Assembly (NCBI GenBank): GCA_043798995.1
Contig: JAZDOD010000008.1
Coordinates: 25,327 to 89,326, forward strand
Source of the DNA: a bacterium
GTDB lineage: Bacteria > Patescibacteriota > Patescibacteriia > JAACEG01 > JAGUWE01
Reading direction: 5' to 3'
DNA length: 64,000 bases
How positions within the stretch are numbered: the first letter of the stretch is position 1; the number at the start of each line of letters is the position of its first letter. Positions 1 to 64,000 of the stretch are shown one piece after another. The notes under the pieces are model-generated. The model made no database searches. It saw only the letters and a program-made list of their open reading frames with translations, and had not been told where the DNA came from. The position numbers were made by a program, and so were the translations under genes.

Positions 1-2059
1 TTGCTTCTTTTATAATTTTATCAAAGTGCCACCAGTAATTATTAATCACAAAATAAGCTTCTTTGACGCCGACTAATTTCATGGCTTCAGTCGTAATTTC
101 AGGTGAGGGATTATCATAAACCATTGAAAGATAATAAGTGTAAAGAGGGGAGCTGGTGGGAATAGGATAATAGAATTGATGATAAGTTTCTTTTTCATCA
201 ATTTTTATGGGATAAAAGTTTTTAAAGCCAAATTCGCGGATGGCCGCGGCCGAAACCTGCTGATTGGCCAAAACGATAAAGGGAGATTTTGCTTCTTTGT
301 CAATGTAATGCACGGCTTTGATGTCAGAGGCGGAGAGGCTGTAGCCGGGATTAGTTTGATATTCATCATCTCGGGGATAAGAGAGATAGAAAGAACTGGT
401 TATGAATAAACTTAAAAGAATTAAGAAACTGAATTTATAAATGAAAGATTTATTTTCCAGTTTTTTAACCATCAGGTAGCCGAAATAAAGAAGAATCGGC
501 ACCAGAAAATAAAAACTAATTTCCAAAACTCTCTGGCTGTAGTCACTTTGCTCATAACTGATAACAAAAGCAAAAAAGATAAAAAGCCGCAAAAAAAGAA
601 AATTGATAAAAGTCACCACAAAAGCCAGTAAGAAGCTGGCCAGAAATTTAAGTTTGTCTTTAAAGATATAAAGCGCCAACATTGTCAGAATAAAAACAAA
701 GAAATAAAAATTAATTTTATAAAAATAAGCTAAATCAAAGAGGAAATTGTATTGGTTAATAAAATAAAGACGAAGCCAGCCTAAAACACTGGCAAGATTT
801 GAAGCATTGGTTAACTGTTTGAAAGCCACGGCAAAGCCGCCTTGAATCAAATAATTAAGAAAGAATAAAATCGGCAGCGAGAAGCTTAAAAGAAAAAGAG
901 CGCCGGCCAAAATAATTTTTTTTTTCTTTTGAGGGATATTTTGATTGTCCCGAAAGTAACGCCCCAGATAAAGTAGCAGCGTCAAAAAAGCGGTCGGAAT
1001 ACCGGCTAAAGGATGAATCGCCAAAGAAGTAACCGATAGAATCAAAAGCGGGAAAATTTTAATTTTATTTTTAAGGTAAAGGAGCCCCAAGAAGATGGTA
1101 ATGAGAATATATAAATTAGCCAAATTCTGCGGTGTGGTAAAGGTAAAAGAAGCAAAAGGCCAGGCCAAAAAAGAAAAGGCCAGAAGCGCGCTTATCCTTT
1201 TTTCAAATCCCAGGGCCTGATTAAGAGAATAATAAATCAGAGGCGGCAGAAAAAGAGAAAAGGAGAGCGGGGTCAGGAGTTTGTCCAGTGTAACAAAATC
1301 AGCAGCAAATAATTTAGCCAAGATTACAACCAGCGAATATTGGCCAAGATAAAAAAGATTTTTAGGCAGGATCATGCCTTGCGCTAAAATTTCTTTTTCG
1401 GTGGCCTGATGGATTAAGCTGTCAAAACCAAAACCCAGTTTATAAACGATAATCGCAACTAAACTTGAAAAAAGCCAATGAAAAATAATTAAACCCAAAG
1501 TCAATTTTCTTTGCCGATCCTGCCAGATAATAGTCAAAAGAATAAAAGTGGCCAAAAAATAATAATAAAAGAGTTTAGCTGGCAGCAATTGCCAAGGCGA
1601 ACGGATTGCCTCGGTTGTTGATTGAGCTGAAACAAAGGAAAATAAGCTCAGAATTATTATTAGATAAACCAAAACTAAAATTAAATAGGGCAGAGTCAGG
1701 TGACGGGTCTCTTTTTCTTTAGTTTTTTCTTTTGGTTTTTTTTCTTCACGGCGCTTGGTTAATTTGGCAAGCGCCAAAGGAATTAAAATTAGAATTAAAC
1801 TAATCGCCAAATTATTTAATTTATAAAAGAAATAAACTACGGCGCCTACGAAACTAATTAAAGACAAAACAAAAAAAACGCCAAAGAAATTTTTAAAAAT
1901 TCGTTCTTGATTTGGTAAAAGCCAGTTGCCGGTTTTTTTGCCGCAAATAAAGAGATAAAGCAGGCCGGTTAAAAGGCCAATGACAAAATTGTGCCAAAAC
2001 CAAAGATTGGCTAAAATCAGAATAAGTAAAAGTATGATTTTAAAATTTTTGAAAAGCAT
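1..2059 (-). CDS. Large polytopic integral membrane protein, C-terminus off-window; GT-C-like or YfhO-like envelope protein
   Basis: Reverse-strand ATG at 2057-2059 opens a frame that runs to the window edge with no stop in my hand translation (MLFKNFKIILLLILILANLWFWHNF...). The product has many hydrophobic helices and K/F-rich loops. The ORF track omits it only because no stop lies inside the window. Confidence 0.55.
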   Translation of the reverse strand, partial: MLFKNFKIILLLILILANLWFWHNFVIGLLTGLLYLFICGKKTGNWLLPNQERIFKNFFGVFFVLSLISFVGAVVYFFYKLNNLAISLILILIPLALAKLTKRREEKKPKEKTKEKETRHLTLPYLILVLVYLIIILSLFSFVSAQSTTEAIRSPWQLLPAKLFYYYFLATFILLTIIWQDRQRKLTLGLIIFHWLFSSLVAIIVYKLGFGFDSLIHQATEKEILAQGMILPKNLFYLGQYSLVVILAKLFAADFVTLDKLLTPLSFSLFLPPLIYYSLNQALGFEKRISALLAFSFLAWPFASFTFTTPQNLANLYILITIFLGLLYLKNKIKIFPLLILSVTSLAIHPLAGIPTAFLTLLLYLGRYFRDNQNIPQKKKKIILAGALFLLSFSLPILFFLNYLIQGGFAVAFKQLTNASNLASVLGWLRLYFINQYNFLFDLAYFYKINFYFFVFILTMLALYIFKDKLKFLASFLLAFVVTFINFLFLRLFIFFAFVISYEQSDYSQRVLEISFYFLVPILLYFGYLMVKKLENKSFIYKFSFLILLSLFITSSFYLSYPRDDEYQTNPGYSLSASDIKAVHYIDKEAKSPFIVLANQQVSAAAIREFGFKNFYPIKIDEKETYHQFYYPIPTSSPLYTYYLSMVYDNPSPEITTEAMKLVGVKEAYFVINNYWWHFDKIIKEA

Positions 2060-2082
2060 AATATAGTATCATGTAATTAGTT

Positions 2083-2175
2083 TAGCCAAGATTAGCAAAT
2101 TTTCTTCTGTGGAACTCGCCCCGCCTTTGGCGGGGCTCAAACAATCCTCGTGCGAAAATTTGCCAATCTTGGCTT
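2083..2175 (+). repeat. Family-1 structured element, copy 1; candidate ncRNA or REP-like element
   Basis: Outer stem agccaagattagcaaatttt / aaaatttgccaatcttggct. Conserved core ATTTTCTTCTGtGGAACTC, then hairpin gccccgcctttggcggggc, then TCAAACAATCCTCGTGCGAAAAT. Homologous copies lie at 8554 and 14521. Confidence 0.6.
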
Positions 2176-2212
2176 CGGCGTCCCTTTTATTCATCATCAT
2201 TTTAACACCCTC

Positions 2213-2241
2213 TTGACAAAGAAGCAACAAGGTGATAAGAT
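2213..2241 (+). promoter_or_regulatory. Sigma70-like promoter: TTGACA, 17-nt spacer, TAAGAT
   Basis: TTGACA at 2213-2218, a 17-nt spacer and TAAGAT at 2236-2241. It sits upstream of the 2306 gene, whose RBS is AAGGAGG. Confidence 0.35.
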
Positions 2242-2305
2242 AAGAAGTTAATAAGGAGCTCTTTTTATTTTAGTACAAACCAATTACAAAACAAGGAGGT
2301 TAAAG

Positions 2306-2926
2306 ATGAGTCAATTAGTTACAAAAAAAAGGAAAGATAAGGAAGAGTTGGAAATGTTATTTTATAATCAGTGGTTAATGCTGAAGAAACGCGGTTGCCC
2401 CAAGCAGATTTTGGAATTTTTTAATAATCAGAAAAACGAGGTTGTTTCCGTTGCCAGCCGGATTTCATTTACCAAAGGCAATCTCCCTATTCTTTTAGTT
2501 CTTCCCCGGACTTCTCTAACTATTCATACTCAGATGACAATGGTGCGAAATGGCAAAATCAAAGGTTATACTATGATTGATCCTGTCGGGGTTTTTGAGA
2601 TGATTAAAACTCCCTCACGGCCATATTATCTTTTTGATGTAGAAAACGGCCGGGAAACCCTTGGCCAAAGCCCTGAAAAAGCCGAAAAGATAATTAAAAA
2701 ACAAAGACGCCTTTGTTCAACAGAAGTAGAAATTATTAACCTGGCTCTCCAAACCAATGTTTTAAAAAGACATTACCTTGACGCTACTGGCTGCCGCTAC
2801 ATTGATGAATCAAAAGTTCCCTATCTAGGCATGATAAAAGATAAACCAATTCTTCACTGGTATCGTTTAAAAAACGGCCATCCTTTCTGGGGTTCGCCTT
2901 CTTGTGGTAAACGTTTAGCACTTTAA
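2306..2926 (+). CDS. Hypothetical protein
   Basis: 206-aa ORF with a strong RBS (caaggagguuaaag ATG). I recognise no motifs. Confidence 0.6.
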   Translation: MSQLVTKKRKDKEELEMLFYNQWLMLKKRGCPKQILEFFNNQKNEVVSVASRISFTKGNLPILLVLPRTSLTIHTQMTMVRNGKIKGYTMIDPVGVFEMIKTPSRPYYLFDVENGRETLGQSPEKAEKIIKKQRRLCSTEVEIINLALQTNVLKRHYLDATGCRYIDESKVPYLGMIKDKPILHWYRLKNGHPFWGSPSCGKRLAL

Positions 2927-2937
2927 ATATTATTTAA

Positions 2938-2978
2938 AGGGGTAGATTAACCAAATTCTACCCCTTTTCTTTTTTTAG
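2938..2978 (+). terminator. Rho-independent terminator
   Basis: Hairpin aggggtaga ... tctacccct followed by a T-run (ttttcttttttt). Confidence 0.5.
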
Positions 2979-3021
2979 TTGTCAAAAGAAGAAATTTAAA
3001 CTAAAATAAAGTAAGGAAATT

Positions 3022-4626
3022 ATGCTTAGCTTAAAGGAAAAATTTAATTTTGATTGGCAATTTTTGGTTTTGGCCGGTTTAGCTATTGTTTTTTTCTTCG
3101 TTTATTCTTATCTGCCTTTGCAAGCGCCCGAAAAGTTTGTTTCGCCGGATGAAACAGCTAATTTTGTCTTTATTAAAACTTTAGCCAAAGAAGGCGTGCC
3201 GCGGATTTATGAGCCGCTTAACCGCGAGGTTGATAATTTGATTCATCCGCGCAGTATCAATGTCTATGGCGATTATTTGGTGCCGGGCAGTTTTTTGGGT
3301 TTAATTTTAATTTACGGACTGCTCGGTAAAATATTCGGTCTTTGCGTTGTTTCTTTTTTGACGCCTCTTCTAGCTATTTTGGCAGCTTTATTTTTTTATT
3401 ACCTGATTAAAAAAATTTTCAGCGCCGATGTTGCTTTTTTTTCCGGCCTTTTTCTACTGATTCACCCCGCTTTTTGGTATTGGACGAGCCGTTCCTTAGC
3501 TAATAATGTTTTATTTGTTTCTTTGGTGATAGGAGGACTCGCGATTTTAACTGTCAGGAAAAAGAAAAATGAATTAACTTTTGCCCTGGGAGGTTTGTTT
3601 TTTGGTTTAGCGGCAATAGTCCGAACTTCGGAAATAGTTTGGCTTGGTTTCATGCTTTTGGCTTTAGCTCTAATTTACCGTAAATATCTTTCCTGGCGCA
3701 GGATTTTTGTTTTTATCTTTTTCTTTGTTTTGGTGATGTTGCCAATTTTTTATTATAATCAAATTCTTTATCAGAGTCCTTTTGCCAGCGGTTATTCACA
3801 GCTTCAGGAAAATCTGCCACCGCCGCGCTTTTTTATTTCCAAAGCCCAAATTAAACATTTCTTTTTCCCCTTTGAAGTGGTGAGTGATAATTTTTTGAAA
3901 AATTTTTTCAATTATTTTGTTTCATTTTTTCTTATTTATTTTATTTTTTTTATTTTAGGGACCTTTCTTTTTATTTGGCGGTTAAAAAAAGAAAAACGGC
4001 CGCAGAAAATTTATTTCATTTTTTTTCTTATAATTTCGGTGTATTTAATAATATATTATGGCAGTTGGAATTTTCATGACAATTTAGATCCTGCTAAAGT
4101 TACGATTGGCACTTCTTATGTCCGTTATTGGCTGCCTGTCTATATTTTTTCTCTGCCCTTTGTGAGCTTGATTTTTTTAGCTTTTTTAGATATTTTTAAA
4201 AAGAAGTATTTAAAGTTGCTTATCGGCGGCTTAGCCATTTTAATTTTATTTGTTTATTCAGTCAATTTGGTTTTTTCCAATGAGGAGGGTTTATTGAGAA
4301 TCAAAGAGAATCTTTGGGATTATCAGGAAAAATCCAAAACTATCCAACGGCTAACCGAATCTAACGCGGTTATCGTAGCTGATCGCAACGATAAGACAGT
4401 TTTTCCCGAGCGAAGAGCGGTAAGTTGTTTGATTGCCGATTGCCCGAAATTTAAATCTTTAGGCAAGTTGATTGAACGCACCCCGGTTTATTATTACCCC
4501 AGCTCTCTCAATTTTAAAGCCGGGGAATTTAACAAAAATGTTTTAATAAAATACGGACTAGAGATTGATGAGGGCAGGGCGGTGAAAGAGAAAGAGAAAA
4601 TTTATAAATTTAGAATTAAGAATTAA
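3022..4626 (+). CDS. GT-C family glycosyltransferase (ArnT/PMT-like polytopic membrane protein)
   Basis: 534 aa with at least 10 predicted TM helices. A first periplasmic loop with a PDE motif (FVSPDETANF) is typical of GT-C enzymes. It lies next to the rml sugar-nucleotide genes. Confidence 0.6.
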   Translation: MLSLKEKFNFDWQFLVLAGLAIVFFFVYSYLPLQAPEKFVSPDETANFVFIKTLAKEGVPRIYEPLNREVDNLIHPRSINVYGDYLVPGSFLGLILIYGLLGKIFGLCVVSFLTPLLAILAALFFYYLIKKIFSADVAFFSGLFLLIHPAFWYWTSRSLANNVLFVSLVIGGLAILTVRKKKNELTFALGGLFFGLAAIVRTSEIVWLGFMLLALALIYRKYLSWRRIFVFIFFFVLVMLPIFYYNQILYQSPFASGYSQLQENLPPPRFFISKAQIKHFFFPFEVVSDNFLKNFFNYFVSFFLIYFIFFILGTFLFIWRLKKEKRPQKIYFIFFLIISVYLIIYYGSWNFHDNLDPAKVTIGTSYVRYWLPVYIFSLPFVSLIFLAFLDIFKKKYLKLLIGGLAILILFVYSVNLVFSNEEGLLRIKENLWDYQEKSKTIQRLTESNAVIVADRNDKTVFPERRAVSCLIADCPKFKSLGKLIERTPVYYYPSSLNFKAGEFNKNVLIKYGLEIDEGRAVKEKEKIYKFRIKN

Positions 4627-4647
4627 GATTTATGATTTAAGAATTTT

Positions 4648-5250
4648 ATGGATAAAGATAATTTAAAAAGATGGCATAAGCGAATCAGGATAATTTTAAT
4701 TATTATTCCAATTTTAACTTTCATTTGGCTGGTCAACAAAAACCTTGTTCCTTCGGGAAAACTCTCGGCAAATTATAATTTACAAGAACTTTCTCCTTAT
4801 ATTAGTCGGCTTTATCCGGCTGGACGAGTTTTGGGCGTTGAACAAAGTAAAAACGGCGATTATTATCAGTCAATTGTCATTGACCCGGTTTATTTTAAAG
4901 TTTATTTGCCAGTAAGTTTTGAGCGTGCTAAAATTATTTTAAAATTTCAAACGAATAAAGTTAATAATTTACGCCTTGGCTATCAAATCGGCCCTGACTT
5001 TCAATATTATTTTAAAAATGTTGTGCCGATTAAAAGAGAAGGCGGGTGGCTGATGTCCGAGGTTGATTTTAATTTAGCCAACGCTTATATTAAAGATAAT
5101 AAACTAAAATTTGCCATCTCCTCGCCCCGGCTTGATGAAACTGAAGGAGAGATTAAAATTAATTCAATTCAAGTGGTTTTAGAAAAAGAACCATTAACAA
5201 TAAAAGATGTGCTAATGTTGATTAAAAAGTTTGTTAAAAAGATTTTGTAA
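4648..5250 (+). CDS. Hypothetical membrane-anchored protein
   Basis: 200 aa with an N-terminal TM helix (IILIIIPILTFIWLV). Confidence 0.5.
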   Translation: MDKDNLKRWHKRIRIILIIIPILTFIWLVNKNLVPSGKLSANYNLQELSPYISRLYPAGRVLGVEQSKNGDYYQSIVIDPVYFKVYLPVSFERAKIILKFQTNKVNNLRLGYQIGPDFQYYFKNVVPIKREGGWLMSEVDFNLANAYIKDNKLKFAISSPRLDETEGEIKINSIQVVLEKEPLTIKDVLMLIKKFVKKIL

Positions 5251-5254
5251 ACTT

Positions 5255-5473
5255 ATGTTTTTCAAAAATTCGGAACAAAAAAAATCAATTAATAAATTTA
5301 TTTTAGAAGTTATTGACGATATTTTTAAAATTTCGGTGGTTACGTTTTTGATTTTTGCTTTGTTTGAACTTTGGCGGCCGGGTTTTGCGGTTAATTATCT
5401 TAATATGAATATGCTTTTAGGATTAGTTTTGGCAAGCGGGATAGTGAGTTTGCTTTTTAATATAAATGATTAG
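5255..5473 (+). CDS. Small membrane protein, 2 TM
   Basis: 72-aa ORF with two hydrophobic helices. The start could be 5231 or 5255. Confidence 0.3.
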   Translation: MFFKNSEQKKSINKFILEVIDDIFKISVVTFLIFALFELWRPGFAVNYLNMNMLLGLVLASGIVSLLFNIND

Positions 5474-5507
5474 TTTATATATTTTATTTAAAATAAATTA
5501 GATTTTT

Positions 5508-5843
5508 ATGAAAAAGACTAAATTAATCTTGGGAATTTTTGTTGCGTTATTTCTTGTTTCATTTATTATAGCTTATTGTTTTAATTCGCTCGGTTTTTTA
5601 GGGCTGTGTAGGGTTGGTTATAAAATTGGTCAAGGAATGGGATTGCGTTTTTGTTATAAGCCAACTGGTTTTGATGGAAGACCTTGCGATAGAAAAACTG
5701 ATTGTGGTGGAGGCGAATGCTTTTTAGTTGATCAAAATAGATTAACGGGAAGGGGGATCTGTAATGATTTACCCTATGGTTGCCATACACGAATAAACGA
5801 AAAAGGTAATTTTAACGCAGGAGAAATCCTTTGTATTGATTAA
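5508..5843 (+). CDS. Secreted cysteine-rich small protein
   Basis: Signal peptide or TM (LILGIFVALFLVSFIIA) and a mature region with about 10 Cys (…PCDRKTDCGGGECF…GICND…GCH…LCID). Confidence 0.5.
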   Translation: MKKTKLILGIFVALFLVSFIIAYCFNSLGFLGLCRVGYKIGQGMGLRFCYKPTGFDGRPCDRKTDCGGGECFLVDQNRLTGRGICNDLPYGCHTRINEKGNFNAGEILCID

Positions 5844-5871
5844 TAAAAAATTTTTACAAAGGTAAATTTTT

Positions 5872-6330
5872 TTGATTATGATCAATGGAGTAAAAATTAT
5901 TGAGCTTAAAAAGAAGGAGGACGCCAGGGGGTGGTTAGCTGAGATTTACAGAAAAGACGAGATTAATTATCAGCCGGTGATGAGCTATGTAAGCGTGACC
6001 AAGCCGGGTGTTATTCGCGGGCCGCATGAACACAAAAAACAAGCTGATTTTTTTGTTTTTTTAGGGTCGGGCAAATTTCGTCTTTATCTTTGGGATAATA
6101 GGCCAGATTCTCTAACTTATCAAAAACAAGAAATTGTTGAAGCCGGCGAAGATAATCCAATGGCTGTTTTAGTTCCGGCCGGCGTGGTTCATGGCTACAA
6201 ATGCATTTCCGAAATCCCAGGCTGGTGCATTAATTTGCCGGATAAGCTTTATAAAGGCGAAGATAAAAAAGAAGAGGTTGATGAGATAAGATGGGAAAAC
6301 GATCCCAATTCGCCATTTAAGATAGAGTAG
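5872..6330 (+). CDS. dTDP-4-dehydrorhamnose 3,5-epimerase family cupin (RmlC/FdtA-like)
   Basis: DARGWLAEIYR and RGPHEH…FFVFLGSGKFRLYLWD resemble the RmlC cupin core. An alternative ATG start lies at 5878; 5872 is a TTG. Confidence 0.6.
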   Translation: MIMINGVKIIELKKKEDARGWLAEIYRKDEINYQPVMSYVSVTKPGVIRGPHEHKKQADFFVFLGSGKFRLYLWDNRPDSLTYQKQEIVEAGEDNPMAVLVPAGVVHGYKCISEIPGWCINLPDKLYKGEDKKEEVDEIRWENDPNSPFKIE

Positions 6331-6339
6331 ATTTCATTT

Positions 6340-6460
6340 AATTAAGTCAAAGGTCAAAATTCAAAAGTCAAAAATTCAAGTCAAAAGTTAAAAGTTTTTA
6401 AATTAATTTTGCATTTTGAATTGTCATTTTGCATTTTGATTTTTGCATTTTGAATTTTTT
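6340..6460. repeat. AT-rich degenerate tandem repeats forming an imperfect long palindrome
   Basis: Left half repeats (g/t)tcaaaa about 7 times; right half repeats ttttgca/attttga. The two halves are roughly reverse-complementary. Confidence 0.5.
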
Positions 6461-6856
6461 ATGGATTGTATTTTTTGTAAAATTATTGCCGGAGAAATTC
6501 CAAGCCACAAAGTTTACGAAGACGACAATTATTTTGCTTTTTTGGATATCAGGCCGTTAAATCCGGGGCATACTTTAGTGGTGCCAAAAAAACATTATCG
6601 CTGGGTTTGGGACGCGGAAGACATTGGCGGCTATTATCAGGTGGTGCAGAAGATTGCCAAGACCCTGAGAAAAGTTTTTGCGACTGAATATATTGTTTCT
6701 TTGGTTTTTGGCGAAGAAGTGCCGCATGCCCATGTCTGGTTGGTGCCAAGATTACCCGATGACGGTCATGGCGGCGCGATTAAATTAGATAGTATTAAAG
6801 AAATAAGCAAAGAAGAAATGGCCGAAATCGCGGTAAAAATAAAGAACAATTTGTAA
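6461..6856 (+). CDS. HIT-family (histidine triad) nucleotide hydrolase
   Basis: MDCIFCKIIAGEIP…NPGHTLVVPKKH…EVPHAHVWLVP matches the HIT motif HxHxHxx. Confidence 0.7.
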   Translation: MDCIFCKIIAGEIPSHKVYEDDNYFAFLDIRPLNPGHTLVVPKKHYRWVWDAEDIGGYYQVVQKIAKTLRKVFATEYIVSLVFGEEVPHAHVWLVPRLPDDGHGGAIKLDSIKEISKEEMAEIAVKIKNNL

Positions 6857-6867
6857 ATTTTAAAATT

Positions 6868-7875
6868 ATGAAAATTTTGGTCACTGGCGGAGCAGGTTTT
6901 ATTGGCTCCAACTTCATACACTATATCCTTAAAAAATACCCTGATTACAAAATTATCAATCTGGATTTTTTGACTTACGCCGGCAATTTGGAGAATTTGA
7001 AAGAGGTTGAAAAAAATCCAAATTATCAATTTGTTAAAGGCGATGTGGCTGATAAAAATTTAGTGAATAATTTGGTCAAAGAAATTAATCTTATTGTTCA
7101 TTTTGCTGCCGAATCTCATGTTGACCGTTCTATTATGGACGCTAAGGCCTTTCTTCACACCAATGTTATCGGCACTCACAATTTAATAGAAGCGGCCAAA
7201 AATAACAGCAATATTCGTTTTCATCATATTTCCACCGATGAAGTTTTTGGTTCTCTTGAGCCGAATAATCTGCTTTTCAATGAAAATACGTCCTACAGCC
7301 CTCGCAGTCCTTATGCTGCCTCTAAGGCCGCGGCCGATCATTTAGTCAGAACTTATTATCATACTTACAATCTGCCAATCACAATTTCTAATTGTTCTAA
7401 TAATTATGGGCCTTATCAATTTCCGGAAAAATTAATACCCCTTTTTATTACTAATTTAATAGAAGGAAAGAAAGTTCCGCTTTATGGCGATGGCTTGAAT
7501 ATTCGCGATTGGCTTTTTGTAGAGGATCATTGCGAGGCGATAGATTTGATTATTCATCAAGGAAAAATCGGTGAGACATATTGCATCGGCGGAAACTCTG
7601 AAAAAACCAATAAAGAAATCACTAATAAAATTTTGGAGATTATGGGTAAGTCGGAGGAAATGATTGAATATGTCAAAGATCGTCCGGGCCATGACCGCCG
7701 TTACGCTATTGATTTTTCCAAGATTAAAAAAGAATTGGGTTGGCAGCCGAAAATAGATTTTGAGGAAGGACTAAAAAATACCATTGAGTGGTATAAAGGA
7801 AACGAGTCCTGGTGGCAAGACATTAAATCAGGCGCTTATTTAGAATATTATCAAAAGCAATATCATGAAAGGTAA
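6868..7875 (+). CDS. rfbB: dTDP-glucose 4,6-dehydratase
   Basis: MKILVTGGAGFIGSNF…, YAASKAAADHLV (YxxxK), 335 aa SDR-extended fold, in the rml cluster. Confidence 0.85.
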   Translation: MKILVTGGAGFIGSNFIHYILKKYPDYKIINLDFLTYAGNLENLKEVEKNPNYQFVKGDVADKNLVNNLVKEINLIVHFAAESHVDRSIMDAKAFLHTNVIGTHNLIEAAKNNSNIRFHHISTDEVFGSLEPNNLLFNENTSYSPRSPYAASKAAADHLVRTYYHTYNLPITISNCSNNYGPYQFPEKLIPLFITNLIEGKKVPLYGDGLNIRDWLFVEDHCEAIDLIIHQGKIGETYCIGGNSEKTNKEITNKILEIMGKSEEMIEYVKDRPGHDRRYAIDFSKIKKELGWQPKIDFEEGLKNTIEWYKGNESWWQDIKSGAYLEYYQKQYHER

Positions 7876-8563
7876 GAAAATTTTATTAGGTCTAACCACT
7901 ACGTCGCGTTCTGATTGGCGAAAAAAAATTAAAGAGATAGAATTTTATAATATTAAGGAGATAGCTTTATTCCCAACAGTTTTGTTGCCAGAAGAGAGAA
8001 AAGAATTATATCAATTATTAGAAAAAAGCCCGGTTGAAAAAATTACGCTTGTGCATTTGCGCAGTGATATGGAAATTTGGGAACTTGACTATTTAACAGA
8101 AAGATACAAAACAGAAGTTTTTAATATTCATCCGATTAAAAAGCATCCTTTAAAACATGATTATTCAAAATACGCTGATAAAATTTATATTGAAAATCTA
8201 ACCGAATTACCGCGTATTCCAAATCTTAAAAAATTTGCCGGGCTATGCCTTGATTTCAGCCATTGGGAAGATAAAGCCAGCACTATTGTCGATTACGATA
8301 AAGAAATTCGTTTTCTGATTAAAAAATTTAAAACAGGTTGCTGTCATATTTCAGTGACTAAAAGTTATCTGCAAAAAGATCCAGGTCGGCCGGGGAAGTT
8401 TGAATGTTCATCGCATTGGCTGGATGATTTAAGCGAATTAAATTATATTAAAAAATATTTAGTATTTTTGCCTGAAATAATCAGCATTGAATTAGAAAAC
8501 TCGTTTGTCGAGCAGCTTAAAGCGAAAAAATATTTAGAGAAAATGATAAACAATCAGGGTTAG
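7865..8563 (+). CDS. Hypothetical protein embedded in the rml operon
   Basis: 232 aa, overlapping the rfbB stop by 11 nt. I recognise no motif. Confidence 0.5.
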   Translation: MKGKKILLGLTTTSRSDWRKKIKEIEFYNIKEIALFPTVLLPEERKELYQLLEKSPVEKITLVHLRSDMEIWELDYLTERYKTEVFNIHPIKKHPLKHDYSKYADKIYIENLTELPRIPNLKKFAGLCLDFSHWEDKASTIVDYDKEIRFLIKKFKTGCCHISVTKSYLQKDPGRPGKFECSSHWLDDLSELNYIKKYLVFLPEIISIELENSFVEQLKAKKYLEKMINNQG

Positions 8564-8637
8564 TAAATTTTCTTCTGCGGAACTCACTCGCTTCGCTCGT
8601 TCAGACAATCCTCGTGCGAAAATTTACTGACCCTGAT
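8554..8637 (+). repeat. Family-1 structured element, copy 2
   Basis: Outer stem tcagggttagtaaatttt / aaaatttactgaccctga, which overlaps the stop codon of the upstream ORF. The core is the same as copy 1, ATTTTCTTCTGCGGAACTC…TCAGACAATCCTCGTGCGAAAAT. Confidence 0.6.
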
Positions 8638-8657
8638 TTAAAAGGCATCAATATTTT

Positions 8658-9506
8658 ATGAAAAAAATTTTAATTATTGGCGCCAAGGGTATGCTGGGTC
8701 AGCAGTTGATTGAAGTTTTTGGCGAGGATAAAAATTATCAAGTTATCGGCTGGGGCAAAGAGGAAATTGATATAACCAATTTTGACCAAATTCGCGAGAA
8801 AATTTCAGCAGAAAGGCCGGACATAATTATTAACTGCGCTGCCTATAATAATGTTGACGGCTGTGAAGAAAATGAGGAGCTAGCCAACTTAATCAATGGC
8901 TACGCGGTTGGTTGTTTAGCTAAAATTTCTCAAGAAATCGGCACTTTACTTATTCATTACAGTAGCGGTTATGTTTTTGACGGTAGTAAAGAAGGTTACA
9001 TTGAAGATGATAAGCCACAGCCAATTTCCAAATATGCCCTTTCAAAATATTTAGGGGAAAAAGAATTAACCAGGGAAAATAAAAAATTTTATTTAATTCG
9101 TACTAACTTACTTTTTGGTCCCGGGGCTTTAACCCCTGGCGCTAAAAAAAGTTTTGTTGATTTGATTTTGGATTTGGCCGAGGTCCGTGATTCTTTTAAA
9201 TTTGTCACCGATGAAATAAGCAACCCAACTTATGTTGTTGATTTAGCAGAGGTAACTAAAAAATTAATTGAAGAAAAATATCCTTTTGGTATTTATCATT
9301 TAGTTAATGATGGTCAAGCTTCTTGGTATGATTGGGCCAAGGAAATTTTTAGACTTGAGAAGATTGAAAAAAAAATTATACCCATTAAAGCTGAAGAATA
9401 TCCGCGGCCGGCCAAACGGCCAAAAAATTCAGTTTTACTTAATACCAAATTTCCGAAATTGCGAAGTTGGCAGGAGGCTTTAGCTTCCTATTTGCAAAAA
9501 AGATAA
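8658..9506 (+). CDS. rfbD: dTDP-4-dehydrorhamnose reductase
   Basis: MKKILIIGAKGMLG…, INCAAYNNVDGCE, 282 aa, typical RmlD. Confidence 0.8.
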   Translation: MKKILIIGAKGMLGQQLIEVFGEDKNYQVIGWGKEEIDITNFDQIREKISAERPDIIINCAAYNNVDGCEENEELANLINGYAVGCLAKISQEIGTLLIHYSSGYVFDGSKEGYIEDDKPQPISKYALSKYLGEKELTRENKKFYLIRTNLLFGPGALTPGAKKSFVDLILDLAEVRDSFKFVTDEISNPTYVVDLAEVTKKLIEEKYPFGIYHLVNDGQASWYDWAKEIFRLEKIEKKIIPIKAEEYPRPAKRPKNSVLLNTKFPKLRSWQEALASYLQKR

Positions 9507-9574
9507 AATGTGGTAAAAGTAATATATCAGATATTTAGTGAGTTAAGAGTTAAATTTAGTAATTCTTAATTGTT

Positions 9575-10300
9575 ATGCGCGGAATAATTTTATCAGGCGG
9601 AAGCGCTACTCGGCTTCGCCCTTGCACTAAGGTAACGAGCAAGCAACTCTTGCCAGTTTATAATCGGCCAATGATTTATTATCCTTTGAATACTTTAATT
9701 AAAGCGGGAATTAAAGAGATTTTAATCATTGTGGCGCCAGAGCGGGCAGGGGATTATCTTAATTTGCTCGGCAGCGGCAAAGAATTTGGCGTTAAATTTA
9801 CTTATGAAATTCAGGATAAACCTCGTGGCCTGGCCGAAGCGTTTATTATTGGAGAAAATTTTATTGACAAAGAAGATGTAGTGATGATTTTAGGCGATAA
9901 TATTTTTGAAGATGATATTAGCCAAGAAATTCAGAGCTTTAAAAAGGGCGCAAAGATTTTTGCCAAAAAAGTGCCTGACCCAGAAAGATTTGGTGTAGTC
10001 AAATTCAATGAGAGCCAGAGAGCTGAAAAAATAGTTGAAAAACCGAAAGAATGGCTTAGTGATTATGCCATTACCGGACTTTATATCTATGATGGTCGGG
10101 TGGTAGAAGCAGCCAAGCAGGTTAAGCCAAGCGTTAGAGGGGAGTTGGAAATTGTTGATTTACATAATTGGTATCTGGAAAAAGGTGAACTTGAGGTGGC
10201 GATGGTTAATGGTGAATGGATAGATGCTGGAACTTTTGACAGCCTGCTTCGGGCCCAAATTTTGGCTAAAGAAAAATTGCAGGGCAAATTAGTGATATAA
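9575..10300 (+). CDS. rfbA: Glucose-1-phosphate thymidylyltransferase-like sugar nucleotidyltransferase
   Basis: MRGIILSGGSATRLRPCT…KQLLPVY is the nucleotidyltransferase G-rich loop; short-form RmlA. Confidence 0.75.
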   Translation: MRGIILSGGSATRLRPCTKVTSKQLLPVYNRPMIYYPLNTLIKAGIKEILIIVAPERAGDYLNLLGSGKEFGVKFTYEIQDKPRGLAEAFIIGENFIDKEDVVMILGDNIFEDDISQEIQSFKKGAKIFAKKVPDPERFGVVKFNESQRAEKIVEKPKEWLSDYAITGLYIYDGRVVEAAKQVKPSVRGELEIVDLHNWYLEKGELEVAMVNGEWIDAGTFDSLLRAQILAKEKLQGKLVI

Positions 10301-10317
10301 AATTGTAGTTAAAAATA

Positions 10318-10424
10318 AAGGGTATTAAACCCTTTGATATCAGCGCCTGCCTGCGCAGGCAGGCTCGTTCGGAAATGAATCCGCCAGCTGGCGGATTCAT
10401 TTCTCTCGCTTGCTTGATAATAAA
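10318..10424 (+). repeat. Family-2 mosaic palindromic element, copy A (modules M1-M2-M3)
   Basis: aaaccctttgatatcagcGCCTGCCTGCGCAGGCAGGCtcg contains a perfect 20-bp palindrome. It is followed by aatgaatCCGCCagctGGCGGattcatt and ctcgcttgcttgataataaaa. Related copies lie at 17023 and 46862. Confidence 0.6.
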
Positions 10425-10456
10425 AAACAAGTTTTAAGCTTGTTTTTTATTTTGGT
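10425..10456. terminator. Bidirectional intrinsic terminator between convergent genes
   Basis: aaaacaag tttt aag cttgtttttt flanked by A/T runs on both strands. Confidence 0.45.
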
Positions 10457-10473
10457 TAAATATTGAATTTAAT

Positions 10474-11859
10474 TTATTGGATTTCAATTTGGTATAAATT
10501 AAAAAGCCCAGTTTCTTTTTTTAAAGTTAAATATAGTTTATCACCATTACTGTTTATAAATAAATCGTTAATTTTTCCTTTAACCGGATAATTAACAATG
10601 TTGATTTTGTCCCTAAGATCTAACTCAACAATTTTAATCTCTTCTTCGGAACTGAAAATAAGATGATTCCAATCCGGATACCAGATAATTCGACCGATGG
10701 GTTGACTGAATCTTGAAATAAGTTCTTTTTTATTTTCTTTTTGGTAATAAACAATAATTTCAAAGTCGTTATAATAGAGAAGTTTATCATTATCTTTTTC
10801 TTCTGCCCAACTGGCATCTTTGGCAGTAGCAGTTAAAATTTCCCCTAAATCATCATTGACCACTATTAATTTAGTTGCGGTTTTATCCAACAAGGTTAGT
10901 AAATTAGGCGAATCAATAAAACGATAGTTTTTGCCATCTAAGCCAAAAGAGTTGGTCAATTGCTGTTTTAATGCACTTCTATCGGCTTTGGCTAAATAAT
11001 TAGTTTCAGGAGTTGAAATTATGAGATAAAAATCATTGCCTTTGATTAAAAAATCATTGATTTTAAGATTGCTCGGTACTATTTCTAAAATACTTTTTTC
11101 GTTTCCGTTGCCCAAATCTAATTGAATAATTTTATTTTTTTGAACGTAATATAGAAAATTATTATTTTGTTTATCCAATTTGATATTTTGCCACAAAACA
11201 GCTGCCGGCAGAACAACTCTTTGCTGGCTGAAATTTTCTAAATTGTAAATGTAAAATTCTGGACTTGATCTTTTTTTGTCCAAGTGACGATCTATAGCAT
11301 AGAAGATTTTTTTATTATCAAAGGATGGGATAAAATCAACAAATTCAGCGGTAGTGGTAGCTAAAGTTGTTTCCTGAACATTTACTAAATTTAAAAGATT
11401 TAAACTGGAAAAATCATTTTCCCCCTTTACGGATAAGATTTTATCGTTATTTTTAGTCGATTTAATTAATTTTAGATTTTGAGAAAATTTTATCGGTAAA
11501 ATTTTATTTTTAAAAAGTTTTATATTCTGAGCAAAGGTGGTTAATTCAGGGTAAATGGCCAATGTTTTTTGCCAGTCAAAGTAATTGCTTTTACTAACTT
11601 TTATTTTATATTCGCCGGGCAAAAGCCGTGTTAAACGGACAAAATTATCAAAAATCGTGGTGCTTAATTTGAATTCATCGTTTAGGAAAACATTAGCTTC
11701 TTTCGGTTGATATGTTAAAATTAGAGCCCCTGTTTTTTCAAAAGTATTTTTTTTGAAATTAAATTGATAACCTTGGGTATGCAAAACAATCAAGTAGGTG
11801 AAAATAAAAAAACAAAGAACAAAAAATAAAAAAATTATTCTCCTGGTGCGAAGAGTCAT
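10474..11859 (-). CDS. Membrane-anchored secreted protein with a PEGA-like domain and beta-rich repeats
   Basis: N-terminal TM helix (IIFLFFVLCFFIFTYLIVL), a PGEYKIKVSKSNYFDWQKT PEGA-like motif and repeated NxxLYY-type beta strands. Confidence 0.5.
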   Translation of the reverse strand: MTLRTRRIIFLFFVLCFFIFTYLIVLHTQGYQFNFKKNTFEKTGALILTYQPKEANVFLNDEFKLSTTIFDNFVRLTRLLPGEYKIKVSKSNYFDWQKTLAIYPELTTFAQNIKLFKNKILPIKFSQNLKLIKSTKNNDKILSVKGENDFSSLNLLNLVNVQETTLATTTAEFVDFIPSFDNKKIFYAIDRHLDKKRSSPEFYIYNLENFSQQRVVLPAAVLWQNIKLDKQNNNFLYYVQKNKIIQLDLGNGNEKSILEIVPSNLKINDFLIKGNDFYLIISTPETNYLAKADRSALKQQLTNSFGLDGKNYRFIDSPNLLTLLDKTATKLIVVNDDLGEILTATAKDASWAEEKDNDKLLYYNDFEIIVYYQKENKKELISRFSQPIGRIIWYPDWNHLIFSSEEEIKIVELDLRDKINIVNYPVKGKINDLFINSNGDKLYLTLKKETGLFNLYQIEIQ

Positions 11860-11865
11860 AATTAT

Positions 11866-13119
11866 TTAGATGATTTTTATTTTGGCGCCGATTTGTTGAA
11901 GGCGTTCGGCAATATTTTCATAGCCTCTTTCAATTTGATAGACATTGTCAATGGTTGTCTGACCCTCGGCAATCAAGCCCGCCAGAATTAAAGTCATGCC
12001 GGCTCTCAGGTCGGGGCTGTCAACTTTTTTGCCATAAAGCTTGGTTGGGCCATTGACAATAACACGATGCGGATCGCACATAATAATATTCGCCCCCATC
12101 TGGTTAAGTTTATCAGTAAAAAAAAGGCGGCCTTCAAAAATAGGGTCATGAATTAAACTTGTACCTTGGGCTTGGGTCATAAGCAGTGTAAATGGCGCCT
12201 GAAGATCAGTGGGGAAGCCGGGGTATTCATGGGTGATGAGATCCGTGGCTTTAAATTTTTTCACCTGTTTGGTTAAAAGATAATCGTTGCCGATTTCAAA
12301 AACTCCGCCGACTTTTTTTATCATAGCTAAAAAAGTTTCTAAACGAGCTGGTTCGCAGTTATTTATCTTTAAGGAATTGCCGGTTAAAAGGCCCATAATA
12401 ACAAAAGTGCCGGTTTCAATTCGATCAGGCATAATAGTCAGATCTCGGCCATTAAGCTTTTCTACGCCCTCAATAATTATTGTCGGCGTACCAGCCCCAT
12501 TAATTTTAGCGCCGCAGTCATTGAGCCATTGGGCTAAGCTGGAAATTTCAGGCTCCATGGCGCAGTTTTTAAGAATAGTTTTGCCTGGCGTAAGAGTTGC
12601 CAACATTATTAAGGTCTCGGTGCCAGTCACGCTGACTCGAGTAAAAATAAAATTAGCGCCTCGTAATTTATTGGCTTTAATAACAAAAAAATTTTCTTCT
12701 TCAATAATTTCTGCTCCCAGGGCCTTAAAACCCGCCAAAAACATATCAATCGGTCTTTGGCCGATAGGGCAGCCGCCCGGTTTGGTAATTTTAACTTCCT
12801 TGAGACGAGCTAAAAGCGGGCCTGACAAAACTATAGAGGCTCTTAAGCTTTGAGCAAGTTTAGTGTCCAGTTGGGTTTTAGAAACTGATTTAGTGCAAAT
12901 TGAATATTTACCATCCTTTATTTTTTCAATTTTTGTCCCCGAATCTTTTAGAATTTCGATCATTCTTAAAACATCACCGATTTCCGGTACATTATCAATA
13001 GTTATTTCTTCATCTATCAAAATACAGCCGGCTAAGACCTTTAAAGCCAGGTTTTTTGCTCCTTTAACCTCAACTTCACCGCTAAGTTTATGGCCACCTT
13101 CAATCAAATATTGATTCAT
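11866..13119 (-). CDS. murA: UDP-N-acetylglucosamine 1-carboxyvinyltransferase
   Basis: Full-length similarity to MurA, with KNLALKVLAGC…, the catalytic Cys region KPGGCPIGQRPIDMF, and GFPTDLQAPF. Confidence 0.9.
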   Translation of the reverse strand: MNQYLIEGGHKLSGEVEVKGAKNLALKVLAGCILIDEEITIDNVPEIGDVLRMIEILKDSGTKIEKIKDGKYSICTKSVSKTQLDTKLAQSLRASIVLSGPLLARLKEVKITKPGGCPIGQRPIDMFLAGFKALGAEIIEEENFFVIKANKLRGANFIFTRVSVTGTETLIMLATLTPGKTILKNCAMEPEISSLAQWLNDCGAKINGAGTPTIIIEGVEKLNGRDLTIMPDRIETGTFVIMGLLTGNSLKINNCEPARLETFLAMIKKVGGVFEIGNDYLLTKQVKKFKATDLITHEYPGFPTDLQAPFTLLMTQAQGTSLIHDPIFEGRLFFTDKLNQMGANIIMCDPHRVIVNGPTKLYGKKVDSPDLRAGMTLILAGLIAEGQTTIDNVYQIERGYENIAERLQQIGAKIKII

Positions 13120-13248
13120 AAATTTTTAGTCTTCAAATTACTTATAGTTTAATTTATTAAACTTAAATTGTAAAGATGGCATTGTCAATTAATACTATCT
13201 GTGTTAAAATTAAAAAAATTGTGAATTTAAAATTTAATTTTTTAATTT

Positions 13249-14496
13249 ATGTTTTTATTTTTACAAAATCAAAATCAAAAACCGAAAAATAAAGGCGTTA
13301 AATTTTTAGCTTTCTTTTTGGTTATTATTTTAATTGTTAGCAGTTTTACTTTGGGAATTTTAGTTGGGCAAAGACAGATTTTTTTGGGCAGTAGTTTTAG
13401 AACAGTTAATAGCGGTCTTTTAAGCAGTAAAGCTAATGAAAAAATTGATTTTTCTCTTTTTTGGCAGGTTTGGAATTTTGTTAAAGATAATTATGTTAAC
13501 CAGCCGGTTGAGGATAAAAAATTATTTTATGGAGCGCTTTCCGGGATCGTGGCCTCGCTTGAAGATCAGCATTCAGTTTTTTTGGAACCTGAAACAGCCC
13601 AAAAATTCAGTCAGGAATTAAATAGTGATTTGGAAGGAATCGGCGCCGAAGTCGGTATTAAAAAAGACCTTTTAACAATTGTGGCACCATTGCCTGATTC
13701 GCCGGCCGAAAAAGCTGGGCTCCGGGCAGGCGACAAGATTTTAAAAATTGATGATTTGGAGACCCAAGGCCTGGATTTAGATTATGCTATTAATTTAATT
13801 AGAGGCAAAACCGGGACGCAAGTTCGTTTAACTATTGGCCGGGAGGGCTGGACCGAACCAAAAGAATTTACTATTACTAGAAAAAAAATCCATTTTAAAA
13901 CCGTTAAGTGGGAAAAGAAGGATAACAATATCATTTTATTGACCATTTCCAATTTTAATGAGGATACCGAAGCCGAGTTTAATTTAGCCGCCAAGGAAAT
14001 TTTAGCCCAATCACCGCGCGGTCTAATTTTGGATTTGCGCAACGATCCAGGCGGTTATTTGGATACGGCTGTTCATGTAGCTAGTTTTTGGGTGGAAAAA
14101 GGACAAGTAGTAGTTAAGGAAAAATTTAGCAATGGTCTTGTGACTGAGCATAAATCAAACGGTCCGGCTTATTTTAAAGATTATAAAACAATTGTTTTGG
14201 TTAATCAGGGCAGTGCTTCTGGTTCAGAAATATTAGCCGGCGCGCTTCAGGATTATGGCTTGGCGACTTTAGTTGGTAAAAAAACTTTTGGTAAGGGATC
14301 TGTTCAGACATTGGAGGAATTAAAAGATGGATCAGCCGTTAAATTAACCATTGCTAAGTGGCTTACGCCACGCGATCGTTCGATTGAAGAAGAAGGCGTT
14401 AAGCCGGATACGGAAATTGATTTAACCGAAGATGATTATAATAATGATAAGGACCCGCAATTGGACAAGGCGATTGAATTGATTAATAAAAAATAG
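13249..14496 (+). CDS. ctpA: Carboxyl-terminal processing protease (S41, PDZ-containing)
   Basis: N-terminal TM helix, a PDZ domain (GIGAEVGIKKD…AGLRAGDKILKID) and S41 motifs LILDLRNDPGGYLD and GSASGSEILAGAL. Confidence 0.85.
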   Translation: MFLFLQNQNQKPKNKGVKFLAFFLVIILIVSSFTLGILVGQRQIFLGSSFRTVNSGLLSSKANEKIDFSLFWQVWNFVKDNYVNQPVEDKKLFYGALSGIVASLEDQHSVFLEPETAQKFSQELNSDLEGIGAEVGIKKDLLTIVAPLPDSPAEKAGLRAGDKILKIDDLETQGLDLDYAINLIRGKTGTQVRLTIGREGWTEPKEFTITRKKIHFKTVKWEKKDNNIILLTISNFNEDTEAEFNLAAKEILAQSPRGLILDLRNDPGGYLDTAVHVASFWVEKGQVVVKEKFSNGLVTEHKSNGPAYFKDYKTIVLVNQGSASGSEILAGALQDYGLATLVGKKTFGKGSVQTLEELKDGSAVKLTIAKWLTPRDRSIEEEGVKPDTEIDLTEDDYNNDKDPQLDKAIELINKK

Positions 14497-14520
14497 TTTT
14501 AGTTTGTCAATTTTAAAATT

Positions 14521-14607
14521 AGCCAAGATTAGTTAATTTTCTTCTGCGGAACTCTCCGCCAGCCGGCGGATCAAACAGTCCTCGTGCGAAAATTAGCTAA
14601 TCTTGGC
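14521..14607 (+). repeat. Family-1 structured element, copy 3
   Basis: Outer stem agccaagattagttaatttt / aaaattagctaatcttggc, with G-U compensatory changes relative to copy 1. Same core, with inner hairpin tccgccagccggcgga. Confidence 0.6.
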
Positions 14608-14634
14608 CGTGATAGTTATAAAATAAATAGTTCT

Positions 14635-14907
14635 ATGAAAACCTTGCAAATCAAAGTTTATGGCCGGGTGCAGGGAGTATTTTTTCGTTCAAGTATCAAA
14701 GAAAAAGCTGAAAATTTTGGGATTAGTGGCTGGGTGAAAAATGAGCCGGACGGAACAGTTTTAATTGTTGCTCAGGGTCCTGAAAATAGCTTGAAAGAGT
14801 TGATTAAATGGTGTTATAATGGAATCGGAGGAGCTCGGGTCACTAAAATTGAAAGTGAGCCGATTGAGCCAAGAGAAAAATTTGAAAAATTTGAGATAAA
14901 ATTATGA
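14635..14907 (+). CDS. acyP: Acylphosphatase
   Basis: [11 protein letters not shown] and [11 protein letters not shown] are acylphosphatase signatures in a 90-aa protein. The track's upstream start at 14584 lies inside the repeat and is unlikely. Confidence 0.75.
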
Positions 14908-15350
14908 AGGTCGTTTTACTTAAAAAAGTGCCGGGGTTAGGGGAGAAGGGCGAAATCAAGGAGGTTTCCGATGGTTACGTCCGAAATTTTTTATTACCCA
15001 AGAAATTAGCCAAAATTGCTTCCTCTGATGCTCTGGATCAGCTTCAGCAAGAAAAAGAACAGCAAGCCAAAGCCGCCGAACTTGATTTGCTTAAAACCCA
15101 AAAAACAGCCGAAAAGTTGGAAAGTTTAGAATTGGAAATAAAAGTTAAAGTCAACGAAACCGGCAAGCTTTTTGGCGCCGTCAATAAAGCTTTAATTTTG
15201 GAAAAAATAAAAGCCAAAGGAATTAAAAATTTGACCGAATCGCAAATTATTTTAACAGAACCGATCAAAGAAGTTAGTGAGCGCGAAGTATTAATTAATT
15301 TACCCCACGGCTTGGAAGCTAAGGTGATGGTGAGAGTGATTGCAGAGTAA
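14904..15350 (+). CDS. rplI: 50S ribosomal protein L9
   Basis: [36 protein letters not shown] is the canonical L9 N-terminus. Confidence 0.85.
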
Positions 15351-15409
15351 ATTAAACAAAATTTAAATATAAAAAATAAAAATGATTTTAGAATTTTAAA
15401 TTTTAATTT

Positions 15410-17020
15410 ATGTCTCGTTATATTTTTGTCATTGGGGGTGTGATGTCGGGAGTAGGCAAGGGAATTGCCACTGCTTCTATTGGCAAAATTTTACAAAGCA
15501 AGGGCTTTAAGGTTACGGCCGTTAAAATTGATCCCTATATCAACGTTGACGCCGGCACTATGAACCCGATTGAGCACGGCGAAGTTTTTGTCACCGAAGA
15601 CGGCGATGAAACTGATCAGGATATCGGCAATTATGAACGATTTTTAAATACGGACATTTACCGCGATAACTATATGACCACCGGCCGGGTTTATTTGACT
15701 GTGATCCAGCGGGAGCGCAATTTGGAATATGAAGGCAAATGCGTTGAAGTGGTGCCGCACATTCCCGAAGAGGTGATGAACCGGCTCAAAAAAGTGGCCA
15801 GAAAATCACGGGCCGACTTTGTTATCATTGAAATTGGCGGCACGGTTGGCGAATATCAGAATATGCTTTTTTTGGAAGCAGCCAGAATGATGCATCTTAA
15901 AAATCCGCGCGATATAATGTTCGTGATGGTAAGTTATTTGCCCATTCCCTCAATGATCGGTGAAATGAAAACTAAACCTACGCAATACGCGGTAAGATCG
16001 CTTAATTCCGCCGGTATCCAGCCGGATTTTATTATTGCCCGTTCGCGGTTGCCGCTTGATGAACCGCGCAAAAGAAAAATTTCCACTTTCTGCAATGTGA
16101 CTGAAAATGATGTCATCAGCGCTCCGGATATTGAATCAATTTATGAAGTGCCGCTTAATTTTGAAAAAGAAAAATTAGGCAATAAAATTCTTAAAAAATT
16201 CGGTCTTAGTCCGTGCCGCAGAGATTTAAAAGATTGGCAAAAGATGATCAAGGCGGTCAAAACCGCTAAACGTGAAATCAAAGTCGGCATTGTCGGCAAA
16301 TATTTTGATACCGGCAACTTTACTTTAGCCGATTCTTATATTTCGGTTATTGAAGCGGTTAAACACGCCTGCGCGGTTAATCATTGCAAACCAAAATTTC
16401 ACTGGTTAAGCACCAAAATTTTAGAAAAAGAAGGAACGGATTGCCTTAAAGAAGTTGACGGCGTGATTGTGCCGCAAGGGTGGGGCAGTCGCGGATCCGA
16501 AGGCAAAATCAAAGCTATTCAGTATTGCCGGGAAAATAAAGTGCCGTATTTTGGCCTTTGTTACGGCATGCAGATGGCGGTTATTGAGTTTGCCAGAAAT
16601 GTCTGCGCCATGGAAAGGGCTAATTCAATGGAAGTTGATCCCCAGACGCCAAATCCGGTTATTCATATTATGCCCGATCAGCAAAAATATCTGGAACGCC
16701 GTCAGTACGGCGGCACCATTAGATTAGGCGCCTGGCCCTGCGCTCTGAAAAAGGGAACAAAAATTTTTCAGATTTACAAAAAGAAAGAAATTTCCGAGCG
16801 CCACCGCCACCGCTATGAATTTAATAATGATTACCGCGAAACAATGGAGCAAAAAGGGCTTACCATTGGCGGCACCTCGCCCGATGATAAATTAGTGGAA
16901 GCAGTTGAAATTACAAATCATCCTTTTTTCATCGGCACTCAATTTCATCCAGAATATAAATCGCGGCCATTGGCGCCTCATCCATTATTTGTCGCTTTTA
17001 TTAAGGCCTGTTTAAAATAA
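15410..17020 (+). CDS. pyrG: CTP synthase
   Basis: YIFVTGGVMSGVGKG N-terminus, a glutamine amidotransferase domain with GLCYGMQ and HRHRYEFN. Confidence 0.95.
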   Translation: MSRYIFVIGGVMSGVGKGIATASIGKILQSKGFKVTAVKIDPYINVDAGTMNPIEHGEVFVTEDGDETDQDIGNYERFLNTDIYRDNYMTTGRVYLTVIQRERNLEYEGKCVEVVPHIPEEVMNRLKKVARKSRADFVIIEIGGTVGEYQNMLFLEAARMMHLKNPRDIMFVMVSYLPIPSMIGEMKTKPTQYAVRSLNSAGIQPDFIIARSRLPLDEPRKRKISTFCNVTENDVISAPDIESIYEVPLNFEKEKLGNKILKKFGLSPCRRDLKDWQKMIKAVKTAKREIKVGIVGKYFDTGNFTLADSYISVIEAVKHACAVNHCKPKFHWLSTKILEKEGTDCLKEVDGVIVPQGWGSRGSEGKIKAIQYCRENKVPYFGLCYGMQMAVIEFARNVCAMERANSMEVDPQTPNPVIHIMPDQQKYLERRQYGGTIRLGAWPCALKKGTKIFQIYKKKEISERHRHRYEFNNDYRETMEQKGLTIGGTSPDDKLVEAVEITNHPFFIGTQFHPEYKSRPLAPHPLFVAFIKACLK

Positions 17021-17022
17021 AG

Positions 17023-17128
17023 GGTGTTAAACCCTTTGATATCAGCGCCTGCCTGCGCAGGCAGGCTCGCTCGCCCGCCTAAATTTTTTTCAAAAATTTT
17101 GGTGGGTCTCGCTCTCTTGATAATAAAA
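17023..17128 (+). repeat. Family-2 mosaic palindromic element, copy B (M1-M4-M3)
   Basis: Overlaps the pyrG stop. It contains the 20-bp palindrome GCCTGCCTGCGCAGGCAGGC and the module cgcccgcctaaattttttt…ggtgggtctcgctctcttgataataaaa. Confidence 0.6.
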
Positions 17129-17131
17129 CCT

Positions 17132-17686
17132 ATGGACAGCGTTAAAAAAAAATCTAATTTTGCCAACAAAATTGTTTTTTTGATTTTTTTTTTGTTGATT
17201 ATCATTTTAATTGTAATTCTGATTAATAAAAATTTTGGGGAAAAGTCATTAAAACCGGAAATAACCATTTTTAAGGCCGAGCCAATTAACAAGGCCATTA
17301 AAGTCAATCTTCAGGCAACTGACAAGTTAGGGCTTAAAGAAATGGTTTTGCAGTTAAAAGAAGAAAAAATAGTGACTGATTGTAACTTGCAAAAATTATG
17401 TAGCCGCGAATTAGTAATTGACAATCCGCCACAAATGCCAAGCGATTTAATAACCTTAGTCGCCACCGTTACCAACATTCAGGGAGAAAAAGTTTCCGAG
17501 CAAAAGGTGGTGGAAATAAAGAAAAATGAGGTTAAACCTTGCGAGCAGCCAACTGACTGCGGCGAAATAAAAGACTGCGGCGAAAGCTGGCTTTGTCTTG
17601 AGGGATTTTGTGAGCCAGAATTTAAAAATTGCACCAGCACGGAAAATACAATCCCTAGTCCAACCAGTACGCCAGAGTTATATTAA
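17132..17686 (+). CDS. Hypothetical membrane-anchored protein with a Cys-rich C-terminal module
   Basis: ATG at 17132 follows the repeat; the track's upstream start lies inside the repeat. N-terminal TM helix, and a C-terminus PTDCGEIKDCGESWLCLEGFCEPEFKNC. Confidence 0.45.
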   Translation: MDSVKKKSNFANKIVFLIFFLLIIILIVILINKNFGEKSLKPEITIFKAEPINKAIKVNLQATDKLGLKEMVLQLKEEKIVTDCNLQKLCSRELVIDNPPQMPSDLITLVATVTNIQGEKVSEQKVVEIKKNEVKPCEQPTDCGEIKDCGESWLCLEGFCEPEFKNCTSTENTIPSPTSTPELY

Positions 17687-17700
17687 AAATTTTCAAAATT

Positions 17701-18183
17701 ATGATTCTAAATATATTAAAATATCCCAGTAAAATTTTACTTAAGCCGAATCAAAAAGTAGAAGTAATTGATGAAAAAATTAAGAAACTTATTTCTGATA
17801 TGGCAGAGACGATGTATGCTGCCGAAGGACGTGGTTTAGCTGCGCCGCAGGTAGGGGTAAATCTGCAAATTATTGTAGTTGACTCCGGAGATAAATCACA
17901 GGCCTTTGTTAATCCAGAAATTATTAAAATTTCAAAAAAATCTGAAATAATGGAAGAGGGTTGTCTGAGCTTGCCTGGAATTGAGGTTAAAGTTAAACGC
18001 TCTTGGCAAATTGAAGTTAAAACTCTTAATATAGAAGGTAAAGAAATTAAATTCAAAGCCGAAGATCTTTTAGCGCGGATTATTCAACATGAAATTGACC
18101 ATCTCAACGGCAAATTAATTTTAGATAGAGCTAATTTTTTGATTCGCCGCAAGATAATTAAAAAGTTAACCAATAAAATATGA
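17701..18183 (+). CDS. def: Peptide deformylase
   Basis: GLAAPQVG, EGCLSLPG and QHEIDHLNG are the three PDF motifs. Confidence 0.9.
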   Translation: MILNILKYPSKILLKPNQKVEVIDEKIKKLISDMAETMYAAEGRGLAAPQVGVNLQIIVVDSGDKSQAFVNPEIIKISKKSEIMEEGCLSLPGIEVKVKRSWQIEVKTLNIEGKEIKFKAEDLLARIIQHEIDHLNGKLILDRANFLIRRKIIKKLTNKI

Positions 18184-18650
18184 AAGAAAAAGAATTAAAA
18201 ATTTTAATTCTTATCTTTGTTGGCATTTTAATTTTGGCCGCTATCTTTATTTTTTTTATACCCTATTTTCAGGTTAATATTAGTTTTAATCCTGAAAGAA
18301 AGCCAATACCAAAAATAGAAGCCCAGCTTGCCAGCTCCAAAAGTCTTTATCAAAATAATGAAAAAATAACATTGGCGGCCAAAATTAAATCAGATAACCC
18401 GGTTGAAAATTTAACTGTCCATATATATGGATTTAAAGATAAAAAAGATCGCTATCTTCTTGATCAAACTAGAAACGTCAATTTGCCAGCCGGTCAGGAT
18501 TATTCAATCCAATTTGTTTTTCGCCTGCCTAACTGTTTTTCTTGCGCCGGCTTAAGTTCGGGTCCTTATCAGATAAAATTAGAAGTAATAAAAAACAGTC
18601 GTGTGCTTGATGCCGCCACCGCGGAAATTAATTTAGTTTCAGTCCAATAA
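18180..18650 (+). CDS. Hypothetical membrane-anchored protein
   Basis: 156 aa with an N-terminal TM helix; overlaps the def stop by 4 nt. Confidence 0.5.
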   Translation: MKEKELKILILIFVGILILAAIFIFFIPYFQVNISFNPERKPIPKIEAQLASSKSLYQNNEKITLAAKIKSDNPVENLTVHIYGFKDKKDRYLLDQTRNVNLPAGQDYSIQFVFRLPNCFSCAGLSSGPYQIKLEVIKNSRVLDAATAEINLVSVQ

Positions 18651-18672
18651 TTTAAATTATTAATTTAGAATT

Positions 18673-19914
18673 ATGGAAAAATTTTCCAAAGAAAAGACCG
18701 AGATAAGAAAACCGCCGACTTATCTTTATTATTTAGCGGGGGTTATTTTATTATTTTTTTTAGGTTTTGGTGTTTATTATTTTGGCTACGATAAATATTT
18801 ACAAAAACAATTTCGCCAAGAAAACCAAAACCAAAATTTAAATTTAAGTAATGTGTCAGAAAAGCTTAATCAAAATCAAGCCGCCCCAACGCAGAAAATT
18901 TATATTGACTCGCCGCAAGAAAATGAAACCGTTGGCAATCCGATAGTGGTTAAAGGAAGAGCTCTTACCTTAGGAAAAGGAGGAAGATTGAATATCAGAA
19001 TTCGCGATGCTAATGGTAAAATTTTAGGTGAAACTGCTACTTTAGTGGAAGACGAAGCCAGAAGGTCAGATCCAACTAATTACCAAACTAATCTTTCTTA
19101 CGCCACCTCCACCACCGAATTTGGTTTAATTGAGGCCTTTGACTACTCGGCCAAAGACGGCGGAGTTCAAAATTTAGTTTCTGTCAAAATCAAATTCGCT
19201 AATTATGGCCAGACTAATAATATAAATTCAGAATGTTTATTACAACCTCATGTTCAGAAATATGAAGGGTTGGGATATAATAATGAAGCAAGTGTTAAGG
19301 AATACATCGTTCCATTTTTTAAATGTAATCAATCTTTACTCTTTGTAAGAAAAGATCAGGGTGAAAAAAACAATGAATGGGATGGAACGTTTAATGTTTA
19401 TTTTCGAGAAAATGATAAAGATAAAGATACTTATTTATTTGAGCATAAAGGATTATTAATGGATATTGCTGGTGGAGGAACGTGGGATATTTCTGATTAT
19501 ACAAAAGATATAATCAAAATTTCTCTAGGGTCAAGCGATATGGGGGCAAGTGCTTATTGGGATTATTACATTTCTATAAAAAATAAAGAATTGATATTAG
19601 GATTGTCGGGAGGAAGAGGTCTTAATGTGCTTACTAAATTAAATAATTATAACTTTTTATTAAATACCGATCCTGTTTGGTGCGATAAAGAATCAAAAGA
19701 AAGAACAACGACCGCCATATTTATAAATGAAAAAAAATATAATTTAGAAAACAAAATTATTGAAGATTGCCCTAAAGATTTGACAGATAATTTTTTTCCT
19801 CCACCAAAAATTAAATTAGTGTCATTTGATCTAAATAAAAAACAAATAGTTATTAACATTCCTGAAAATGAGAATAAAATATTTAATTATGAGACAGGAA
19901 TTTTAAATGATTGA
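18673..19914 (+). CDS. Hypothetical secreted/anchored protein
   Basis: 413 aa with an N-terminal TM helix, an N/Q-rich linker and a beta-rich domain. Confidence 0.5.
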   Translation: MEKFSKEKTEIRKPPTYLYYLAGVILLFFLGFGVYYFGYDKYLQKQFRQENQNQNLNLSNVSEKLNQNQAAPTQKIYIDSPQENETVGNPIVVKGRALTLGKGGRLNIRIRDANGKILGETATLVEDEARRSDPTNYQTNLSYATSTTEFGLIEAFDYSAKDGGVQNLVSVKIKFANYGQTNNINSECLLQPHVQKYEGLGYNNEASVKEYIVPFFKCNQSLLFVRKDQGEKNNEWDGTFNVYFRENDKDKDTYLFEHKGLLMDIAGGGTWDISDYTKDIIKISLGSSDMGASAYWDYYISIKNKELILGLSGGRGLNVLTKLNNYNFLLNTDPVWCDKESKERTTTAIFINEKKYNLENKIIEDCPKDLTDNFFPPPKIKLVSFDLNKKQIVINIPENENKIFNYETGILND

Positions 19915-19954
19915 TGTTTGTTTTTTATTTTAATTTTTCATTATTGAATTTTTT

Positions 19955-19990
19955 ATCCTCTCCACTTTCAAGTTTATTGAGTAGCTTTCC
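19955..19990 (+). other. Orphan 3'-end remnant of the 21044/21920 paralog family
   Basis: tcctctccactttcaagttta matches the last codons (ILSTFKF) of both paralogs at 21690-21718 and 23328-23350. Confidence 0.4.
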
Positions 19991-20036
19991 CGCAGTCGAT
20001 CAATCCTGAATTAAAAATGAAATGTATAGCTTGTGT

Positions 20037-20071
20037 TTTCCGCATATGCAGGAAATGCAAGTCGATATAAT
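20037..20071 (+). promoter_or_regulatory. Putative operator palindrome plus -10 box for the toxin-antitoxin operon
   Basis: Imperfect palindrome tttccgcatatgcaggaaa immediately upstream of TATAAT (20066-20071). Confidence 0.35.
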
Positions 20072-20094
20072 ATAGGTGATATGAAAGGTCTTTT

Positions 20095-20349
20095 TTGTAT
20101 GCTAAACCGCTTGCGAATAAGCTTATTTTGTGCTATGATCCCAATATGTACAACTGGTCAGTAGACGTCAAAAAATTGAAAAAAGACAAGAAAAAATATG
20201 CCATCTGGCGCTTGGAGCAGATGGTAAATTTTGGTTTGACTGGGGAAAAAATCAAAGCCGGAGAATTAAGGAAAAGCTGGCGCAAGTTGGAGCTGGATCC
20301 CCTTAAAAAGAAGTATTTAAAAATGCTTTTATGGCCAAGACGATCTTAA
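20095..20349 (+). CDS. Small basic protein; candidate cognate antitoxin of AbiEii
   Basis: 84-aa ORF starting at TTG (alternative ATG at 20146). It overlaps the downstream toxin gene by 19 nt and has an RBS-like AAAGG 7 nt upstream. Confidence 0.4.
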   Translation: MYAKPLANKLILCYDPNMYNWSVDVKKLKKDKKKYAIWRLEQMVNFGLTGEKIKAGELRKSWRKLELDPLKKKYLKMLLWPRRS

Positions 20350-20996
20350 GTCCGAATCAGAAAATAATTCTGGATGTTTTAAGCAGCGACGATAACCTCC
20401 GTCGTGATTTTTATCTTACCGGAGGTACGGCGCTATCCGAATATTATCTTCATCATCGCCTGTCGGAGGATCTGGATTTTTTTTCCGAGAAAGAGTTTGA
20501 TCCGCAAATAATTTCCGTATTTTTTAAAAAAAACAAATCCGCGATAGGCATCAGAAAAATTGCCTTTGAAAGCAGTTTCAACCGCAATCTTTTTTTTCTG
20601 CATTTGCCAAAAAGCGAGATTATTAAAACCGAATTTACTTATTTTCCCTTTCCACGAATCGAAAAGAAAAAAGGAGCAGACAAGCTGGCCATCGATGGTA
20701 TTTTGGATATTGCTGTTAATAAAATTTTCACCATCTATCAGAAACCGCGCTCAAGGGATTTTATTGACCTGTATTTTATTCTCAAAAAAACCGGCTGGAG
20801 AATCGAAGATATTGTGACAAAAGCCAAAATTAAATTTGACTGGCACATAGATTACCTGCAGCTGGGTAGCAAATTCTTGCTGGCAAAAGAAGTCGGCGAT
20901 CGTCCGCGGATGCTTGTGAAAATCAATGACAAAGTTTGGCAGAATTTTTTTGTCAAAGAAGCCAAAAACTTCAAGAGCAAGATATTGGTGAAATAA
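20331..20996 (+). CDS. AbiEii/AbiGii-family nucleotidyltransferase toxin (type IV TA / abortive infection)
   Basis: YLTGGTALSEYYLHHRLSEDLDFF matches the AbiEii GGTAL…HRxSxDLDF nucleotidyltransferase motif, in a 221-aa protein. Confidence 0.7.
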   Translation: MAKTILSPNQKIILDVLSSDDNLRRDFYLTGGTALSEYYLHHRLSEDLDFFSEKEFDPQIISVFFKKNKSAIGIRKIAFESSFNRNLFFLHLPKSEIIKTEFTYFPFPRIEKKKGADKLAIDGILDIAVNKIFTIYQKPRSRDFIDLYFILKKTGWRIEDIVTKAKIKFDWHIDYLQLGSKFLLAKEVGDRPRMLVKINDKVWQNFFVKEAKNFKSKILVK

Positions 20997-21043
20997 TTTT
21001 TTTAATGCAGTATTAAAGCATACTGCAGCAAAACAAAATATCT

Positions 21044-21727
21044 ATGAACACAAAAATCAAAACAGGGTTAGGGCTAATAATTATCATAATTCTCGTCACA
21101 ACGATTGGAGTTTTTGTTTGGCAGATTCAGAAAAAAGCTCAAAATCCTACTCAACCCGAGGAACAGCAGTGCACGATGGAAGCCAAAGTATGCCCTGACG
21201 GTTCATCTGTCGGCCGCACTGGACCAAAATGTGAATTTGCGCCGTGCCCGAGCGGAAATGATGTTTCTGACCTTGTTCCGAGCGAAGTCGAGGGATGGCA
21301 AACTTACCGGAATGAGAAGTATGGGTTTGAGTTTAAGTATCCGAATGGCTATGCTATCTATGATGATTATAACGGTTCGCTTGTTTATAATGCATATCCA
21401 AGCAAGAATTTGTTTTTTGTTGGTGAAAATAGGGAAGATAACATTAGATCTCCAATTGATGGCTTAATGTTTTTAGAAAATTCTGAAAGCATGAATAAGG
21501 CAATTGTGAAACTTAAAAAAAGAGATGTTTTAACCGAAGTATTGGAAGAAAAAGAATTGATTATAAATGATATGGCCGGTAAAAAAATTATCTTGACTGC
21601 TGCAATCGGATATAATGATGCTCATTATTTTTTTAGTAAAAATAATAAGAACTTTGAAATAATTTATGATGGTGATAATAAAGTTCATGACCAAATCCTC
21701 TCCACTTTCAAGTTTACCCCGCACTAA
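21044..21727 (+). CDS. Secreted/anchored paralog-family protein A
   Basis: N-terminus MNTKIKTGLGLIIIIILVTTIGVFVWQ is about 90% identical in nucleotides to 21920. Shares the WQTYRNEKYGFEFKYPN domain and the ILSTFKFTP C-terminus. Confidence 0.6.
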   Translation: MNTKIKTGLGLIIIIILVTTIGVFVWQIQKKAQNPTQPEEQQCTMEAKVCPDGSSVGRTGPKCEFAPCPSGNDVSDLVPSEVEGWQTYRNEKYGFEFKYPNGYAIYDDYNGSLVYNAYPSKNLFFVGENREDNIRSPIDGLMFLENSESMNKAIVKLKKRDVLTEVLEEKELIINDMAGKKIILTAAIGYNDAHYFFSKNNKNFEIIYDGDNKVHDQILSTFKFTPH

Positions 21728-21907
21728 AGCTAGACACATAAGTGCGTGGTCATAAAGAGAAGAAATAAAAAGTAACATTATCCCATAGCTGCAGATGCAA
21801 GCTTTTAGTGCGGGGTTTATAGCACCCGAATAGCGGTATGCGAATAGCGCATAACGAAAGCGCGCACTCGAATTAAATTTCTGCGAAAGCGCCCACTCGA
21901 ATAATTT
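21716..21907. promoter_or_regulatory. Structured intergenic region: 15-bp inverted repeat plus two 22-nt direct repeats
   Basis: ccccgcactaaagct … agcttttagtgcgggg, then gcgaaagcgcgcactcgaat / gcgaaagcgcccactcgaat, directly upstream of paralog B. Confidence 0.35.
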
Positions 21908-21919
21908 AATAAATAATTA

Positions 21920-23356
21920 ATGAACACAAAAATTAAAACCGGATTAGGGCTAATAATTATCCTAATCCTCGTCATAACAATCGGAGTTTTTGTGTGGCAG
22001 GCGAGGAAAAAACAACAGGGAACGAGCAATATTGATACTGGGCAGGTGAGCGAACAAGCAGATAATTATCAAAATTCAACCCAAATTGCTAATCCGGCTT
22101 CAGTCTACTGCGAACAGAATGGCGGAAAATCAGAAATTTTGAAAAATGAAAACAGCGAACCGAAGGGTTTTTGTATTTTTCCAGATGGAGTTGTTTGTGA
22201 AGAATGGCAAAATTACAGAGGAGAGTGTAGATTAAGAGATGTAAAAAAGGTTGATACAACTAACTGGAAATTATATCGAAGTGATAAATATGGATTTGAG
22301 TTCAGATATCCAGAAGAATGCGGCCAAGTTCAAGTTTCTGAATCAGAAAATGATTGTGGGCCTAGGTATAATTGCACAGGCAAGACGATGTGCATCAAAT
22401 TTTCTAATGGTAAATGTTTAGTCAGGGGCAGTTCAATTTCTCATGATTGGGAAGGTCCAGCGACAGAAGGTATCCCGCCTTTTTATAAATTTGACGGAAA
22501 CTTATGGACAACAAGATGTGATTTTAATTGTCAAATTATTAATCCCAGTAATAATATTCAGGATGCAAGAGTTCTTGGTTTTATTTTTCCTTGCTATAAA
22601 TCAGGCGAAATGTGTTTTTCGAGTGAATATTTTGAATATAACGCATGGATTAATTATGAAAATGATAAATTTGTTGGTATGAATTTTTTTGTTACGTTGA
22701 GCAATGACCAGATTATTAAACAAACAAGAGAGGCGCATATATTATATACCGATAGCCAAGACGAAGAATCTTATAAAAGGCTTAGAAATATTTTTGAAAA
22801 AACCGTTTTAAATGATCAGAATTTAAACTTTCAAATGGATTTAATAAGCGGCATTGCACAAACTTTTCATAATTATTATTTTGATAATTGGCAAACTTAT
22901 CGGAATGAGAAGTATGGGTTTGAGTTTAGGTATCCAAATGATTGGGTTATAAATACGAATAATTCTCAAAGAATTACCTTAAATAGTTCTGAAAATGAAC
23001 AAAACAAGAAGGATATAGAGAGTGGTAAAATGTATGGGGAGGGGTATTTAGAAGATATAATATTTTCATATTATAATAGTTTGTTAGATGAGCCAGAAAA
23101 TTCAGGGAACAACATTAATGCCAAAACTCTTGAAGAATTCGTTAATAAAAATCAGTTAATTTCAAATAAAGAAAAGATAAATTTTTCAGGTGATATTGCT
23201 TGGTCAATGACCCGCGGCGGATTTGGGGCATATTATACAATTCTTGACGTTCATAATGAGCATCTTTATGAAATTATGTTTGGCAGGAAAAGTAATAAAT
23301 CCGATTTATCGGCAACAGAAAACCAAATCCTCTCCACTTTTAAATTTATCCCTTAA
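21920..23356 (+). CDS. Secreted/anchored paralog-family protein B, carrying an internal domain duplication
   Basis: Same N- and C-termini as 21044. Two copies of the YGFEF(R)YP domain, at about 22262 and 22888; the second is about 90% identical in nucleotides to the paralog A copy. Confidence 0.6.
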   Translation: MNTKIKTGLGLIIILILVITIGVFVWQARKKQQGTSNIDTGQVSEQADNYQNSTQIANPASVYCEQNGGKSEILKNENSEPKGFCIFPDGVVCEEWQNYRGECRLRDVKKVDTTNWKLYRSDKYGFEFRYPEECGQVQVSESENDCGPRYNCTGKTMCIKFSNGKCLVRGSSISHDWEGPATEGIPPFYKFDGNLWTTRCDFNCQIINPSNNIQDARVLGFIFPCYKSGEMCFSSEYFEYNAWINYENDKFVGMNFFVTLSNDQIIKQTREAHILYTDSQDEESYKRLRNIFEKTVLNDQNLNFQMDLISGIAQTFHNYYFDNWQTYRNEKYGFEFRYPNDWVINTNNSQRITLNSSENEQNKKDIESGKMYGEGYLEDIIFSYYNSLLDEPENSGNNINAKTLEEFVNKNQLISNKEKINFSGDIAWSMTRGGFGAYYTILDVHNEHLYEIMFGRKSNKSDLSATENQILSTFKFIP

Positions 23357-23401
23357 TAAATTCGGGACAAGTTGATTAAATTTTGATTTTAGTTTTTTCT
23401 A

Positions 23402-23863
23402 ATGTTTTTTATAAAACAACAGAAAAACAGTGGCTTTACTTTAATTGAGTTAATTATTGTCATTGCCTTGATTGGTATTTTGGCTATTTTAGCCATACCT
23501 TTTTATCAATCGCTTCAGCTTAAGGCGGATTTGAATCAGGTTGGGGAAAAACTGGCTTCGGATCTTCGCCGCCAGCAAACCTACACTATTTCCGGCAAGG
23601 GAGCGAGCGCCTGGGGTGTGAGTTTTAATGCCGATTCCTACACCTTGTTTAAAGGCGTTTCTTTTGTTTTACGCAATCCGACGGCTGATGAAGTGGTTAA
23701 TTTGCCAAAATCAGTTCGTTTGTCTTTTCCGGCAGCGGAATTAGTTTTTAGCGTTCCGACAGGCAATACTTCATCTCCGGGCCAATTGACTTTAACCAAT
23801 TTAGTCAATAATCAGACCTTAACCATTAATATTTTTTCTCAGGGCTTGGTGCAATTAAATTAA
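23402..23863 (+). CDS. Type IV pilin-like protein (prepilin-type N-terminal cleavage/methylation domain)
   Basis: NSGFTLIELIIVIALIGILAILAIPFY is a class III signal peptide, G|FTLIE. Confidence 0.7.
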   Translation: MFFIKQQKNSGFTLIELIIVIALIGILAILAIPFYQSLQLKADLNQVGEKLASDLRRQQTYTISGKGASAWGVSFNADSYTLFKGVSFVLRNPTADEVVNLPKSVRLSFPAAELVFSVPTGNTSSPGQLTLTNLVNNQTLTINIFSQGLVQLN

Positions 23864-23882
23864 ATAGTTTAGAAATATATTT

Positions 23883-26819
23883 ATGAAAAGAGGGGGAGAA
23901 GGTTTATCTTTAATTGAGGTTATCATTGCCGTGGCCTTTTTTTCATTAGTAGCCGCGGCTTTGTTTAATTTATTAGGTGGAAGTTATATTGGTTTAAATA
24001 GTTCTTTCTCGTATCAAAAAGCTCTTTTTTACGCTCAGGAAGGCGCCGAAGCGGTTCGCAGTGTTCGCAATCAGGCCTGGAGTAATTTGCGCGCCGGAAC
24101 TTTTGGCTTAAGCTCAAATTCCGGTCGCTGGCAATTTTCCGGCAGCAGTGAATTACTTGATAATTTTTTTACCAGAAAAATAATTGTTGAGGATGTTTAT
24201 CGCGATGGCTCGGGGAATGTGGTTCAGCCGAGCGCGCCGGGAGCAGTACTTGATATTCATACTAAAAAAATTGTGTCCCAAGTTTCCTGGCCAACGCCGG
24301 GCGGAACTAATAATCAGGTTAGCTTGCCCTTTTTTGTTTCCAGCTGGCAAACTAAAAACTGGATTCAAACCGATTGGAGCGGCGGCTCGGGCCAGTCTAT
24401 TTGGAATAATGCAACAAGGTTTTTTAGTGATGACGGCAATGTTGATTACGCAACGGCCGACGAAATTAAACTAAAAGAAACAACTACCGGCTTGGTTTCT
24501 AAGACCTGGGATTTTGATTCCGCCCCTGATTATGATTTTGATCCGCAAAAAATTGAAGTTGTTTCAAGTTACGCCCAACTAAAGCCCCAAATCCAGACCT
24601 TTACCGGTCAAAGCATTAACAGTGAATTTTCTTCTGATATCAGCGGCTGGTCGTTTTATGCTTGGGATGTAGGCAGTGGCGAGGTGACGCCTCAAGGCAA
24701 TTGGCGCGCTAGCGGCGGTAATCCCGGCGGTTTTGTTGAAACAGAAATTCCCTATGATGCTAGGGGCAACAATGTCGGTGGTTATTGGCAGCAAGCTATT
24801 AATATTACTCAAGCTAATCCGGATAATGTCACTTGTGCCTTTGATTGGCGTTTACTGAATTTCGTGGCACCAAGTGGAGTCAATGAATTAAGATTTTATG
24901 TCTTTTTAGATAATTTTTCCGGCACGCCGACTCTTAATCAAGCAGTTTGGTCAAGTCCGAATTTAGCCGGCGTAATGAGCTGGTCCGGTGTGCAAAATAT
25001 CAATTGCACGGCTAAGGTTACCAGCGCCAGAACTTATTATTATAAAATTGGTATTTTCTTGCGCGCCAAAAATAAACCCACCGGCCCAATTATTGGCGAC
25101 TATGATAATAGCGGCGTTTCTTGGACAAAAACAATAATTAGCTATCCGACTGATAATCCTTCGATTAATCCCATTGTTTCCTTCAATTCTTCGGCGGTTT
25201 CTATGTGGACTGGCTTTAGCGAAGCGGCGATAAAAAATGGCGGTCAAATTTACTATCAATTATCAGATGATGACGGAGCTAATTGGTATTATTGGAACAA
25301 TAATGTCTGGGCTTTGGCCGGATCAACTAATTACAACACGGCCTCAGTTATTAATGCCAATATCAATTCTTTTCCGGCAGTTAATAAGAAAATTAATTTC
25401 AAAACTTTTTTGTCAAGTTCCGGCACTGAACAAGTGCAGCTGGATTCAGTCACAATTTCCTATCAGGTGCCGGTTTTGGGCAATTTATTTTGGGGCAATC
25501 GTTTTTTAGTCACGGCTTTGGATTCTTCATTTAGATTGACTTCCGCAAATCGGCGGCAAAGTTTGCGTTTTACCACTCAAAAAACAAAGACAATTAATAT
25601 TTTGCGCGTTTACGTTGATTTATTAAATAATCCGCCGACTTATCGTTTTGGTTTGCAAGCCGATAATGGCATCGGTTGGCCAAGTGGAGTTTATCTTGCT
25701 TATGGCGATTTAGGGCCAACTTTAGCTGGTTGGCAGACCATTACCCTGAATCAGCCGCTTAATTTAGTTCAGGGCCAAACTTATTATTTAGTTGTCAGTT
25801 GGCAATCGGGCCAAATCGGCGCCAACCGTTACATTGCTTTAAGGCGAACTTCACCGCTTAACAATCTTATTCCTTATGACCAAGCTGTTGATCCGCAGGC
25901 CAATGCCTTAAACTCAACCAATGGCGGCAGTAGTTGGCAGACCACTAATTTGCAGCCGCTTTATCAGTTGACTTTTCAGGATAATGACAGCGAAGGTAAT
26001 CCTTATGAAAATTTTATGGAAATGCCGGTTTATGGCAATTTTTTCCAAGGACAAAAGCTGACCTTGGCTGAAAATAAAGAATTTTCTGAAATCAGTTTTT
26101 ATGTCAAGCGTATCGGCAGTTTACAGCCGCTTGATAATTTATATTTCACCATTGATAATCTGACCGATAATGCTCGGCTTGTAAACGGCGTTCTGGCTAC
26201 TCCTTCAACGGTTGCCACGAATTATACCTGGCAGACCTATCAATTTCCGCAAAGAATTCATTTAGAAAAAGACAAAACCTACCGGCTTTATTTATCATCG
26301 CCCGGTTCCAGCATTAATTATTATTTAGTTTTGGCGCCAGTCACCTCCAATCAGGAATATTTTAAGACAATAACTTTTTTGGGTAAAAGCGGCTTAGCGG
26401 AGCAAAGCTCTGACCGCGGTGCCAGTTGGCAAGCTGCCGAGGAGCGGGACTTGAACTTTTATTTTGGTTTAATTCGCAAGACTTATGCGCCGCAAGGGGA
26501 GCTTATTTCCTCGGCTTTTAATACTACTGCGCCGGCCGCTTTTGATTTTTTGAGTTGGCAGGAAATTATTCCTTCGCCCAACGCTGATATCTGGGTTCAA
26601 TTGTCAACCGCGCCGAATAATGCCGGCTCGCCGGGAGTGTGGGGGCTTTGGCAAGGGCCGACCGGTCCCGGCTCTTATTACCAAAGCGGTCAGGAACAAC
26701 TTATTCCGGCTGCCAATAATCATAATGACAACCAATTTGTCCGCTATAAAATAATTTTGCTAAGCGACAGCACCGAGACACCGGTCTCTCAAGAAATAAA
26801 GGTTAATTTTACGCCGTAA
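23883..26819 (+). CDS. Giant pilin-like protein (978 aa) with a prepilin N-terminus; candidate tip adhesin
   Basis: GEGLSLIEVIIAVAFFSLVAAALFNLL is a prepilin-type motif, followed by about 930 aa of beta-rich, Asn/Ser/Thr-rich sequence. Confidence 0.65.
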   Translation: MKRGGEGLSLIEVIIAVAFFSLVAAALFNLLGGSYIGLNSSFSYQKALFYAQEGAEAVRSVRNQAWSNLRAGTFGLSSNSGRWQFSGSSELLDNFFTRKIIVEDVYRDGSGNVVQPSAPGAVLDIHTKKIVSQVSWPTPGGTNNQVSLPFFVSSWQTKNWIQTDWSGGSGQSIWNNATRFFSDDGNVDYATADEIKLKETTTGLVSKTWDFDSAPDYDFDPQKIEVVSSYAQLKPQIQTFTGQSINSEFSSDISGWSFYAWDVGSGEVTPQGNWRASGGNPGGFVETEIPYDARGNNVGGYWQQAINITQANPDNVTCAFDWRLLNFVAPSGVNELRFYVFLDNFSGTPTLNQAVWSSPNLAGVMSWSGVQNINCTAKVTSARTYYYKIGIFLRAKNKPTGPIIGDYDNSGVSWTKTIISYPTDNPSINPIVSFNSSAVSMWTGFSEAAIKNGGQIYYQLSDDDGANWYYWNNNVWALAGSTNYNTASVINANINSFPAVNKKINFKTFLSSSGTEQVQLDSVTISYQVPVLGNLFWGNRFLVTALDSSFRLTSANRRQSLRFTTQKTKTINILRVYVDLLNNPPTYRFGLQADNGIGWPSGVYLAYGDLGPTLAGWQTITLNQPLNLVQGQTYYLVVSWQSGQIGANRYIALRRTSPLNNLIPYDQAVDPQANALNSTNGGSSWQTTNLQPLYQLTFQDNDSEGNPYENFMEMPVYGNFFQGQKLTLAENKEFSEISFYVKRIGSLQPLDNLYFTIDNLTDNARLVNGVLATPSTVATNYTWQTYQFPQRIHLEKDKTYRLYLSSPGSSINYYLVLAPVTSNQEYFKTITFLGKSGLAEQSSDRGASWQAAEERDLNFYFGLIRKTYAPQGELISSAFNTTAPAAFDFLSWQEIIPSPNADIWVQLSTAPNNAGSPGVWGLWQGPTGPGSYYQSGQEQLIPAANNHNDNQFVRYKIILLSDSTETPVSQEIKVNFTP

Positions 26820-26821
26820 TT

Positions 26822-27352
26822 ATGATGAAAAATACCAAATCCCAAAAAACAAAAGAATGGCGGGGAAGATCAAAAGGATTCACCTTAGTTGAATTGGTGA
26901 TTTATCTGGCCATTGTCAGTTTTGTTTTGTTGGTTGTCAGCGGATTTTTTTATAATATTCTGCTTGGCCGCAGCAAATTCAGCGCCCGCAGTGAAATTGC
27001 TTATAATGCTAATTTTGTTGAAAAAAAATTAGCTTTTTATATTCAGCAAGCCCAAAGCCTTCAAAGCGTCAGTCCCCAAACTTTGGTTTTAAATTTACCG
27101 CTAACGCAGACCATTACTTTTAATTTTAATGCCGCCAGACAGAAGCTAACCATGCAGGAAAGCAGCGGCCCCGTGGTTTATTTGAATACTGATAAGGTGG
27201 CGGTCAGCGGCAGTTTTTCTGATCTAAGTTATTTCCGGAGAAGCAGGAATATTTTAGTTGATTTAAAAATTTTAACCAAAAGCTCCAACCCCGCGCCATT
27301 TTGGCAAAATGAAACTGATTTTAAATTAAGTTTTGAATTAAGAAGCAAATAA
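26822..27352 (+). CDS. Minor pilin / pseudopilin-like protein
   Basis: SKGFTLVELVIYLAIVSFVLLVVSG is a prepilin motif. Confidence 0.65.
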   Translation: MMKNTKSQKTKEWRGRSKGFTLVELVIYLAIVSFVLLVVSGFFYNILLGRSKFSARSEIAYNANFVEKKLAFYIQQAQSLQSVSPQTLVLNLPLTQTITFNFNAARQKLTMQESSGPVVYLNTDKVAVSGSFSDLSYFRRSRNILVDLKILTKSSNPAPFWQNETDFKLSFELRSK

Positions 27353-27355
27353 AAT

Positions 27356-27739
27356 ATGAAAATAAAGTTTAAAAAAGATAGTCAGGGTTATATTTTAATT
27401 TTGACAGTTTTAGTTATCTCGGCTGCCTCGCTGATAATTGCTTTAGGGTTAAGCAAATTACTGATTGACCAAATAGTTTTAGAGGCCGAACAGTCGAGCA
27501 GTTTTAAAGCTTTGGCGTCGGCGGAAACCTGCAATGAAGATGGTTTGGAAAAATTAAGAAACATTTGGCAGAATTATAATTATTCATTGTCAATTGATGG
27601 CAATTCTTGTACAATAAATATAAATGCCACTGGTTTGCAGGCCCAACTCACCTCAACAGGTACCAGCGGCGGTTATACTAAAAAAACAAACATTACGATT
27701 GATAGGGCGATGAATGTTGTTTTTTGGCAGCAGATGTGA
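27356..27739 (+). CDS. PilX-like minor pilin
   Basis: N-terminal hydrophobic helix QGYILILTVLVISAASLIIALGL lacking E5, as in PilX-type proteins. Confidence 0.5.
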   Translation: MKIKFKKDSQGYILILTVLVISAASLIIALGLSKLLIDQIVLEAEQSSSFKALASAETCNEDGLEKLRNIWQNYNYSLSIDGNSCTININATGLQAQLTSTGTSGGYTKKTNITIDRAMNVVFWQQM

Positions 27740-27754
27740 TTAATAAAATTATTT

Positions 27755-29371
27755 ATGTTTTTTCTTCATAAAAATTATTTTGCGATTGATATTTCAGACG
27801 AAGCGCTGATAGCGGTTAAATTAAAATCCGAAGGCAACACGTTTTCTCTTGAAAACTGGAATAGGGCCGAATTGCCGGACGGTTTGGTTACCGCCGGCAG
27901 AATTTTAAATGCCGAGGCCTTAGCCAAAGAAGTTGAAAAGTTGCTCAATTCAGCCAAGCCCTCGGCTATTAAAGTAAAAGCAGCAATTTGCCATTTGCCC
28001 GACGAGCAGGTTTATTTTCATATTTTAAAATTGCCAAAAACTCTAAACCAATTACAAATTAAAAGGATCATTGATAATGAAATTGACGAGTTTTTCCCTT
28101 TCAGCAAAGAGGAGCTTTATTGGCAGAATCGTTTGCTTGGAGTTTCTGGCGAGGAGCAGGAAATCTTGGTTACGGCGGCGCCAAAGGAAGCGGTTGATAA
28201 TTACCTCAAATTATTTAAATTTTTGAATGTAAAATTACTGGCTTTGGGCATATCTTCGGAAAGTATTGCCCGATCTTTAATAAAAGAGTATAATAATAAT
28301 GAAATATTCTTACTTGTGGATATCGGCCGGAAAAGGAGTTTGTTGGCTTTATTTGATAAAACCGGCATTAGAACTTCTTTAAATATCAATCTTGGCGGTC
28401 GGACTTTAACCGACACTTTGGTTGAGAAACTGAAAGTTAGCCCCCAGCAGGCCGAAAATCTTAAATCAGGTTCCGGCTTTGACGAAACAAAAGAAGAGGG
28501 AAGAATTTTTCTGGTTTTACAGGCAGTTTTACAGGGTTTAATCAATGAAATTAAAAAAACAATTGATTTTTATAAAAGCCAGACCGGTCAGGAGATTAAA
28601 AAAATAGTTATAAGCGGCGAAGGGCTGAAACTGGCCAAACTTGATGAATATTTGTTTAAAAATTTGTCTTTGGAAGTTAAAAAAGGCGAACCATGGTTTG
28701 CCCTGCCAAAAGAAGCTGATTCGGCTTTTTATGCCAAAGCAGTAGGGCTGGCTCTTTTGGGACAAAAAGAAAATTTAGCCAGAAGCATTAATTTTTTAGG
28801 CCGTTCCGGCGAAGAGAAAACAAAAATTTTAGAAAAATCCCAGTCATTTTTGACTAAGTGGCAGATAAAAATACCGAAAAGATTTTTTATTTATTCAACA
28901 ATTATTATTTTTTTAGTTTTTATATTTTTTTGGCTGATATTTTTTAATCAACTCCCAAAAATTGATTTAGGAAAAGAGCAGTTGCTTTCTTTGCCAGCTA
29001 ATCAATTATTAGCCAATGTCAATAAGTTAACGCTAAATGAAGGAGCTGATAATTCAAGCGCCGATATTACCGAAGAAGTTCTAAACGGAAACAATAGCGC
29101 CAGCGCCGGACAGCCAACAGCCACTTCTTCGGCGGAAGTTGAAATAACTCCGTTGACTCAGGAAACAACCAAAGTTAAAATTAACAAAACGCCAACCGGC
29201 TGGCTCAATGTCCGCCAAGGCCCGGCTATAACTTATTCAATAATTAAAAAAATTTATCCGGGAGAAATTTATTATTTGGTCTCCACCACCACTGATTGGA
29301 TCCAGATTGATTTAGGCGAAGAACTTCGTGGCTGGATTAAATCAGATTATGGAGAGATAATTAAAGAGTAA
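27755..29371 (+). CDS. PilM-like actin-fold assembly protein fused to a PilN-like TM segment and a C-terminal SH3 domain
   Basis: N-terminus FAIDISDEALIAVKL and an approximately 350-aa actin-like fold. A single TM helix (FFIYSTIIIFLVFIFFWLIFF) follows. The C-terminus WLNVRQGPAITYSIIKKIYPGEIYYL…WIQIDLGEELRGWIKSDY is a bacterial SH3 signature. Confidence 0.6.
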   Translation: MFFLHKNYFAIDISDEALIAVKLKSEGNTFSLENWNRAELPDGLVTAGRILNAEALAKEVEKLLNSAKPSAIKVKAAICHLPDEQVYFHILKLPKTLNQLQIKRIIDNEIDEFFPFSKEELYWQNRLLGVSGEEQEILVTAAPKEAVDNYLKLFKFLNVKLLALGISSESIARSLIKEYNNNEIFLLVDIGRKRSLLALFDKTGIRTSLNINLGGRTLTDTLVEKLKVSPQQAENLKSGSGFDETKEEGRIFLVLQAVLQGLINEIKKTIDFYKSQTGQEIKKIVISGEGLKLAKLDEYLFKNLSLEVKKGEPWFALPKEADSAFYAKAVGLALLGQKENLARSINFLGRSGEEKTKILEKSQSFLTKWQIKIPKRFFIYSTIIIFLVFIFFWLIFFNQLPKIDLGKEQLLSLPANQLLANVNKLTLNEGADNSSADITEEVLNGNNSASAGQPTATSSAEVEITPLTQETTKVKINKTPTGWLNVRQGPAITYSIIKKIYPGEIYYLVSTTTDWIQIDLGEELRGWIKSDYGEIIKE

Positions 29372-29400
29372 TTTTTCCCGAGAGTTTAAACAAAAAAATT

Positions 29401-29877
29401 ATGGTCGAAAAAAAATCAAAGGGTTTTACCCTGATTGAGCTTTTGATCGTCATTGCGATCATCATCATTCTGGCAGCCATTGTTTTTGTGGCCTTGAATC
29501 CGTTGCAGCGCTTTCAGCAGGCGCGTAATGCCAAAAGATGGGCCGACATCACGGCTGTGCTTAATGCCATCAAAATTGATCAAATAGATAATGGCGGTAG
29601 TTATATGGCCGCTATTGATCCTGGCATGGCTAACGGCACTTATCACGAAATTGGCACTTGCGCCAGTGGCGCGAGTTGTACCGGTCAAGCAGTAGAAGCG
29701 GGTTGCGTTGATTTAGCCGGATTAGTGACTGATGGCTATCTGGGCATTCTCCCAACTGATCCTCAAAGCGGCACAGCGGCTCAAACCGGTTATTATTTAA
29801 TGAAATCAGCTACCGGCATCATTACTGTTGGCGCTTGCGAAGCAGAGGCAGGGGAAACCATCAAGGCCTCACGCTAA
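29401..29877 (+). CDS. pilA: Type IV pilin (candidate major pilin)
   Basis: KGFTLIELLIVIAIIIILAAIVFVALNP is a canonical prepilin motif. The C-terminal Cys pair (GTCASGASCTG…GCVD) forms a disulfide loop. 158 aa. Confidence 0.7.
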   Translation: MVEKKSKGFTLIELLIVIAIIIILAAIVFVALNPLQRFQQARNAKRWADITAVLNAIKIDQIDNGGSYMAAIDPGMANGTYHEIGTCASGASCTGQAVEAGCVDLAGLVTDGYLGILPTDPQSGTAAQTGYYLMKSATGIITVGACEAEAGETIKASR

Positions 29878-29915
29878 AAACAAAACCAAAGTTTTAATTA
29901 GAAAATCTTAATTAG

Positions 29916-29960
29916 TTTGATAAAACTGTCAATTTTCAAATTGGCAGTTTTATCTACTTT
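29916..29960 (+). terminator. Inverted repeat after the pilin gene; terminator or operator
   Basis: gataaaactgtcaat tttcaa attggcagttttatc, a 15-bp stem with one mismatch, then tacttttgtt. Confidence 0.35.
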
Positions 29961-29964
29961 TGTT

Positions 29965-31758
29965 ATGCTTGAAATCACCGACGAAATAAAATCACGGCTT
30001 GATATTGCTGAAGTTATCCGGGAGTATATCAAATTAAATCCGGCCGGGACCAATTTTAAGGCCCTCTGCCCTTTTCATAATGAAACAACCCCATCGTTTA
30101 TGGTTTCGTCGGAAAAACAGATCTGGCATTGCTTTGGCTGCGGCGAGGGCGGGGATATTTTCGGTTTTGTTATGAAGATGGAAAATATTGAATTTATTGA
30201 CGCCCTGCGGCTTTTGGCCAAAAAAGCCGGCGTTAGATTAACCCGCCAGGATCCGAAATTAGCCAGTTTGCGCGGCCGTTTGACCGAAATAATGAACGAA
30301 GCAATTGAATTTTATCAATATAATCTCTGGCAGGCGCCCTTGGGTCAGTTTGCCCGCGATTATTTAAACCAAAGAAAAATTTCAAAAGATTCGGCCCAAG
30401 AGTTCAAATTGGGTTTTGCACCTGCCAGTTGGGATAGTTTAATTAATTTTCTTAAAAAGAGAGGGTTTCAAGATCAGGACATTTTAGCCGCCGGTTTGAT
30501 AATTAAAAAAGATTCAGGCGCTGGTTTTTACGATCGTTTTAGAAATCGTTTAATTTTTCCGATTTTTGATGTTCATAATCAGCCAGTTGGCCTGGGCGGC
30601 CGAACTTTGGCTTTTGGCGGCGATGAGGAAAAGACCGCCAAATACATTAATACGCCCCAGACTTTAATTTACAATAAAAGCCAGGCAATTTACGGCCTTG
30701 ACAAAGCCAAGCTGGAAATCAGAAAAAAAGAATTGATTATTATAGTGGAGGGCTATCTGGATGTTATTTCATCTCATCAGGTCGATATAAAAAATGTGGT
30801 GGCGACTTCCGGCACGGCTCTGACAGCCGAGCATTTAAAAATTTTAAAGCGATATTCGCAAAATTTGGCTTTGGCTTTTGACGCTGATTTGGGCGGCGAT
30901 TCGGCTCGCAGCCGCGGCCTGGATTTGGCTTTGGCGCATGGGCTTAATGTCAAACTAATTTTAATTCCCCAAGGCAAAGATCCGGATGAATGCATTAAGC
31001 TTGATCCGAAACTCTGGCAGCAATCTGTGGCCCAGCCGCTAAATTTTCTTGATTATTATTTTGAAAAAACTTTTGCCAATCTGGATTTAAGCAAAGCCGA
31101 AAATAAAAAGAAAGCCGCCAAAATACTTCTGCCGCTTATTAATAAGATAGCTGATAAAATTGAACAAAACCATTACCTTAAAAAATTGGCTGAAATTCTT
31201 GGCGTGCCGGAGCAGATTTTGCACGAAAGTTTGAGCGCGCCGGCGGCAGAAAGGGGCAGACCTACTTTTCAGCCAGTCAGGGGCGAACGCCATCACCTTT
31301 TAAGTGAACGGATTTTGTCCCTGGCCCTAAAATACGGCCTAAACCTCGATTATTTAATAAATAATTTAACGCCAACAATGTTAGCCGATGATACGGCCAG
31401 AAAAATTTACAACAATCTTATAATTTATTATACTAATAGCAATGTTAAGGATTTTAGCTTTAATTTTGATTATCCGGAATTTAGAAATTTGCTGGCCGAG
31501 GAAGATTCTTCTTTGACCGCTTACGCCGACCAGTTGGTGCTACTGGCCGAGAAGGATTTTTTTGATTTTAGTCAGGATTTAATTCGCAAAGAAATTTTAG
31601 AAGACGTTAAATCTTTAAAGAAAGATTATTTTAAATCAGAACTCAAAAAAATAGAGGAAAAAATAAAACAGGCGGAGAAAATAAAAAATAATAATGAAAT
31701 CGAAAAACTATTTGAGCAATTTAACCAATTAACCAAACAATTAGCTTTGGTTAGTTAA
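29965..31758 (+). CDS. dnaG: DNA primase
   Basis: Zinc-binding domain [14 protein letters not shown]…[17 protein letters not shown] and Toprim EGYLDVIS. The start is taken at the internal ATG ([14 protein letters not shown]). Confidence 0.9.
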
Positions 31759-31766
31759 ATTTTTTT

Positions 31767-33113
31767 ATGGCCAAAAAGTCAAGAACAAAAACCAAAAAGA
31801 AAAACGTAAAATCACGGAAGAAGCCGGTAAAAAAAATCAAAGCTAAAGTCAAAAAGAAAGCTTCGGCAAAATCTGAGTTTAAAAAAGCAAAAAAAAGCGG
31901 GAAACGCAGCGTCAAGAAAATTAAAAAGAAACCCTTTAGGAAAATTAAAAAAGCGGCCAAAAAAATTACCAAGAAAAAGGTTGCCAAAGAAGTTAAAAAA
32001 ATTCTGACTGATGCTGAAATCAGAAATTTAATAAACAAGGGCCGAAGCCGCGGTTTTTTGACATTAACAGAGATTTTATATGTTTTTTCCGAACTGGAAG
32101 AGTATTTGGAACTTTATGAGGATTTTTTGGATCAGCTTGATAAAAGCGGCGTGCAGATATTGGAAACTGAGCCGGGAATTTTGCAGAAAAAAGAAAAAAT
32201 TGACGAGATTTTGTCCGTCGTCACTTTTTCCAAGGAAAAAGAAAAGAAAAAATTTGATTTAGGCGATATTTCAACTGATTCAATCCAAATGTATCTTCGG
32301 GAAATCGGCAAGGTGCCGCTTTTGACTTCCGAGGAGGAAGTCTCTTTAGCTAAGCGCAAGGAAAAAAATGACAAAGAAGCCGAGCGGCGTTTGATTGAAG
32401 CCAATTTGAGATTGGTGGTTTCCATTGCCAAAAGATTTGTGGGCAAAAAACTTTCGCTTTTGGATTTGATTCAGGAGGGCAATATCGGGCTTTTCCGGGC
32501 GGTGCAAAAATTTGAATACCGCAAGGGTTATAAATTTTCAACTTACGCTACCTGGTGGATTCGCCAGGCCATTACCCGGGCTTTGGCCGATCAGTCGCGC
32601 ACTATCCGCATTCCGGTGCATATGGTGGAAATGATTAATAAATTCCAGCAGGTTGAACGCCAATTAATTCAGGACTTGGGCCGCGAACCAATGCCGGAAG
32701 AAATTGCGGCTGAAATGAGTGAAGACATTGATAAAGTCCGCCAGATTATTAAAATTTCCCAGGACACGGTTTCTTTGGAAACCTCGGTGGGCGATGATGA
32801 GGAAGACAGCACTTTGGAAAATTTCATTGAAGACATCAAAAGCATTAGTCCCGACCGGGCCACGGCCTTGCAACTTCTTAGAAACTATGTCCAGGATATT
32901 ATTCAGGGTCTGACACCCCGTGAAAGAAAAATTCTGGAAATGCGTTTTGGTTTAATTGATGGCATTTCCCACACTCTGGAAGAAGTGGGCAAAGAATTCA
33001 ATGTCACTCGCGAACGCATCCGCCAAATAGAAGCCAAGGCCTTGGAAAAAATAGAGGGCCTTAAAGGTATTGAAAAACTGAAGGATTATCGGGGAAAAGA
33101 GGGTAATAACTAA
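31767..33113 (+). CDS. rpoD: RNA polymerase sigma-70 factor with an approximately 80-aa lysine-rich N-terminal extension
   Basis: Region 2 [30 protein letters not shown] and region 4 [15 protein letters not shown]…[20 protein letters not shown]. The N-terminus is [29 protein letters not shown]…. Confidence 0.9.
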
Positions 33114-34130
<1,017 letters not shown>

Positions 34131-34150
34131 AATAAATTTTTAAAAATAAA

Positions 34151-34178
34151 AAAAGGTCACAAAATTTGTGGCCTTTTA
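34151..34178. terminator. Intrinsic terminator after gap
   Basis: ggtcacaaa at ttgtggcc followed by ttttaaaattttt. Confidence 0.5.
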
Positions 34179-34378
34179 AAATTTTTAAAATTTGGCTTAA
34201 TTTAGTAAATGTTATATAATATCAAAAAGAGGGCCCGATTGTCCAGACAAACAAGCTGAAAATTACGGCAACGCTAAGAATCAGCCAGATAATTTTTTGC
34301 CATTTTCGTTTATTTTTCTTAAGCATAGAAGATAGATTTTTTTACATTATAATTTAAAATTTCTAAAAAAGCAAATTT

Positions 34379-34894
34379 ATGGAGAATTTCACCTTCCCAT
34401 TTTTCAGAATATTTTCAATTTTAGTTTTTAGTTTCCTTTTCTATTATTTAATTAAAACTATTAGCCAAACTTTTTTCCAAAAAGTGGTTAAGAATTTAGC
34501 GGTTAAATTGGCAGCCAAAGAAGATGAAAAAAAACGCCTTAAAACAATTCTTCATGTGGTCAACCGCGCCACCATAATTTTGATCGTGATCATTGCTGCC
34601 TTAATGATTATTGCTGAATTAGGAATTAATATCGCTCCACTTTTGGCCGGCGCGGGGATTTTGGGTATTACTATCAGTTTTGGGGCGCAGACCTTAATTA
34701 AAGATATGATTAATGGTTTATTTATAGTTTTGGAGGGACAATTTTCGCGGGGAGATTTGATTAAAATTGGCGATATTGAAGGCCAAGTTGCTGATTTTAA
34801 TTTAAGGCGCACTTTGCTTAGAGATAATCAAAATATTTTATATTATGTTCCTAATAGTGAAATAAAAATTATTGCCAATAAAAGCCGAAAGTAA
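34379..34894 (+). CDS. Small-conductance mechanosensitive channel (MscS family, short form)
   Basis: TM helices, then GAQTLIKDMINGLFIVLEGQFSRGDLIKIGDIEGQV, which resembles the MscS pore and beta domain. Confidence 0.7.
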   Translation: MENFTFPFFRIFSILVFSFLFYYLIKTISQTFFQKVVKNLAVKLAAKEDEKKRLKTILHVVNRATIILIVIIAALMIIAELGINIAPLLAGAGILGITISFGAQTLIKDMINGLFIVLEGQFSRGDLIKIGDIEGQVADFNLRRTLLRDNQNILYYVPNSEIKIIANKSRK

Positions 34895-34896
34895 TT

Positions 34897-36639
34897 ATGC
34901 CCAAAAAGTGGCGGGTTTTACCAAAAATTAGTCAAGAGCAAGAAAAATTATTCCCCGAGTTGAGTTCTATTATTTTACAACTTTTGGCCAATCGGGGGTT
35001 AACTTACCAAGCTGCGATTGAGAGCTTTTTTAATTTTGATTATAAAAAAGGACTTCATGATCCATATTTGTTTTCCGATATGAAAAAAGCGGTGGAAAAG
35101 ATTTTCAGCGCTATTTCGGAAAAGAAAAAAATTGTTGTTTATGGTGATTATGATGCCGATGGCGTCTGCGCCGTAGTCGTTTTAGTTAAAACCCTAAAGG
35201 AACTTGGCGTTGAGGTTGAAATTTACATTCCTCATCGCGACAAAGAAGGCTATGGGCTTAATAAGGCGGCGTTGAAACATTTGGCCAAAGAAAAAACAAA
35301 ACTTATTATTACTGTTGATTGCGGCATCAGCAATTTTGAAGAAGTTCTTTACGCCAATAAATTGGGCCTGGAAATAATTATTACCGATCACCATCATGTG
35401 CCGGAAAAATTGCCGCCGGCTTTTGCCATTATTAATCCTAAAATATTGGGAGGGAAATATCCCTTTTCCGATTTAGCCGGCGTGGGCGTAGCTTTTAAAT
35501 TAGCCCAAGCCCTGATCGGCCAGCATAAAAAGATAATCACCGACGACGGTTTACGACTTAATTGGGAGGGATTTGAAAAGTGGCTTTTGGATTTAGTGGC
35601 TATTGGCACGGTGGCTGATTGCGCTCCGCTTTTGGGCGAAAATCGCACTTTGGTTAAATACGGTCTGACGGTGCTTAACAAGACGAGATTAATCGGCCTT
35701 AAAGAATTAATCAAAGCCGCGCGATTAGGCAGAAATAACAAAATTTTTGGAGCCGAGCAGATCAGTTTTCAGATTGCGCCGCGTCTTAACGCCGCCGGCC
35801 GGATTAATCATGCCAATGACGCCTTTCAGCTGCTCATTACTTCTTCGGCTGACCGGGCTAAAAGATTGGCTGCGGGTTTAGAAAAAAATAACAGCCAAAG
35901 GCAGCGCTTGACTGAAAAAGTTATGACCGAAGCCAGAGAACAGCTGACAGAAAAAAATAAGAATAAGTTAATATTCATTTCTGGGGAGAATTGGCCGGCC
36001 AGCATTATTGGCTTGGTGGCCGGGAAATTTTCCGACGAATTTAATTTACCGGCCGTTATTGTTTCCGAAGTTGAGGGCAAAATAGTCGGCTCGGGTCGCA
36101 GCATTCCGGTTTTTAATATTATTGAGGCCTTGGAAGATTTAGCTCCTTGTTTTTCCCATTTTGGCGGACATGCCCAGGCCTGCGGCTTTGCTTTAAAAAA
36201 TAAAAAAGATAGCCGAGAATTTCAGAGCAAAATAATTAAATTAGCCAATTCATCTTTGGCCGGGCTTGATTTGACGCCGACTCTGGAAATTGACGCTGAA
36301 ATTAATTTAAGCGAGATTACTTGGCCGTTTTATCAGGGAATCAGCCGTTTTGCTCCATTTGGTTTGGGCAATCCGCCGCCAATTTTTTTAACCCGCAATC
36401 TTTCGGTTTTAAGCCATCGGCAGGTTGGTCAGAATGGCAAACATCTGAAATTATTTATTAGTAATCCCGAGGAAACTGAGATTAACCAGATGGATGGCAT
36501 TGGTTTTAATTTGGCCGGCCAGTGGCTGGATAAAATTAAAACAGGCGATAAAATTGATTTGGTTTATCAGCTTGAAGCCAACCAATGGAACGGCGATCAG
36601 CAGCTTCAGCTTAAAGTAATTGATTTAAAAATAGCATGA
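34897..36639 (+). CDS. recJ: Single-stranded-DNA-specific exonuclease RecJ
   Basis: DHH motifs VYGDYDADGVCA and IITDHHH, a DHHA1 GGHAQACGF-like region, 580 aa. Confidence 0.9.
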   Translation: MPKKWRVLPKISQEQEKLFPELSSIILQLLANRGLTYQAAIESFFNFDYKKGLHDPYLFSDMKKAVEKIFSAISEKKKIVVYGDYDADGVCAVVVLVKTLKELGVEVEIYIPHRDKEGYGLNKAALKHLAKEKTKLIITVDCGISNFEEVLYANKLGLEIIITDHHHVPEKLPPAFAIINPKILGGKYPFSDLAGVGVAFKLAQALIGQHKKIITDDGLRLNWEGFEKWLLDLVAIGTVADCAPLLGENRTLVKYGLTVLNKTRLIGLKELIKAARLGRNNKIFGAEQISFQIAPRLNAAGRINHANDAFQLLITSSADRAKRLAAGLEKNNSQRQRLTEKVMTEAREQLTEKNKNKLIFISGENWPASIIGLVAGKFSDEFNLPAVIVSEVEGKIVGSGRSIPVFNIIEALEDLAPCFSHFGGHAQACGFALKNKKDSREFQSKIIKLANSSLAGLDLTPTLEIDAEINLSEITWPFYQGISRFAPFGLGNPPPIFLTRNLSVLSHRQVGQNGKHLKLFISNPEETEINQMDGIGFNLAGQWLDKIKTGDKIDLVYQLEANQWNGDQQLQLKVIDLKIA

Positions 36640-36729
36640 AGTGTTAATTAAAAATTACGAATTAAGGTTAAACTTTTTTATTTGTAATCCCATAATTCAT
36701 AATTCTTGATCCCTAATTCTTAATAATCT

Positions 36730-37164
36730 ATGCAACAAATTGTCATTTACACCGATGGTGGCGCTCGCGGCAATCCCGGCCCGGCCGCTATTGGCGCGGT
36801 AATTCAATACGACCATCAGGAAAAGTATTACAGTCATTTTCTTGGCAAGACCACTAATAATGAAGCCGAATATCAGGGGTTAATCCTTGCTTTAAAAAAA
36901 GCAAAATCTCTTCTTGGCAAAGAAAAAGTCAAAAGAGCTAGTTTAGAATGCTTTTTGGACAGCGAACTGGTAGTCAAACAATTGAATCACGAGTACAAAA
37001 TTGAAGAGGAAAAATTGCAAAAACTTTTTATCCAGATTTGGAATTTGATGCTGGATTTTGGCGCAGTTAAATTTACTCATATAAAAAGAGAGCAGAATAA
37101 AATTGCCGACCGGCTCGTTAACGAGGAATTGGACCGCCAGGAAAGGCAGAGGCAACTAATTTGA
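36730..37164 (+). CDS. rnhA: Ribonuclease HI
   Basis: IYTDGGARGNPGPAAIGAV…NNEAEYQGLILAL gives the RNase H catalytic D and E residues. Confidence 0.8.
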   Translation: MQQIVIYTDGGARGNPGPAAIGAVIQYDHQEKYYSHFLGKTTNNEAEYQGLILALKKAKSLLGKEKVKRASLECFLDSELVVKQLNHEYKIEEEKLQKLFIQIWNLMLDFGAVKFTHIKREQNKIADRLVNEELDRQERQRQLI

Positions 37165-37214
37165 TAAATTTTTATAGGAAAAGCCGTGCCTCTTTATTTA
37201 TTTTATTCATTTTT

Positions 37215-37247
37215 AAGCATCGGATTTTCCGATGCTTATTTTTTTTG
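37215..37247 (+). terminator. Rho-independent terminator of rnhA
   Basis: aagcatcgga tttt ccgatgctt followed by attttttttg. The palindrome gctacggggttgaccccgtagc lies immediately downstream. Confidence 0.5.
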
Positions 37248-37372
37248 CTACGGGGTTGACCCCGTAGCAAATCCCAGCGGAGAATTTTTAAAATTTTGAG
37301 CCAATTTAAGGCGAAGCCGCCTGACGGCTTTATTCTAATTCTTAGCGAATTTTTTTTAGAATTGCTACGGGG

Positions 37373-37401
37373 TTGACAAAATCGGTTATTTATGCTACAA
37401 T
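37373..37401 (+). promoter_or_regulatory. Near-consensus sigma70 promoter: TTGACA, 17 nt, TACAAT
   Basis: TTGACA at 37373-37378, a 17-nt spacer and TACAAT at 37396-37401. Confidence 0.55.
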
Positions 37402-37407
37402 AAAATG

Positions 37408-37626
37408 TTTGAAATAAAGCCCTCTTTAGTCCCAGTCAGAGGTGCCTTAAAAACCTTAAGCATCTTAAATAGAGGCGAACAATTTGTTCTTTACAAAATA
37501 TAAGTCTCTATAAGTTTGGCTGGGAATAAAGAGGGCTGTTCGTTCTTTTATAAACTTTGACCCAATAGGGTCAAAAAACATTCAAACTGCTAAGACAATT
37601 GTCTTAGCAAAAAGGAGGTTTTTGAA
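37408..37626 (+). promoter_or_regulatory. Structured 5' leader or independent small RNA of about 140 nt (37408-37550), unassigned to any known class
   Basis: A 19-bp closing helix pairs aagccctctttagtcccag (37417-37435) with ctgggaataaagagggct (37520-37537) and is followed by guucguucuuuua. Internal hairpins are cttaa…ttaag and atagag[gaacaa ttt gttc]…ctctat. Further hairpins ttgaccc aata gggtcaa and gctaagacaattgtcttagc lie just before the RBS. Confidence 0.4.
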
Positions 37627-38184
37627 ATGAATGAGATGATGGGTGAAAAAGAAGTGGTTGAGAAAGACCACAGTCAAGAATTTTTCTGTATGTTTTGTCC
37701 CGAGAAGCCAGGGGTGGCTTGGAGATCACTGGCCTTGACTCGCGGACCAAAGGGTGAGTATATTATAACCCCGATTTGCAATGATTGCCTTGGAGGAGCG
37801 ATCGAGGTTGCTAAAAGGGAGAGGCGATTTCTCCCGCATTACCCCGTTCAGGAGTCGGTTCAAAGGGTAGCCGAACTTAACACTCGGTTAGGCGAGCCAA
37901 TGGTTTGCGAAATTTGTTTTCAGGAGCGCTTCATAGAGTTTTCCACGGGCGTTGTGCAGGATGGCAATGGTCATTACCGCGCCCAGAGAACTTGCTGTTT
38001 TTGTAAGGCAACCCTTGAAGAGAAGAATGAAAGGATTCACTGGTTCAAAAAGACACAGGAGATCGCGGAGGAAAAAAATCGTCGCATAGCCCAAGCAACT
38101 CAGGTAGTGGCCAACTATAGCCAGCCATTCAACAGGCCGCGCGTTAGCCGCGATAACGGCAAAAAAGACCAGTACAGGAAGTAA
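37627..38184 (+). CDS. Cys-rich putative zinc-ribbon protein (function unknown), GC-rich relative to neighbours
   Basis: Strong RBS aaaaggaggtttttgaa ATG. Cys pairs CMFCPE, CNDC, CEIC and CCFC. By eye the gene is about 50% GC against about 35% for the flanks, with different codon usage (AGG, CTC, GCC frequent). Confidence 0.55.
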   Translation: MNEMMGEKEVVEKDHSQEFFCMFCPEKPGVAWRSLALTRGPKGEYIITPICNDCLGGAIEVAKRERRFLPHYPVQESVQRVAELNTRLGEPMVCEICFQERFIEFSTGVVQDGNGHYRAQRTCCFCKATLEEKNERIHWFKKTQEIAEEKNRRIAQATQVVANYSQPFNRPRVSRDNGKKDQYRK

Positions 38185-38189
38185 CATTT

Positions 38190-38228
38190 CGGCGAGGTCG
38201 CCTTTTTGGTGACCTCGCCTCTTTTTAT
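38190..38228 (+). terminator. Rho-independent terminator
   Basis: ggcgaggtcgcc ttttt ggtgacctcgcc followed by tcttttta. Confidence 0.5.
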
Positions 38229-38231
38229 ATC

Positions 38232-38260
38232 TTGACAAAATTTAAAATAAGTAATATAAT
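38232..38260 (+). promoter_or_regulatory. Consensus sigma70 promoter of rnpB: TTGACA, 17 nt, TATAAT
   Basis: TTGACA at 38232-38237, a 17-nt spacer and TATAAT at 38255-38260. Confidence 0.6.
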
Positions 38261-38266
38261 ATTTTC

Positions 38267-38687
38267 ACTCAGGTAAGTGGATGATCGCTCTCGTTTTTAA
38301 AAAGCGAGAGAGGAAAGTCCGAACACTCTCCGCTTTAGCGGAGAAGTAGGCAGTGGATAACGCCCACCGGAAGCAAGTTTAAGTTAAGAATGACTCTTAA
38401 GAGTTTTTGACTTAATCCCAAGTCCAGGGAAAGTACCACAGAAACTAAACCGCCCGCCTAAATTTTTTAAAATTTAGGCGGGTAAGGGTGAAAAGTGAAG
38501 GAGTAAAACCCTTCTCTCAGCGTGGTGACGCGCTTGAGTGGCAAACCCTGCCTGGTGCAAGAGCAAGTTTTCCCGCCGATGAGGCGGGGAAGGTAGCTCG
38601 CTTGAGTCCGACGGCAACGTCGGACCTAGATAGATGATCATCCCGCCGATGAGGCGGAACAGAATTCGGCTTATAGCTTGCCTGAGT
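38267..38687 (+). ncRNA. rnpB: RNase P RNA, bacterial type A
   Basis: P1 pairs actcaggtaag with cttgcctgagt. P4 5' strand GAGGAAAGUCCG. Also …UAACGCC…, ACAGAAAC…AACCGCC, GGUAAGGGUGAAAAGUG…GUAAAACCC, CUAGAUAGAUGAUCAUCC, and P4 3' strand ACAGAAUUCGGCUUAUAG. All match the type A consensus. Confidence 0.8.
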
Positions 38688-38736
38688 AACAATAAAACAT
38701 TGGTTAAAAACCAATGTTTTATTGTTTTTGACTTAA
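38688..38736 (+). terminator. Rho-independent terminator of rnpB
   Basis: aacaataaaacattggtt aaaa accaatgttttattgtt followed by tttga. Confidence 0.6.
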
Positions 38737-38762
38737 GGCAATAAATTTATTATAATTATATT

Positions 38763-40181
38763 ATGAAGAAATTTGATCTAATTTTTGCCGCCATTTTGGT
38801 GCCGGTAGATTTTTTAATGATTGTTTTAGCCGCTGTTTCGGCTTATTTTTTGCGTTTTACTCCACTCGTGACTGAAATCAGGCCGGTAATTTTTAATCTG
38901 CCTTTTCAGGAGTATTTAGCCATTATTATTTTTATAGCTATTTTATGGCTGCTTCTCTTTGCTTTTTCCGGTTTGTATAAAATCAAAGACAACAAAAATC
39001 CGGCCCAGGAATTTTATAAAATTTTTCTTGCCTGTTCAGCCGGCATAATGCTGGTGATGGTTTTAATTTTTGCCCGCCGCGAGTTATTTTCCTCGCGTTT
39101 TATCATTTTAGCCGCCTGGATTTTCAGCGTTATTTATGTTTCCATCGGCCGTTTAGCTATCAGCCGGCTTCAGACAGCTTTTCGCCGACACGGCTATGGC
39201 ATAAGAAAGGTTCTTTTAATCGGCGCAGACCGGATTGCCGAGATTATCTCTCAGGAAATAAAAGAAAAACCGGAAATGGGTTATCGCCTAATCGGCGCAA
39301 TTAAAAATTATTCGCAGGACATTATTTATCAAGTCAAAAATTTTTTAGCCGAACATCCGGATCTTTATCAGATTATTCAGAGTAAAAATGGCCTTCCGCA
39401 GGAGGTGAGTCTGAAACTGGTTGAGTTTTGCGACGAAAATCATTTGGTTTTTAAATACACGCCGGATCTTTTTGAAACCCAATCAATCAATATTGAAGTT
39501 GGAACTTTGGCCGGTATTCCAATTATGGAACTCAAACGGACCCGACTTGAAGGTTGGGGCAAAATTATTAAACGGATTTTTGATGTTATTGGTTCAACAA
39601 TTTTGGTTATTTTGGCTTCGCCGGTGATGCTGCTTATTGCCATCGCCATCAAACTTGATTCACCCGGCCCTGTTTTTTTTAGCCGTTATGACAATGATGA
39701 AAAATTAAAGCGAGTCGGCGAACATGGAGAACTTTTTCATTATTTTAAATTTCGTTCTATGAAGCCGGGCACTCATCAGATGCGCTATCAGGAACTCTCT
39801 GATTTGAATTTAAGAAACGACGGGCCATTGGTTAAAATTGAAAATGATCCGCGGGTGACGCGCGTTGGCCGGATTTTGCGTCGTTACAGTTTGGACGAAT
39901 TGCCGGAATTATTTTTGGTTTTTACAGGCAAGATGAGTTTGGTGGGCCCGCGTCCGCATTTTCCCGAAGAAGTGGAAAAATATCAGCGCCGTCACAAGAA
40001 AACTTTAATGATTAAACCCGGCATCACCGGACTGGCGCAAATCAGCGGCCGCAGCGATCTGTCGTTTGAAGATGAGGCGCGGCTTGACGCTTATTATATT
40101 GAAAATTGGTCATTAATGCTTGATTTGCAAATTTTATTTAAAACGCCGTTGGCTGTTATTAAGCATTGCAAAAATTGTTAA
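38763..40181 (+). CDS. Polyprenyl-phosphate glycosyl-1-phosphate transferase (bacterial sugar transferase, WbaP/EpsL-like)
   Basis: Four or five N-terminal TM helices. The C-terminal catalytic domain LDELPELFLVFTGKMSLVGPRP…KPGITGLAQISGRSDLSFE is a bacterial sugar transferase signature. Confidence 0.85.
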   Translation: MKKFDLIFAAILVPVDFLMIVLAAVSAYFLRFTPLVTEIRPVIFNLPFQEYLAIIIFIAILWLLLFAFSGLYKIKDNKNPAQEFYKIFLACSAGIMLVMVLIFARRELFSSRFIILAAWIFSVIYVSIGRLAISRLQTAFRRHGYGIRKVLLIGADRIAEIISQEIKEKPEMGYRLIGAIKNYSQDIIYQVKNFLAEHPDLYQIIQSKNGLPQEVSLKLVEFCDENHLVFKYTPDLFETQSINIEVGTLAGIPIMELKRTRLEGWGKIIKRIFDVIGSTILVILASPVMLLIAIAIKLDSPGPVFFSRYDNDEKLKRVGEHGELFHYFKFRSMKPGTHQMRYQELSDLNLRNDGPLVKIENDPRVTRVGRILRRYSLDELPELFLVFTGKMSLVGPRPHFPEEVEKYQRRHKKTLMIKPGITGLAQISGRSDLSFEDEARLDAYYIENWSLMLDLQILFKTPLAVIKHCKNC

Positions 40182-40184
40182 ATT

Positions 40185-41228
40185 ATGGCTAGCTTCTTTG
40201 TTGTTAAAATTTTAATTTTATCAACCATTTCCTTTATGGCGACAATTTTATGGACGCCGCTTTTAACGTATTTTCTTTATAAATATAAACTGGGCAAAAA
40301 TATCCGTTCAGCTGAAAACGCGCCAATTTATGCCCAACTTCATCAAAAAAAAGCCGGCACACCAACTATGGGCGGAGTTTTAATTTGGGCGACAACCTTA
40401 ATTTTAATTTTATTTTTTTATTTGATTTCGGTTTTTTTTCCAGATTCAAATTTGGCTAAACTGAATTTTTTCAGCCGTTCGCAAACACTTTTACCCTTAG
40501 GCGTTTTAGTCGCCACCGCTATAGTGGGGTTAGTTGATGATTTGTTAAATATTTTTAAAATCGGACCTAACGGCGGAGGAATGAAAATCCGCCATCAACT
40601 TGTCATTTATACTTTAATCGCCTTGGTTGGCGCCTGGTGGTTTTATTTTAAACTTGATTGGGATATTATCCGGATTCCGTTTGTCGGTAATTTTAATATA
40701 GGGTCGTGGATTATCCCAGTTTTTATTTTTATTATTGTTGGCACGGCTCACAGCGTTAATTTAACCGATGGACTTGACGGTCTGGCCGGCGGCACACTTT
40801 TGGCCGGCTTTGCCGCCTATGGGGCGATTACTTTTTCTCAAGGTAAATATGATTTAGCTTCTTTTTGCGCCGTCATTGTGGGAGCGCTTTTGGCTTTTTT
40901 GTGGTTTAACATCAATCCAGCCCGTTTTTTTATGGGCGATACCGGAGCAATGAGTTTAGGAATTACTTTGGGAGTTTTGGCCATGCTAACCAATACGGTT
41001 TTAATTTTGCCTATTATCGGCTTGATTTTTGTGGTGGAAACTTTGTCAGTCATTGTTCAGCTTATTTCAAAAAAAATTCGCGGCAAAAAAATTTTTCTTT
41101 CTACGCCGCTTCATCATCACCTGGAAGCCAAGGGTTGGCCGGAGGGAAAAATTGTTATGCGCTTTTGGGTAATTTCCGGCGTGACGGCTGTGGCAGGTTT
41201 GATTATCTTTTTGATGGATAAAAGTTAA
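40185..41228 (+). CDS. mraY: Phospho-N-acetylmuramoyl-pentapeptide transferase
   Basis: VNLTDGLDGLAGG, DDLLNIFK and MGDTGAMSLG are MraY signatures. Confidence 0.9.
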   Translation: MASFFVVKILILSTISFMATILWTPLLTYFLYKYKLGKNIRSAENAPIYAQLHQKKAGTPTMGGVLIWATTLILILFFYLISVFFPDSNLAKLNFFSRSQTLLPLGVLVATAIVGLVDDLLNIFKIGPNGGGMKIRHQLVIYTLIALVGAWWFYFKLDWDIIRIPFVGNFNIGSWIIPVFIFIIVGTAHSVNLTDGLDGLAGGTLLAGFAAYGAITFSQGKYDLASFCAVIVGALLAFLWFNINPARFFMGDTGAMSLGITLGVLAMLTNTVLILPIIGLIFVVETLSVIVQLISKKIRGKKIFLSTPLHHHLEAKGWPEGKIVMRFWVISGVTAVAGLIIFLMDKS

Positions 41229-41234
41229 TTTTTT

Positions 41235-42716
41235 ATGGATTTTAAAGGTAAAAAAATAATCGTCATGGGTCTTGGTATTCTTGGTGGCGGAGTGGCAGTG
41301 GTAAAATGGCTGGCTAAAAAAGGAGCCGAGCTAACCGTGACTGATTTGAAAAATAAAAAAGAACTAAAAAATTCAATCACCAAATTAAAAGATTTAAAAA
41401 TTAAATATGTTTTAGGCCGGCATCGCGAAGACGATTTTAAAAAAGCTGATTTGATTATTCAAAATCCGGCCGTGCCGGCCGATTCAGAATATTTAAAAAT
41501 AGCGCGGGAGTCAGCCGTGCCGATTGAAAATGAAGCCAGTTTATTTTTTAAAATCGTGCCTCAGGACTTAATTATCGGCATTACCGGCACCCGCGGCAAA
41601 TCAACCACCACCACTTTAATTTATCAGATTTTTAAAAAAAAATACCAGTCGGCTTTATGTGGTGGCAATATCAAAGTCAATCCACTCTTTGAAATTATTG
41701 AGCAAGTGAAAAAAGATCCGGTTGTTTTGGAACTCTCTTCGTTTCAGTTAGAGAATTTAGCCGATAGCAAAATCAGTCCGCATTTATCAATTATTACTAA
41801 TATTTTACCCGATCATTTGAATCGTTATAAAAATTTGAAAAATTATATTAACGCCAAAGCTAATATTTTTAATTTTCAAAGCAAAGAAGATTTTGTTGTT
41901 TTAAATTTAGATAACCCTTTAACTAAAAAATTAGGCCAAGACGTTCCCTCGCGGCGTTATTGGTTTTCTGAAAAATATTTTTCCCAGCAAAATGGCGTTT
42001 TCTTGTCTTCGGGCCGGCTAATTTTTAGGCAAAACGGCCAAGAAATCAAAGTTTTAAATGTCAAAGAAATAAAACTGCCCGGCAGTCACAATCTGGAAAA
42101 TATTTTAGCCGCGGTTGCGGCCGCGATGATTTATCAAATACCGGTAAAGCTGATAAGAAAAGCTGTTTCAGAATTTAAAGGTGTGCCCGGCCGACTGGAA
42201 TTAATAAAAGTCATCAAAGGCATTAAATTTTATAATGATACAACCGCCACTATCCCGGAGGCGACAATTGCCGCCCTCGTTACACTCGGGCAGCTCAAAG
42301 ATGAAAATCTCCGCCGAAGGCGGATCTCCGCCAAAGGCGGATGGGCCTCTGGCGCACTCCTCGGGCGGAAAAAATCAAAAGTTAGGAATAAAAATATTGT
42401 TTTGATAGCCGGAGGAGCTGATAAAAAGTTAGATTTTCATTTTTTAGCGCCACAGATTAAAAAATATTGTAAAACCGTGATTTTATTGCCGGGCACGGCG
42501 ACGCCGAAGATTTATAAAGAATTACGAATTACGAATTACGAATTACGAATTATTAATGTTAAAAATATGATCGAAGCCGTTGCCGTTGCTTTTAAATTAG
42601 CGGTAAGCAGTGATATTATTCTTCTCTCACCGGCCGCGGCCAGTTTCGGCTTGTTTAAAAATGAATTTGACAGGGGAGAGCAATATTTAAAGGCAGTTAA
42701 GAAATTAAAATCCTAA
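41235..42716 (+). CDS. murD: UDP-N-acetylmuramoylalanine--D-glutamate ligase carrying in-frame repeat insertions
   Basis: KIIVMGLGILGGGVAVVKWL is the Rossmann fold and GITGTRGKSTTTTLI the P-loop. The C-terminus is LLSPAAASFGLFKNEFDRGEQY. Insertions: two tandem CCGCC-N4-GGCGG hairpins (42313-42352) and a 7-nt (gaattac) x5 repeat (42519-42553). Confidence 0.85.
   Translation: MDFKGKKIIVMGLGILGGGVAVVKWLAKKGAELTVTDLKNKKELKNSITKLKDLKIKYVLGRHREDDFKKADLIIQNPAVPADSEYLKIARESAVPIENEASLFFKIVPQDLIIGITGTRGKSTTTTLIYQIFKKKYQSALCGGNIKVNPLFEIIEQVKKDPVVLELSSFQLENLADSKISPHLSIITNILPDHLNRYKNLKNYINAKANIFNFQSKEDFVVLNLDNPLTKKLGQDVPSRRYWFSEKYFSQQNGVFLSSGRLIFRQNGQEIKVLNVKEIKLPGSHNLENILAAVAAAMIYQIPVKLIRKAVSEFKGVPGRLELIKVIKGIKFYNDTTATIPEATIAALVTLGQLKDENLRRRRISAKGGWASGALLGRKKSKVRNKNIVLIAGGADKKLDFHFLAPQIKKYCKTVILLPGTATPKIYKELRITNYELRIINVKNMIEAVAVAFKLAVSSDIILLSPAAASFGLFKNEFDRGEQYLKAVKKLKS
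42519..42553 (+). repeat. Heptanucleotide tandem repeat (gaattac) x5 inside murD
   Basis: gaattacgaattacgaattacgaattacgaattat encodes ELRITNYELRII in frame. Confidence 0.6.
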
Positions 42717-42729
42717 ATCCTAAGCACTA

Positions 42730-42885
42730 AATCCCAAACAATATCTAAATTCCAAATTATAAATAACAAACGGTTTGGAATTTAATAATTAGAATTTGTC
42801 TCCCTTTGGGAGATCCCCCGTAGGGGGAAAATTTATTTAGGATTTGTTTAGAATTTAGGATTTCGTGTTTAGAATTTAATTTTTT
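42730..42885. repeat. Low-complexity intergenic region with two adjacent GC hairpins (family-3)
   Basis: aaatcc(t/c)aa and ttagaattt / ttaggattt repeats. tctccctttgggaga and tcccccgtaggggga lie at 42799-42828. Confidence 0.4.
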
Positions 42886-43986
42886 ATGAAGCCCCATCAG
42901 CCGGATTATTTATTTTTAACTCTTGTTTTTGTGATTATTGTTTTTGGCTTGGTAATGTTATCCTCAGCTAGTACCGTGGTTTCTTTTCAAAAGCATCAGA
43001 ACAGCTTTTATTATTTTAAACATCAGTTGCTTTATGGCTTTTTGCCCGGCGTGATTTTATTTTTTATTTGTCTTCGGCTTAACTATCAGATTTGGCGAAA
43101 GTGGGCGAACGGTTTTTTGATTTTGTCATTGGTTTTATTGGTTTTAGTTTTTATACCCAGCATTAGTTTGACCGTTAATAACGCCAAAAGTTGGATTAAT
43201 TTAGATCTTTTTTCTTTTCAGCCCTCCGAAATTGTCAAATTAGCTTATATTTTGTATTTAGCCCAATGGATTGAAAGACAAGGCAAAGAGAGGATTAAGG
43301 ACTTTAATTTTGGTTTCCTGCCTTTTTTAGTGGTTTTGGGGTTAATTATGGTTTTAATTGCTTTAGAGCCAGACATGGGGACAATGTCGGTTATTGTTTT
43401 AATAGCTTTAATAATTTATTTTTTGGCCGGAGCACGGCTTCGTCATTTAGCATCGTTTATTTTAGTGATGAGCGGTTTATTTTTTATTTTAATTAAACTT
43501 GCGCCGTATCGTTTAGCCCGGCTGACAACTTTTTTAAATCCTGCCTTAGATCCGCAAGGCACTGGTTATCATATAAACCAAGCTTTTTTGGCTATTGGTT
43601 CTGGCGGTTGGCTTGGTCGGGGGTTTGGGCTTTCACGGCAGAAATTCCAGTATTTACCCGAATCAATGGGCGATTCAATTTTTGCCATTATTGCCGAAGA
43701 ATTAGGTTTTGTAATTTGTTTACTTTTTCTTTTACTTGTCTTGGCTTTGATTTTACGCGGCTATAAAATTGCCAAAAACGCTCCTGACAGATTTTCCCAA
43801 ATAACTGTTATCGGGGTTATTTCCTGGTTTGTGGTTCAGTCATTTGTTAATATCGGCGCTATGGTTGGCCTTCTGCCCTTGACCGGCGTGCCATTGGTTT
43901 TTGTTAGCTATGGCGGCACATCATTGGCAGTTTCTTTAGCCGCCGTTGGCATTGTGGCTAATATTTCACGTTGGACGGTGAGGTGA
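42886..43986 (+). CDS. ftsW: SEDS-family peptidoglycan glycosyltransferase (FtsW/RodA)
   Basis: Ten TM helices, with …GSGGWLGRGFGLSRQKFQYLPESMGDSIFAIIAEELGF…, the conserved SEDS block. It follows murD. Confidence 0.8.
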   Translation: MKPHQPDYLFLTLVFVIIVFGLVMLSSASTVVSFQKHQNSFYYFKHQLLYGFLPGVILFFICLRLNYQIWRKWANGFLILSLVLLVLVFIPSISLTVNNAKSWINLDLFSFQPSEIVKLAYILYLAQWIERQGKERIKDFNFGFLPFLVVLGLIMVLIALEPDMGTMSVIVLIALIIYFLAGARLRHLASFILVMSGLFFILIKLAPYRLARLTTFLNPALDPQGTGYHINQAFLAIGSGGWLGRGFGLSRQKFQYLPESMGDSIFAIIAEELGFVICLLFLLLVLALILRGYKIAKNAPDRFSQITVIGVISWFVVQSFVNIGAMVGLLPLTGVPLVFVSYGGTSLAVSLAAVGIVANISRWTVR

Positions 43987-44058
43987 TCGCCAATATTTGT
44001 TATTCAATTTAAAATTGGTTATAATAATAAATAAAGATTTGAGATATTTAGTTAAATT

Positions 44059-44979
44059 ATGTTAAAGAAAATTACCTTTCTTATTTTAATCATTTTTCTA
44101 TTTTTCATTAGTGTTAATTTTGTTTTAGCGGATAACTTTCTTCCCGGTCCTCAACCCATCCAACCGCCTGATATTAAGATTAAAATTCCCGGGATGGATA
44201 ATCTTGGTGAAATCAAACCAGCGATGTGCACTTATGACGAAACAAAAACTTGCTACCAAATTCCTTGGATTGCTAATTATATCGGCGGAGTTTATAAATT
44301 CGGCGTTAGCGCCTTGGCTCTTTTGTCGGTGATTGTCATTGCCTGGGGCGGCATTGTCTGGCTGACGGCCGGCGGTTCAGCTACACAAGTTAGCAAAGCC
44401 AAGGATTGGATTTTAGGCGGCATCACCGGTCTAATCTTGGGCCTTTCCAGTTATGTGCTTTTAGTGACAATCAATCCAGATTTTGTTAATCTAAAACCGC
44501 TTGAGGTGGCCTGGCTAGCGGGTGAGAAATTGCCTGAGATAGAACCATGGGCAGCGGGTCCGACAACGGGAACTTATTCTGATGCCAGAGCGCGTGAAGT
44601 TATTAGAATGGCTTCGGCGGGGTCAATTACAGTTAATGCGTATGAGCCTCAAACTAGTTTAAATGGTGTGCGAGTGGAAACAATCAACGGTTTGTTAAAA
44701 ATTTGGCAAGGTTGTGGTCAATGTCAGATTCAAATTAGTGGTGGTACTGAAGGCGGCTATCACAATGTTGGTGAGTTTAGCCATGGAACGGGTTATAAAT
44801 TAGATTTATCATATGTAAGTTCTTCAACGGAATTACATAATTATATTCTAAGACAGATCGGAATAACTAATATAAGCAACGTAGTTTATGACAAAACTTA
44901 TATTGGGGCGGATGGTAATAAGTATAGACTGGAACCAAGTACTGCTCTGCATTGGGATATTTGTTTTGGTTGTCCATAG
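44059..44979 (+). CDS. Membrane-anchored protein with a possible C-terminal M15-like (VanY / D,D-carboxypeptidase-type) zinc peptidase domain
   Basis: Signal peptide plus two hydrophobic helices. The C-terminus ISGGTEGGYHNVGEFSHGTGYKLDL … STALHWDICFGCP loosely fits the M15 SxHxxGxAxD … H pattern. It occupies the usual murG position. Confidence 0.4.
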   Translation: MLKKITFLILIIFLFFISVNFVLADNFLPGPQPIQPPDIKIKIPGMDNLGEIKPAMCTYDETKTCYQIPWIANYIGGVYKFGVSALALLSVIVIAWGGIVWLTAGGSATQVSKAKDWILGGITGLILGLSSYVLLVTINPDFVNLKPLEVAWLAGEKLPEIEPWAAGPTTGTYSDARAREVIRMASAGSITVNAYEPQTSLNGVRVETINGLLKIWQGCGQCQIQISGGTEGGYHNVGEFSHGTGYKLDLSYVSSSTELHNYILRQIGITNISNVVYDKTYIGADGNKYRLEPSTALHWDICFGCP

Positions 44980-45039
44980 AACATAGATAATAAATTAATA
45001 TATAGCTATTTGACAATTAATTAAAGGAGGGAAACTAAA

Positions 45040-46833
45040 ATGGAAAAGAAAAAAGTAGTTTTGATTGAACCAGCTTCACCCGGAGCCCATATTTTTTCGC
45101 GAGTGCCTATTCCACGCTTGGGTATTATTATTTTGGGCACAATAGCTAAGCAAGCAGGTTATGAAGTCAAAATTTATATTGAGGATATGTTTGGCAAGAT
45201 CAATGATTTAAAATCTGTAATTGAAGGTGCTCTCGCGGTAGGCATTTCGACAATTACTTCAACAGCACCAAGAGCTTATCAATTGGCAGATCAAACAAGG
45301 GCTTTAGGAATTACGGTAATTCTGGGCGGCGTTCATCCGACTTTTATGATTGAGGAAGCGCTAAACCACGCTGATTTTGTTGTCCGAGGAGAGGGAGAAA
45401 AGGCGATTTTGCCTTTACTTGAAGCCATAAGCGGCCAAATTAATTTTTCTCAAGTTCCTAATTTAAGTTATTGGCAAGGCGGCCAGATTATGAGTAATGA
45501 AATGGCACCTCACATTGTTGATTTAGATGAGATACCTAGTCCGGATTACTCGGTTATTGAGGGTTGGCAAACGGATAAAAAAGTTCCGGTTGTTTCCATT
45601 ACAACCTCAAGAGGATGTCCTTTTAATTGTGTTTTTTGTTCGGTTGTGCCGATGTTTGGCAGACGTTATCGTTTTACTTCTGTGGAGCGAGCCGTGGCCG
45701 ATCTTGAGGCAGCCGCGAAAATTGCTAAACACATTTTTATTGCCGATGATAATTTTACAGCCAACATCGAAAGAGTTAAAGCTATCCTAAAGGAAGCTAT
45801 TAGAAGAGGATTGAAGTTTGAATGGTCGGCTCAAGTTCGCACGGAAACGGCTAAAGACAAGGAACTGCTGCGACTGATGAAACAAACAGGCTGCTTCATG
45901 AATTTTATTGGTTTTGAATCAATTAATCCCAAAACACTAGTTGCTTATGAAAAAAAACAAACTTTGGCCGAGATTGAACAATCAATTAAAGCTTTCCAAC
46001 GTTTTGGCATCAAAATTCACGGCATGTTTGTTTTAGGAGCTGATGAAGATGAGGTAGCCACGATTAAAGAAACCGTCCGTTTTGCTAAAAGACTTGATAT
46101 TGACACAGTCCAGTTTATGATCCTTACCCCTTTACCCGGCACCAGAGTTTGGCAAGAGTTTGTTGACCAGGCAAGAATTATTGATATTAACTATAGTCAT
46201 TATGATGCCCATCATACTGTTTACAAGCCCAAACGCATGACTAGCTACGAATTGCAGATAGAAACCTTCAGAGCAATGAAAAAATTTTATAGTTGGCGGG
46301 GAATTTTCCAAAGATTGCTCAAGGCGATTATCACCTGGTCGGCGCCAGATTTCTGGATAGTCAATCTGCGTTTTTACGGCCGCAAACAAATTAGACAGGC
46401 CTTTGAAAGCAAACGTCTCTATCTAAAATATTTGCATGAAAAGATATCGCAACATACAGAAAAATTCAAGGCAAATTTGTCTAAGAAAAGAATCAAAACT
46501 GTGGGTTTGCCCGCGGAACTTATGGGCAATTGGGAACCTTCTTATCGGCGGTTTTTGCGAGCTTTTTTAGCTAAGTTAGGAGTTAAAATCATTGATTTGA
46601 AAGCTGATCAAATAATTGACGAACAACCTGACATTGTTTTGTTAGCTCATTGGGCAGTCAAAAATAAGGGTGAGATTTTTCACTCAATCAAGGATAAAAA
46701 ACAAATTAGCTTGGATTTTAATCCTCAAAATTTTAGCGAGCAATGTCTTGGTTTAGGCCTGCTTTTTAAAAGCAAAGTCAGGCGAGTCCGTCGGATTTTT
46801 CAAAAAACCCTGCAAGACAATGTTCTTGCCTAA
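45040..46833 (+). CDS. B12-binding domain radical SAM protein (class B)
   Basis: N-terminal cobalamin-binding Rossmann region (VVLIEPASP…ILGGVHPTFM…DFVVRGEGE). Radical SAM motif SRGCPFNCVFCSV (CxxxCxxC). Strong RBS aaaggaggg. Confidence 0.8.
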   Translation: MEKKKVVLIEPASPGAHIFSRVPIPRLGIIILGTIAKQAGYEVKIYIEDMFGKINDLKSVIEGALAVGISTITSTAPRAYQLADQTRALGITVILGGVHPTFMIEEALNHADFVVRGEGEKAILPLLEAISGQINFSQVPNLSYWQGGQIMSNEMAPHIVDLDEIPSPDYSVIEGWQTDKKVPVVSITTSRGCPFNCVFCSVVPMFGRRYRFTSVERAVADLEAAAKIAKHIFIADDNFTANIERVKAILKEAIRRGLKFEWSAQVRTETAKDKELLRLMKQTGCFMNFIGFESINPKTLVAYEKKQTLAEIEQSIKAFQRFGIKIHGMFVLGADEDEVATIKETVRFAKRLDIDTVQFMILTPLPGTRVWQEFVDQARIIDINYSHYDAHHTVYKPKRMTSYELQIETFRAMKKFYSWRGIFQRLLKAIITWSAPDFWIVNLRFYGRKQIRQAFESKRLYLKYLHEKISQHTEKFKANLSKKRIKTVGLPAELMGNWEPSYRRFLRAFLAKLGVKIIDLKADQIIDEQPDIVLLAHWAVKNKGEIFHSIKDKKQISLDFNPQNFSEQCLGLGLLFKSKVRRVRRIFQKTLQDNVLA

Positions 46834-46861
46834 ATAGTTAACTAGTAGCCAATCCAGTTAG

Positions 46862-47050
46862 TGATTCCGCCGAGTGGCGGATTACTACATGGTAAACGCT
46901 ACTAGTTTTTTTATTATCAAGCGAGCGAGACCCACCAAAGTTTTTGAAAAAAATTTAGGCGGGCGAGCGAGCCTGCCTGCGCAGGCAGGCGCTGATATCA
47001 AAGGGTTTTATTATCAAGCAAGCAAGAGTTATGAATCCGCCAACACATGA
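46862..47050 (-). repeat. Family-2 mosaic palindromic element, composite copy C (reverse orientation, nested modules)
   Basis: gtgattCCGCCgagtGGCGGattact (M2), then the reverse complement of copy B (ttattatcaagcgagcgagacccacc…aaaaaaatttaggcgggcgagcgagCCTGCCTGCGCAGGCAGGCgctgatatcaaagggttt), then a second rcM3 (ttattatcaagcaagcaag) and partial M2 (atgaatccgcc). Confidence 0.6.
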
Positions 47051-47096
47051 GATTGTTAATTTTTGTAAATTGCTTTAAAATAGATAAGCAATCTTT

Positions 47097-49064
47097 ATGA
47101 ATAAATTTAAACTTAAAACTAAAATCAAACCGGCCGGAGACCAGCCTAAAGCTATAAAAGAGTTGGTTGCGAGTTTAAAAAACAGAAACAAGCACCAGAC
47201 GCTTTTGGGCGTGACCGGCTCGGGCAAAACTTTTACCATTGCCAATGTGATTGAAAAAATCCAAAGGCCAACTTTAGTGATCGCCCATAATAAAACTTTA
47301 GCCGCTCAACTGACAGCCGAACTGCGGCATTTTTTTCCCGAAAATGCGATTGAGTATTTTGTTTCCTATTATGATTATTATCAGCCTGAAGCTTATCTGC
47401 CAACCACCGATACTTACATTGAGAAAGAAGCGGAGATTAATGAAGAAATTGACCGGCTGCGTCATAGTGCCACCGCTGCTCTTCTTAGCCGCCGTGATGT
47501 AATTATTGTGGCTTCGGTTTCTTGTATTTATGGCTTGGGTTCGCCGGCTTACTATCGCGCCAGTGGCCTTTTTTTGGAAAAAGGAAAAAGCTATCCGCGC
47601 GGAGAGATTATAAAAAAATTAATTGAGATGCATTACAGCCGCAGTGAAGTTTTATCATTGGGTAAATTTCTTGCTCATGGCCAGGTAATTGAAATCGTGC
47701 CGCCGGCTCGGAAAATTATAATCAGAATTGAATTAACAAGTGATGATAAAATTAAGAAAATCTGGGAATTTGATCTTTTAACCCGCAGAGTTTTGCAAAA
47801 ATACAACCAAATTTATCTTTATCCGGCTAAGCATTTTGTCGTGCCAGAACCAATAATGGAGGAGTCCCTGCGAGAAATAGAAAAAGAGCTGGCCGAGAGG
47901 TTATCATATTTTAAAAAAGAAGGAAAATTATTAGAAGCTGAGCGTCTTGAGCGCCGGACACGCTACGACTTGGAGATGATGCGCGAGATCGGCTATTGCA
48001 ATGGTATTGAAAATTATTCTCGTTATTTAACTGGCCGGGCAGCCGGAGAGCCGCCTTATACTTTGATTGATTATTTTCCCGAAGATTTCCTTTTGGTTGT
48101 TGACGAATCGCACGTGACCATTCCGCAACTTAATGGCATGTATGAAGGAGATCATTCGCGAAAGAAAAATTTAGTTGAACACGGTTTTCGACTGCCTTCG
48201 GCTTTTGATAACCGGCCCTTGAAATTTCCTGAATTTGAAACTCATATCAATCAGATTGTTTACATGTCAGCTACGCCCGGTCCTTACGAGCGAAAGCATT
48301 CAGCGCAAATCGTTGAGCAAATTATTCGGCCAACAGGATTAGTTGATCCGGGAATAGCGGTTAAATCAGCCAAAGGCCAGGTAGCCGATTTATTAAAAGA
48401 AATTAAAGAAAGGGTAGAGAAAAAAGAGCGGATATTGGTGACAACTTTAACCAAAAAAATGGCTGAAGATTTGGCCGATTATCTTAAAGAAAATAAAATC
48501 AAAGCCGAATATCTTCACAGCGAAATTAATACTTTGGACAGAATTGTGATTTTGGAAGATTTGCGAAAAGGCAAATTTGACTGCTTGGTCGGCGTTAATT
48601 TAATTAGAGAAGGTTTGGATTTGCCTGAAGTTTCTTTGGTTGCAATTTTAGATGCCGATAAAGAAGGTTTTCTTCGCTCGGAAACTTCCTTAATTCAGAC
48701 CATTGGTCGAGCTGCCCGCAATGTCCGCGGGCAAGTGATTTTGTATGCTGATAATTTAACCGGTTCAATGAAGCGCGCTATTTCAGAAACCAATCGGCGC
48801 CGTCGAAAACAAGTTGAATATAATAAAAAATATCATATTACGCCCAAGACCATTCAAAAAGCAATCGAGGCCTTTATTGACCATGATTTGCGTCCCGAGC
48901 CAACCGATGAATATATCAATTTGGAAAGATTGGAAGATATCCCTAAAGTGATCAAACTTAAAACCAAGGAAATGGGAGAGTCGGCCAAAAATTTAGAATT
49001 TGAAAAAGCTGCGTTAATTCGCGATGAGATAGCGCAGCTCAGAAGACTGAAGCTAAGACCTTGA
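47097..49064 (+). CDS. uvrB: Excinuclease ABC subunit B
   Basis: LLGVTGSGKTFT is the Walker A motif and the helicase motifs follow. The C-terminus ESAKNLEFEKAALIRDEIAQLRR is a UvrB/UvrC-interaction domain. Confidence 0.95.
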   Translation: MNKFKLKTKIKPAGDQPKAIKELVASLKNRNKHQTLLGVTGSGKTFTIANVIEKIQRPTLVIAHNKTLAAQLTAELRHFFPENAIEYFVSYYDYYQPEAYLPTTDTYIEKEAEINEEIDRLRHSATAALLSRRDVIIVASVSCIYGLGSPAYYRASGLFLEKGKSYPRGEIIKKLIEMHYSRSEVLSLGKFLAHGQVIEIVPPARKIIIRIELTSDDKIKKIWEFDLLTRRVLQKYNQIYLYPAKHFVVPEPIMEESLREIEKELAERLSYFKKEGKLLEAERLERRTRYDLEMMREIGYCNGIENYSRYLTGRAAGEPPYTLIDYFPEDFLLVVDESHVTIPQLNGMYEGDHSRKKNLVEHGFRLPSAFDNRPLKFPEFETHINQIVYMSATPGPYERKHSAQIVEQIIRPTGLVDPGIAVKSAKGQVADLLKEIKERVEKKERILVTTLTKKMAEDLADYLKENKIKAEYLHSEINTLDRIVILEDLRKGKFDCLVGVNLIREGLDLPEVSLVAILDADKEGFLRSETSLIQTIGRAARNVRGQVILYADNLTGSMKRAISETNRRRRKQVEYNKKYHITPKTIQKAIEAFIDHDLRPEPTDEYINLERLEDIPKVIKLKTKEMGESAKNLEFEKAALIRDEIAQLRRLKLRP

Positions 49065-49140
49065 CTTTTTTAAGATTAATGATAAATTTAGTTGATAAAT
49101 GAGACTTTCGTTCATTGAATTTTTAAAAAGGAGGATTAGG

Positions 49141-49842
49141 ATGCATAAAGAGGCAGTTTATATTTATGGAGTAGCTAAAGGAGCAAATTTCCCTTTAACC
49201 ATGAAGGCCATTACGTTGACTACCGAACGCCATAAAGGTCAAACTCGCGCCGATGGGGTTACCCCTTACTCCGAACATCCAATTGAAGTTTGTCGTACAC
49301 TTTTAAATCACGGACTTTTGAAATTAAAACTCAGCTCATCACTTGAGGAAGACAGACACACCAAGGACGTAACTTGCGCTGCGGCTCTTGATCACGATTT
49401 AGAAGAGGATGAAAAAATGACCCACGAAGAGATAATTAATGAATTTGGCCAAGAGGTTGCTTATTTAACGGACCTTTTAACCAAGAGAAAGGGGATGACT
49501 TTTGAAGAACATATTAAAAATGTTTCCCAGGATATTCGGGCCGTGATTATCAAAGCAGCTGACAGGACAAGAAACATTAGCCAAATGGCCAAATTAAAAG
49601 AAGCTTTTCCCATCGAGAGATTAGAGAAAGTTCTTAAAGAAACTAAGGAACATGTTTTACCCATGATGAAGAAAGCTCGCCGAATCCATTTGGAATACTC
49701 CGATATGTTGGTAGCTTTTCGCGATCACATCAAAGCCGTGATGGAAGCGGTTGAAGAAGTAATTAAGGAAAGAAAAGAAAACGAGCAGTTAAGAAAAGAA
49801 AATGAGGAATTAAAAAAAGAATTAGCTAAATTTCAAAAATAA
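49141..49842 (+). CDS. HD-domain hydrolase resembling the RelA/SpoT (p)ppGpp-hydrolase domain (small alarmone hydrolase-like), with a C-terminal coiled coil
   Basis: RBS aaaaggagg precedes the ATG at 49141. HKGQTRADGVTPYSEHPIEVCRTLL resembles the SpoT HD motif (HxGQxR…G.PY..HP). ENEQLRKENEELKKELAKFQK is the coiled coil. Confidence 0.5.
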   Translation: MHKEAVYIYGVAKGANFPLTMKAITLTTERHKGQTRADGVTPYSEHPIEVCRTLLNHGLLKLKLSSSLEEDRHTKDVTCAAALDHDLEEDEKMTHEEIINEFGQEVAYLTDLLTKRKGMTFEEHIKNVSQDIRAVIIKAADRTRNISQMAKLKEAFPIERLEKVLKETKEHVLPMMKKARRIHLEYSDMLVAFRDHIKAVMEAVEEVIKERKENEQLRKENEELKKELAKFQK

Positions 49843-49845
49843 GCA

Positions 49846-49881
49846 TTAAAGGTCTGAAAAAATCAGACCTTATTTTTTGAA
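49846..49881 (+). terminator. Rho-independent terminator
   Basis: aggtctgaaaaaatcagacct followed by tatttttt. Confidence 0.55.
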
Positions 49882-49972
49882 ACATTGTTTGGAATCTAAA
49901 ATTATATTATCATATAGAGGTACCCTTATTTGGGGAGGTTTTTGTATTTCTGGAATTTTTAAGCAAATTTTT

Positions 49973-52798
49973 ATGGAGAAAAAAATCATTATTAAAGGCG
50001 CGAGAGTTCACAATTTGAAGAATATTTCGCTAGAACTGCCTCGGGATAAGTTTATTGTTTTTACCGGCATTTCCGGTTCGGGCAAGAGTTCCTTGGCTTT
50101 TGATACAATTTTTGCCGAGGGCCAAAGGCGCTATCTTGAAAGTTTATCAAGTTATGCCCGCCAGTTTTTAGGGCAGATGGAAAAACCCGATGTTGATTAT
50201 ATTGAAGGGCTAAGCCCGGCTATTTCTATTGATCAAAAATCCGCTTCGCATAATCCGCGTTCAACCGTTGGCACCATTACCGAGATCTATGATTATCTGC
50301 GGCTTTTATACGCTAAAATCGGCATTCCTTATTGTCCGAATTGCCAAAAGCCGCTTGCTAAAGTCAGTTTAGAACAGATGGCTGACAATATTTTAGAATT
50401 GGGCGAGGGAATTAAAATTCAAGTTATTGCGCCGGTTGTCCGCGGTAAAAAAGGCGAGTACAGCAGGCTACTGGATGAAATTTATCATCGCGGCTATGCC
50501 GAAGCCATCATCAACGGCAAGACAATTGATTTAAGCCAAAGAAAAAGAGTTAAACTGGCCCGTTATAAAATTCATAATATTGATGTGGTAATTGATACTT
50601 TAAAAATCAGTTCGGAAAATATCAGCCGGCTTTTTGAGGGCTTGGAATTAGCCGGCAAATTAACTAAAGGCATAGTTAAAATTAAAACTAAAGATAAAGA
50701 AATTTTTTTCAATCAAAGTTTAACTTGCCCGGTTTGTGACTGGAGCTTTCCGGAAATTGAACCGCGCCTTTTTTCATTTAACAGTCCTTACGGCGCTTGT
50801 CCTACTTGTATGGGCTTAGGCGTCAAAACCGAAATTGATCCGCGCCTGATTATTCCCGACAGAAACAAAACCCTGAGCGAAGGCGGGGTTTTGCCTTGGA
50901 GTTATACGCCCAAGAATTATTACGGCGCAATTTTAAATGCCGTGGCCCAGAATTATCGCATTTCTACCCATACCAGAATCAAGGATTTGCCGGCTGATAA
51001 AATCAATTTAATTTTAGACGGGCCAAAAATGCCGCAGCGTTTAAAAATTAGATTCTATATTCATGGCCAGCCGCGGGTTTATTACACTGATTTTAAAGGT
51101 TTGATGCCGTGGCTTAAAGAACGCTATGAACGGACTGATTCTGATAGTATCCGGCAGGAAATAGAAAAATATATGAGCTCCAATCCCTGTCCTGTTTGCC
51201 AGGGCGCCCGACTAAAAACAGAAAGTTTGCTGGTAAAAATTGTTGGTAAAAATATCGCTGAAGTGGCGGAGTTGCCCATTAAAAAAACAATCTCTTTTTT
51301 TGAAAAGCTTAGTTTAAACAAAAAAGAAACTTTAATCGCTGAAAAAATTTTGAAAGAAATCAAGAATCGTCTGAAATTTTTAAATGATGTGGGGCTTGAT
51401 TACTTGACGCTTAACCGTCCGGCCAATACTTTAGCCGGCGGCGAAACTCAGCGGATTCGCTTGGCTTCGCAGGTCGGTTCGGCTTTGATGGGAGTTTTAT
51501 ATATTTTGGATGAGCCTTCGGTCGGACTTCATCCGCGCGACAACAAACGGCTTCTAGACACGCTTTTTCATCTGCGGGATTTAGGCAATACTTTAATTGT
51601 GATTGAACATGACGAAGAAACAATGAAATCGGCTGACTGGCTGGTTGATATTGGGCCGGGCGCTGGCCGATTCGGCGGTAAAATTGTGGCTGAAGGCAAG
51701 ATCTCGGATATTTTAAAAGTTAAAGAATCAATTACGGCTCAATATTTGCGAGGTGAAAAAAGTATTCCGCTGCCTAATCTAAGAAGAAAAATTAAGAATA
51801 AATTTTTGGTTATCAAAGGCGCCAATGAGCATAATCTTAAAAATATCACAGTTTCCATTCCTTTAGGAATTTTTGTTGGCGTGACCGGCGTTTCTGGGAG
51901 TGGCAAATCAACTTTGATTAATGATGTTCTTTACCGCGCCTTGGCCCGCCAGTACCATCATTTTTTAGAGCGACCCGGCAAATACAGCGAAATTAAAGGC
52001 ACAGAATATTTGGACAAAGTTATTATTATTGATCAATCACCGATTGGTAAAACGCCGCGTTCTAACCCGGTGACTTATACCGGCGTTTTTACGCTAATCA
52101 GAAATCTTTTTGCCGCCACTCGCGAAGCCAAACAGCGCGGTTATCAGCTGGGACGATTTTCTTTTAATGTGCCGGGTGGCCGCTGCGGCGAGTGCGATGG
52201 CGAAGGATTTTTGCGCATTGAAATGCAGTTTTTGCCCGATGTTTACATTCCCTGCGATGTTTGTCATGGCACGCGCTATAATCAGGAGACGCTTCAAGTT
52301 AAATATAAAAATAAAAACATAGCCGAGGTTTTGGCCATGTCGGTTGAGCAAGCTCTGGAATTTTTTCGAGCTATTCCGGAAATCAAAGATAAGTTACAGG
52401 TGCTTTATGATGTTGGCTTGGGTTATATTCAGTTAGGCCAAGCATCAACCACGCTTTCCGGCGGTGAAGCCCAGCGCATTAAATTAGCGTCAGAACTTGC
52501 CCGGCGCGCTACAGGCAAAACTCTTTATATTTTAGATGAACCAACTACCGGGCTTCATTTTGACGACATCAAAAAATTATTAAATGTCTTGCAGCGTTTG
52601 GTTGAAGCCGGTAATTCGGTCATTGTGATTGAACATAATTTAGACGTCATTAAATGCGCCGACTGGCTGATTGATCTTGGTCCGGAAGGCGGCGATGAAG
52701 GCGGTCGGGTAGTGGTCACCGGCACGCCGGAAGAAGTGGCTAAATATTACAAGGAATCCTATACTGCTAAATTTTTACGAGAGGTTTTAAAAAAGTAA
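49973..52798 (+). CDS. uvrA: Excinuclease ABC subunit A
   Basis: Two ABC modules (GISGSGKSSLAF and GVSGSGKSTLIN), zinc fingers CPNCQ and CPVCQGAR, 942 aa from the internal ATG (MEKKIIIKGARVHNLKNI). Confidence 0.95.
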   Translation: MEKKIIIKGARVHNLKNISLELPRDKFIVFTGISGSGKSSLAFDTIFAEGQRRYLESLSSYARQFLGQMEKPDVDYIEGLSPAISIDQKSASHNPRSTVGTITEIYDYLRLLYAKIGIPYCPNCQKPLAKVSLEQMADNILELGEGIKIQVIAPVVRGKKGEYSRLLDEIYHRGYAEAIINGKTIDLSQRKRVKLARYKIHNIDVVIDTLKISSENISRLFEGLELAGKLTKGIVKIKTKDKEIFFNQSLTCPVCDWSFPEIEPRLFSFNSPYGACPTCMGLGVKTEIDPRLIIPDRNKTLSEGGVLPWSYTPKNYYGAILNAVAQNYRISTHTRIKDLPADKINLILDGPKMPQRLKIRFYIHGQPRVYYTDFKGLMPWLKERYERTDSDSIRQEIEKYMSSNPCPVCQGARLKTESLLVKIVGKNIAEVAELPIKKTISFFEKLSLNKKETLIAEKILKEIKNRLKFLNDVGLDYLTLNRPANTLAGGETQRIRLASQVGSALMGVLYILDEPSVGLHPRDNKRLLDTLFHLRDLGNTLIVIEHDEETMKSADWLVDIGPGAGRFGGKIVAEGKISDILKVKESITAQYLRGEKSIPLPNLRRKIKNKFLVIKGANEHNLKNITVSIPLGIFVGVTGVSGSGKSTLINDVLYRALARQYHHFLERPGKYSEIKGTEYLDKVIIIDQSPIGKTPRSNPVTYTGVFTLIRNLFAATREAKQRGYQLGRFSFNVPGGRCGECDGEGFLRIEMQFLPDVYIPCDVCHGTRYNQETLQVKYKNKNIAEVLAMSVEQALEFFRAIPEIKDKLQVLYDVGLGYIQLGQASTTLSGGEAQRIKLASELARRATGKTLYILDEPTTGLHFDDIKKLLNVLQRLVEAGNSVIVIEHNLDVIKCADWLIDLGPEGGDEGGRVVVTGTPEEVAKYYKESYTAKFLREVLKK

Positions 52799-52833
52799 AT
52801 AAAAAGCAGTGCCTAAAATTAAGCGACTGCTAA

Positions 52834-53166
52834 TTAATCCTTAAAAGGACTAATAATAATTCCCACAGCAATAAGAGTTATCGAAATCAGAAGTTTTGGC
52901 CAAAAAGCCAAAAAATTTCCACCGCTTGTTAGAATGAATGATCCTAAGAGCATCAAAGATCGTTTAACAACAAAACGAAAAGTGACTGCGGGGTTAAAAA
53001 ATCTTTCCACCAAAAGTAATAGTAGCCCATAGCCAAACATCAGAGCCGTTGTTGTTAGATACCAACTGTAAAGAAAATCATTTGTCTTCAAAAAAGCTGC
53101 TTTTGGCGTCTGGCCAGTGATTAAAATTGTGATGAAATATAAAAGAGCCAAGATCAAACCAATCAT
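52834..53166 (-). CDS. Small 4-TM membrane protein
   Basis: RBS GGAGG 5 nt upstream of the ATG at 53166 (MIGLILALLYFITILITG…). Four hydrophobic helices. Confidence 0.5.
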   Translation of the reverse strand: MIGLILALLYFITILITGQTPKAAFLKTNDFLYSWYLTTTALMFGYGLLLLLVERFFNPAVTFRFVVKRSLMLLGSFILTSGGNFLAFWPKLLISITLIAVGIIISPFKD

Positions 53167-53301
53167 TTTTTCCTCCCTGCACCAAAGAATATTAAAAATA
53201 ATAAATTTTGTCAATGAAGCCTATAAATTTTATCTGAAATTTTAAAATAAAAAAAGCAAGTTGTTGCTTGCCCATGCGATTAATAGTATATTTTTTTCAA
53301 T

Positions 53302-54603
53302 ATGTCAAGCTTTAAAAAGAAAATTGTAAAGGTTCTCAAAGTCCCCGGTGTTTATATTTTCTTCGCCAAAGGCGAATCCGCCTCTGGCGGAAAAGATAAA
53401 CGGGGCGAGATTTTATATATTGGTAAAGCAGCGAATCTTCATTCTCGCGTCTCCTCTTATCTCACCGGTCCTCATGATACCAAAACTGAAAAAATGATAT
53501 CGCAAATTGCTAAAGTTGATTACCAAAAAACCGATTCAGTTTTGGAAGCTTTGATCCTGGAAGCCAACTTGGTTAAAAAATATCAGCCGAAATATAATGT
53601 TAAATTAAAGGATGACAAGTCATTTTCATATTTTGCTATTACTAAAGAAGAATACCCTCGCGTATTGATATTACGCAAGACAGAGTTAGCTAAAGCCCAA
53701 AGCCCAACAAAGCCCAAAGCCCAAAACGATAATTTAAAATTGAAAATTGAAAATTTAAAATTGCGCGCCATTTACGGTCCTTATACCTCAAAAAAACAGA
53801 TGGAATTGGCGCTGCAGATTATAAGAAAGATTTTTTCTTTTCATTCAATGAGCCAAAAAACGGAAAAAGGTTGCTTGGATTTCCAGCTTGGCCGTTGCCC
53901 CGGCCCTTACGCCGGCGCTATTTCTCGCCAAGATTATCAAAAAAATATCCGCGGCATTGAGATGATTTTGGCAGGCAGGAAAAACGATTTACTTAAAAAA
54001 TTAGAAAAAGAAATGAGTTTTTTTTCAAAACATCAGAAATTTGAAAAAGCAGCTCAGCTTCGCAATAAAATTTTTGCTCTTAAGCATATTCAGGATGTGG
54101 CTTTGATTTCGAGAGAAGGATTTGGAAACCTGGTTTCCAAATTGGAAACCAGGTTTCCAAGACGAATTGAGGCCTATGATATTTCCAATATTTTCGGCCA
54201 ATATGCCACCGGCAGTATGATTGTTTTTACTGACGGACAGGTTGACAAATCTGAGTATCGCAAATTTAAGATTAAAACTATTTTCGGCATTGATGATGTC
54301 GGAATGATGAAAGAAGTTTTGCGAAGACGATTGACGCATCAGGAATGGCCCTTACCCAATCTTATTTTCATTGATGGTGGGGTCGGTCAGTTTAATGGAG
54401 CAGTTAGGGTTTTAGAAGAAAAAGGTCTCAAGATTCCGGTAGTGGCTTTAGCTAAAGGCCCAACTCGCCGCGGTGAAAAACTTTTCAGTTCTAAACCGGT
54501 TGATATCAAAATTAATCTAATCAAAGAAATCCGCGACGAAGCCCATCGCTTTGCCATTTCGTATCATAGATATTTAAGAAAGAGGGGATTAGCGGGGGGT
54601 TGA
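53302..54603 (+). CDS. uvrC: Excinuclease ABC subunit C, short form lacking the C-terminal (HhH)2 domain and carrying low-complexity insertions
   Basis: GIY-YIG domain GVYIFFAKG…ILYIGKAANLHSRVSSY. UvrBC-binding region QLRNKIFALKHIQ. RNase H-like endonuclease IEAYDISNIFGQ. Only 433 aa. Confidence 0.8.
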   Translation: MSSFKKKIVKVLKVPGVYIFFAKGESASGGKDKRGEILYIGKAANLHSRVSSYLTGPHDTKTEKMISQIAKVDYQKTDSVLEALILEANLVKKYQPKYNVKLKDDKSFSYFAITKEEYPRVLILRKTELAKAQSPTKPKAQNDNLKLKIENLKLRAIYGPYTSKKQMELALQIIRKIFSFHSMSQKTEKGCLDFQLGRCPGPYAGAISRQDYQKNIRGIEMILAGRKNDLLKKLEKEMSFFSKHQKFEKAAQLRNKIFALKHIQDVALISREGFGNLVSKLETRFPRRIEAYDISNIFGQYATGSMIVFTDGQVDKSEYRKFKIKTIFGIDDVGMMKEVLRRRLTHQEWPLPNLIFIDGGVGQFNGAVRVLEEKGLKIPVVALAKGPTRRGEKLFSSKPVDIKINLIKEIRDEAHRFAISYHRYLRKRGLAGG

Positions 54604-54628
54604 CAAGTTTTTTTATTCTTGATACAAT
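54600..54628 (+). promoter_or_regulatory. Near-consensus sigma70 promoter of the rplJL operon: TTGACA, 17 nt, TACAAT
   Basis: TTGACA at 54600-54605 overlaps the uvrC stop. A 17-nt spacer precedes TACAAT at 54623-54628. Confidence 0.55.
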
Positions 54629-54639
54629 TCTTTTAGAAA

Positions 54640-54908
54640 ATCAAATAGCCACAGACAATGGGTCGCTTAAAGAATTTTAGGCATAAACGTTCCCATCGAG
54701 GCAGATATTTTCCCCTATATTTTAGAGGGTTAATTACTTTCTGTGGCCATCCACAGATTTTTTTGTTTCCCCCTTTAATAAAGGGGGATTAAGGGGGATT
54801 TTAAAAATCACTCTCTGACTCTCCTTTTTATAAAGGGAGAGAACTTAAATCCCTCTTTCATCTCCCTTTTTCAAAGGGAGAAAATAATGAATTATTTATT
54901 TTATTTTT
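54640..54908 (+). promoter_or_regulatory. rplJ 5' leader with an attenuator-like hairpin and three family-3 GC hairpins
   Basis: ctgtgg ccat ccacag followed by attttttt (54741-54764). Hairpins ccccctttaataaaggggg, tctcctttttataaagggaga and tctccctttttcaaagggaga. This is the usual position of the L10(L12)4 autoregulatory leader. Confidence 0.35.
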
Positions 54909-55433
54909 ATGGCCAAAACCAAAGAACAAAAAAAGCGCATTGTGACTGATTTATCAGAAAAATTAAGCCAGTTTAAAGCCCTGGTTTTTACTGGTTTTAA
55001 TAAATTAACGGTCAAAGAGATTCGCGATTTTAAAAAACTTTGCCGCGAGAATAACCTTGATTACGCGGTTGCTAAAAAGAAATTGCTTAAGATTGCTTTA
55101 GAAAAAAATAAATTAGAGATTGAGCCGAAGAACATTGATGGAGAGATTGCTTTGATTATTAGCCGTGATGACGAAGTTATTCCCGCCAAATTAGCAATGC
55201 AGTTTATTAAAGACCATGAAGCCATGATAATCAAGGGTGGCATTTTGGAAAGACGGTGGCTTGATGTTAGTAGCGTGAAAGAATTAGCTAAAATTCCGGC
55301 CAAGCCAGAGCTTTTGGCTAAGTTGGTTGGCAGTCTGCAATCGCCGATTCGGGGTTTTGTCTGTGTTTTACAGGGTAATTTAAGAGGATTGGTTCAGGCG
55401 CTTAACGCGATCAAGGAACAGAAAAATAATTAA
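54909..55433 (+). CDS. rplJ: 50S ribosomal protein L10
   Basis: [42 protein letters not shown] is the canonical L10 N-terminus. Confidence 0.9.
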
Positions 55434-55450
55434 TAATTAAGATAAATATT

Positions 55451-55861
55451 ATGTCAGAAGAAAAAAAAGAAGTTGAAGTCCCGGCTAAATTTAAAAAATT
55501 AGTTGAGGAAATTGAAAAGATGTCTGTTCTGGATTTAGCAGAACTTGTCAAAATTTTAGAAGACAAATTCGGCGTGAGCGCCCAAGCTCCGATAATGATG
55601 GCCGGAGTAATGCCCGGTGCCGGTGCTTCCCAAGAAGCGGTTGAAGAAAAAACTATTTTCAACGTTGAGCTGACTGACTCCGGCTCAAATAAAATCTCCG
55701 TCATCAAAGCCGTTAGAGAAGTGATTGAAATGGGTTTGAAAGATGCTAAAGATTTGGTTGATGGCGCGCCTAAGATGGTCAAGGAAGGCGTCAATAAAGA
55801 AGAAGCTGAAAACATTAAGAAAAAATTAGAAGGAGCCGGCGCTAAGGTGACTTTAAAATAA
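55451..55861 (+). CDS. rplL: 50S ribosomal protein L7/L12
   Basis: The C-terminal domain [53 protein letters not shown] is diagnostic. Confidence 0.9.
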
Positions 55862-55877
55862 GTAATAAAACAATAAA

Positions 55878-55912
55878 ATAACAGGGGCATAACCCTGTTA
55901 TTTTATTTGCGA
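55878..55912 (+). terminator. Rho-independent terminator of rplJL
   Basis: aataacaggg gcat aaccctgttatt followed by ttatttg. Confidence 0.55.
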
Positions 55913-55946
55913 AATTGAGAGATTAGTGTATAATTAAATAAAGTTT

Positions 55947-56519
55947 ATGTTTAATAAAAATTTGTTTAAAAAATTAAAAAAAGAGCATGATGATTTTAGG
56001 CGTTCAAGAAGGGAAGTGGTTCGGCTTGCCAATGACGCTTTGGCTAAGTCAAAGCAAGCAATTTTTGCCTTTCATCGAGGCAATCGCGAGGCAGGAGAAG
56101 CCTTGCTTAAAGAAGCGGAAAATATCCTTGGTTATCTTAATAAAAAATTCAAGAAAAACCAAGCCATACGGCAGGAAGGCGCTCTTAAGGCGGCCCATGA
56201 AGAATTTTTAGAAGCAAAATTTTTTGGTAAAGCATTGCAGGGCGAGAAGCTTGATTTTACCAAAAACCTTGAAATTAGTTTGGAGAGTTACTTGGGGGCT
56301 TTGTGCGATTTAACCGGCGAATTAGTCAGATCTGCCATTAACAAAGCAGCCGTTGGTCAAGCCAAAGAAGTAGAAAAGATAAAAAAAATTATTGGTGATA
56401 TTTTAGAAGAATTGGTTCAGTTTGACTTGACAGGATATCTGCGAACCAAATACGACCAGGCCAAGCACAATCTAAAAAAGATTGAAGAAATTTATTATGA
56501 TATAAAAATAAGAAAATAA
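55947..56519 (+). CDS. Translin-family-like protein (tentative)
   Basis: LESYLGALCDLTGELVRSAINKAA resembles the translin/TRAX motif DYLLG(L/V)ADLTGELMRLAI. All-helical, 190 aa. Confidence 0.45.
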   Translation: MFNKNLFKKLKKEHDDFRRSRREVVRLANDALAKSKQAIFAFHRGNREAGEALLKEAENILGYLNKKFKKNQAIRQEGALKAAHEEFLEAKFFGKALQGEKLDFTKNLEISLESYLGALCDLTGELVRSAINKAAVGQAKEVEKIKKIIGDILEELVQFDLTGYLRTKYDQAKHNLKKIEEIYYDIKIRK

Positions 56520-56530
56520 TTATAAATATA

Positions 56531-56692
56531 TGGAAACCAAAGATTTTTTACTCAAAGAAAGATCAAAGATTCGCCAAGGGGAAGTTGAGGAAAAAGAAAA
56601 ACTCAAGGATTTGTATATGGTGGTCGGAGTGCTGTTTGTTATTATTATGGTGGTAGTAATGATTATCATGAAAGGCGGCAAGTTGATTTAAT
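56531..56692 (+). CDS. Small single-TM protein (53 aa), speculative
   Basis: ATG-to-stop ORF with hydrophobic segment VVGVLFVIIMVVVMIIM. No clear RBS. Confidence 0.25.
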
Positions 56693-56708
56693 TTAATAAA
56701 AATTACCA

Positions 56709-58607
56709 ATGAAAAAGCTAACCCTTATAATTTTAGCTTGTTTAATTATTGTGTGGGGGTTAGTTTTTTGCTTGTCCCCCACCTTTTTAAATAAATTTTT
56801 TTTAACAGGAAATGATTCCAATAACGAAATCGCACCTTTAACTATTAATAGTTTTTCTTTTAAAAAGGTGGGGGATTTGTCCGCTTCAATCAAAGAAGAT
56901 AAAGAATTAGCGGCAGAAAATTTATATTTTTCAGCCGAGACCAGCAAAGAATTTTATGATAAAGCTTATGAAAAGGCAATAAAAATTATTAAGCCAGAGG
57001 AGACAGTTTTTGGGGGAATTATCACCCATCATTTATTGGCGGCTGAACTGGATGCCGCTTTTTTCAAAGGGTTGGAAGGCAAAGATTATGAGACAGTAAT
57101 ACTTTTAGCGCCCAATCATTACGAAGAAGGCAGTTCAGATATTTTAACTTCAAAATTTTACTGGCAGACGCCTTATGGGTATTTGGAAACAGATAAACAA
57201 TTAGTAGATAAATTAGCGGCAGAAAAAGTCCTTGAAATTGATGACGGGCCGTTTAAGAAAGAACATTCTGTTTCAGCCGTCACCAGTTTTATTAAAAAAA
57301 GTTTGCCCAAAGCAAAACTGGTGCCGATAATTTTTAAATTTTACACACCGATAGAGAAAATCCGTAGTTTAGCTCGGGAGCTCAGCCGTTTGAATCAGGA
57401 CAAAACTTTAGTTATTGCCAGCGTTGATTTTTCTCATTTCCAGCCAGCTTTGGTTGCTCAATTTCATGATGAATTAAGCGCCGAAGTCGTTGAAAGTTTT
57501 TTATTAGATGAAATTAGTAAATTAGAAATTGATTCGCCGGCTTCAATTTATACCTTGCTTTCATATCTTGAGATGAAAGGCGCAAGAAAAAGTCAGAGAT
57601 TAGTCAGCAGCAATTCAGCAATTTTGACCAATGATCCCAAAATTGCTGAAACCACCAGTTATTTTTTAGAATATTTTACCAAAGGCGAGCCAAAGGAAAA
57701 GGATAAAATTACAATTTTGGCTTTCGGCGATATGATGCTGGACAGAAATGTTGAAAAGTTGATGTTAAAATATGACTTTAAATATCCTCTGGAAAAAATC
57801 AAAGGCAAAGAAGAAAGATTCTTAAAGGGTATTGATTTAATTACGGCCAATTTGGAAGGCGCAATTACCGATGACTATTATCAGCCGGAAAAAGCAATTG
57901 ATTTTCGTTTTGATCCCCAAGTCGCGCCAATACTTAAAGAATATAATTTTAATGTTTTCGGGTTGGCTAACAATCACAGTTTGGATCAGGGTAAAACCGG
58001 TTTAGAACAAACTAAAAAATATTTAGCCCAAAACAGGATTGATTATTTTGGCAGTCAAACTTCAGACAATTATGAATTTAGCTTAGTTAAAACCATTCGC
58101 GGACAAAAAATTTGTCTGGCTGGCTTTAATAACACTGATAAAGCCATTAATTTTGAGCAAGCCGAAGCCAATATTAAAAAGTTAAGAGGAGAGTGTAAGT
58201 GGGTTTTGGTTTTTTGCCACTGGGGAACAGAGTATAAAAATAAATTTAACAACAATCAGCAAGTTTTCGCCCACAAACTGATTGACTGGGGCGCGGATGC
58301 GGTTATTGGCCATCATCCGCATGTGGCAGAGGGGGTTGAAATTTACAGCCAGAAACCGATTTTTTATTCGCTGGGCAATTTTATTTTTGACCAGTATTTT
58401 TCCCAAGAAACCCAGCAAGGATTGGCCATTGGTTTAGTTTTAAGCGAGAACTTCACTTTTTATTTATTTCCCTTCACTCTTTACAACAGCCAGCCGGAAT
58501 TGATGAATTATGATGAGTCAGCAAAGTTTTATGAATATTTGATTAGTATTTCGGAGATTAGTTCAGAAATAGCCAATCAACTTAAAAGCGGCAAAGTTGA
58601 GTTGTAA
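56709..58607 (+). CDS. Fusion of a MEMO1-like (AmmeMemoRadiSam protein B family) domain and a CapA-like metallophosphoesterase domain, N-terminally membrane-anchored
   Basis: N-terminal TM helix. The MEMO-like half has GGIITHHLLAAELDAAFF … ASVDFSHF. The CapA-like half has ILAFGDMMLDRN, GLANNHSLDQG, VFCHWGTEYKN and IGHHPHVAEGVEIYSQKPIFYSLGNFIFDQ. Confidence 0.6.
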   Translation: MKKLTLIILACLIIVWGLVFCLSPTFLNKFFLTGNDSNNEIAPLTINSFSFKKVGDLSASIKEDKELAAENLYFSAETSKEFYDKAYEKAIKIIKPEETVFGGIITHHLLAAELDAAFFKGLEGKDYETVILLAPNHYEEGSSDILTSKFYWQTPYGYLETDKQLVDKLAAEKVLEIDDGPFKKEHSVSAVTSFIKKSLPKAKLVPIIFKFYTPIEKIRSLARELSRLNQDKTLVIASVDFSHFQPALVAQFHDELSAEVVESFLLDEISKLEIDSPASIYTLLSYLEMKGARKSQRLVSSNSAILTNDPKIAETTSYFLEYFTKGEPKEKDKITILAFGDMMLDRNVEKLMLKYDFKYPLEKIKGKEERFLKGIDLITANLEGAITDDYYQPEKAIDFRFDPQVAPILKEYNFNVFGLANNHSLDQGKTGLEQTKKYLAQNRIDYFGSQTSDNYEFSLVKTIRGQKICLAGFNNTDKAINFEQAEANIKKLRGECKWVLVFCHWGTEYKNKFNNNQQVFAHKLIDWGADAVIGHHPHVAEGVEIYSQKPIFYSLGNFIFDQYFSQETQQGLAIGLVLSENFTFYLFPFTLYNSQPELMNYDESAKFYEYLISISEISSEIANQLKSGKVEL

Positions 58608-58627
58608 GAAACCAAAAAGATAAAACA

Positions 58628-58662
58628 AGGCTGACAATCAAATGTTGGCCTTGTTTTTTTAT
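58628..58662 (+). terminator. Candidate intrinsic terminator between convergent genes
   Basis: aacaaggc tgacaatcaaatgtt ggccttgt followed by ttttttt. Confidence 0.4.
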
Positions 58663-58724
58663 GGTTTGAGATCCTGAAATAAACTTGTCCTGATGAAAAT
58701 CAGGACTCAGGATGACACTAGGTG

Positions 58725-60974
58725 TTATTTTATAAAATCTGCGGTGATTTGGTAGAGCTGCTGGTCGCTAAGAAGGTATATCCCTTTATTTTTTTTATTA
58801 ACAGTAAAATCTTTTAAATTGGAAAATTTTTCGCTGTAATACTGGATAATAAATTTGCCGTTTTTATCGGTAATGACTAATCTTTTTTGCGCCGGTTCCA
58901 GGATATAAATATACTGATCATCAAGTGAGGTATAAATTTTCGTCGGATTAGTCAAGGCCGGCTCTAAATCTTTGATGACAAAATTCTGTTTTTTACCGGT
59001 ATAAAATTTTAAGATTTCGCCGTTATTTTTAAGAAGATAAATGTTTAAGTCAATGGCCATTGAAATCGTGCCACTTAAATCAATATTTTTTTCCGTCAGC
59101 CAATTTTTTGGATTAGTAAAGCCGGCTTCAATTATTTGATATTTATAAATCTGATTATTTTTACTGTCAACTAAATAGAGTTTATTGTTATAGATTTCAA
59201 AATCAGCGATTTCGGCATTGCCCGGCAGCTTTATTTCCTGGGGCGTCAGGGTTTTATCAGCCAAATTTAATTTAGTTAATTTATTATCATCCCGGTGGAG
59301 AAAAAGAATTGCTTTGGCCGACGCGTCATAGGTTGCGGCATTTTTAAATTCACCGATATTAAGCGGAGTGTAATTTATTAGGGAGATTTTTTTATTTGCC
59401 GAATCAATCTGATAAATTTTATTACCCTGGGCCTGCCAAGCAAAGAGTCCGCCGTTATATTCAAGTATTTTATCTATTGAAGAGCCGTTTAATTCCTTGG
59501 CAAAATCCAGAAAAGGGGCATTTTCCAAAATATTGACCAAATGTTTTAGTTTTTGATCCATAGCTTTAATCTCAGCGGACAGCTTTTCAAATTCTTTTTG
59601 CTGGTCAGCATTATTTTTCGGCAGTTGTTCTAAAAGGGTAAGGGCCTCTTTGATGTTTTGCTTGGCTTTAGTTTCATTTTTATAAATCAGGCTTGATTCA
59701 GCCAAGTTTTTCTTTTCCTCAATTTGAGAAACCATTTGTTTGAAAAGATTTTTATTTTTTTCTTGATTTTGGTTCTGGCCCAGGAAGAATAAACTGACAA
59801 TAAAAAGAATAATGAAAATCAGGCCGAAAATCAGCAACGCCTTGCTGAAGCGAGGTATTTTTTTAATGGTAATAATTTTAGTGTCAATTTTTTTCAGTTT
59901 TTGCTGGGACCATTTTTCAACCAATTTATCTCTTTCCGGCTTTTCCATTTTAACAATTGTTTTTGTTTTTTTAAGGGATTTAAAGATTTTTTTAAAGAAC
60001 CGCTTTATTTTTTGCCAAAGAGAATATCTCGGCTGGGATTTTTCAATTTGTTGGGGCAAAGCAGTGATTTTTTCTTGAGCAAGCGGTTTTTTTCTGCCGA
60101 ACAATTTTGCCAAAAAACTTGGCTTTGATTTTTTTTCTTCGGGAAGTCCGGGAATTTTTTTAATTTCCGGCAAGGTCATTTTTTCCGAACCAACTTTGGG
60201 CATAGTCTCAATGCCAATTGTCCGGGTTTCTTCAAAATAATCTTTTTCAAGCCTGAGATTAAAAATAATGAAACTAAAAGGGATTCTTTCATCAACTTCA
60301 ACCAGAAGCGATTTGAAATGTTCAACTAATTTATCCGCCGGCAATGCCGTGGCGGCATTTTTTAATTTATCCAAGGAAATATAATCTAAAATAGCGTAGT
60401 TGCTCAAAACCAAATAATCTTCGTTGGCTAATTTGCCGCTTATAATGTTGGAGAAAAATTTAAAAGGGTTTGGTTTGGCAGTTTCGGGGTCAGCTGATTT
60501 ATTGATCCGAGTAATTTTATAGTTTTTGTAGCCGATTTTTTGGATTAAAATCATTTCAATTTTGCCCGTCTGGCTAAAATGGATATTGAAACTGATTTTT
60601 TTGTCGCTATAATCCGGCTGGATAATGCCGATTATAACATTAATTTTGCCCAGATCAAATAAGGTTTTTTCTCCTTGAATAAGGCGGTGGATTTTTTTAT
60701 TAAGCTGATAAAGAAAATCCTCAAATAAATCTTCTAGGGGTTTATTTACCTCTAAATTTTCTAAAGTATAAAAATTGTTCTGGGCTTCATTGGCAATTAG
60801 ATTAATTATTTTTTGATTAAAATCATCAGTGGCCGGCATTTCAACCAAACAAAAAATTATGCCAATTTTTTTCTCCTGTAAAATTGTGGGAGTGGCAACA
60901 AAAATTTTGCTTAAGGCCTTACTTTCCTGCGGATTGTTGATGATAAAATTGGCTTGGGATAAACGGCTGAGCAT
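58725..60974 (-). CDS. Large hypothetical protein (749 aa): N-terminal alpha/beta domain, central TM and coiled coil, C-terminal beta-propeller-like repeats
   Basis: TM helix ALLIFGLIFIILFIVSLFFLG mid-protein. Coiled coil around 395-480. C-terminal repeats of type NNQIYKYQ, NGEILKFY and QQLYQI. Confidence 0.55.
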   Translation of the reverse strand: MLSRLSQANFIINNPQESKALSKIFVATPTILQEKKIGIIFCLVEMPATDDFNQKIINLIANEAQNNFYTLENLEVNKPLEDLFEDFLYQLNKKIHRLIQGEKTLFDLGKINVIIGIIQPDYSDKKISFNIHFSQTGKIEMILIQKIGYKNYKITRINKSADPETAKPNPFKFFSNIISGKLANEDYLVLSNYAILDYISLDKLKNAATALPADKLVEHFKSLLVEVDERIPFSFIIFNLRLEKDYFEETRTIGIETMPKVGSEKMTLPEIKKIPGLPEEKKSKPSFLAKLFGRKKPLAQEKITALPQQIEKSQPRYSLWQKIKRFFKKIFKSLKKTKTIVKMEKPERDKLVEKWSQQKLKKIDTKIITIKKIPRFSKALLIFGLIFIILFIVSLFFLGQNQNQEKNKNLFKQMVSQIEEKKNLAESSLIYKNETKAKQNIKEALTLLEQLPKNNADQQKEFEKLSAEIKAMDQKLKHLVNILENAPFLDFAKELNGSSIDKILEYNGGLFAWQAQGNKIYQIDSANKKISLINYTPLNIGEFKNAATYDASAKAILFLHRDDNKLTKLNLADKTLTPQEIKLPGNAEIADFEIYNNKLYLVDSKNNQIYKYQIIEAGFTNPKNWLTEKNIDLSGTISMAIDLNIYLLKNNGEILKFYTGKKQNFVIKDLEPALTNPTKIYTSLDDQYIYILEPAQKRLVITDKNGKFIIQYYSEKFSNLKDFTVNKKNKGIYLLSDQQLYQITADFIK

Positions 60975-61076
60975 AAAGTCTTGCGATTAAGAATTGTTTA
61001 TATTATACTATAAATGTGTCAAAAAGACAAAAAGCTTAAAGGTTTAAAGGCAGCTTTCAAACCGAGGTGATAATTT

Positions 61077-61679
61077 ATGCTTGAACAATTATTTGGCTCA
61101 AAAACAAGGGTAAGATTGCTGCGGCTTTTTTTATCCAATCCGGATAACAGTTATTATATTAGGGAGTTAGCAAGAAAAGTCGGAGTGCAAATCAATGCCA
61201 TCAGGCGTGAGCTTATCAATTTGCAAAAAATAGGCCTGCTTAATTCTTACCAGCCGCCGGCAAGCTCAAATCAGGATAAGCTTAAGAATTATTTTAAAGT
61301 GGACACTAATTTTGTTCTTTTTAATGAACTGCGGACTTTATTTTTAAAATCGCAATTATTAATGGAAAGGAAGCTTTTATCCGAAATTGAAAAAGTCGGC
61401 AACATCAGTTATTTGGCTTTAACCGGAACCTTTTTGGGACTGAATAATTCACCAACCGATTTATTAATTATAGGCCGAGTTAATAGGGGAAAATTGGCCA
61501 GTTTGATAAAAAAGTTTGAAAAAGATATGGATTGCGTTATTAATTATACGATAATGAGCCGAGAGGAATTTAAATACCGAAAAGACATAACTGACAAATT
61601 TTTATACCACATTTTAGAAAACAAAAAAATTGTGGTGATTGATAAAATCAAGCAAGAGATTGACCTTGACAAGGAGTAA
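61077..61679 (+). CDS. Winged-HTH domain protein (putative transcriptional regulator)
   Basis: The N-terminus TRVRLLRLFLSNPDNSYYIRELARKVGVQINAIRRELINLQKIGLL is a wHTH pattern. Confidence 0.5.
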   Translation: MLEQLFGSKTRVRLLRLFLSNPDNSYYIRELARKVGVQINAIRRELINLQKIGLLNSYQPPASSNQDKLKNYFKVDTNFVLFNELRTLFLKSQLLMERKLLSEIEKVGNISYLALTGTFLGLNNSPTDLLIIGRVNRGKLASLIKKFEKDMDCVINYTIMSREEFKYRKDITDKFLYHILENKKIVVIDKIKQEIDLDKE

Positions 61680-61746
61680 TGTTTTGTTTAAAATAAGGGA
61701 GTTAAAAAATATAAATCCAAATATCAAAATCCGAATTACAAACCAA

Positions 61747-61848
61747 GCTCAAAACTCAAAATCTAAAACATTTGGCATTGAGATTTTGGATTTTCCGCCA
61801 GAGGCGGATCTGCCCCTGGCACGAGATTTGACATTTGAGCTTTGGATT
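61747..61848. repeat. Long imperfect inverted repeat with an internal CCGCC-N3-GGCGG hairpin, upstream of tRNA-Tyr
   Basis: ccaagctcaaaactcaaaatct … agatttgacatttgagctttgg forms the arms. The loop contains ttccgccagaggcggatct. Confidence 0.35.
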
Positions 61849-61867
61849 TAAGGTCTAATTTAATATT

Positions 61868-61950
61868 GGGTAGGTACCAAAGCGGTCAACTGGACCTGAC
61901 TGTAAATCAGGTGGCTTCGGCCTTCGGGGGTTCGAATCCCTCCCTGCCCA
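61868..61950 (+). tRNA. tRNA-Tyr (anticodon GTA), type II with long variable arm
   Basis: Acceptor gggtagg/cctgccc with one G-U pair. 3-bp D stem. Anticodon stem cctga/tcagg with loop cuGUAaa. Variable arm ggcttcggcc. T arm ggggg TTCGAAT ccctc. Discriminator A; no encoded CCA. Confidence 0.8.
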
Positions 61951-61952
61951 CT

Positions 61953-62597
61953 ATGCTTTACGCTTTTTTTCAAAAAACAATTTGGCCCATTGGGAGGGCG
62001 CTTTTTTGGTTTTTCCTGCATCTTCGCGTTGAAGGCGGAGAAAACTTCCGAAATCCCCGCCAGCAAATACTTGTCATCTGCAATCACCGCAATTTAATTG
62101 ATTCTTATTTAGCCAGCGGTTCCCTTCCTTTTCGCTATTTTTTATTGTCCAGAACTTTTCGTTACCCAGCTTTAAAAAAATATACTAACTCGCCATTTTA
62201 TTGTTTTATTCGTCTTTTTGGCTCTTATCCGATAGAAATTGGGGTTGGCTATGAGAAAGCCTTGGTCTACACTGAGAGGTTAATTAAAAAAGGGCAGAAC
62301 ATTTTTATCTTTCCCGAAGGCAAGGTTGCTAAAGACGGTCATCCTTTGCCCGCCAAACCCGGCGTGGCCTATTTGGCCAAAAAATATAATTTGCCAATTT
62401 TACCAATAGCAAGCGAAGGCACCCGCGGCCTTAACCCCGTTAGGTTTTTTTTAAGAAAAAATCGCGTTCACGTTCAAATTGGACCAAAATTTTATTATCA
62501 GGATGTAGTTCACGAAAACGACGACGTTAAAGTAGCAGCGCAAAAAATTATGGATCGAGTAAATCAGATGCTGTATCATAATAAATTAAAAATTTAA
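61953..62597 (+). CDS. plsC: 1-acyl-sn-glycerol-3-phosphate acyltransferase-like (LPLAT family)
   Basis: H(X)4D motif CNHRNLIDS, FPEGKV motif and an N-terminal TM helix. The ATG at 61953 starts 3 nt after the tRNA; the track's longer ORF overlaps the tRNA and is rejected. Confidence 0.6.
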   Translation: MLYAFFQKTIWPIGRALFWFFLHLRVEGGENFRNPRQQILVICNHRNLIDSYLASGSLPFRYFLLSRTFRYPALKKYTNSPFYCFIRLFGSYPIEIGVGYEKALVYTERLIKKGQNIFIFPEGKVAKDGHPLPAKPGVAYLAKKYNLPILPIASEGTRGLNPVRFFLRKNRVHVQIGPKFYYQDVVHENDDVKVAAQKIMDRVNQMLYHNKLKI

Positions 62598-62612
62598 AAT
62601 GCAAAAATTTCA

Positions 62613-62767
62613 CCCCGCACCTTTCCTAAAGAAAGATTAACTCTTATTAGAACAAGGAGCCGTAAGGCGGCTTCGCCCCGCAGTAGAGCGCTTCGCTCTC
62701 ACTACGGGGCTTCGCCTTTCTTCCAATTTTAATTGTAGACCTATCGTTGGGAAAGGTGCGGGGCAAG
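62613..62767. repeat. Inverted-repeat-bounded GC-rich structured element
   Basis: caccccgcacctttcc … ggaaaggtgcggggcaag, 14-bp terminal inverted repeats, enclose about 120 nt. The interior contains ggcggcttcgcc and gccccgcagtagagcgcttcgctctcactacggggc. Confidence 0.45.
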
Positions 62768-62796
62768 AAATGACATTTTAAAATTAAAAATTTAAA

Positions 62797-62830
62797 AACT
62801 CCTTTTATTCAAGGAGTTTTTGGTTTTTAT
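62797..62830. terminator. Bidirectional intrinsic terminator at the valS 3' end
   Basis: aaaaactcctt ttattca aggagttttt flanked by T/A runs. Confidence 0.5.
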
Positions 62831-64000
62831 ATATTTCAATTTCTATTTCCTTTAATTTGATTTGCGCTGATTTTAATTTTTCTTTACTTAGTTTTAGTTC
62901 GACCTTAGCGAGTTTTTCTATAATTTTTTTTTGCTGGCTGATTAGTTTTTCCTGTTTTGGGGCGTGGATTTTTAAAGCAATCATTGTTTTCCAGTCAATT
63001 TTGTTTTGGGAGCGATAATTTCTGATCTCGGTAACAATATTTTTTATGATTTCAAATTGAGCCTCGGCATTTTTATCAATTAATTTTTCCTCTGCTTTGG
63101 GCCAGTTTTCAATAATGAGCATTTTCTTTTCACCAAACCCCGCATCAGAGCAAACACGGTGCGGGGCAAGCGATTGCCAGATTGTTTCGCTGACAAAAGG
63201 GATAAAAGGATGAAGCAGTTTTAAAAGATTTAGATAACAATTTTTAAGCAATTCATAATTTTTTTCAATTTTACTGATTTCAACCGACCAGTCAGCCAGT
63301 TCGTGCCAGCTGAATTCATAAAGTTCTTCAATAGCCGCGGAAAACTGGAAGCTATCAAATTTTTCGGTAACTGATTTTATTAAATTATGGAAACGGCTTA
63401 AAAGCCATTGGTCGGCTAAAGTTTTTGCTTCAATTTTGTTTTGTTTTGAAACAAATTCCTGAAGTTGAATAAAGCGGCCGATGTTATAAAGCTTGTTAAT
63501 GAATTTGGCATAGCCGGCGATTTTTTCCGGAAGAATTTTAATGTCCGCCCCGGCGGCAGTGCCGATAATTAAACTTAAACGCAAAGCATCAGCGCCGTAT
63601 TTTTCAACCACGGAAATCGGATTAACCGAGGTTTCGGGGCGGGATTTGCTCATCTTTTGCCCTTGTTTGTCCCGAATTAAACCATGAAGATAAACTGTTT
63701 CAAATGGTTTTTCGCCTAAAGCATAATAGCTGGCAATTATCATCCGCGCCACCCAAAAAAATAAAATATCATAGCCGGTTTCCATGACGCTCGTCGGGTG
63801 GAATCTTTCTAAGTAAGATTTTTTTTCCTTTTCGTCTTTTTGATTTTTGTCCGCCGGTTGACGGATTAATTTTTGATTTTGAGCGCAAGCGTTCGGCCAG
63901 CCAAGAGTTGAAAAAGTCCAAAGCGCCGAGGAGAACCAAGTGTCAAGTGTATCCGGATCCTGGATTAAGTTTTTACTTTTGCATTTTGGGCAAGCCGCTG
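62805..64000 (-). CDS. valS: Valyl-tRNA synthetase, C-terminal part; N-terminus beyond window end
   Basis: KMSKS motif, ValRS-specific DILFFWVARM and LDTWFSSALWTFSTLGW (encoded in 63786-64000, upstream of the track's Met), and a C-terminal coiled-coil tRNA-binding arm. The frame stays open to the window edge. Confidence 0.9.
   Translation of the reverse strand, partial: AACPKCKSKNLIQDPDTLDTWFSSALWTFSTLGWPNACAQNQKLIRQPADKNQKDEKEKKSYLERFHPTSVMETGYDILFFWVARMIIASYYALGEKPFETVYLHGLIRDKQGQKMSKSRPETSVNPISVVEKYGADALRLSLIIGTAAGADIKILPEKIAGYAKFINKLYNIGRFIQLQEFVSKQNKIEAKTLADQWLLSRFHNLIKSVTEKFDSFQFSAAIEELYEFSWHELADWSVEISKIEKNYELLKNCYLNLLKLLHPFIPFVSETIWQSLAPHRVCSDAGFGEKKMLIIENWPKAEEKLIDKNAEAQFEIIKNIVTEIRNYRSQNKIDWKTMIALKIHAPKQEKLISQQKKIIEKLAKVELKLSKEKLKSAQIKLKEIEIEIYKNQKLLE

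Follow-up and report, generated by a model that had tools for sequence, protein, structure and literature searches.

The window analysed here, a 64-kb stretch of DNA from a member of the Patescibacteria, contains three related elements, all on the + strand and in one orientation, that cluster within 13 kb (Table 1). In each, a ~21-bp outer stem encloses two near-invariant blocks, AATTTTCTTCTGYGGAACTC and TCARACARTCCTCGTGCGAAAATT, with a variable inner hairpin between them. Copy 1 is not within an operon but between divergently oriented genes, an ORF that begins at 2059 on the − strand and one at 2306 on the + strand; copy 2 lies upstream of rmlD, and copy 3 separates ctpA from an acylphosphatase gene. 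An earlier sequence-only reading had reported the three copies, and our boundaries agree with it to within 1–5 nt; it had also correctly placed a stop codon in the stem of copy 2. The core that it called invariant is indeed conserved, except that the 5ʹ block of copy 1 has one substitution (CTGTGG, not CTGCGG). The outer helix is paired as described, but it is ~21 bp rather than ~18 bp long, and the conserved AATTTTC/GAAAATT belongs to it. The inner hairpin, previously recognized in two of the three copies, is found in copies 1 and 3; the copy 2 segment folds too, but only on the opposite strand, where, as read from the alignment, ACGAGCGAAGCGAGT would form a stem that includes tandem G.A pairs and is capped by a GAA loop (GCGAAGC). 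Copies 1 and 3, at unrelated loci, have near-identical arms (TAGCCAAGATTAG...CTAATCTTGGC) and differing hairpins.

Table 1. Positions of the three elements and their parts in the 64-kb window.
Feature	Position	Strand	Remarks
Copy 1, whole paired element	2084–2174	+	Outer arms 2084–2097 and 2161–2174; between divergent genes
Copy 1, conserved 5ʹ block AATTTTCTTCTGTGGAACTC	2098–2117	+	
Copy 1, variable inner hairpin GCCCCGCC-TTT-GGCGGGGC	2118–2136	+	
Copy 1, conserved 3ʹ block TCAAACAATCCTCGTGCGAAAATT	2137–2160	+	
Copy 2, whole paired element	8552–8638	+	Between ORF 7865–8563 and rmlD (8658–9506)
Copy 2, 5ʹ arm	8552–8565	+	Contains stop codon TAG (8561–8563) of ORF 7865–8563
Copy 2, conserved 5ʹ block AATTTTCTTCTGCGGAACTC	8566–8585	+	
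Copy 2, inner segment ACTCGCTTCGCTCGT	8586–8600	+	− strand reading is ACGAGCGAAGCGAGT
Copy 2, conserved 3ʹ block TCAGACAATCCTCGTGCGAAAATT	8601–8624	+	
Copy 3, whole paired element	14522–14607	+	Between ctpA (13249–14496) and acylphosphatase gene (14635–14907)
Copy 3, conserved 5ʹ block AATTTTCTTCTGCGGAACTC	14535–14554	+	
Copy 3, variable inner hairpin TCCGCC-AGCC-GGCGGA	14555–14570	+	
Copy 3, conserved 3ʹ block TCAAACAGTCCTCGTGCGAAAATT	14571–14594	+	

The covariance-model search that the sequence-only reading had proposed was run on the window with filters off and recovered only these three copies, at 93.5, 85.2 and 90.5 bits for copies 1, 2 and 3, respectively; there is no fourth copy in the 64 kb, the next match scoring 22 bits. 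The 16-mer TTCTTCTGYGGAACTC is present exactly three times in the window, as is the 15-mer TCCTCGTGCGAAAAT. With up to three mismatches, the 16-mer has 6 matches (shuffle mean 0.79) and the 15-mer has 5 (shuffle mean 2.67). Folding z-scores of the three copies range from −6 to −7.6.

The window copies genuinely belong to a repeat family, not described before, that occurs in ultra-small bacteria, the Patescibacteria. Pattern scans identified ~35 distinct copies in Patescibacteria MAGs and metagenomes, with 1–3 copies per MAG seen. The family is patchily distributed: among 185,579 species genomes, only 8 match, at 10 loci in all, and no copies occur in the phage, plasmid and IMG/VR collections. 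NCBI places the carriers in at least two candidate phyla (Kueneniibacteriota and Portnoyibacteriota), with near-identical blocks. Family members are ~90–155 nt long, with conserved blocks of ~20–24 nt and a hairpin of 7 to ~90 nt between them. The topology is that of a single interrupted hairpin; a 3-way junction is seen only in a GC-rich lineage.

The pattern of a conserved core and variable stems, first noted in three copies, extends to the whole family, with strong covariation in the stems. Of the cells in the CM-fitted alignment, 87% are paired, as compared to 30–44% in slid controls, and double changes occur in 24 of 35 pairs (7 of 7 modelled hairpin pairs), a level reached by none of 500 shuffles. 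Unlike both stems, the core helix shows zero covariation; rare variants convert its weak U.G and G.U pairs to U-A and G-C, or lengthen it. The internal loops are near-invariant even where the search pattern fixed only their flanks. The conserved blocks lie inside the element, complement one another only in part and are not self-palindromic, and the core is not dyad-symmetric; the variable part of the element is its ends. Although the arms differ between copies, with only the inner AATTTTC/GAAAATT conserved, they are homologous across unrelated loci and genomes (CGCTCRGG..TTAG..).

The elements lie beside unrelated housekeeping genes (rml, ctpA, miaB/miaA, rnc/rpsP, ftsA/ftsZ, nrdR/nrdJ, hisS and trpS), and have no link to the function of their neighbours. 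Promoter and terminator predictions, together with reading of the flanks, revealed no promoter or terminator accompanying the element, and a scan for intrinsic (Rho-independent) terminators found none at any window copy. In either orientation, the 5ʹ flank contains a T-run and the 3ʹ flank an A-run.

Orthologous sites differ in whether, and how, they are occupied. The 138-nt ctpA/acyP spacer that holds copy 3 corresponds to spacers of 12, 38 and 9 nt in L047, L048 and L049, for which CtpA is 83%, 82% and 76% identical. These are clean empty sites with neither the element nor arm-like sequence; copy 3 is an insertion relative to these three relatives. At nrdR/nrdJ, two sites are filled (L026 and L044), one has a degenerate palindrome that lacks the core (L046), and one is empty (L045). 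Upstream of rmlD, L038 and L039 (RmlD 83% and 79% identical) have a lone 5ʹ arm, GG(A/T)TTAGCAAAT(T/A)TT, directly before the ATG; L042 (73% identical) has an inverted copy of the same hairpin subtype, truncated in the hairpin; and L040 and L041 have no trace of the element. Close relatives without the element exist at all three polymorphic sites examined. In addition, the element is inverted between the orthologous loci L016 and L020, whose flanking proteins are 88–91% identical and flanking DNA ~83% identical, and both cores are intact. New copies arise in short intergenic gaps of housekeeping operons, are partly deleted later, sometimes leaving one arm, and can become inverted at the same site. 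Because close relatives differ by gains, losses and flips of family members, we favor, with modest confidence, the view that the element is a small non-autonomous mobile DNA element recognized as a hairpin, and not a regulatory RNA of its neighbours.

Could the matching stems instead be a product of insertion? The copy 2 site can alternatively be explained by insertion into a pre-existing arm-like site. In target-templated insertion or homing, the core and one arm would be inserted beside a resident arm-like half-site, such that the “compensatory” stems would be made by the insertion mechanism and not by selection. In L038 and L039, the “empty” rmlD sites already have GGATTAGCAAATTTT at the end of the gene, a 15-nt identity to the arm plus stem of a copy in an unrelated genome (L010). 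With RmlD identities of 83, 79 and 75%, parsimony favors one insertion in the window lineage over two deletions. At ftsA/ftsZ, empty sites carry TCTCGTTAAAT in the position of the L026 arm TCTCGCACAATTT, and REPIN intermediates have been proposed to find targets by single-stranded-tail pairing (PMC3116915). Nonetheless, we consider this mechanism improbable: the arms travel with the element, being homologous across unrelated loci and genomes and common to copies 1 and 3; the empty sites for copy 3 lack arm-like sequence; solo arm-like sequences are no commoner than chance in 417 kb; and L042, a more distant relative, already had the element at the rmlD site.

A functional structured RNA, transcribed with the operon or from an unrecognized promoter, is a possible alternative, even one that is a ribozyme, although we think it rather unlikely. 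The invariant loops would serve either as a protein-binding site or as a core for catalysis or processing, and the stems as a scaffold; examples would be a small ribozyme or an intercistronic signal for RNase processing or stability. The strong covariation in both stems, the near-invariant loops, and the rare variants with U-A and G-C in place of weak core pairs or with a longer core helix are all consistent with such an RNA. However, the covariation is not proof of RNA, since compensatory spacer changes have also been described for REPINs (PMC3116915), and the core helix does not covary. A further point in favor of an RNA is that all 176 core positions (44 per copy) are identical in four independent orthologous pairs, for which flanking DNA is ~80–85% identical in three and ~70% in L006/L032 (global alignment), and arms are 68–100% identical. 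The resulting appearance of purifying selection is softened by ascertainment: every copy was found using exact core patterns, and decayed copies (L042 and L046) surfaced only at orthologous sites.

The evidence as to which strand such an RNA would use is contradictory. Elements fill short gaps inside operons, and 18 of the 24 in tandem contexts share the orientation of their neighbouring genes. The other six are reversed, however, and a further seven lie between divergent genes and one between convergent genes. Given these reversed contexts and the L016/L020 flip, operon transcription cannot produce one fixed RNA strand at all sites. Tandem G.U pairs in the core also favor the + form, but folding energies are lower for the opposite (− form) strand in most copies, and the reverse-strand core has tandem G.A/A.G beside the hairpin (UGA[stem]GAG), to which the largest subfamily adds further tandem G.A pairs and GNRA loops. 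Wobble pairs in the outer stem (9 versus 12) favor neither strand. Copy 1, between divergent genes, is outside the predicted transcripts and upstream of a predicted + promoter. The sequence-only reading had proposed a functional + strand RNA co-transcribed in operons, for which support is only partial. The occurrence of both orientations near genes, the inversion between orthologous loci, the presence, absence and truncation among close relatives, the wobble pairs, the better folding of the opposite strand in most copies and the position of copy 1 all argue against this; of the two options it offered, a structured RNA or a site for a hairpin-recognizing protein, the latter fits better.

Such a protein need not be that of a mobile element. 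The core, on a cruciform-prone palindrome, could be a host chromosomal site for a chromosome-organizing, replication or repair protein, which would work in either orientation. This would fit with flips that leave the core undecayed, the few copies per genome and the clustering of the window copies, a core conserved across candidate phyla, and the location of copy 1 in an apparently untranscribed divergent promoter region. However, only eight of the species representatives scanned carry the element, and its absence from close relatives at all three polymorphic sites indicates that it is dispensable, which disfavors an essential chromosomal site. Moreover, the core lacks dyad symmetry, and orientation is biased and not random, with the + form on the G-rich strand at 20 of 25 loci, although GC skew is confounded with gene direction. 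We therefore regard a host site as quite unlikely.

How might a mobile hairpin of this type spread? Each element is one long imperfect hairpin. Between its conserved blocks is a spacer hairpin with no constraint on sequence or length, and the outer arms lengthen the stem, with pairing as the sole requirement on them. We propose that a trans-encoded enzyme recognizes or cleaves the element at its conserved asymmetric blocks, handling it as a folded single strand. The most plausible candidate would be an HUH/Y1-type (RAYT or IS200/IS605-like) transposase, which would act on single-stranded DNA at replication forks. Stem complementarity may persist because copies that do not fold fail to propagate, and the arms may also be corrected by quasi-palindrome template switching. 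If an RNA hairpin in the mRNA affects neighbouring genes, this would be a secondary consequence.

Inspection of flanks, including a comparison of the filled and empty copy 3 sites, revealed neither a target-site duplication nor conserved terminal inverted repeats. Together with the G-rich-strand bias, subject to its confounding with gene direction, this would be in line with single-strand (Y1) transposition that targets the lagging-strand template (PMC6006769). Movement is presumably in trans as single-stranded DNA, with the transposase itself not found: a Pfam scan detected no transposase, recombinase or reverse transcriptase in ~50 of the 58 window ORFs, none was seen among the genes around the L026 copies, and tblastn with IS608 TnpA over 417 kb (the window plus loci), a weak search, gave no match. 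Some observations run counter to mobility. Copy number is low (3 in 64 kb), unlike typical REP or MITE families, and the phage, plasmid and IMG/VR collections lack the element. The core identity between orthologous copies suggests purifying selection on resident copies, which is not predicted for a purely selfish element. Lastly, a conserved centre with variable ends is the reverse of REP or TIR elements.

We also envisage, as a very unlikely extension, a mobile small catalytic or protein-guiding nucleic acid of a new class, with the near-invariant asymmetric loops as a self-cleaving, self-ligating or enzyme-loading core; the reverse-strand UGA[stem]GAG with its UGUNU bulge would be such a core. 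If this is true, a ~60–100-nt hairpin, of RNA or single-stranded DNA, copies itself into short intergenic gaps of Patescibacteria genomes, at sites possibly chosen by one-arm pairing, and its mobility mechanism is undescribed for any known element.

Known RNA classes offer no match, in line with the sequence-only reading, which could not place the element with the hammerhead, twister, retron msr or known REPs. In a search of Rfam 15, which covers hammerhead, twister, twister-sister, hatchet, pistol and HDV-like ribozymes, retron msr and riboswitches, no family came near its gathering threshold on the element; the best matches at E up to 10 were generic hairpins (24.7 versus 126 bits). Within the window, only RNase P, a tRNA and the L10 leader reach gathering level. 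The element resembles self-cleaving ribozymes (hammerhead, twister, hatchet, pistol and hairpin) in its invariant unpaired core and covarying stems of variable length, and in being multi-copy, intergenic and in either orientation; such ribozymes are often carried by mobile DNA. The single interrupted hairpin sets it apart from them, however, and defining core positions fail both for a hammerhead look-alike (CUGUUUGA[stem]GAG versus CUGANGA[stem]GAAA) and for a hairpin-ribozyme substrate look-alike (ACAGUCC). The − strand core, GGAC-UGUNU-GA[stem]GA-GUUCC, when read as a kink-turn, appears to fit in its tandem G.A and strand polarity, but the bulge would be 5 nt rather than 3 nt and the C-helix would have an extra U.

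Among DNA elements, a classical MITE (DDE derivative) is ruled out, in agreement with the sequence-only reading, by the lack of both conserved TIRs and a target-site duplication. Integron attC sites are also excluded: the arms contain GTTAGAC...G(G)CTAAC, with the R''(RYYYAAC) and R'(GTTRRRY) boxes in reverse order, the neighbours are housekeeping operons and not cassettes, and no integrase was found in the ~50 of 58 window ORFs scanned. ERIC/IRU, Bacillus bcr1 and Neisseria Correia elements are imperfect palindromes of ~100–150 bp, found in either orientation in operon intergenic regions and patchily among relatives, in which compensatory changes preserve a hairpin in RNA or DNA. They are conserved over their full length or at their ends, and several have target duplications (TA, TTTAT). 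Our element shares the intergenic imperfect palindrome, the hairpin with compensatory changes, either orientation, and presence/absence among relatives, but only its centre is conserved, and there is no sequence similarity in the collections searched. Small IS200/IS605-derived elements (PATE/MITE-like) share with our element the lack of TIRs and target duplication, and may share hairpin-dependent recognition and a bias to the G-rich (lagging-template) strand. However, their known ends are two separate subterminal hairpins, with a fixed 4–5-nt target 5ʹ of the left end, whereas our element has a T-rich 5ʹ flank with no conserved tetranucleotide, and no tnpA or tnpB was seen.

The architecture is closest to that of REPINs, in which two conserved blocks in inverted orientation surround a less conserved spacer with frequent compensatory changes, and which undergo asymmetric excision that leaves singlet remnants (PMC3116915). 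There are differences. The blocks of our element are internal and flanked by extra variable paired arms, whereas each REP is a short imperfect palindrome with a GTAG-like 5ʹ tetranucleotide at the element ends; our blocks are not such palindromes, do not form the ends and are only partly complementary to each other. Copy number is very low, and the hosts are Patescibacteria, not Proteobacteria. REP-RAYT systems have a cognate single-copy RAYT (Y1 HUH) gene, usually flanked by REPs, and none was found in ~50 of the 58 ORFs or, by the weak tblastn, in the 417 kb. The two share the following: ~100-nt intergenic hairpins, inverted conserved blocks around a folding spacer with compensatory changes, asymmetric excision with “singlet” remnants, and, without DDE-type terminal repeats or target duplication, occurrence in both orientations and presumed movement as single-stranded DNA (PMC3116915, PMC6006769).

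Inspection of the sequence bears out the claim of the sequence-only reading that three copies of a hairpin element of ~90 nt lie in the window, all on the + strand (see the table). Each consists of an outer arm, AATTTTC, TTCTG(C/T)GGAACTC, a variable segment, TCA(A/G)ACA(A/G)TCCTCGTGCG, AAAATT and the complementary arm, in that order. Each of the two conserved strings occurs exactly three times in the 64 kb; with up to three mismatches, the first has six matches against a shuffle mean of 0.79 and the second five against 2.67. A covariance-model search, as proposed in that reading, recovered the three copies at 85–94 bits with filters off, and nothing else in the window scored above 23 bits. 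Furthermore, all three fold far more stably than shuffled sequences (z = -6 to -7.6).

Coordinates of element copies in the window, long variants at other loci, and Rfam-matched RNAs
Feature	Sequence	Positions	Strand	Basis
Copy 1, including paired arms	window	2084–2174	+	sequence inspection
Copy 2, including paired arms	window	8552–8638	+	sequence inspection
Copy 3, including paired arms	window	14522–14607	+	sequence inspection
Long variant, GC-rich lineage	L026	7028–7172
Long variant, GC-rich lineage	L044	4077–4230
RNase P RNA class A	window	38269–38689		Rfam, 218.8 bits
Ribosomal protein L10 leader	window	54631–54774		Rfam, 47.3 bits, just over the threshold of 44
tRNA-Tyr (GTA)	window	61868–61951		Rfam

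The window is from a Patescibacteria-type genome: its G+C is 32–43%, its operons are compact and keep to one strand, and its proteins find their best matches in Patescibacteria MAGs. Three proteins with prepilin-type N-terminal methylation motifs and a PilM-like protein, followed by dnaG and rpoD, are encoded at 23402–29877 (+); the cluster is of the type IV pilus or competence kind. An AbiEii-type nucleotidyltransferase toxin (PF08843; 20095–20996, +) is preceded by an overlapping ORF of 84 aa, probably forming with it a type IV toxin-antitoxin pair. The ORF at 55947–56519 (+) clearly matches the Translin family (PF01997, E = 4.8e-21). Proteins of the Translin/TRAX type, which bind single-stranded DNA and RNA, are to our knowledge uncommon in bacteria.

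The element is real, and neither Rfam 15 nor the sequence collections and literature searched contain a description of it. Searches of the literature by core sequence or keywords found no description, and the Rfam scan called for by the sequence-only reading matched neither the typical nor the long variants to a known class, at gathering thresholds or permissive E-values. The sole gathering-level matches in the window were the three RNAs in the table.

Across 185,579 species, each represented by one genome, a pattern that fixed the central part of both blocks matched 10 loci in 8 MAGs. Seven of these MAGs are labelled Patescibacteria or unclassified bacterium and one Gammaproteobacteria; among the carriers are members of two NCBI candidate phyla, Kueneniibacteriota and Portnoyibacteriota. 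The copy labelled “uncultured Gammaproteobacteria” (L009, contig CAZZBC010000024.1) is typical, in a locus of 43% G+C with hisS and relA/spoT as neighbours, and is either a Patescibacteria contig that was mis-binned or a genuine case from beyond that group. In a metagenome scan whose pattern specified just the outer ends of the blocks, 27 loci matched, 26 of them real copies; the other, L031, was a chance match to the pattern. Positions left free by the pattern were near-invariant in both scans. Hence, the pattern alone does not account for block conservation. IMG/VR and the phage and plasmid collections yielded no copies.

Diverged copies were picked up by the model as well, in a GC-rich lineage (three in L026, within 10 kb and in one common orientation, and one in L044) and in L017. 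Some have compensatory changes within the AATTTTC/GAAAATT stem, giving AATTTCC/GGAAATT or CCAGTTTG/TAAACTGG, and some carry an extra hairpin that creates a three-way junction. The second hairpin of the long variants is itself conserved, as GTCCCGATA(A/C)GCC...GC(G/T)TATCGGGAC. A perfect 24-bp loopless palindrome between convergent genes (L039:7147–7194; AAACCAAAAAAGACAAATCTT|AAGATTTGTCTTTTTTGGTTT) is unrelated, scoring 26 bits with the element model from its stem alone.

The description of covarying stems around a conserved core proved correct. When 30 copies were aligned with plain MAFFT, pairing held in 82% of cells, and both sides had changed in 24 of the 35 pairs. These pairing values were reached by 0 of 500 shuffles, and sliding the partners by 1–3 columns reduced pairing to 30–49%. 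With 35 copies fitted to the model, 87% of cells are paired and double changes occur at 24 of 35 pairs (17 of 21 in the outer stem, 7 of 7 in the inner hairpin), with none in the short helix within the conserved core. That helix has two alternative registers, U29-G83/G30-U82/C31-G81 or U29-G81/G30-C80, each backed by single variants. Across four independent orthologous pairs of copies, all 176 core positions (44 in each) are identical, in a sample biased by detection, since all copies were picked up by exact matching to parts of the core; decayed ones (L042 and L046) came to light only on inspection of orthologous sites. The arms of these pairs are 68–100% identical, and the flanking coding DNA is ~80–85% identical in three pairs and ~70% (global alignment) in the fourth, L006/L032. 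This comparison suggests that resident copies may be under constraint.

The element is gained and lost at orthologous sites. Copy 3 fills a ctpA–acylphosphatase gene spacer of 138 nt; in three relatives with CtpA 83%, 82% and 76% identical, the spacers are 12, 38 and 9 nt long and hold no trace of the element. Copy 3 is thus a clean insertion without target duplication. At the copy 2 site, two relatives (L038 and L039; RmlD 83% and 79% identical) retain only the 5ʹ arm, which provides the upstream gene with its stop codon and has the start codon of rmlD immediately behind it; a third (L042; RmlD 73% identical) has an inverted copy, truncated in the hairpin, of the same hairpin subtype as copy 2; and two others, L040 and L041, have no element upstream of rmlD. 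Between nrdR and nrdJ, the element is present in two relatives, a third has a degenerate palindrome without the core and a fourth is empty, and the ftsA|ftsZ site is filled in L026 only. This patchy distribution and dispensability make a host DNA-binding site unlikely. In the orthologous miaB|miaA loci L016 and L020, with flanking proteins 88–91% identical, the elements have opposite orientations; the flanking DNA is ~83% identical only if one is reverse-complemented relative to the element.

Gene content upstream of rmlD is itself fluid. The 232-aa ORF at 7865–8563 (+), which has no Pfam match, takes its last codons and stop from the 5ʹ arm of copy 2, an arm kept in element-less relatives. 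Among the sequences compared, this ORF was otherwise seen only in the close relatives L038 and L039; it is absent between rmlB and rmlD in L040, L041 and L049, and in L042 an MvaI/BcnI-type restriction endonuclease gene (L042:85–879) replaces it beside the truncated inverted copy.

Arm-like “empty” sites at rmlD suggest target-templated or arm-guided insertion as an alternative, against which stand the empty sites of copy 3 and the homology of arms across loci. Copies 1 and 3 have almost identical arms at unrelated loci; therefore, arms travel with the element. Dispersed solo arms, considered as a target motif, occur at chance frequency, and the only candidates for target-site duplications are short repeats that turn up sporadically in AT-rich flanks and follow no common pattern.

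Elements occupy short gaps between unrelated housekeeping genes, with neighbours that include rml genes, ctpA|acyP, miaB|miaA, rnc|rpsP, ftsA|ftsZ, nrdR|nrdJ, hisS, trpS and glmM; a riboswitch or leader of a particular gene was rejected on this ground. In tandem contexts, the + form is co-directional with its neighbours in 18 cases and reversed in 6; the neighbours are divergent for seven further copies and convergent for one. In 20 of 25 loci the G-rich strand carries the + form; over such short loci the bias is inseparable from gene direction. Copy 1 lies between divergent genes, and the predicted promoter of the + strand gene is downstream of it. On its other side, 24 nt away, is the start codon of an ORF of at least 686 aa (2–2059, -) that runs off the window start, has no Pfam match and lies where A strongly exceeds T (AT skew 0.205). 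Reversed and flipped copies, one copy outside transcripts and the ease of loss are at odds with a cis-acting operon RNA on a fixed strand. Scans found no promoter or terminator associated with the element. The arm of copy 1, alone among the copies, overlaps a weak -35-like hexamer of the divergent gene, and flanks are T-rich 5ʹ and A-rich 3ʹ whichever way the element points, the reverse of a terminator's arrangement; terminator or promoter function was rejected on these negative or inconsistent results. A small ORF through the element is broken in frame by the variable hairpin length.

Could the element nonetheless be a structured RNA, perhaps a ribozyme carried on mobile DNA? This is possible, and the invariant loops and a tandem G.A motif are in its favor. 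The evidence for an RNA strand conflicts, however, and there is no clean strand signature. The reverse complement is more stable in 35 of 47 folded sequences, by ~5 kcal/mol on average, in a set that includes duplicate rows and hence fewer distinct copies. Mismatches on the reverse strand are tandem 5ʹ-GA/3ʹ-AG pairs, one of which, at the foot of the inner hairpin, is invariant (UGA[stem]GAG). The largest subfamily has more, with a reverse-strand hairpin GAGCGAGCG-UAA-GCGAGCGAG and GNRA or GAA loops. On the + strand, stems 1 and 3 have 107 pyrimidine-pyrimidine versus 14 purine-purine oppositions. These mismatch classes favor the reverse strand, yet mostly descend from one subfamily. In support of the + strand, the core tandem U.G/G.U pairs would be A.C mismatches on the other strand, and rare variants turn them into U-A or G-C or extend the core helix to GCUGC/GCAGC. 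Wobble pairs in the outer stem, by an unbiased count, are uninformative (9 on one strand versus 12 on the other). Resemblances to a hammerhead (CUGUUUGA[stem]GAG) and to a hairpin-ribozyme substrate (ACAGUCC) fail on core positions and topology, and the covariance models gave no match. An attC site was likewise rejected, since the boxes stand in the wrong order and the setting does not fit.

Patescibacteria genomes are tiny and streamlined, and no small repeat family is known to us from them. Insertions of an element with a cross-phylum core between essential genes (ftsA|ftsZ, nrdR|nrdJ, rnc|rpsP and the rml operon) show that active small mobile DNA persists in such genomes. They also provide a handle for identifying the enzyme that moves it, and the family would be of wider interest if the core proves catalytic or the recognition site of a new enzyme class. 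For RNA discovery there is a caution: “conserved loops plus covarying stems” can arise from a mobile hairpin. Because such a hairpin can mimic a structured RNA, orientation and presence/absence should be tested before RNA function is inferred.

The element is mobile, and we infer that an enzyme moves it by a single-strand mechanism. Dispersed paralogues, clean empty sites, one-arm or truncated remnants and inversions, together with strand bias and the lack of target duplications and terminal repeats, argue for a small non-autonomous mobile element that would be recognised as a hairpin. A search for a transposase in about 50 of the 58 ORFs in the window, around the L026 copies and, by a weak tblastn with IS608 TnpA as query, over 417 kb of window and other loci found none. 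The closest described architecture is that of REPINs, which often show compensatory changes, are excised asymmetrically and leave singlets as remnants (PMC3116915). REPINs are moved by Y1 (HUH) transposases, which act on single-stranded DNA at the lagging-strand template (PMC6006769). In contrast to REPINs, our element has a low copy number and no transposase identified in the sequences searched; its conserved blocks are only partly complementary, and they are internal, with extra variable arms outside. Most likely, then, it is a REP/REPIN-like small hairpin mobile element of Patescibacteria, and a variant that differs from REPINs in these respects.

Follow-up and report, generated by a model that had tools for sequence, protein, structure and literature searches.

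REP/BIME/REPIN sequences of proteobacteria, which are moved by RAYT, a Y1 HUH transposase, are among the closest described relatives in form of the repeat reported here: both are short, dispersed, GC-rich imperfect palindromes, mostly intergenic in the case of REPs. The repeat was found in a window of 64 kb, the whole stretch of DNA that was analyzed, from a metagenome-assembled Patescibacteria (CPR) genome. Its core unit is a 6-bp stem, TCCGCC/GGCGGA, closed by a loop of 3 to 4 nt (15 to 16 nt in total). REPs and CPR units share a frequent position at gene 3′ ends, an arrangement as singlets, doublets, or clusters, and a functional form that seems to be the hairpin rather than the sequence alone. 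The CPR units differ in their length of only 15 to 16 nt, with no RAYT found in the sequence searched, in the absence of the GTAG/CGTC tag of REPs (PMC3733652), in the translation of about half of the copies inside ORFs, and in a stem sequence that is kept across very deep lineages. Moreover, whereas a REPIN is one hairpin, a tandem pair of CPR units covaries as two separate hairpins.

The GC clusters of yeast mitochondria have conserved stems and variable loops, and their units merge and shuffle; for clusters such as GC42 a dedicated transposase is not known and the mechanism is unresolved (PMC4478555). The CPR units are likewise nesting, GC-rich palindromic islands in a compact AT-rich genome, but their host is bacterial, they are shorter, and they lack a consistent AG-type target duplication. 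Sequence similarity is not expected. In-frame palindromic inserts that leave the ORF intact occur in genes of the reduced, AT-rich genome of Rickettsia. These Rickettsia palindromic elements measure approximately 100 to 150 bp and are confined to Rickettsia, whereas the CPR unit has 15 nt, the inserts have 30 to 87 nt, and the family spans the whole radiation; for the CPR stems, conservation at the nucleotide level is demonstrated here. Hairpin-forming repeats are also reported in intergenic, and sometimes coding, sequence of the compact mitochondrial genomes of sponges, placozoans, and Nematomorpha (PMC2800124, PMC6649704); both the genomes and the sequences are different.

The hairpin family in the window

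The strict motif TCCGCC-N3-4-GGCGGA occurs seven times in the window against 0.01 expected, and the loose form CCGCC-N3-4-GGCGG eight times against 0.06 expected (maximum of 1 in 100 dinucleotide shuffles of the window), which bears out, for the window, the recurrent hairpin noted in a preliminary description of this DNA. Lone TCCGCC or GGCGGA arms showed no enrichment (52 seen, 39 expected). The over-represented entity is the paired hairpin, not the single arm. The core unit is stop-free in all six frames, and units are arranged singly, as 15- to 17-nt tandems, or nested in each other. They occupy two settings, the tips of longer intergenic inverted repeats and in-frame surface loops of MurD, UvrC, and ValS, so the earlier proposal of one recurrent hairpin family within unrelated intergenic elements and in frame within housekeeping genes holds. 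Most of the positions first reported lay within 0 to 9 nt of the true ones, but the double hairpin in uvrC, the tandem pair at 42799-42828, and a degenerate copy in valS (63850-63865) had been overlooked, and the GC content, put at about 35% for the genome, was measured at 37.5% for the window. The members of the family are as follows (strand given where assigned).

2118-2136, hairpin GCCCCGCC-TTT-GGCGGGGC, apex of copy 1 (2082-2175) of the repeated Element A
10372-10403 (core 10380-10395), perfect 14-bp hairpin GAAATGAATCCGCC-AGCT-GGCGGATTCATTTC, variable third module of Element B copy 1
14555-14570, TCCGCC-AGCC-GGCGGA, apex of Element A copy 3 (14519-14608)
42300-42386, plus strand, 29-aa in-frame insert in murD (DENLRRRRISAKGGWASGALLGRKKSKVR) within the intact ORF 41235-42716
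46866-46881, TCCGCC-GAGT-GGCGGA, tip of the long hairpin 46841-46905 (z = −7.5), followed by T7
53362-53391, plus strand, 30-nt double hairpin TTCGCC-AAA-GGCGAA / TCCGCC-TCT-GGCGGA in uvrC
61794-61821, TCCGCC-AGA-GGCGGA (61794-61808), then the degenerate unit TCTGCC-CCT-GGCA
63850-63865, minus strand, degenerate member TCCGTC-AACC-GGCGGA in valS, with one G·U pair in the sense RNA

Element A copy 1 folds at −46.3 kcal/mol (z = −8.2) with the 2118-2136 hairpin as its tip. The hairpin at 10372-10403 lies between convergent genes (fold z = −7.5), and other copies of Element B hold a different hairpin in its slot. Indeed, hairpins are swapped between copies of both Elements A and B, with different hairpins at the same position. 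The 46841-46905 hairpin with its T7 run looks like the terminator of the radical-SAM gene. The pair at 61794-61821 caps an AT-rich inverted repeat that lies upstream of tRNA-Tyr (61868-61951).

CCCCGC-type inverted repeats had been reported as relatives of the TCCGCC hairpin. All of them were found (21717/21802, 37244-37271, and 62613/62750), as was the valS hairpin at 63138-63166, but the CCCCGCAC-ended repeats and GCCTGCCTGCGCAGGCAGGC constitute separate sister families, not variants. The sister hairpins and associated elements are listed below.

10345-10364, GCCTGCCTGCGCAGGCAGGC hairpin, sister family, with identical copies at 17047-17066 and 46971-46990
17074-17106, plus strand, hairpin CCCGCC-TAAATTTTTTTCAAAAATTT-TGGTGGG, variable module of Element B copy 2
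21717-21815, intergenic element bounded by CCCCGCACTAAAG / CTTTTAGTGCGGGG
37244-37271, intergenic CCCCGC-type inverted repeat
42799-42828, tandem pair TCTCCC-TTT-GGGAGA / TCCCCC-GTA-GGGGGA of 15-nt period, sister type
62613-62763, intergenic element with the bounding inverted repeat CCCCGCACCTTTCC / GGAAAGGTGCGGGG
63138-63166, minus strand, hairpin CCCCGCAC...GTGCGGGG in valS, sister family, encoding the 10-aa insert PHRVCSDAGF

The GCCTGCCTGCGCAGGCAGGC 20-mer occurs twice within murD of the closest relative, L023. The 17074-17106 hairpin stands between CTCGCTCG direct repeats and has an inverted copy at 46931-46963, and the 42799-42828 pair caps an AT-rich inverted repeat (42716-42885; z = −4.7). 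Within the 62613-62763 element, a nested hairpin (62676-62709) occupies the loop of AAGGCG..CGCCTT and is accompanied by the direct repeat GCTTCG/CTTCG. The terminal 8-mer of the 21717-21815 element is common to the 62613 element and the valS hairpin.

Inserts in MurD, ValS, and UvrC

In-frame inserts add 29 aa to MurD and 10 aa to UvrC, and ValS has two; the closest relatives compared share 61 to 75% identity in the genes examined. In the murD insert, two units with 17-nt spacing (42310-42324 and 42327-42341) precede a degenerate one (42342-42356), and a 3′ arm GGCGGA stands alone at 42364-42369; one unit is translated in another frame (RRRR). The insert is located in an interdomain loop, faces a gap when set against the solved MurD structure, and is missing from the orthologue L025 (63% identity), while murD of L023 (71% identity) carries different hairpins at the same site with matching outer arms. 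Both ValS inserts are missing at 75% identity, the 10-aa one from the orthologue P0241; this 10-aa insert lies in a loop of 34 residues, against the usual 23 to 25. The 63850-63865 unit, with the 12-nt direct repeat CAAAA(A)TCAAAAA on both sides, falls within an insert of approximately 22 aa that aligns to a gap against residues 472 to 475 of ValRS 1GAX. The absence of the murD and valS segments from the closest orthologues, and the gaps in solved structures, confirm that they are lineage-specific inserts, as had been suspected.

The same idea does not extend to a recent origin for the uvrC copy, which is found in five lineages with frozen synonymous sites. This insert consists of exactly two 15-nt units and encodes FAKGESASGG in a beta-hairpin of the GIY-YIG domain. 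It is missing at 61% identity, and in L113, the closest of the orthologues, the site is empty (TTC|AAG GAT). The site is occupied in L109, L110, L111, and L115 with identical stem codons, although protein identity among the five lineages is only 58 to 69%. Single codons are kept in all five lineages at 6 of 81 invariant residues of four- or sixfold degeneracy, and four of these six are the stem codons TCC GCC GGC GGA (identical in 5/5 lineages), compared with 2 of the 77 other such residues. TCC and GGA are minority codons, and the loops vary freely while the stems stay frozen. In hairpin 1, the neighbor of the TCCGCC unit, a C-G pair is flipped to G-C with pairing kept, each hairpin of the tandem covarying separately. 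Over 12 copies, 95.8% of cells are paired, and double-sided changes number 11 versus 3.2 in shuffles (0/500). From the frozen stem codons and the compensating flips it therefore follows that the stem-loop is maintained as nucleic acid, not peptide, even where it is translated. The frozen stems point to active maintenance, by selection or copy-correction. Insert-bearing UvrCs do not group as a clade in a poorly resolved tree that leaves gain and loss inseparable.

Occurrence across CPR lineages

Among GC hairpins in the fetched loci and the window (∼1.1 Mb of CPR contigs), the TCCGCC stem is the most frequent, with 28 cases versus 9 for the runner-up, and the hairpin was not found in the fetched non-CPR loci (L003 to L022). 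Distinct copies number 33 in 1.17 Mb, 16 of them within the intergenic 11% of the sequence. About half are non-coding and about half are translated inside ORFs, mostly as SAxGG, with tetraloop copies read as PPAGG. Two unrelated ORFs from different lineages contain near-identical 30-mers that encode SAQGGSASGG, and such 30-mers are also present in two viral contigs. The same stem is found in CPR lineages with ∼45% MurD identity. In L077, L079, and L085, the hairpin stands 8 to 23 nt upstream of start codons, directly after promoter-like AT-rich sequence.

Among lineage-specific MurD inserts across CPR, 16 of 35 have a more stable fold than shuffled versions of themselves (1.75 expected), and many of the palindromic ones are unique sequences without nearby repeats. 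About half of these inserts are thus palindromes of many sequences, and a general palindrome-generating process is therefore also active. In L090, the insert repeats the codons beside it as an inverted duplication, which produces alternating arms, and alternating-arm arrays are seen in murD, uvrC, and L027. In inverted-repeat density, CPR phyla rank above all other phyla (PMC13155455).

Origin and maintenance of the hairpins

On balance, the family is probably a modular, GC-rich palindromic repeat, comparable to REPs and yeast GC clusters, whose units insert, nest, and duplicate and are subject to copy-correction or selection. Mobility is suggested by the presence/absence pattern and by hairpin swapping between copies. 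The RAYT or other hairpin-binding transposase that had been envisaged was not encountered: the window contains no transposase and no RAYT/IS200-like ORF, and a weak search of 1.6 Mb of related loci (4,008 ORF segments, 1 to 2% of each genome sampled) likewise gave neither. Calling the motif REP-like, as the preliminary description did, is reasonable as a resemblance, but around the copies neither the GTAG/CGTC tag nor any other conserved flanking tag was found. Target-site duplications were not consistent, with none at uvrC and suggestive direct repeats only at Element B, 62664-62718, and valS 63837-63881.

In such a scheme, the unit would insert into permissive surface loops of housekeeping proteins, where only in-frame, stop-free insertions would survive in coding sequence. 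The active form may be single-stranded and folded, as DNA at the replication fork or as RNA. Hairpin-directed copy-in or gene conversion, acting at A-rich loops and at hairpin tips already present, could produce new copies, as could slippage between alternating arms. The stem might stay constant because a putative conserved factor recognizes it or because copies elsewhere in the genome continually correct it.

A non-mobile cis-acting host signal, namely, an RNA or ssDNA stem-loop bound by a putative conserved CPR factor, is possible, if rather doubtful. It could serve as an mRNA 5′/3′ end stabilizer, processing site, or terminator, with selection placing and keeping copies, ORFs included. Such a signal would agree with the stem codons frozen in five UvrC lineages, the compensating changes, the constancy of the stem among distant CPR lineages, the hairpins just upstream of starts, and the terminator-like hairpin, with its T7 run, that the 46866 copy caps. 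However, the sites lack a shared functional logic (MurD interdomain loop, UvrC beta-hairpin, ValS loops, repeat tips, the region upstream of a tRNA), the murD, uvrC, and valS copies are missing from the closest orthologues, one slot can hold different hairpins (in the Element copies and in murD of the window and L023), and the tandem and nested arrays resemble insertion and expansion, not designed sites.

It is unlikely that the family is a by-product of mutation, with template switching or fold-back synthesis during replication creating and enlarging palindromes de novo and TCCGCC being a convergence seeded, e.g., by the common Gly-Gly codons GGC GGA. One-step hairpin creation by template switching is known (10.1101/2023.04.19.537475), and the well-folding, often unique MurD inserts, the inverted duplication in L090, the alternating-arm arrays, and the leading inverted-repeat density of CPR phyla argue for this process. 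Local templating nevertheless fails for one GC-rich 6-mer stem that recurs at AT-rich sites, coding as well as intergenic, with no relation to each other, across lineages with ∼45% MurD identity. It also leaves unexplained the near-identical 30-mers in unrelated genes and the constancy of the sequence over time, and the uvrC empty site offers no seed for the arms.

Still less credible is that the repeat serves a dimeric DNA-binding regulator as a double-stranded operator, e.g., an SOS-type box, which would be read as duplex and not as hairpin. Several copies are perfect 14- to 16-bp palindromes (TCCGCCAGCTGGCGGA, CCGCCAATTGGCGG), the half-site is invariant, and one copy lies within a DNA-repair gene, but the unit neighboring it stays paired while shifting from C-G to G-C, which would alter a half-site. 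The 3-nt loops are asymmetric, copies lie deep in ORFs and on the ends of long hairpins, not at promoters, and 15- to 17-nt tandem arrays are unusual for operators. That the unit was selected as a short flexible peptide, S-A-x-G-G, or is an artifact of assembly or sequencing, is very improbable: most coding copies do read SAxGG, but peptide selection cannot be the source of identical codons at four degenerate residues across five lineages (two of the codons minority ones), the RRRR and PPAGG readings and the non-coding half of the copies contradict it as well, and the motif is present in NCBI, JGI, ENA, and Logan assemblies by different groups.

For the favored reading, that of a modular palindromic repeat that is copy-corrected or selected, the long-term conservation of the uvrC copy is no harder to reconcile with a host function than with a selfish element.

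Hairpin families and their intergenic carriers

The recurrence of GC-rich hairpins was compared with dinucleotide-preserving shuffles of the window, which has an average GC content of 37.5%. The motif CCGCC-N3-4-GGCGG occurs 8 times against 0.06 expected, and the stricter 15- to 16-nt unit TCCGCC-N3-4-GGCGGA 7 times against 0.01, giving 7 to 9 palindromic repeated units per 64 kb. The lone arms (TCCGCC/GGCGGA) are not over-represented in the window, with 52 observed and 39 expected, this small excess being supplied by the hairpins. The unusual feature is the paired stem-loop and not the arms alone. A DNA uptake sequence (DUS/USS) was rejected on the same count, since the single motif is not enriched.

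Such recurrence had been reported in the preliminary description, with coordinates within a few bases of the true ones. The finding is real; its interpretation as a REP-like motif is right only in part. It overlooked that hairpins of the CCCCGCAC...GTGCGGGG and GCCTGCCTGCGCAGGCAGGC types are separate families, and it did not list a sister-type tandem pair (42799-42828), a degenerate copy in valS (63850-63865) or the 30 nt at 53362-53391 that form a double unit in uvrC.

Repeated hairpins and carrier structures in the window
10380, 14555, 42310, 42327, 46866, 53377 and 61794: exact copies of TCCGCC-N3-4-GGCGGA
2120: copy with the CCCGCC variant
21717/21802, 62613/62750 and 63138-63166 (valS): CCCCGCAC...GTGCGGGG family
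10345, 17047 and 46971: GCCTGCCTGCGCAGGCAGGC family
2082-2175, 8550-8640 and 14519-14608: Element A, three intergenic copies of a long hairpin of ~92 nt
10308-10420, 17010-17130 and 46905-47050 (reverse): Element B, a hairpin chain with constant linkers
42716-42885 and 61700-61860: AT-rich inverted repeats carrying hairpins
46841-46912: terminator-like hairpin with a T7 run

The loops fall into two classes, of 3 nt (AAA, AGA, TCT, TTC, CAA and others) and of 4 nt (AGCT, AATT, AGTT), the latter making the full 14-16-mer palindromic, perfectly or nearly so. T-runs 5' of the hairpin and A-runs 3' of it were each found at 2 of 41 copies, both near background. A retroposon-like "hairpin plus A-tail" is therefore not general; the idea originated from the GGCGGAAAAAAT that follows the valS copy and the murD inserts of the window and of two fetched loci (L023 and L024). 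Intrinsic terminators were likewise rejected, since a T-run follows none of the 41 copies and a T7 run is found only at 46841-46912.

The intergenic copies are not free-standing and make up the tips of longer structures. Element A has a stem of ~20 bp with fold z-scores of −6 to −8 and a conserved inner sequence (TTCTTCTGYGGAACTC ... TCARACARTCCTCGTGCGAAAAT); its apex is different in each of the three copies, and the outer stem of copy 2 is altered by compensating changes. A structured RNA is one candidate identity, a small mobile element another. Around position 126 of L028, another fetched locus, lies a simpler version of the element. Element B consists, in order, of AAAGGGTrTTAAACCCTTT, GCCTGCCTGCGCAGGCAGGC and a variable hairpin that is wholly different between copies and is bordered by CTCGCTCG direct repeats; a partial unit precedes the third copy in a tandem-like arrangement. 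These direct repeats were rejected as a universal target duplication, being found only in Element B and at one locus (L028). A resemblance between the Element B hairpin and helix P12 of RNase P, a 17-nt match including a T-run, was judged compatible with chance (0.5 to 8 such matches by our estimate). Neither the hairpins nor Elements A and B matched Rfam, even at E <= 1, and the AT-rich inverted repeats and the terminator-like hairpin likewise had no Rfam match.

The window has a housekeeping content (the mraY-murD-ftsW cluster, uvrABC, rpoD, dnaG, recJ, pilins, RNase P RNA and tRNA-Tyr), and no transposase was found among its ORFs. Its MurD has an identical counterpart on a 203-kb contig of a metagenome-assembled genome that NCBI lists under the label "bacterium", and has its relatives in Patescibacteria/CPR, e.g., Falkowbacteria, Buchananbacteria and Moranbacteria.

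Several further structures were observed in the window. At 62664-62718 the hairpin CCCCGCAGTAGAGCG-CTT-CGCTCTCACTACGGGG lies within the loop of a smaller AAGGCG..CGCCTT hairpin and has the direct repeat GCTTCG/CTTCG on its two sides; this has the look of an element that entered a hairpin loop and duplicated its target. A perfect hairpin (TTTGCTACGGGGTTGACCCCGTAGCAAA) at 37244-37271 has a half copy (TTGCTACGGGGTTGAC) at 37363-37377, the TTGAC of which overlaps a promoter-like TTGACA-N17-TACAAT upstream of ORF 37627-38184. The RNase P RNA (38269-38689) is 421 nt long against a 367-position model; its extras comprise TCTCCGC-TTTA-GCGGAGA, a 49-nt insert, an extended P12 and two CCGCC-GATGA-GGCGG hairpins, and the RNase P RNAs of L023 and L025 carry different insertions at matching positions. 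The adjacent genes 21044-21727 and 21920-23356 have 82%-identical 5' ends (21032-21136 versus 21908-22012) and share internal WQTYRNEKYGFEF repeats (21296, 22265, 22889); they probably represent a family of secreted proteins with a recent duplication. ORF 55947-56519 matches the Translin family (Pfam E = 5e-21). Translin proteins bind single-stranded nucleic acid and are uncommon in bacteria, and this one is a speculative candidate for a hairpin binder.

In-frame inserts in murD, valS and uvrC

Inserts that leave the ORF open occur in murD, in uvrC and twice in valS, in keeping with the frame preservation in essential genes claimed in the preliminary description.

Inserts in murD and valS
42300-42386: murD insert of 29 aa (DENLRRRRISAKGGWASGALLGRKKSKVR), interdomain
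63138-63166: valS insert 1, 10 aa (PHRVCSDAGF), CCCCGCAC family
63837-63881, minus strand: TCCGTC-AACC-GGCGGA with its flanking direct repeats, in valS insert 2 (~22 aa)

The murD and valS segments are lineage-specific. Solved MurD structures have 2 to 3 residues at the site of the 29-aa insert, and the 63%-identical MurD of L025 has an A-rich empty site there. At the same site in L023 (71% identical MurD), two GCCTGCCTGCGCAGGCAGGC copies are nested between TCCCGCC and GGCGGA arms, and so the site probably held a simple TCCGCC hairpin in the common ancestor that was later filled differently. Separately, an in-frame heptamer tandem (GAATTAC, 4.8 times) at 42519-42552 of murD encodes RITNYELRI, a peptide found at the equivalent place in the distant MurD orthologues P0010 and P0017; this suggests another repeat family entering coding sequence. 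In valS, insert 1 is absent from a 75%-identical orthologue, and the loop that holds it has 34 residues, compared with 23 to 25 in most of 120 homologues. The TCCGTC-AACC-GGCGGA hairpin of insert 2 is bordered by 12-nt direct repeats, CAAAA(A)TCAAAAA. What follows this degenerate hairpin (GGCGGACAAAAATCAAAAAG) is similar to the sequence that comes after the insert in murD (GGCGGAAAAAATCAAAAG).

The uvrC insert was delimited against structures 1YD6 and 1YCZ and the nearest orthologue, L113. It is exactly 30 nt long, TTCGCC-AAA-GGCGAA (unit 1) followed by TCCGCC-TCT-GGCGGA (unit 2), encodes FAKGESASGG and sits between VYIF and KDKRGE in a beta-hairpin of the GIY-YIG domain. L113 has an empty site at this position (TTC/AAG GAT), and no target-site duplication was found at the insert. 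Inserts of the SAxGG type occur in the same beta-hairpin in 12 of 120 UvrC homologues. The DNA was fetched for several of these 12, and the insert lies at the identical codon position in five lineages (the window, L109, L110, L111 and L115) with pairwise protein identities of 58 to 69%.

Unit 2 reads TCC GCC nnn GGC GGA in all five, with loops TCT, TTG, TCT, TCT and TAT. Gene-wide, 81 columns hold an invariant residue with 4- or 6-fold degeneracy, and a single codon is used in all five lineages at 6 of them; the stem codons are 4 of these 6, so that the background is 2/77. TCC and GGA are minority codons in the source genome (14% and 16%). In unit 1 the pairing is kept and the sequence is not: TTCGCC/GGCGAA in the window stands against TTCGGC/GCCGAA in L109 and L110, a C-G to G-C flip through which the peptide AKG becomes GAA. 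L111 and L115 have a partly decayed unit 1. Across 12 double units, 95.8% of cells are paired (slid controls, 23 to 49%) and double-sided changes number 11, against 3.2 in shuffles (0/500), although the sampling is free of bias for the five UvrC rows only, because the other 7 of the 12 were found through their likeness to the palindromic consensus. The pattern of covariation argues for two small, separate hairpins and not for a single long one, which is the minimum-energy fold of the window's uvrC copy.

The hairpin is therefore kept as nucleic acid, with unit 2 constant in sequence over long times. That a translated hairpin is conserved at synonymous sites between deep CPR lineages is the most interesting result and goes beyond the preliminary description.

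L112 carries a second, independent UvrC insertion four codons downstream, TCC GCT CAA GGC GGA, with a G.U pair. The insert-bearing UvrCs never formed a clade in neighbor-joining trees (100 bootstraps), which resolved little else; with the tree so poorly resolved, one old gain with losses and several gains are both possible. In the five lineages the insert has one position and a related unit 1, which favors its common descent.

Spread across CPR and palindromes formed de novo

The survey covered 80 CPR murD loci from metagenomes, about 1.1 Mb. TCCGCC is the commonest inner stem of GC-rich hairpins in the fetched loci and the window, with 28 occurrences against 9 for the next, and it was absent from the non-CPR loci fetched earlier. 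Of 33 distinct copies in 1.17 Mb, 16 lie in the intergenic 11% of the sequence and 17 in ORFs (5 of these ascertained via UvrC), the intergenic density being ~8 to 12 times the coding density. Within ORFs, the 3-nt class is usually read S-A-x-G-G and the 4-nt class P-P-A/V-G-G, the latter in other lineages, where MurC, MurD and a tRNA synthetase carry it. Gene families with the unit include MurC (NPPVGG) and GlyRS (NPPAGG). The 30-nt tandem TCCGCC-MAA-GGCGGA-TCCGCC-TCK-GGCGGA, encoding SAQGGSASGG, is alike at 28 of 30 positions in two unrelated ORFs of two lineages. It is also present in L058 and, as TCCGCC-NNN-GGCGGA twice, in two contigs of the IMG/VR viral catalogue with a much higher GC content of 53 to 55% (L107, 4886-4915; L108, 390-419). 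Where SAxGG, PPAGG or RRRR appears in a CPR protein, it is a repeat footprint and should not be taken for a functional motif. The repeats are also a potential source of error in gene calling and alignment.

Palindromic insertions also arise de novo in CPR genomes, as the often unique palindromic inserts of MurD and the L090 locus indicate. Among 75 CPR MurDs, lineage-specific inserts of 6 aa or more numbered 35. Of these, 16 surpass 95% of their own shuffles in folding (1.75 expected), 14 rank in the top 5% when compared with windows of the same gene, and many have a unique sequence, unrepeated in their own contig. In L090 (1018-1070, murD), an 8-aa insert is plainly an inverted copy of the codons that flank it, forming a palindrome of ~50 nt with alternating arms, a clear case of a palindrome growing de novo. 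These observations fit the report that CPR phyla have the highest density of perfect inverted repeats among all phyla, for which no explanation was given (PMC13155455). Further UvrC and MurD inserts encode peptides typical of other GC-hairpin families (RLRGND, PACLRRQA, SPSPxGEG).

Comparison with known repeats and possible origin

The hairpin family lacks defining properties of REPs and of Rickettsia palindromic elements (RPEs), and it does not consistently show the target duplication of yeast GC clusters. It works similarly to REP/BIME sequences. REPs are short, imperfect, highly repeated palindromes outside genes; the units here are palindromic, repeated and densest between genes, with 17 of 33 copies inside ORFs. 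No GTAG/CGTC tag was found at the 41 copies, whose flanks are variable; the one hairpin with GTAG at its end, at 37244-37271, is unrelated. There is no RAYT (Y1 transposase) gene among the window ORFs, and a phmmer search of 4008 ORF segments from all loci gave no Y1 transposase match, a weak negative.

Yeast mitochondrial GC clusters are similar as GC-rich palindromes in an AT-rich genome with invariant stems and variable loops; they are described as having conserved stems and free loops and as merging and shuffling by an unresolved mechanism (PMC4478555). They are flanked by a short target-site duplication, which is not consistent in the window: direct repeats border hairpins in Element B (CTCGCTCG), at 62664-62718 (GCTTCG) and in valS at 63837-63881 (12 nt), and none at uvrC. 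A MITE was rejected, the whole unit being a bare stem-loop with no parent IS found and no consistent duplication. RPEs likewise lie in frame in genes and leave the ORF open. They are ~100 to 150 bp long, whereas the units here are 15 to 16 nt and the inserts 30 to 87 nt, and the host is a CPR bacterium, not Rickettsia. No specific description of such hairpin repeats was found in the literature on CPR/Patescibacteria.

The repeat is enriched, CPR-wide, present or absent at orthologous sites, swapped between copies, nested and tandemly duplicated. On balance we lean toward a modular palindromic repeat resembling REPs and GC clusters. Its active form would be the folded single strand, with new copies entering at existing hairpin tips and at A-rich, loop-encoding stretches, and arrays may lengthen through slippage from one alternating arm to another or through a switch of template between them. 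Survival within genes would be limited to in-frame, stop-free insertions in tolerant loops, and the 15-nt unit is in frame and stop-free by construction. The constant stem may reflect recognition by a conserved factor or continual correction against other copies. More tentatively, TCCGCC-N3-4-GGCGGA may be a CPR-wide, sequence-specific stem-loop signal that is recognized by a conserved factor, spread and kept uniform by hairpin-directed insertion or copy-correction without a RAYT-type transposase, and tolerated as a dual-coding element in essential genes, where selection or correction would preserve the structure and not the peptide.

A purely host-functional signal seems unlikely; the constancy of unit 2 agrees with it, and the presence or absence at orthologous sites and the swapping between copies do not. 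Somewhat less likely still is a sequence-blind mutational by-product, which would suit the de novo palindromes and sits poorly with the predominance of one stem and its invariant codons. A duplex operator is improbable: the palindromic 4-nt class would suit it, and the pairing that unit 1 retains despite its altered sequence would not. Peptide selection or an artefact can be set aside as highly improbable; for all the recurrence of SAxGG, the four stem codons of unit 2 are the same in five lineages.

CPR bacteria are a large part of bacterial diversity, and how their small genomes change is little understood. Much of the length variation in core proteins such as MurD, UvrC and ValS comes from the 15-nt hairpin and from palindromic inserts generally, and at least one insert has stayed unchanged at synonymous sites despite deep divergence. 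If a dedicated factor recognizes the hairpin, this would be a new mechanism of mobility or maintenance and would offer a handle on regulation in unculturable organisms.

Follow-up and report, generated by a model that had tools for sequence, protein, structure and literature searches.

Palindromic repeats of other genomes and the family in the window

Patescibacteria (candidate phyla radiation) possess very small, streamlined genomes. In BIMEs, REP copies alternate in inverted orientation with conserved linkers between them. Palindrome-associated elements derived from IS200/IS605 have no terminal inverted repeats, carry subterminal hairpins and insert beside a fixed short sequence. As Vioque is said to have reported in 1997, STRR repeats, which are tandem heptamers, occupy the dispensable helix P12 of cyanobacterial RNase P RNA. 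A REP is an imperfect palindrome of 20–40 nt, one end of which carries an unpaired tag, GTAG or CGTC (PMC3733652). Rickettsia palindromic elements (RPEs) are short, have no transposase of their own, and often reside in-frame in unrelated housekeeping genes as well as intergenically in a small genome (PMC10969869). Among the pneumococcal BOX/RUP/SPRITE repeats, BOX is modular, and the elements cluster and insert into each other (PMC10969869). Judged by titles and abstracts, no paper in the literature searched appeared to describe small, mobile palindromic repeats from Patescibacteria.

The window analysed here, a stretch of 64,000 nucleotides, contains a repeat family at three intergenic loci: A (10314–10425), B (17016–17128) and C (46909–47042, minus strand). 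Sequence comparison suggests that this family, family 2, is probably a non-autonomous, mobile palindromic element that is specific to its lineage, a genus of Patescibacteria, and apparently non-coding. The initial annotation had described a three-copy mosaic of palindromic modules; all of its sequences are present. Compared with shuffled sequences, M1 (GCCTGCCTGCGCAGGCAGGC) occurs three times in the window versus 0.00 expected, M3 four times with at most two mismatches (0.00 expected) and the 5′ block AAACCCTTTGATATCAGC three times (0.11 expected). By repeat search, copies A and B are 95% identical over 64 nt.

Copy A lies on the plus strand between an RmlA-like gene, whose stop codon is at 10300, and a gene of the minus strand in convergent orientation. 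Its left AATAAA (10314–10319) precedes an insert of 105 nt (10320–10424), and the modules are hairpin 1 (AAAGGGTATTAAACCCTTT, 10317–10335), GATATCAGC (10336–10344), the 20-nt palindrome M1 or hairpin 2 (10345–10364) followed by TCGTTCG, hairpin 3 of type A (10372–10403), and M3 (TCTCGCTTGCTTGATAATAAAA, 10404–10425). The module previously named M2 is present but forms only the centre of hairpin 3A, a longer, perfect palindrome of 32 nt (GAAATGAATCCGCCAGCTGGCGGATTCATTTC).

Copy B, also on the plus strand, has the same order of parts: the left AATAAA (17016–17021), an insert at 17022–17127, hairpin 1 (17019–17037), M1 (17047–17066), hairpin 3 of type B (CCCGCCTAAATTTTTTTCAAAAATTTTGGTGGG, 17074–17106) and M3 (17107–17128). 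The pyrG stop codon (17018–17020), thought to be overlapped by this copy, falls within the AATAAA flank but outside the element body. The next gene starts with an ATG at 17132, 3 nt downstream.

In copy C, a full and a truncated unit stand in tandem. The complete type-B unit C2 (46909–47008, minus strand), which lacks the 5′ half of hairpin 1, is 98% identical over 100 nt to copy B in reverse complement, as had been proposed, and is antisense to the adjacent radical-SAM and uvrB genes. It adjoins, via the terminal AATAAA of the latter, the truncated type-A unit C1 (47006–47042, minus strand), which consists of the 3′ half of hairpin 3A and M3 and was also detected by the repeat search. The part at 46862–46883, formerly included in copy C, belongs instead to a separate palindromic element of 68 nt (46840–46907). 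This pile-up at 46840–47042 invites comparison with the clustering pneumococcal repeats; BOX differs, however, in its linear modules (A-Bn-C) rather than hairpin-in-hairpin nesting, and there is no sequence relation.

The basic unit of the family is a 38-nt core, GGGTA(C)TTAAACC(C)TTT(G/A)ATATCAGCG/CTTGATAATAAA, which inserts directly 3′ of AAAATAAA and itself ends in AATAAA, so that a direct repeat of AATAAA encloses each copy. AATAAA stands at both ends of all eight copies known to us (five of them in a relative, see below), whereas empty sites have one AA(T/C)AAA. This repeat is either a 6-bp target duplication or fixed target/element sequence, and its invariance at both ends makes the two indistinguishable. 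The core folds into hairpin 1 and a second hairpin (TATCAGCG/CGCTTGATA). Nested at the tip of the latter are M1, a palindrome of 18–20 nt (18-nt form, CCTGCCTGCGCAGGCAGG), and a hairpin-3 cassette flanked by the direct repeat CTCGCTCG, which contains either type A, with its TCCGCC..GGCGGA core, or the alternative type B. Comparison of copies with nested inserts indicates that the “shuffled modules” are successive nested insertions together with recombinants.

Copies in a related species and their target sites

The five further copies reside in a congeneric metagenome species, giving eight in total with the three within 64 kb of this genome; two of the five loci came to light through the element itself, so that ascertainment is biased. 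The productive routes were a six-frame translation of the element used as a protein query and a look-up of pyrG cluster members. The modules are reused in these copies, with M1 and hairpin 3 as optional or exchangeable inserts, in keeping with the mosaic organisation suggested initially. An M1-less reading, GATATCAGCGCTCGCTCG, occurs in relatives, and locus L018 carries the core with neither M1 nor hairpin 3. Conversely, M1 also appears on its own in another relative, L014, whose murD has an inserted CCGCC..GGCGG hairpin with M1 in it twice; this site is empty in L015 and has different hairpins in the window.

Between the window and the relative, element copies are 97–100% identical versus 68–89% (about 80%) for the flanking genes. 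In L011, one pair of copies has 100% identity over 98 nt, with a third copy at 99%. Assembly of a second sample gave the same contigs again (L012, L020). A function for the host might likewise account for so much conservation between the species. More distant relatives (pyrG 77% identity; L002, L017) have no copies, and their pyrG abuts def.

Two orthologous pairs of empty and filled sites reveal clean insertions of 38 and 87 nt beside AAAATAAA, each bounded by the AATAAA direct repeat. At the murA 3′ end (11870–11883, minus strand), the window has the empty site AAAATAAA/AATCATC, and L018 carries the 38-nt core at the exact position (...GGCGCCAAAATAAA/AATCATC in the window versus ...GGCGCTAAAATAAA(38 nt)AATCATT in L018). 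The inserted element provides the murA stop codon and a new C-terminus in the relative. The second empty site lies in a pilM-like gene (28811–28830, plus strand; GAAGAGAAAACAAA/AATTTT), where L011 has an 87-nt insert; the orthologues are 62% identical, with a 29-residue in-frame insertion in L011 and none in the window.

Copies occur in both orientations and in coding as well as non-coding DNA, and the placement at gene 3′ ends originally assigned to the family does not hold generally. Three of the five copies in the relative are in-frame inside coding sequences, as 87-nt (29-codon) inserts in pilC, where the orientation is antisense, in the pilM-like gene and in an M23 peptidase gene; the predicted peptides are IKGIKPFDISARSEMNPPAGGFISLARLI. 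The insert lengths of the eight copies are 38 (counted by hand), 78, 87, 87, 87, 96, 105 and 106 nt, mostly multiples of three, and three of the six frames are open in copy A, which would allow copies to persist inside genes. The recurrent in-frame insertion into unrelated genes, which leaves these undisrupted, resembles that of RPEs. The likeness drawn here is one of pattern: RPEs belong to another phylum and measure about 150 nt versus 38–106 nt here, whereas this family has nested optional hairpins with a fixed AATAAA boundary, and its window copies are intergenic. Such repeats account for odd gene-call extensions and protein insertions in metagenome-assembled genomes of this kind, and could serve as strain markers.

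In size (38–106 nt), apparently non-coding content, copy number (eight) and presence or absence at orthologous sites (two pairs), the family resembles MITEs. It has no terminal inverted repeats: the ends read AATAAA/GGGTATTAAACCC... and ...CTTGATAATAAA, and the hairpins are internal only. The 38-nt core lands 3′ of AAAATAAA, giving an AATAAA-bounded copy, and larger copies arose by nesting of the hairpin-3 cassette and M1 at the tip of the second core hairpin. Copies would presumably spread in trans by an enzyme; no transposase, RAYT (REP-associated tyrosine transposase) or other candidate for it was found among window ORFs of at least 90 aa, in a scan that covered all apparent genes except the pilus genes (23402–29371). 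An enzyme recognising hairpins or single-stranded DNA would best fit a family with subterminal hairpins, a short and fixed target and no terminal inverted repeats. IS200/IS605-derived elements offer a mechanistic lead by analogy, but differ in that the scanned window ORFs include no tnpA and that family 2 has its direct repeat at the two ends. The family offers a concrete system in which to study movement without terminal inverted repeats.

Yeast mitochondrial GC clusters (for example GC42) and fungal double-hairpin elements are similar in that GC-rich hairpins proliferate in an AT-rich compact genome, at a short fixed target dinucleotide or duplication. However, they inhabit an organelle rather than a bacterium, target AG instead of AATAAA, and have no reported link to RNase P RNA. 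If our reading is correct, a self-nesting hairpin family that spreads beside AATAAA, adds about 29 residues to housekeeping proteins and shares an RNase P helix would be a bacterial parallel to both RPEs and mitochondrial GC clusters.

Searches of viral contigs, phages and plasmids gave no match. Pattern scans of genome contigs, and of metagenome contigs with the looser pattern CCCTTTGATATCAGC-N-TCG(Y/N)TCG, returned chance matches inside coding sequences only, and these scans demanded M1, which the copies of the relative lack. A profile-free comparison of the element translation with 1.84 billion representative proteins retrieved only repeat proteins of no relation to it and the translation of one CRISPR-like array, which we judged to be chance matches.

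The hairpin shared with RNase P RNA

The window also contains the rnpB gene for RNase P RNA (38269–38689; Rfam RF00010, 218.8 bits), whose helix P12 (CCCGCCTAAATTTTTTAAAATTTAGGCGGG, 38453–38482, plus strand) resembles hairpin 3 of type B. The 18-mer reported to be common to the M4 module and rnpB is real and lies in helix P12, but occupies 38451–38468 instead of 38450–38467. The match extends beyond the A/T run, the low-complexity part of hairpin 3B, and spans the CCCGCC/GGCGGG clamp, the loop and both arms. When aligned with the conserved flanks, hairpin 3B and P12 agree in 33 of 42 columns; the short P12 of L015 reaches 20 of 42. The similarity is evident, and suggests that hairpin 3B and P12 share ancestry. 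Copying from P12 into the element would be slightly favoured over insertion into P12 because the CGCCCGCC clamp fits the general bacterial P12 consensus.

The rnpB match might instead reflect convergence, with both being generic “GC clamp plus A/T run” hairpins that this AT-rich genome would use throughout; the CGCCCGCC clamp equals the Rfam P12 consensus. CCGCC/CCCGCC stems are common in the window, with TCCGCC-N3-4-GGCGGA occurring seven times versus 0.01 expected, and the remainder of the rnpB 18-mer is A/T only. Yet, given the clamp, we estimate the chance of an identical 10-nt A/T string at about 1 in 1000, and within the window the 16-mer CCCGCCTAAATTTTTT turns up only in rnpB and in copies B and C (100 shuffles gave an expectation of 0.00). 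Furthermore, hairpin 3B and the P12 of L014 have in common a second, different 16-mer (TTTTCAAAAATTTTGG), which covers the C of the loop and the 3′ arm. Convergence is accordingly rather unlikely.

We tentatively entertain the possibility, with considerable doubt, that GC-rich palindromes spread into hairpin tips and beside AATAAA by a mechanism unlike those based on terminal inverted repeats or RAYT, and exchanged a hairpin with helix P12 of the essential RNase P ribozyme. If true, selfish hairpins would remodel a catalytic RNA (rnpB) and housekeeping proteins (MurD, UvrC, PilC and MurA) in a minimal genome. Cyanobacterial STRR are comparable as a genomic repeat located in rnpB P12; here, it is a single hairpin common to a dispersed element. 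Other lineage-specific rnpB insertions of relatives have no repeats within the sequence examined; among close relatives, the insertions that set rnpB apart reach about 115 nt.

Functional RNA and REP-like alternatives

A functional RNA, such as a 3′-UTR stabiliser, terminator or small RNA, of which duplicates follow several genes would explain why A and B lie just downstream of plus-strand genes in the sense orientation, as well as the very stable predicted structure (z from −5.7 to −8) and the high sequence conservation between species. A G-U pair in hairpin 3B of copy B also favours the sense strand (−43.7 vs −39.2 kcal/mol). However, this asymmetry is reversed in L013b (−24.1 sense vs −30.2 antisense), and the antisense position of copy C to both neighbouring genes and the in-frame copies within pilC, the pilM-like gene and the M23 peptidase gene speak against this reading. 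Copy A folds as RNA at −52.6 kcal/mol (z = −8.0) and its opposite strand at −51.3 kcal/mol; across the copies, the two strands fold with equal strength (z from −3.9 to −8.3) and neither is consistently favoured, which argues that the palindromes act at the DNA level. Covariation is uncountable because the copies are near-identical. No Rfam family matched the element even at E up to 10, the best being far below the gathering threshold. The terminator role once suggested for these repeats found no backing either, as the scan detected no terminator in the sense orientation, its sole match being the opposite strand of hairpin 1 in copy A. We therefore regard a functional RNA as quite unlikely.

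A true REP/BIME mobilised by a RAYT, as in E. coli, is very unlikely. The family does share with E. coli BIMEs the mosaic of palindromic units with short linkers, often located after genes, from which its BIME-like membership had been proposed; REPs within genes are known in other species (PMC3733652). E. coli BIMEs are nevertheless extragenic, whereas this family is also intragenic. No GTAG or CGTC tag stands beside any hairpin: the flanks of M1, hairpins 3A and 3B and the TCCGCC hairpins are ATCAGC, TCG(Y)TCG, CTCGCTCG and TCTCGC. Instead of one REP in inverted copies, the family has three different hairpins as its units; these keep a fixed order and are organised around a defined 38-nt non-REP core with a fixed AATAAA boundary; moreover, the scanned window ORFs include no Y1 transposase. 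Readings as a hammerhead, an integron attC site or a promoter were dropped since their motifs misfit, as do those of CRISPR, for which an Rfam CRISPR-DR28 match (E = 0.09) reflects the palindrome only.

Palindromic repeats in the window and their relatives

All three loci described in the initial annotation, and every module quoted for them, are present in the window sequence: copy A (10314-10425), copy B (17016-17128) and the minus-strand compound copy C (46909-47008, C2, and 47006-47042, C1). There are three occurrences of the 20-nt palindrome M1, four of the 3' module M3 and three of the 5' block AAACCCTTTGATATCAGC, against 0.00, 0.00 and 0.11 occurrences expected from shuffles. Positions 17029-17128 of copy B and 46909-47008 of copy C are 98% complementary over 100 nt, copies A and B are 95% identical across 64 nt, and 47006-47042 within copy C is a truncated A-type 3' end. 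The G+C content of the window is about 37%. Its pyrG product is 100% identical to an NCBI CTP synthase from a bacterial MAG, and the next relatives are Patescibacteria.

Using Pfam to confirm the identity of the flanking genes, we found copy A with an RmlA-like nucleotidyl transferase gene on its 5' side and a convergent gene on the other, and copy C between a B12-binding radical-SAM gene and uvrB. Copy B is located between pyrG and the gene of a hypothetical 184-residue membrane protein with its ATG at 17132. This gene (17132-17686) lies between pyrG and def in the genus, L018 (a contig of a relative) included; in more distant relatives, pyrG directly adjoins def without it. No transposase-like domain was found in the scanned ORFs of at least 90 residues, which covered all apparent genes of the window except the pilus genes at 23402-29371. 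A separate 68-nt palindromic element (46840-46907), in which the perfect 10-nt inverted repeat AACTAGTAGC/GCTACTAGTT encloses a TCCGCC hairpin, directly adjoins copy C, and the spacer is therefore a pile-up of three elements.

Pattern scans for the element in GTDB genomes and JGI metagenomes returned chance matches only. Relatives were found by a protein query with the six-frame translation of the element, which matched two proteins, PilC and an M23 peptidase, containing the element peptide at 78-82% identity on contigs L011, L012 and L013 (JGI 3300037880 and 3300038440). L011 shares synteny with the pilus cluster of the window at 73-93% nucleotide identity. L018, found by a cluster look-up of pyrG and also present in NCBI GCA_020062525.1, is syntenic with 11565-19212 of the window at about 80%. 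Five further copies reside in 27 kb of one congeneric species, contigs combined (L011 763-861 and 8005-8102, L013 2888-3009 and 4238-4310, L018 308-358).

Insertion sites and nested modules

Two clean insertion sites are found between these genomes. At the 3' end of murA, the empty site of the window reads GGCGCCAAAATAAA followed by AATCATC, and the filled site of L018 reads GGCGCTAAAATAAA, the insert GGGTACTTAAACCTTTAATATCAGCGCTTGATAATAAA and AATCATT; as a result of this 38-nt insertion, the MurA C-terminus reads KIKGT* instead of KIKII*. The pilM-like orthologues of L011 and the window are 62% identical, and the L011 protein carries a 29-residue in-frame insert, IKGIKPFDISARSEMNPPAGGFISLARLI, missing from the window orthologue and corresponding to 87 nt between AAAATAAA and ACCC. 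AATAAA flanks both ends of every copy, and the inserts measure 38 (counted by hand), 78, 87, 87, 87, 96, 105 and 106 nt. The two copies of L011 are 100% identical over 98 nt, with 99% for one copy on L013. Across the two species, copies of the element are 97-100% identical, compared with 68-89% for the flanking genes. The L011 and L018 sequences were assembled again from a second sample (L012 and L020), making an assembly artefact unlikely. Together these observations speak for a mobile element, presumably moved by transposition, with an AATAAA direct repeat that may be a target duplication.

Read in sense (plus strand for copies A and B), the unit consists of AATAAA, hairpin 1 (AAAGGGTRTTAAACCCTTT), GATATCAGC, M1, TCGYTCG, hairpin 3 and TCTCGCTNNCTTGATAATAAA(A). 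Hairpin 3 exists in two mutually unrelated versions: type A is a perfect 32-nt palindrome with a TCCGCC..GGCGGA core, and type B has the sequence CCCGCCTAAATTTTTTTCAAAAATTTTGGTGGG. The 5' half of hairpin 1 is missing from C2. All copies of the relatives lack M1 and read GATATCAGCG directly followed by CTCGCTCG; M1 thus represents an insertion of an 18-nt palindrome, CCTGCCTGCGCAGGCAGG, 3' of CAGCG. Neither M1 nor the hairpin-3 cassette is present in the L018 copy, which reads ATATCAGCG joined to CTTGATAAT as a short hairpin, the tip of which is the exact site of both inserts in the larger copies. The direct repeat CTCGCTCG is found on both sides of the hairpin-3 cassette. M1 also occurs alone, as two palindromes enclosed by a CCGCC..GGCGG hairpin in an in-frame murD insert of L014, a second relative at 86% nucleotide identity. 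The modular make-up proposed in the initial annotation stands; its shuffled modules are best read as insertions nested at the tips of hairpins, together with recombinants, because M1 and the hairpin-3 cassette are separately present or absent among copies and M1 stands alone in L014 murD.

The initial annotation also placed the repeats at gene 3' ends as BIME-like elements. Relative to genes, the copies have either orientation, and some lie within genes. The terminator scan gave nothing in the sense orientation and a single match, to the opposite strand of hairpin 1 in copy A; a terminator role is thus not borne out. The units fold far better than shuffles (z of -3.9 to -8.3), about equally on both strands, the favoured strand varying by copy (sense in window copy B, antisense in L013b, a copy on L013), and an Rfam search with the element matched no family. 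Equal folding, both orientations and the lack of a sense terminator or Rfam match argue for palindromes that would act at the DNA level rather than as a dedicated RNA element. The BIME comparison fails as well: a GTAG or CGTC tag is a defining feature of REP/BIMEs (PMC3733652), and the window family has neither this tag nor inverted REP pairs and is not extragenic. Unlike classical MITEs, it has no terminal inverted repeats. It behaves like Rickettsia palindromic elements, whose in-frame insertions into housekeeping genes (PMC10969869) parallel its own genic copies, and like yeast mitochondrial GC clusters, which are GC hairpins that sit in AT-rich DNA, have a short fixed target and show palindrome "merger and shuffling" (PMC4478555). 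Full-text searches for palindromic repeats or MITEs in Patescibacteria or the Candidate Phyla Radiation, with the results judged by titles and abstracts only, gave nothing apparently relevant. The repeats are real, and we consider it likely that the family represents new, lineage-specific and mobile mosaic palindromic elements.

Similarity to the P12 hairpin of rnpB

The rnpB gene encodes a class A RNase P RNA (38269-38689, 218.8 bits). The 18-mer reported as common to the repeats and rnpB is present, at 38451-38468, one base from the position first given. In the cmscan alignment, the hairpin belongs to a long helix 3' of the conserved ACAGAAA block, which we read as the predicted P12. When the rnpB sequences of the window and of three relatives (L014, L015 and L016) are aligned, P12 is CCCGCCTAAATTTTTTAAAATTTAGGCGGG in the window, CCCGCCAAAATTTTCAAAAATTTTGGCGGG in L014, with a compensatory change from U-A to A-U, and short, CCCATTTAAAATGGG, in L015 and L016. 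Hairpin 3B has the 18-mer in common with the window P12 and a different 16-mer, TTTTCAAAAATTTTGG, with that of L014; in an alignment that includes the conserved flanks, it matches the P12 of the window or L014 in 33 of 42 columns and the short P12 of L015 in 20 of 42. The similarity therefore extends beyond the A/T run to the clamp, the loop and both arms. Another 16-mer, CCCGCCTAAATTTTTT, occurs in the window only in copies B and C and rnpB (0.00 expected), and L013b has a perfect GGCGGG arm. Copying from P12 to the element would be slightly favoured, since the clamp CGCCCGCC agrees with the P12 consensus of Rfam.

The gene has 421 nt in the window, 475 nt in L014 (45-519) and 574 nt in L015 (3196-3769), the latter two carrying other insertions, specific to their lineages and 72-130 nt long, near the 5' end and in a 3' hairpin; rnpB is generally plastic in this group.

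Other hairpin families and in-frame inserts

A second repeat family forms a long hairpin of about 90 nt, in which a 20-bp outer stem carries a variable apical GC hairpin (window 2086-2174, 8554-8642 and 14523-14611; L011 2471-2560). It is always in sense, at positions that range from an overlap with the first possible start codon of the ORF to about 130 nt upstream of the gene, and the genes concerned are DUF5701, rmlD, acylphosphatase and a pilus gene. Compensatory double changes occur in 8 of 30 predicted pairs among the four copies compared, Rfam gave no match, and the window position orthologous to the L011 copy (23863-23883) is empty. This family is a candidate for either a structured RNA or a covarying MITE.

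The mini-hairpin TCCGCC-N3-4-GGCGGA occurs seven times in the window (10380, 14555, 42310, 42327, 46866, 53377 and 61794; 0.01 expected), at sites including the hairpin 3A core, the second repeat family, the region upstream of tRNA-Tyr and, in-frame, murD and uvrC. Between TLGQLK and IVLIAGGADK, MurD has lineage-specific in-frame hairpin insertions: about 28 extra residues from TCCGCC hairpins in the window (42308-42375), unlike the roughly 21 residues of L014 (4280-4345) with the two M1 palindromes; the site is empty in L015. In the murD C-terminal region, four tandem GAATTAC heptamers (42520-42550) encode RITNYELRII and are missing from L014 and L015. The GC hairpins GCCAAAGGCGAATCCGCCTCTGGCGGA near the uvrC N-terminus (53360-53393), encoding FAKGESASGGKDKRGE within the GIY-YIG region, are probably another in-frame insert.

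A third family is represented by an element of about 135 nt in L018 (5640-5775) that is bounded by 16-nt terminal inverted repeats (AGGACTTACGCGTTTG / CAAACGTGTAAGTCCT). It occupies the site downstream of pyrG that copy B takes in the window, again 3' of AAAATAAA, and contains TCCCCC..GGGGGA hairpins similar to a hairpin cluster at 54768-54890 of the window, between the L10 leader and rplJ. The window also contains an AbiEii-type toxin gene (20331-20996) and a translin-family gene (55947-56519).
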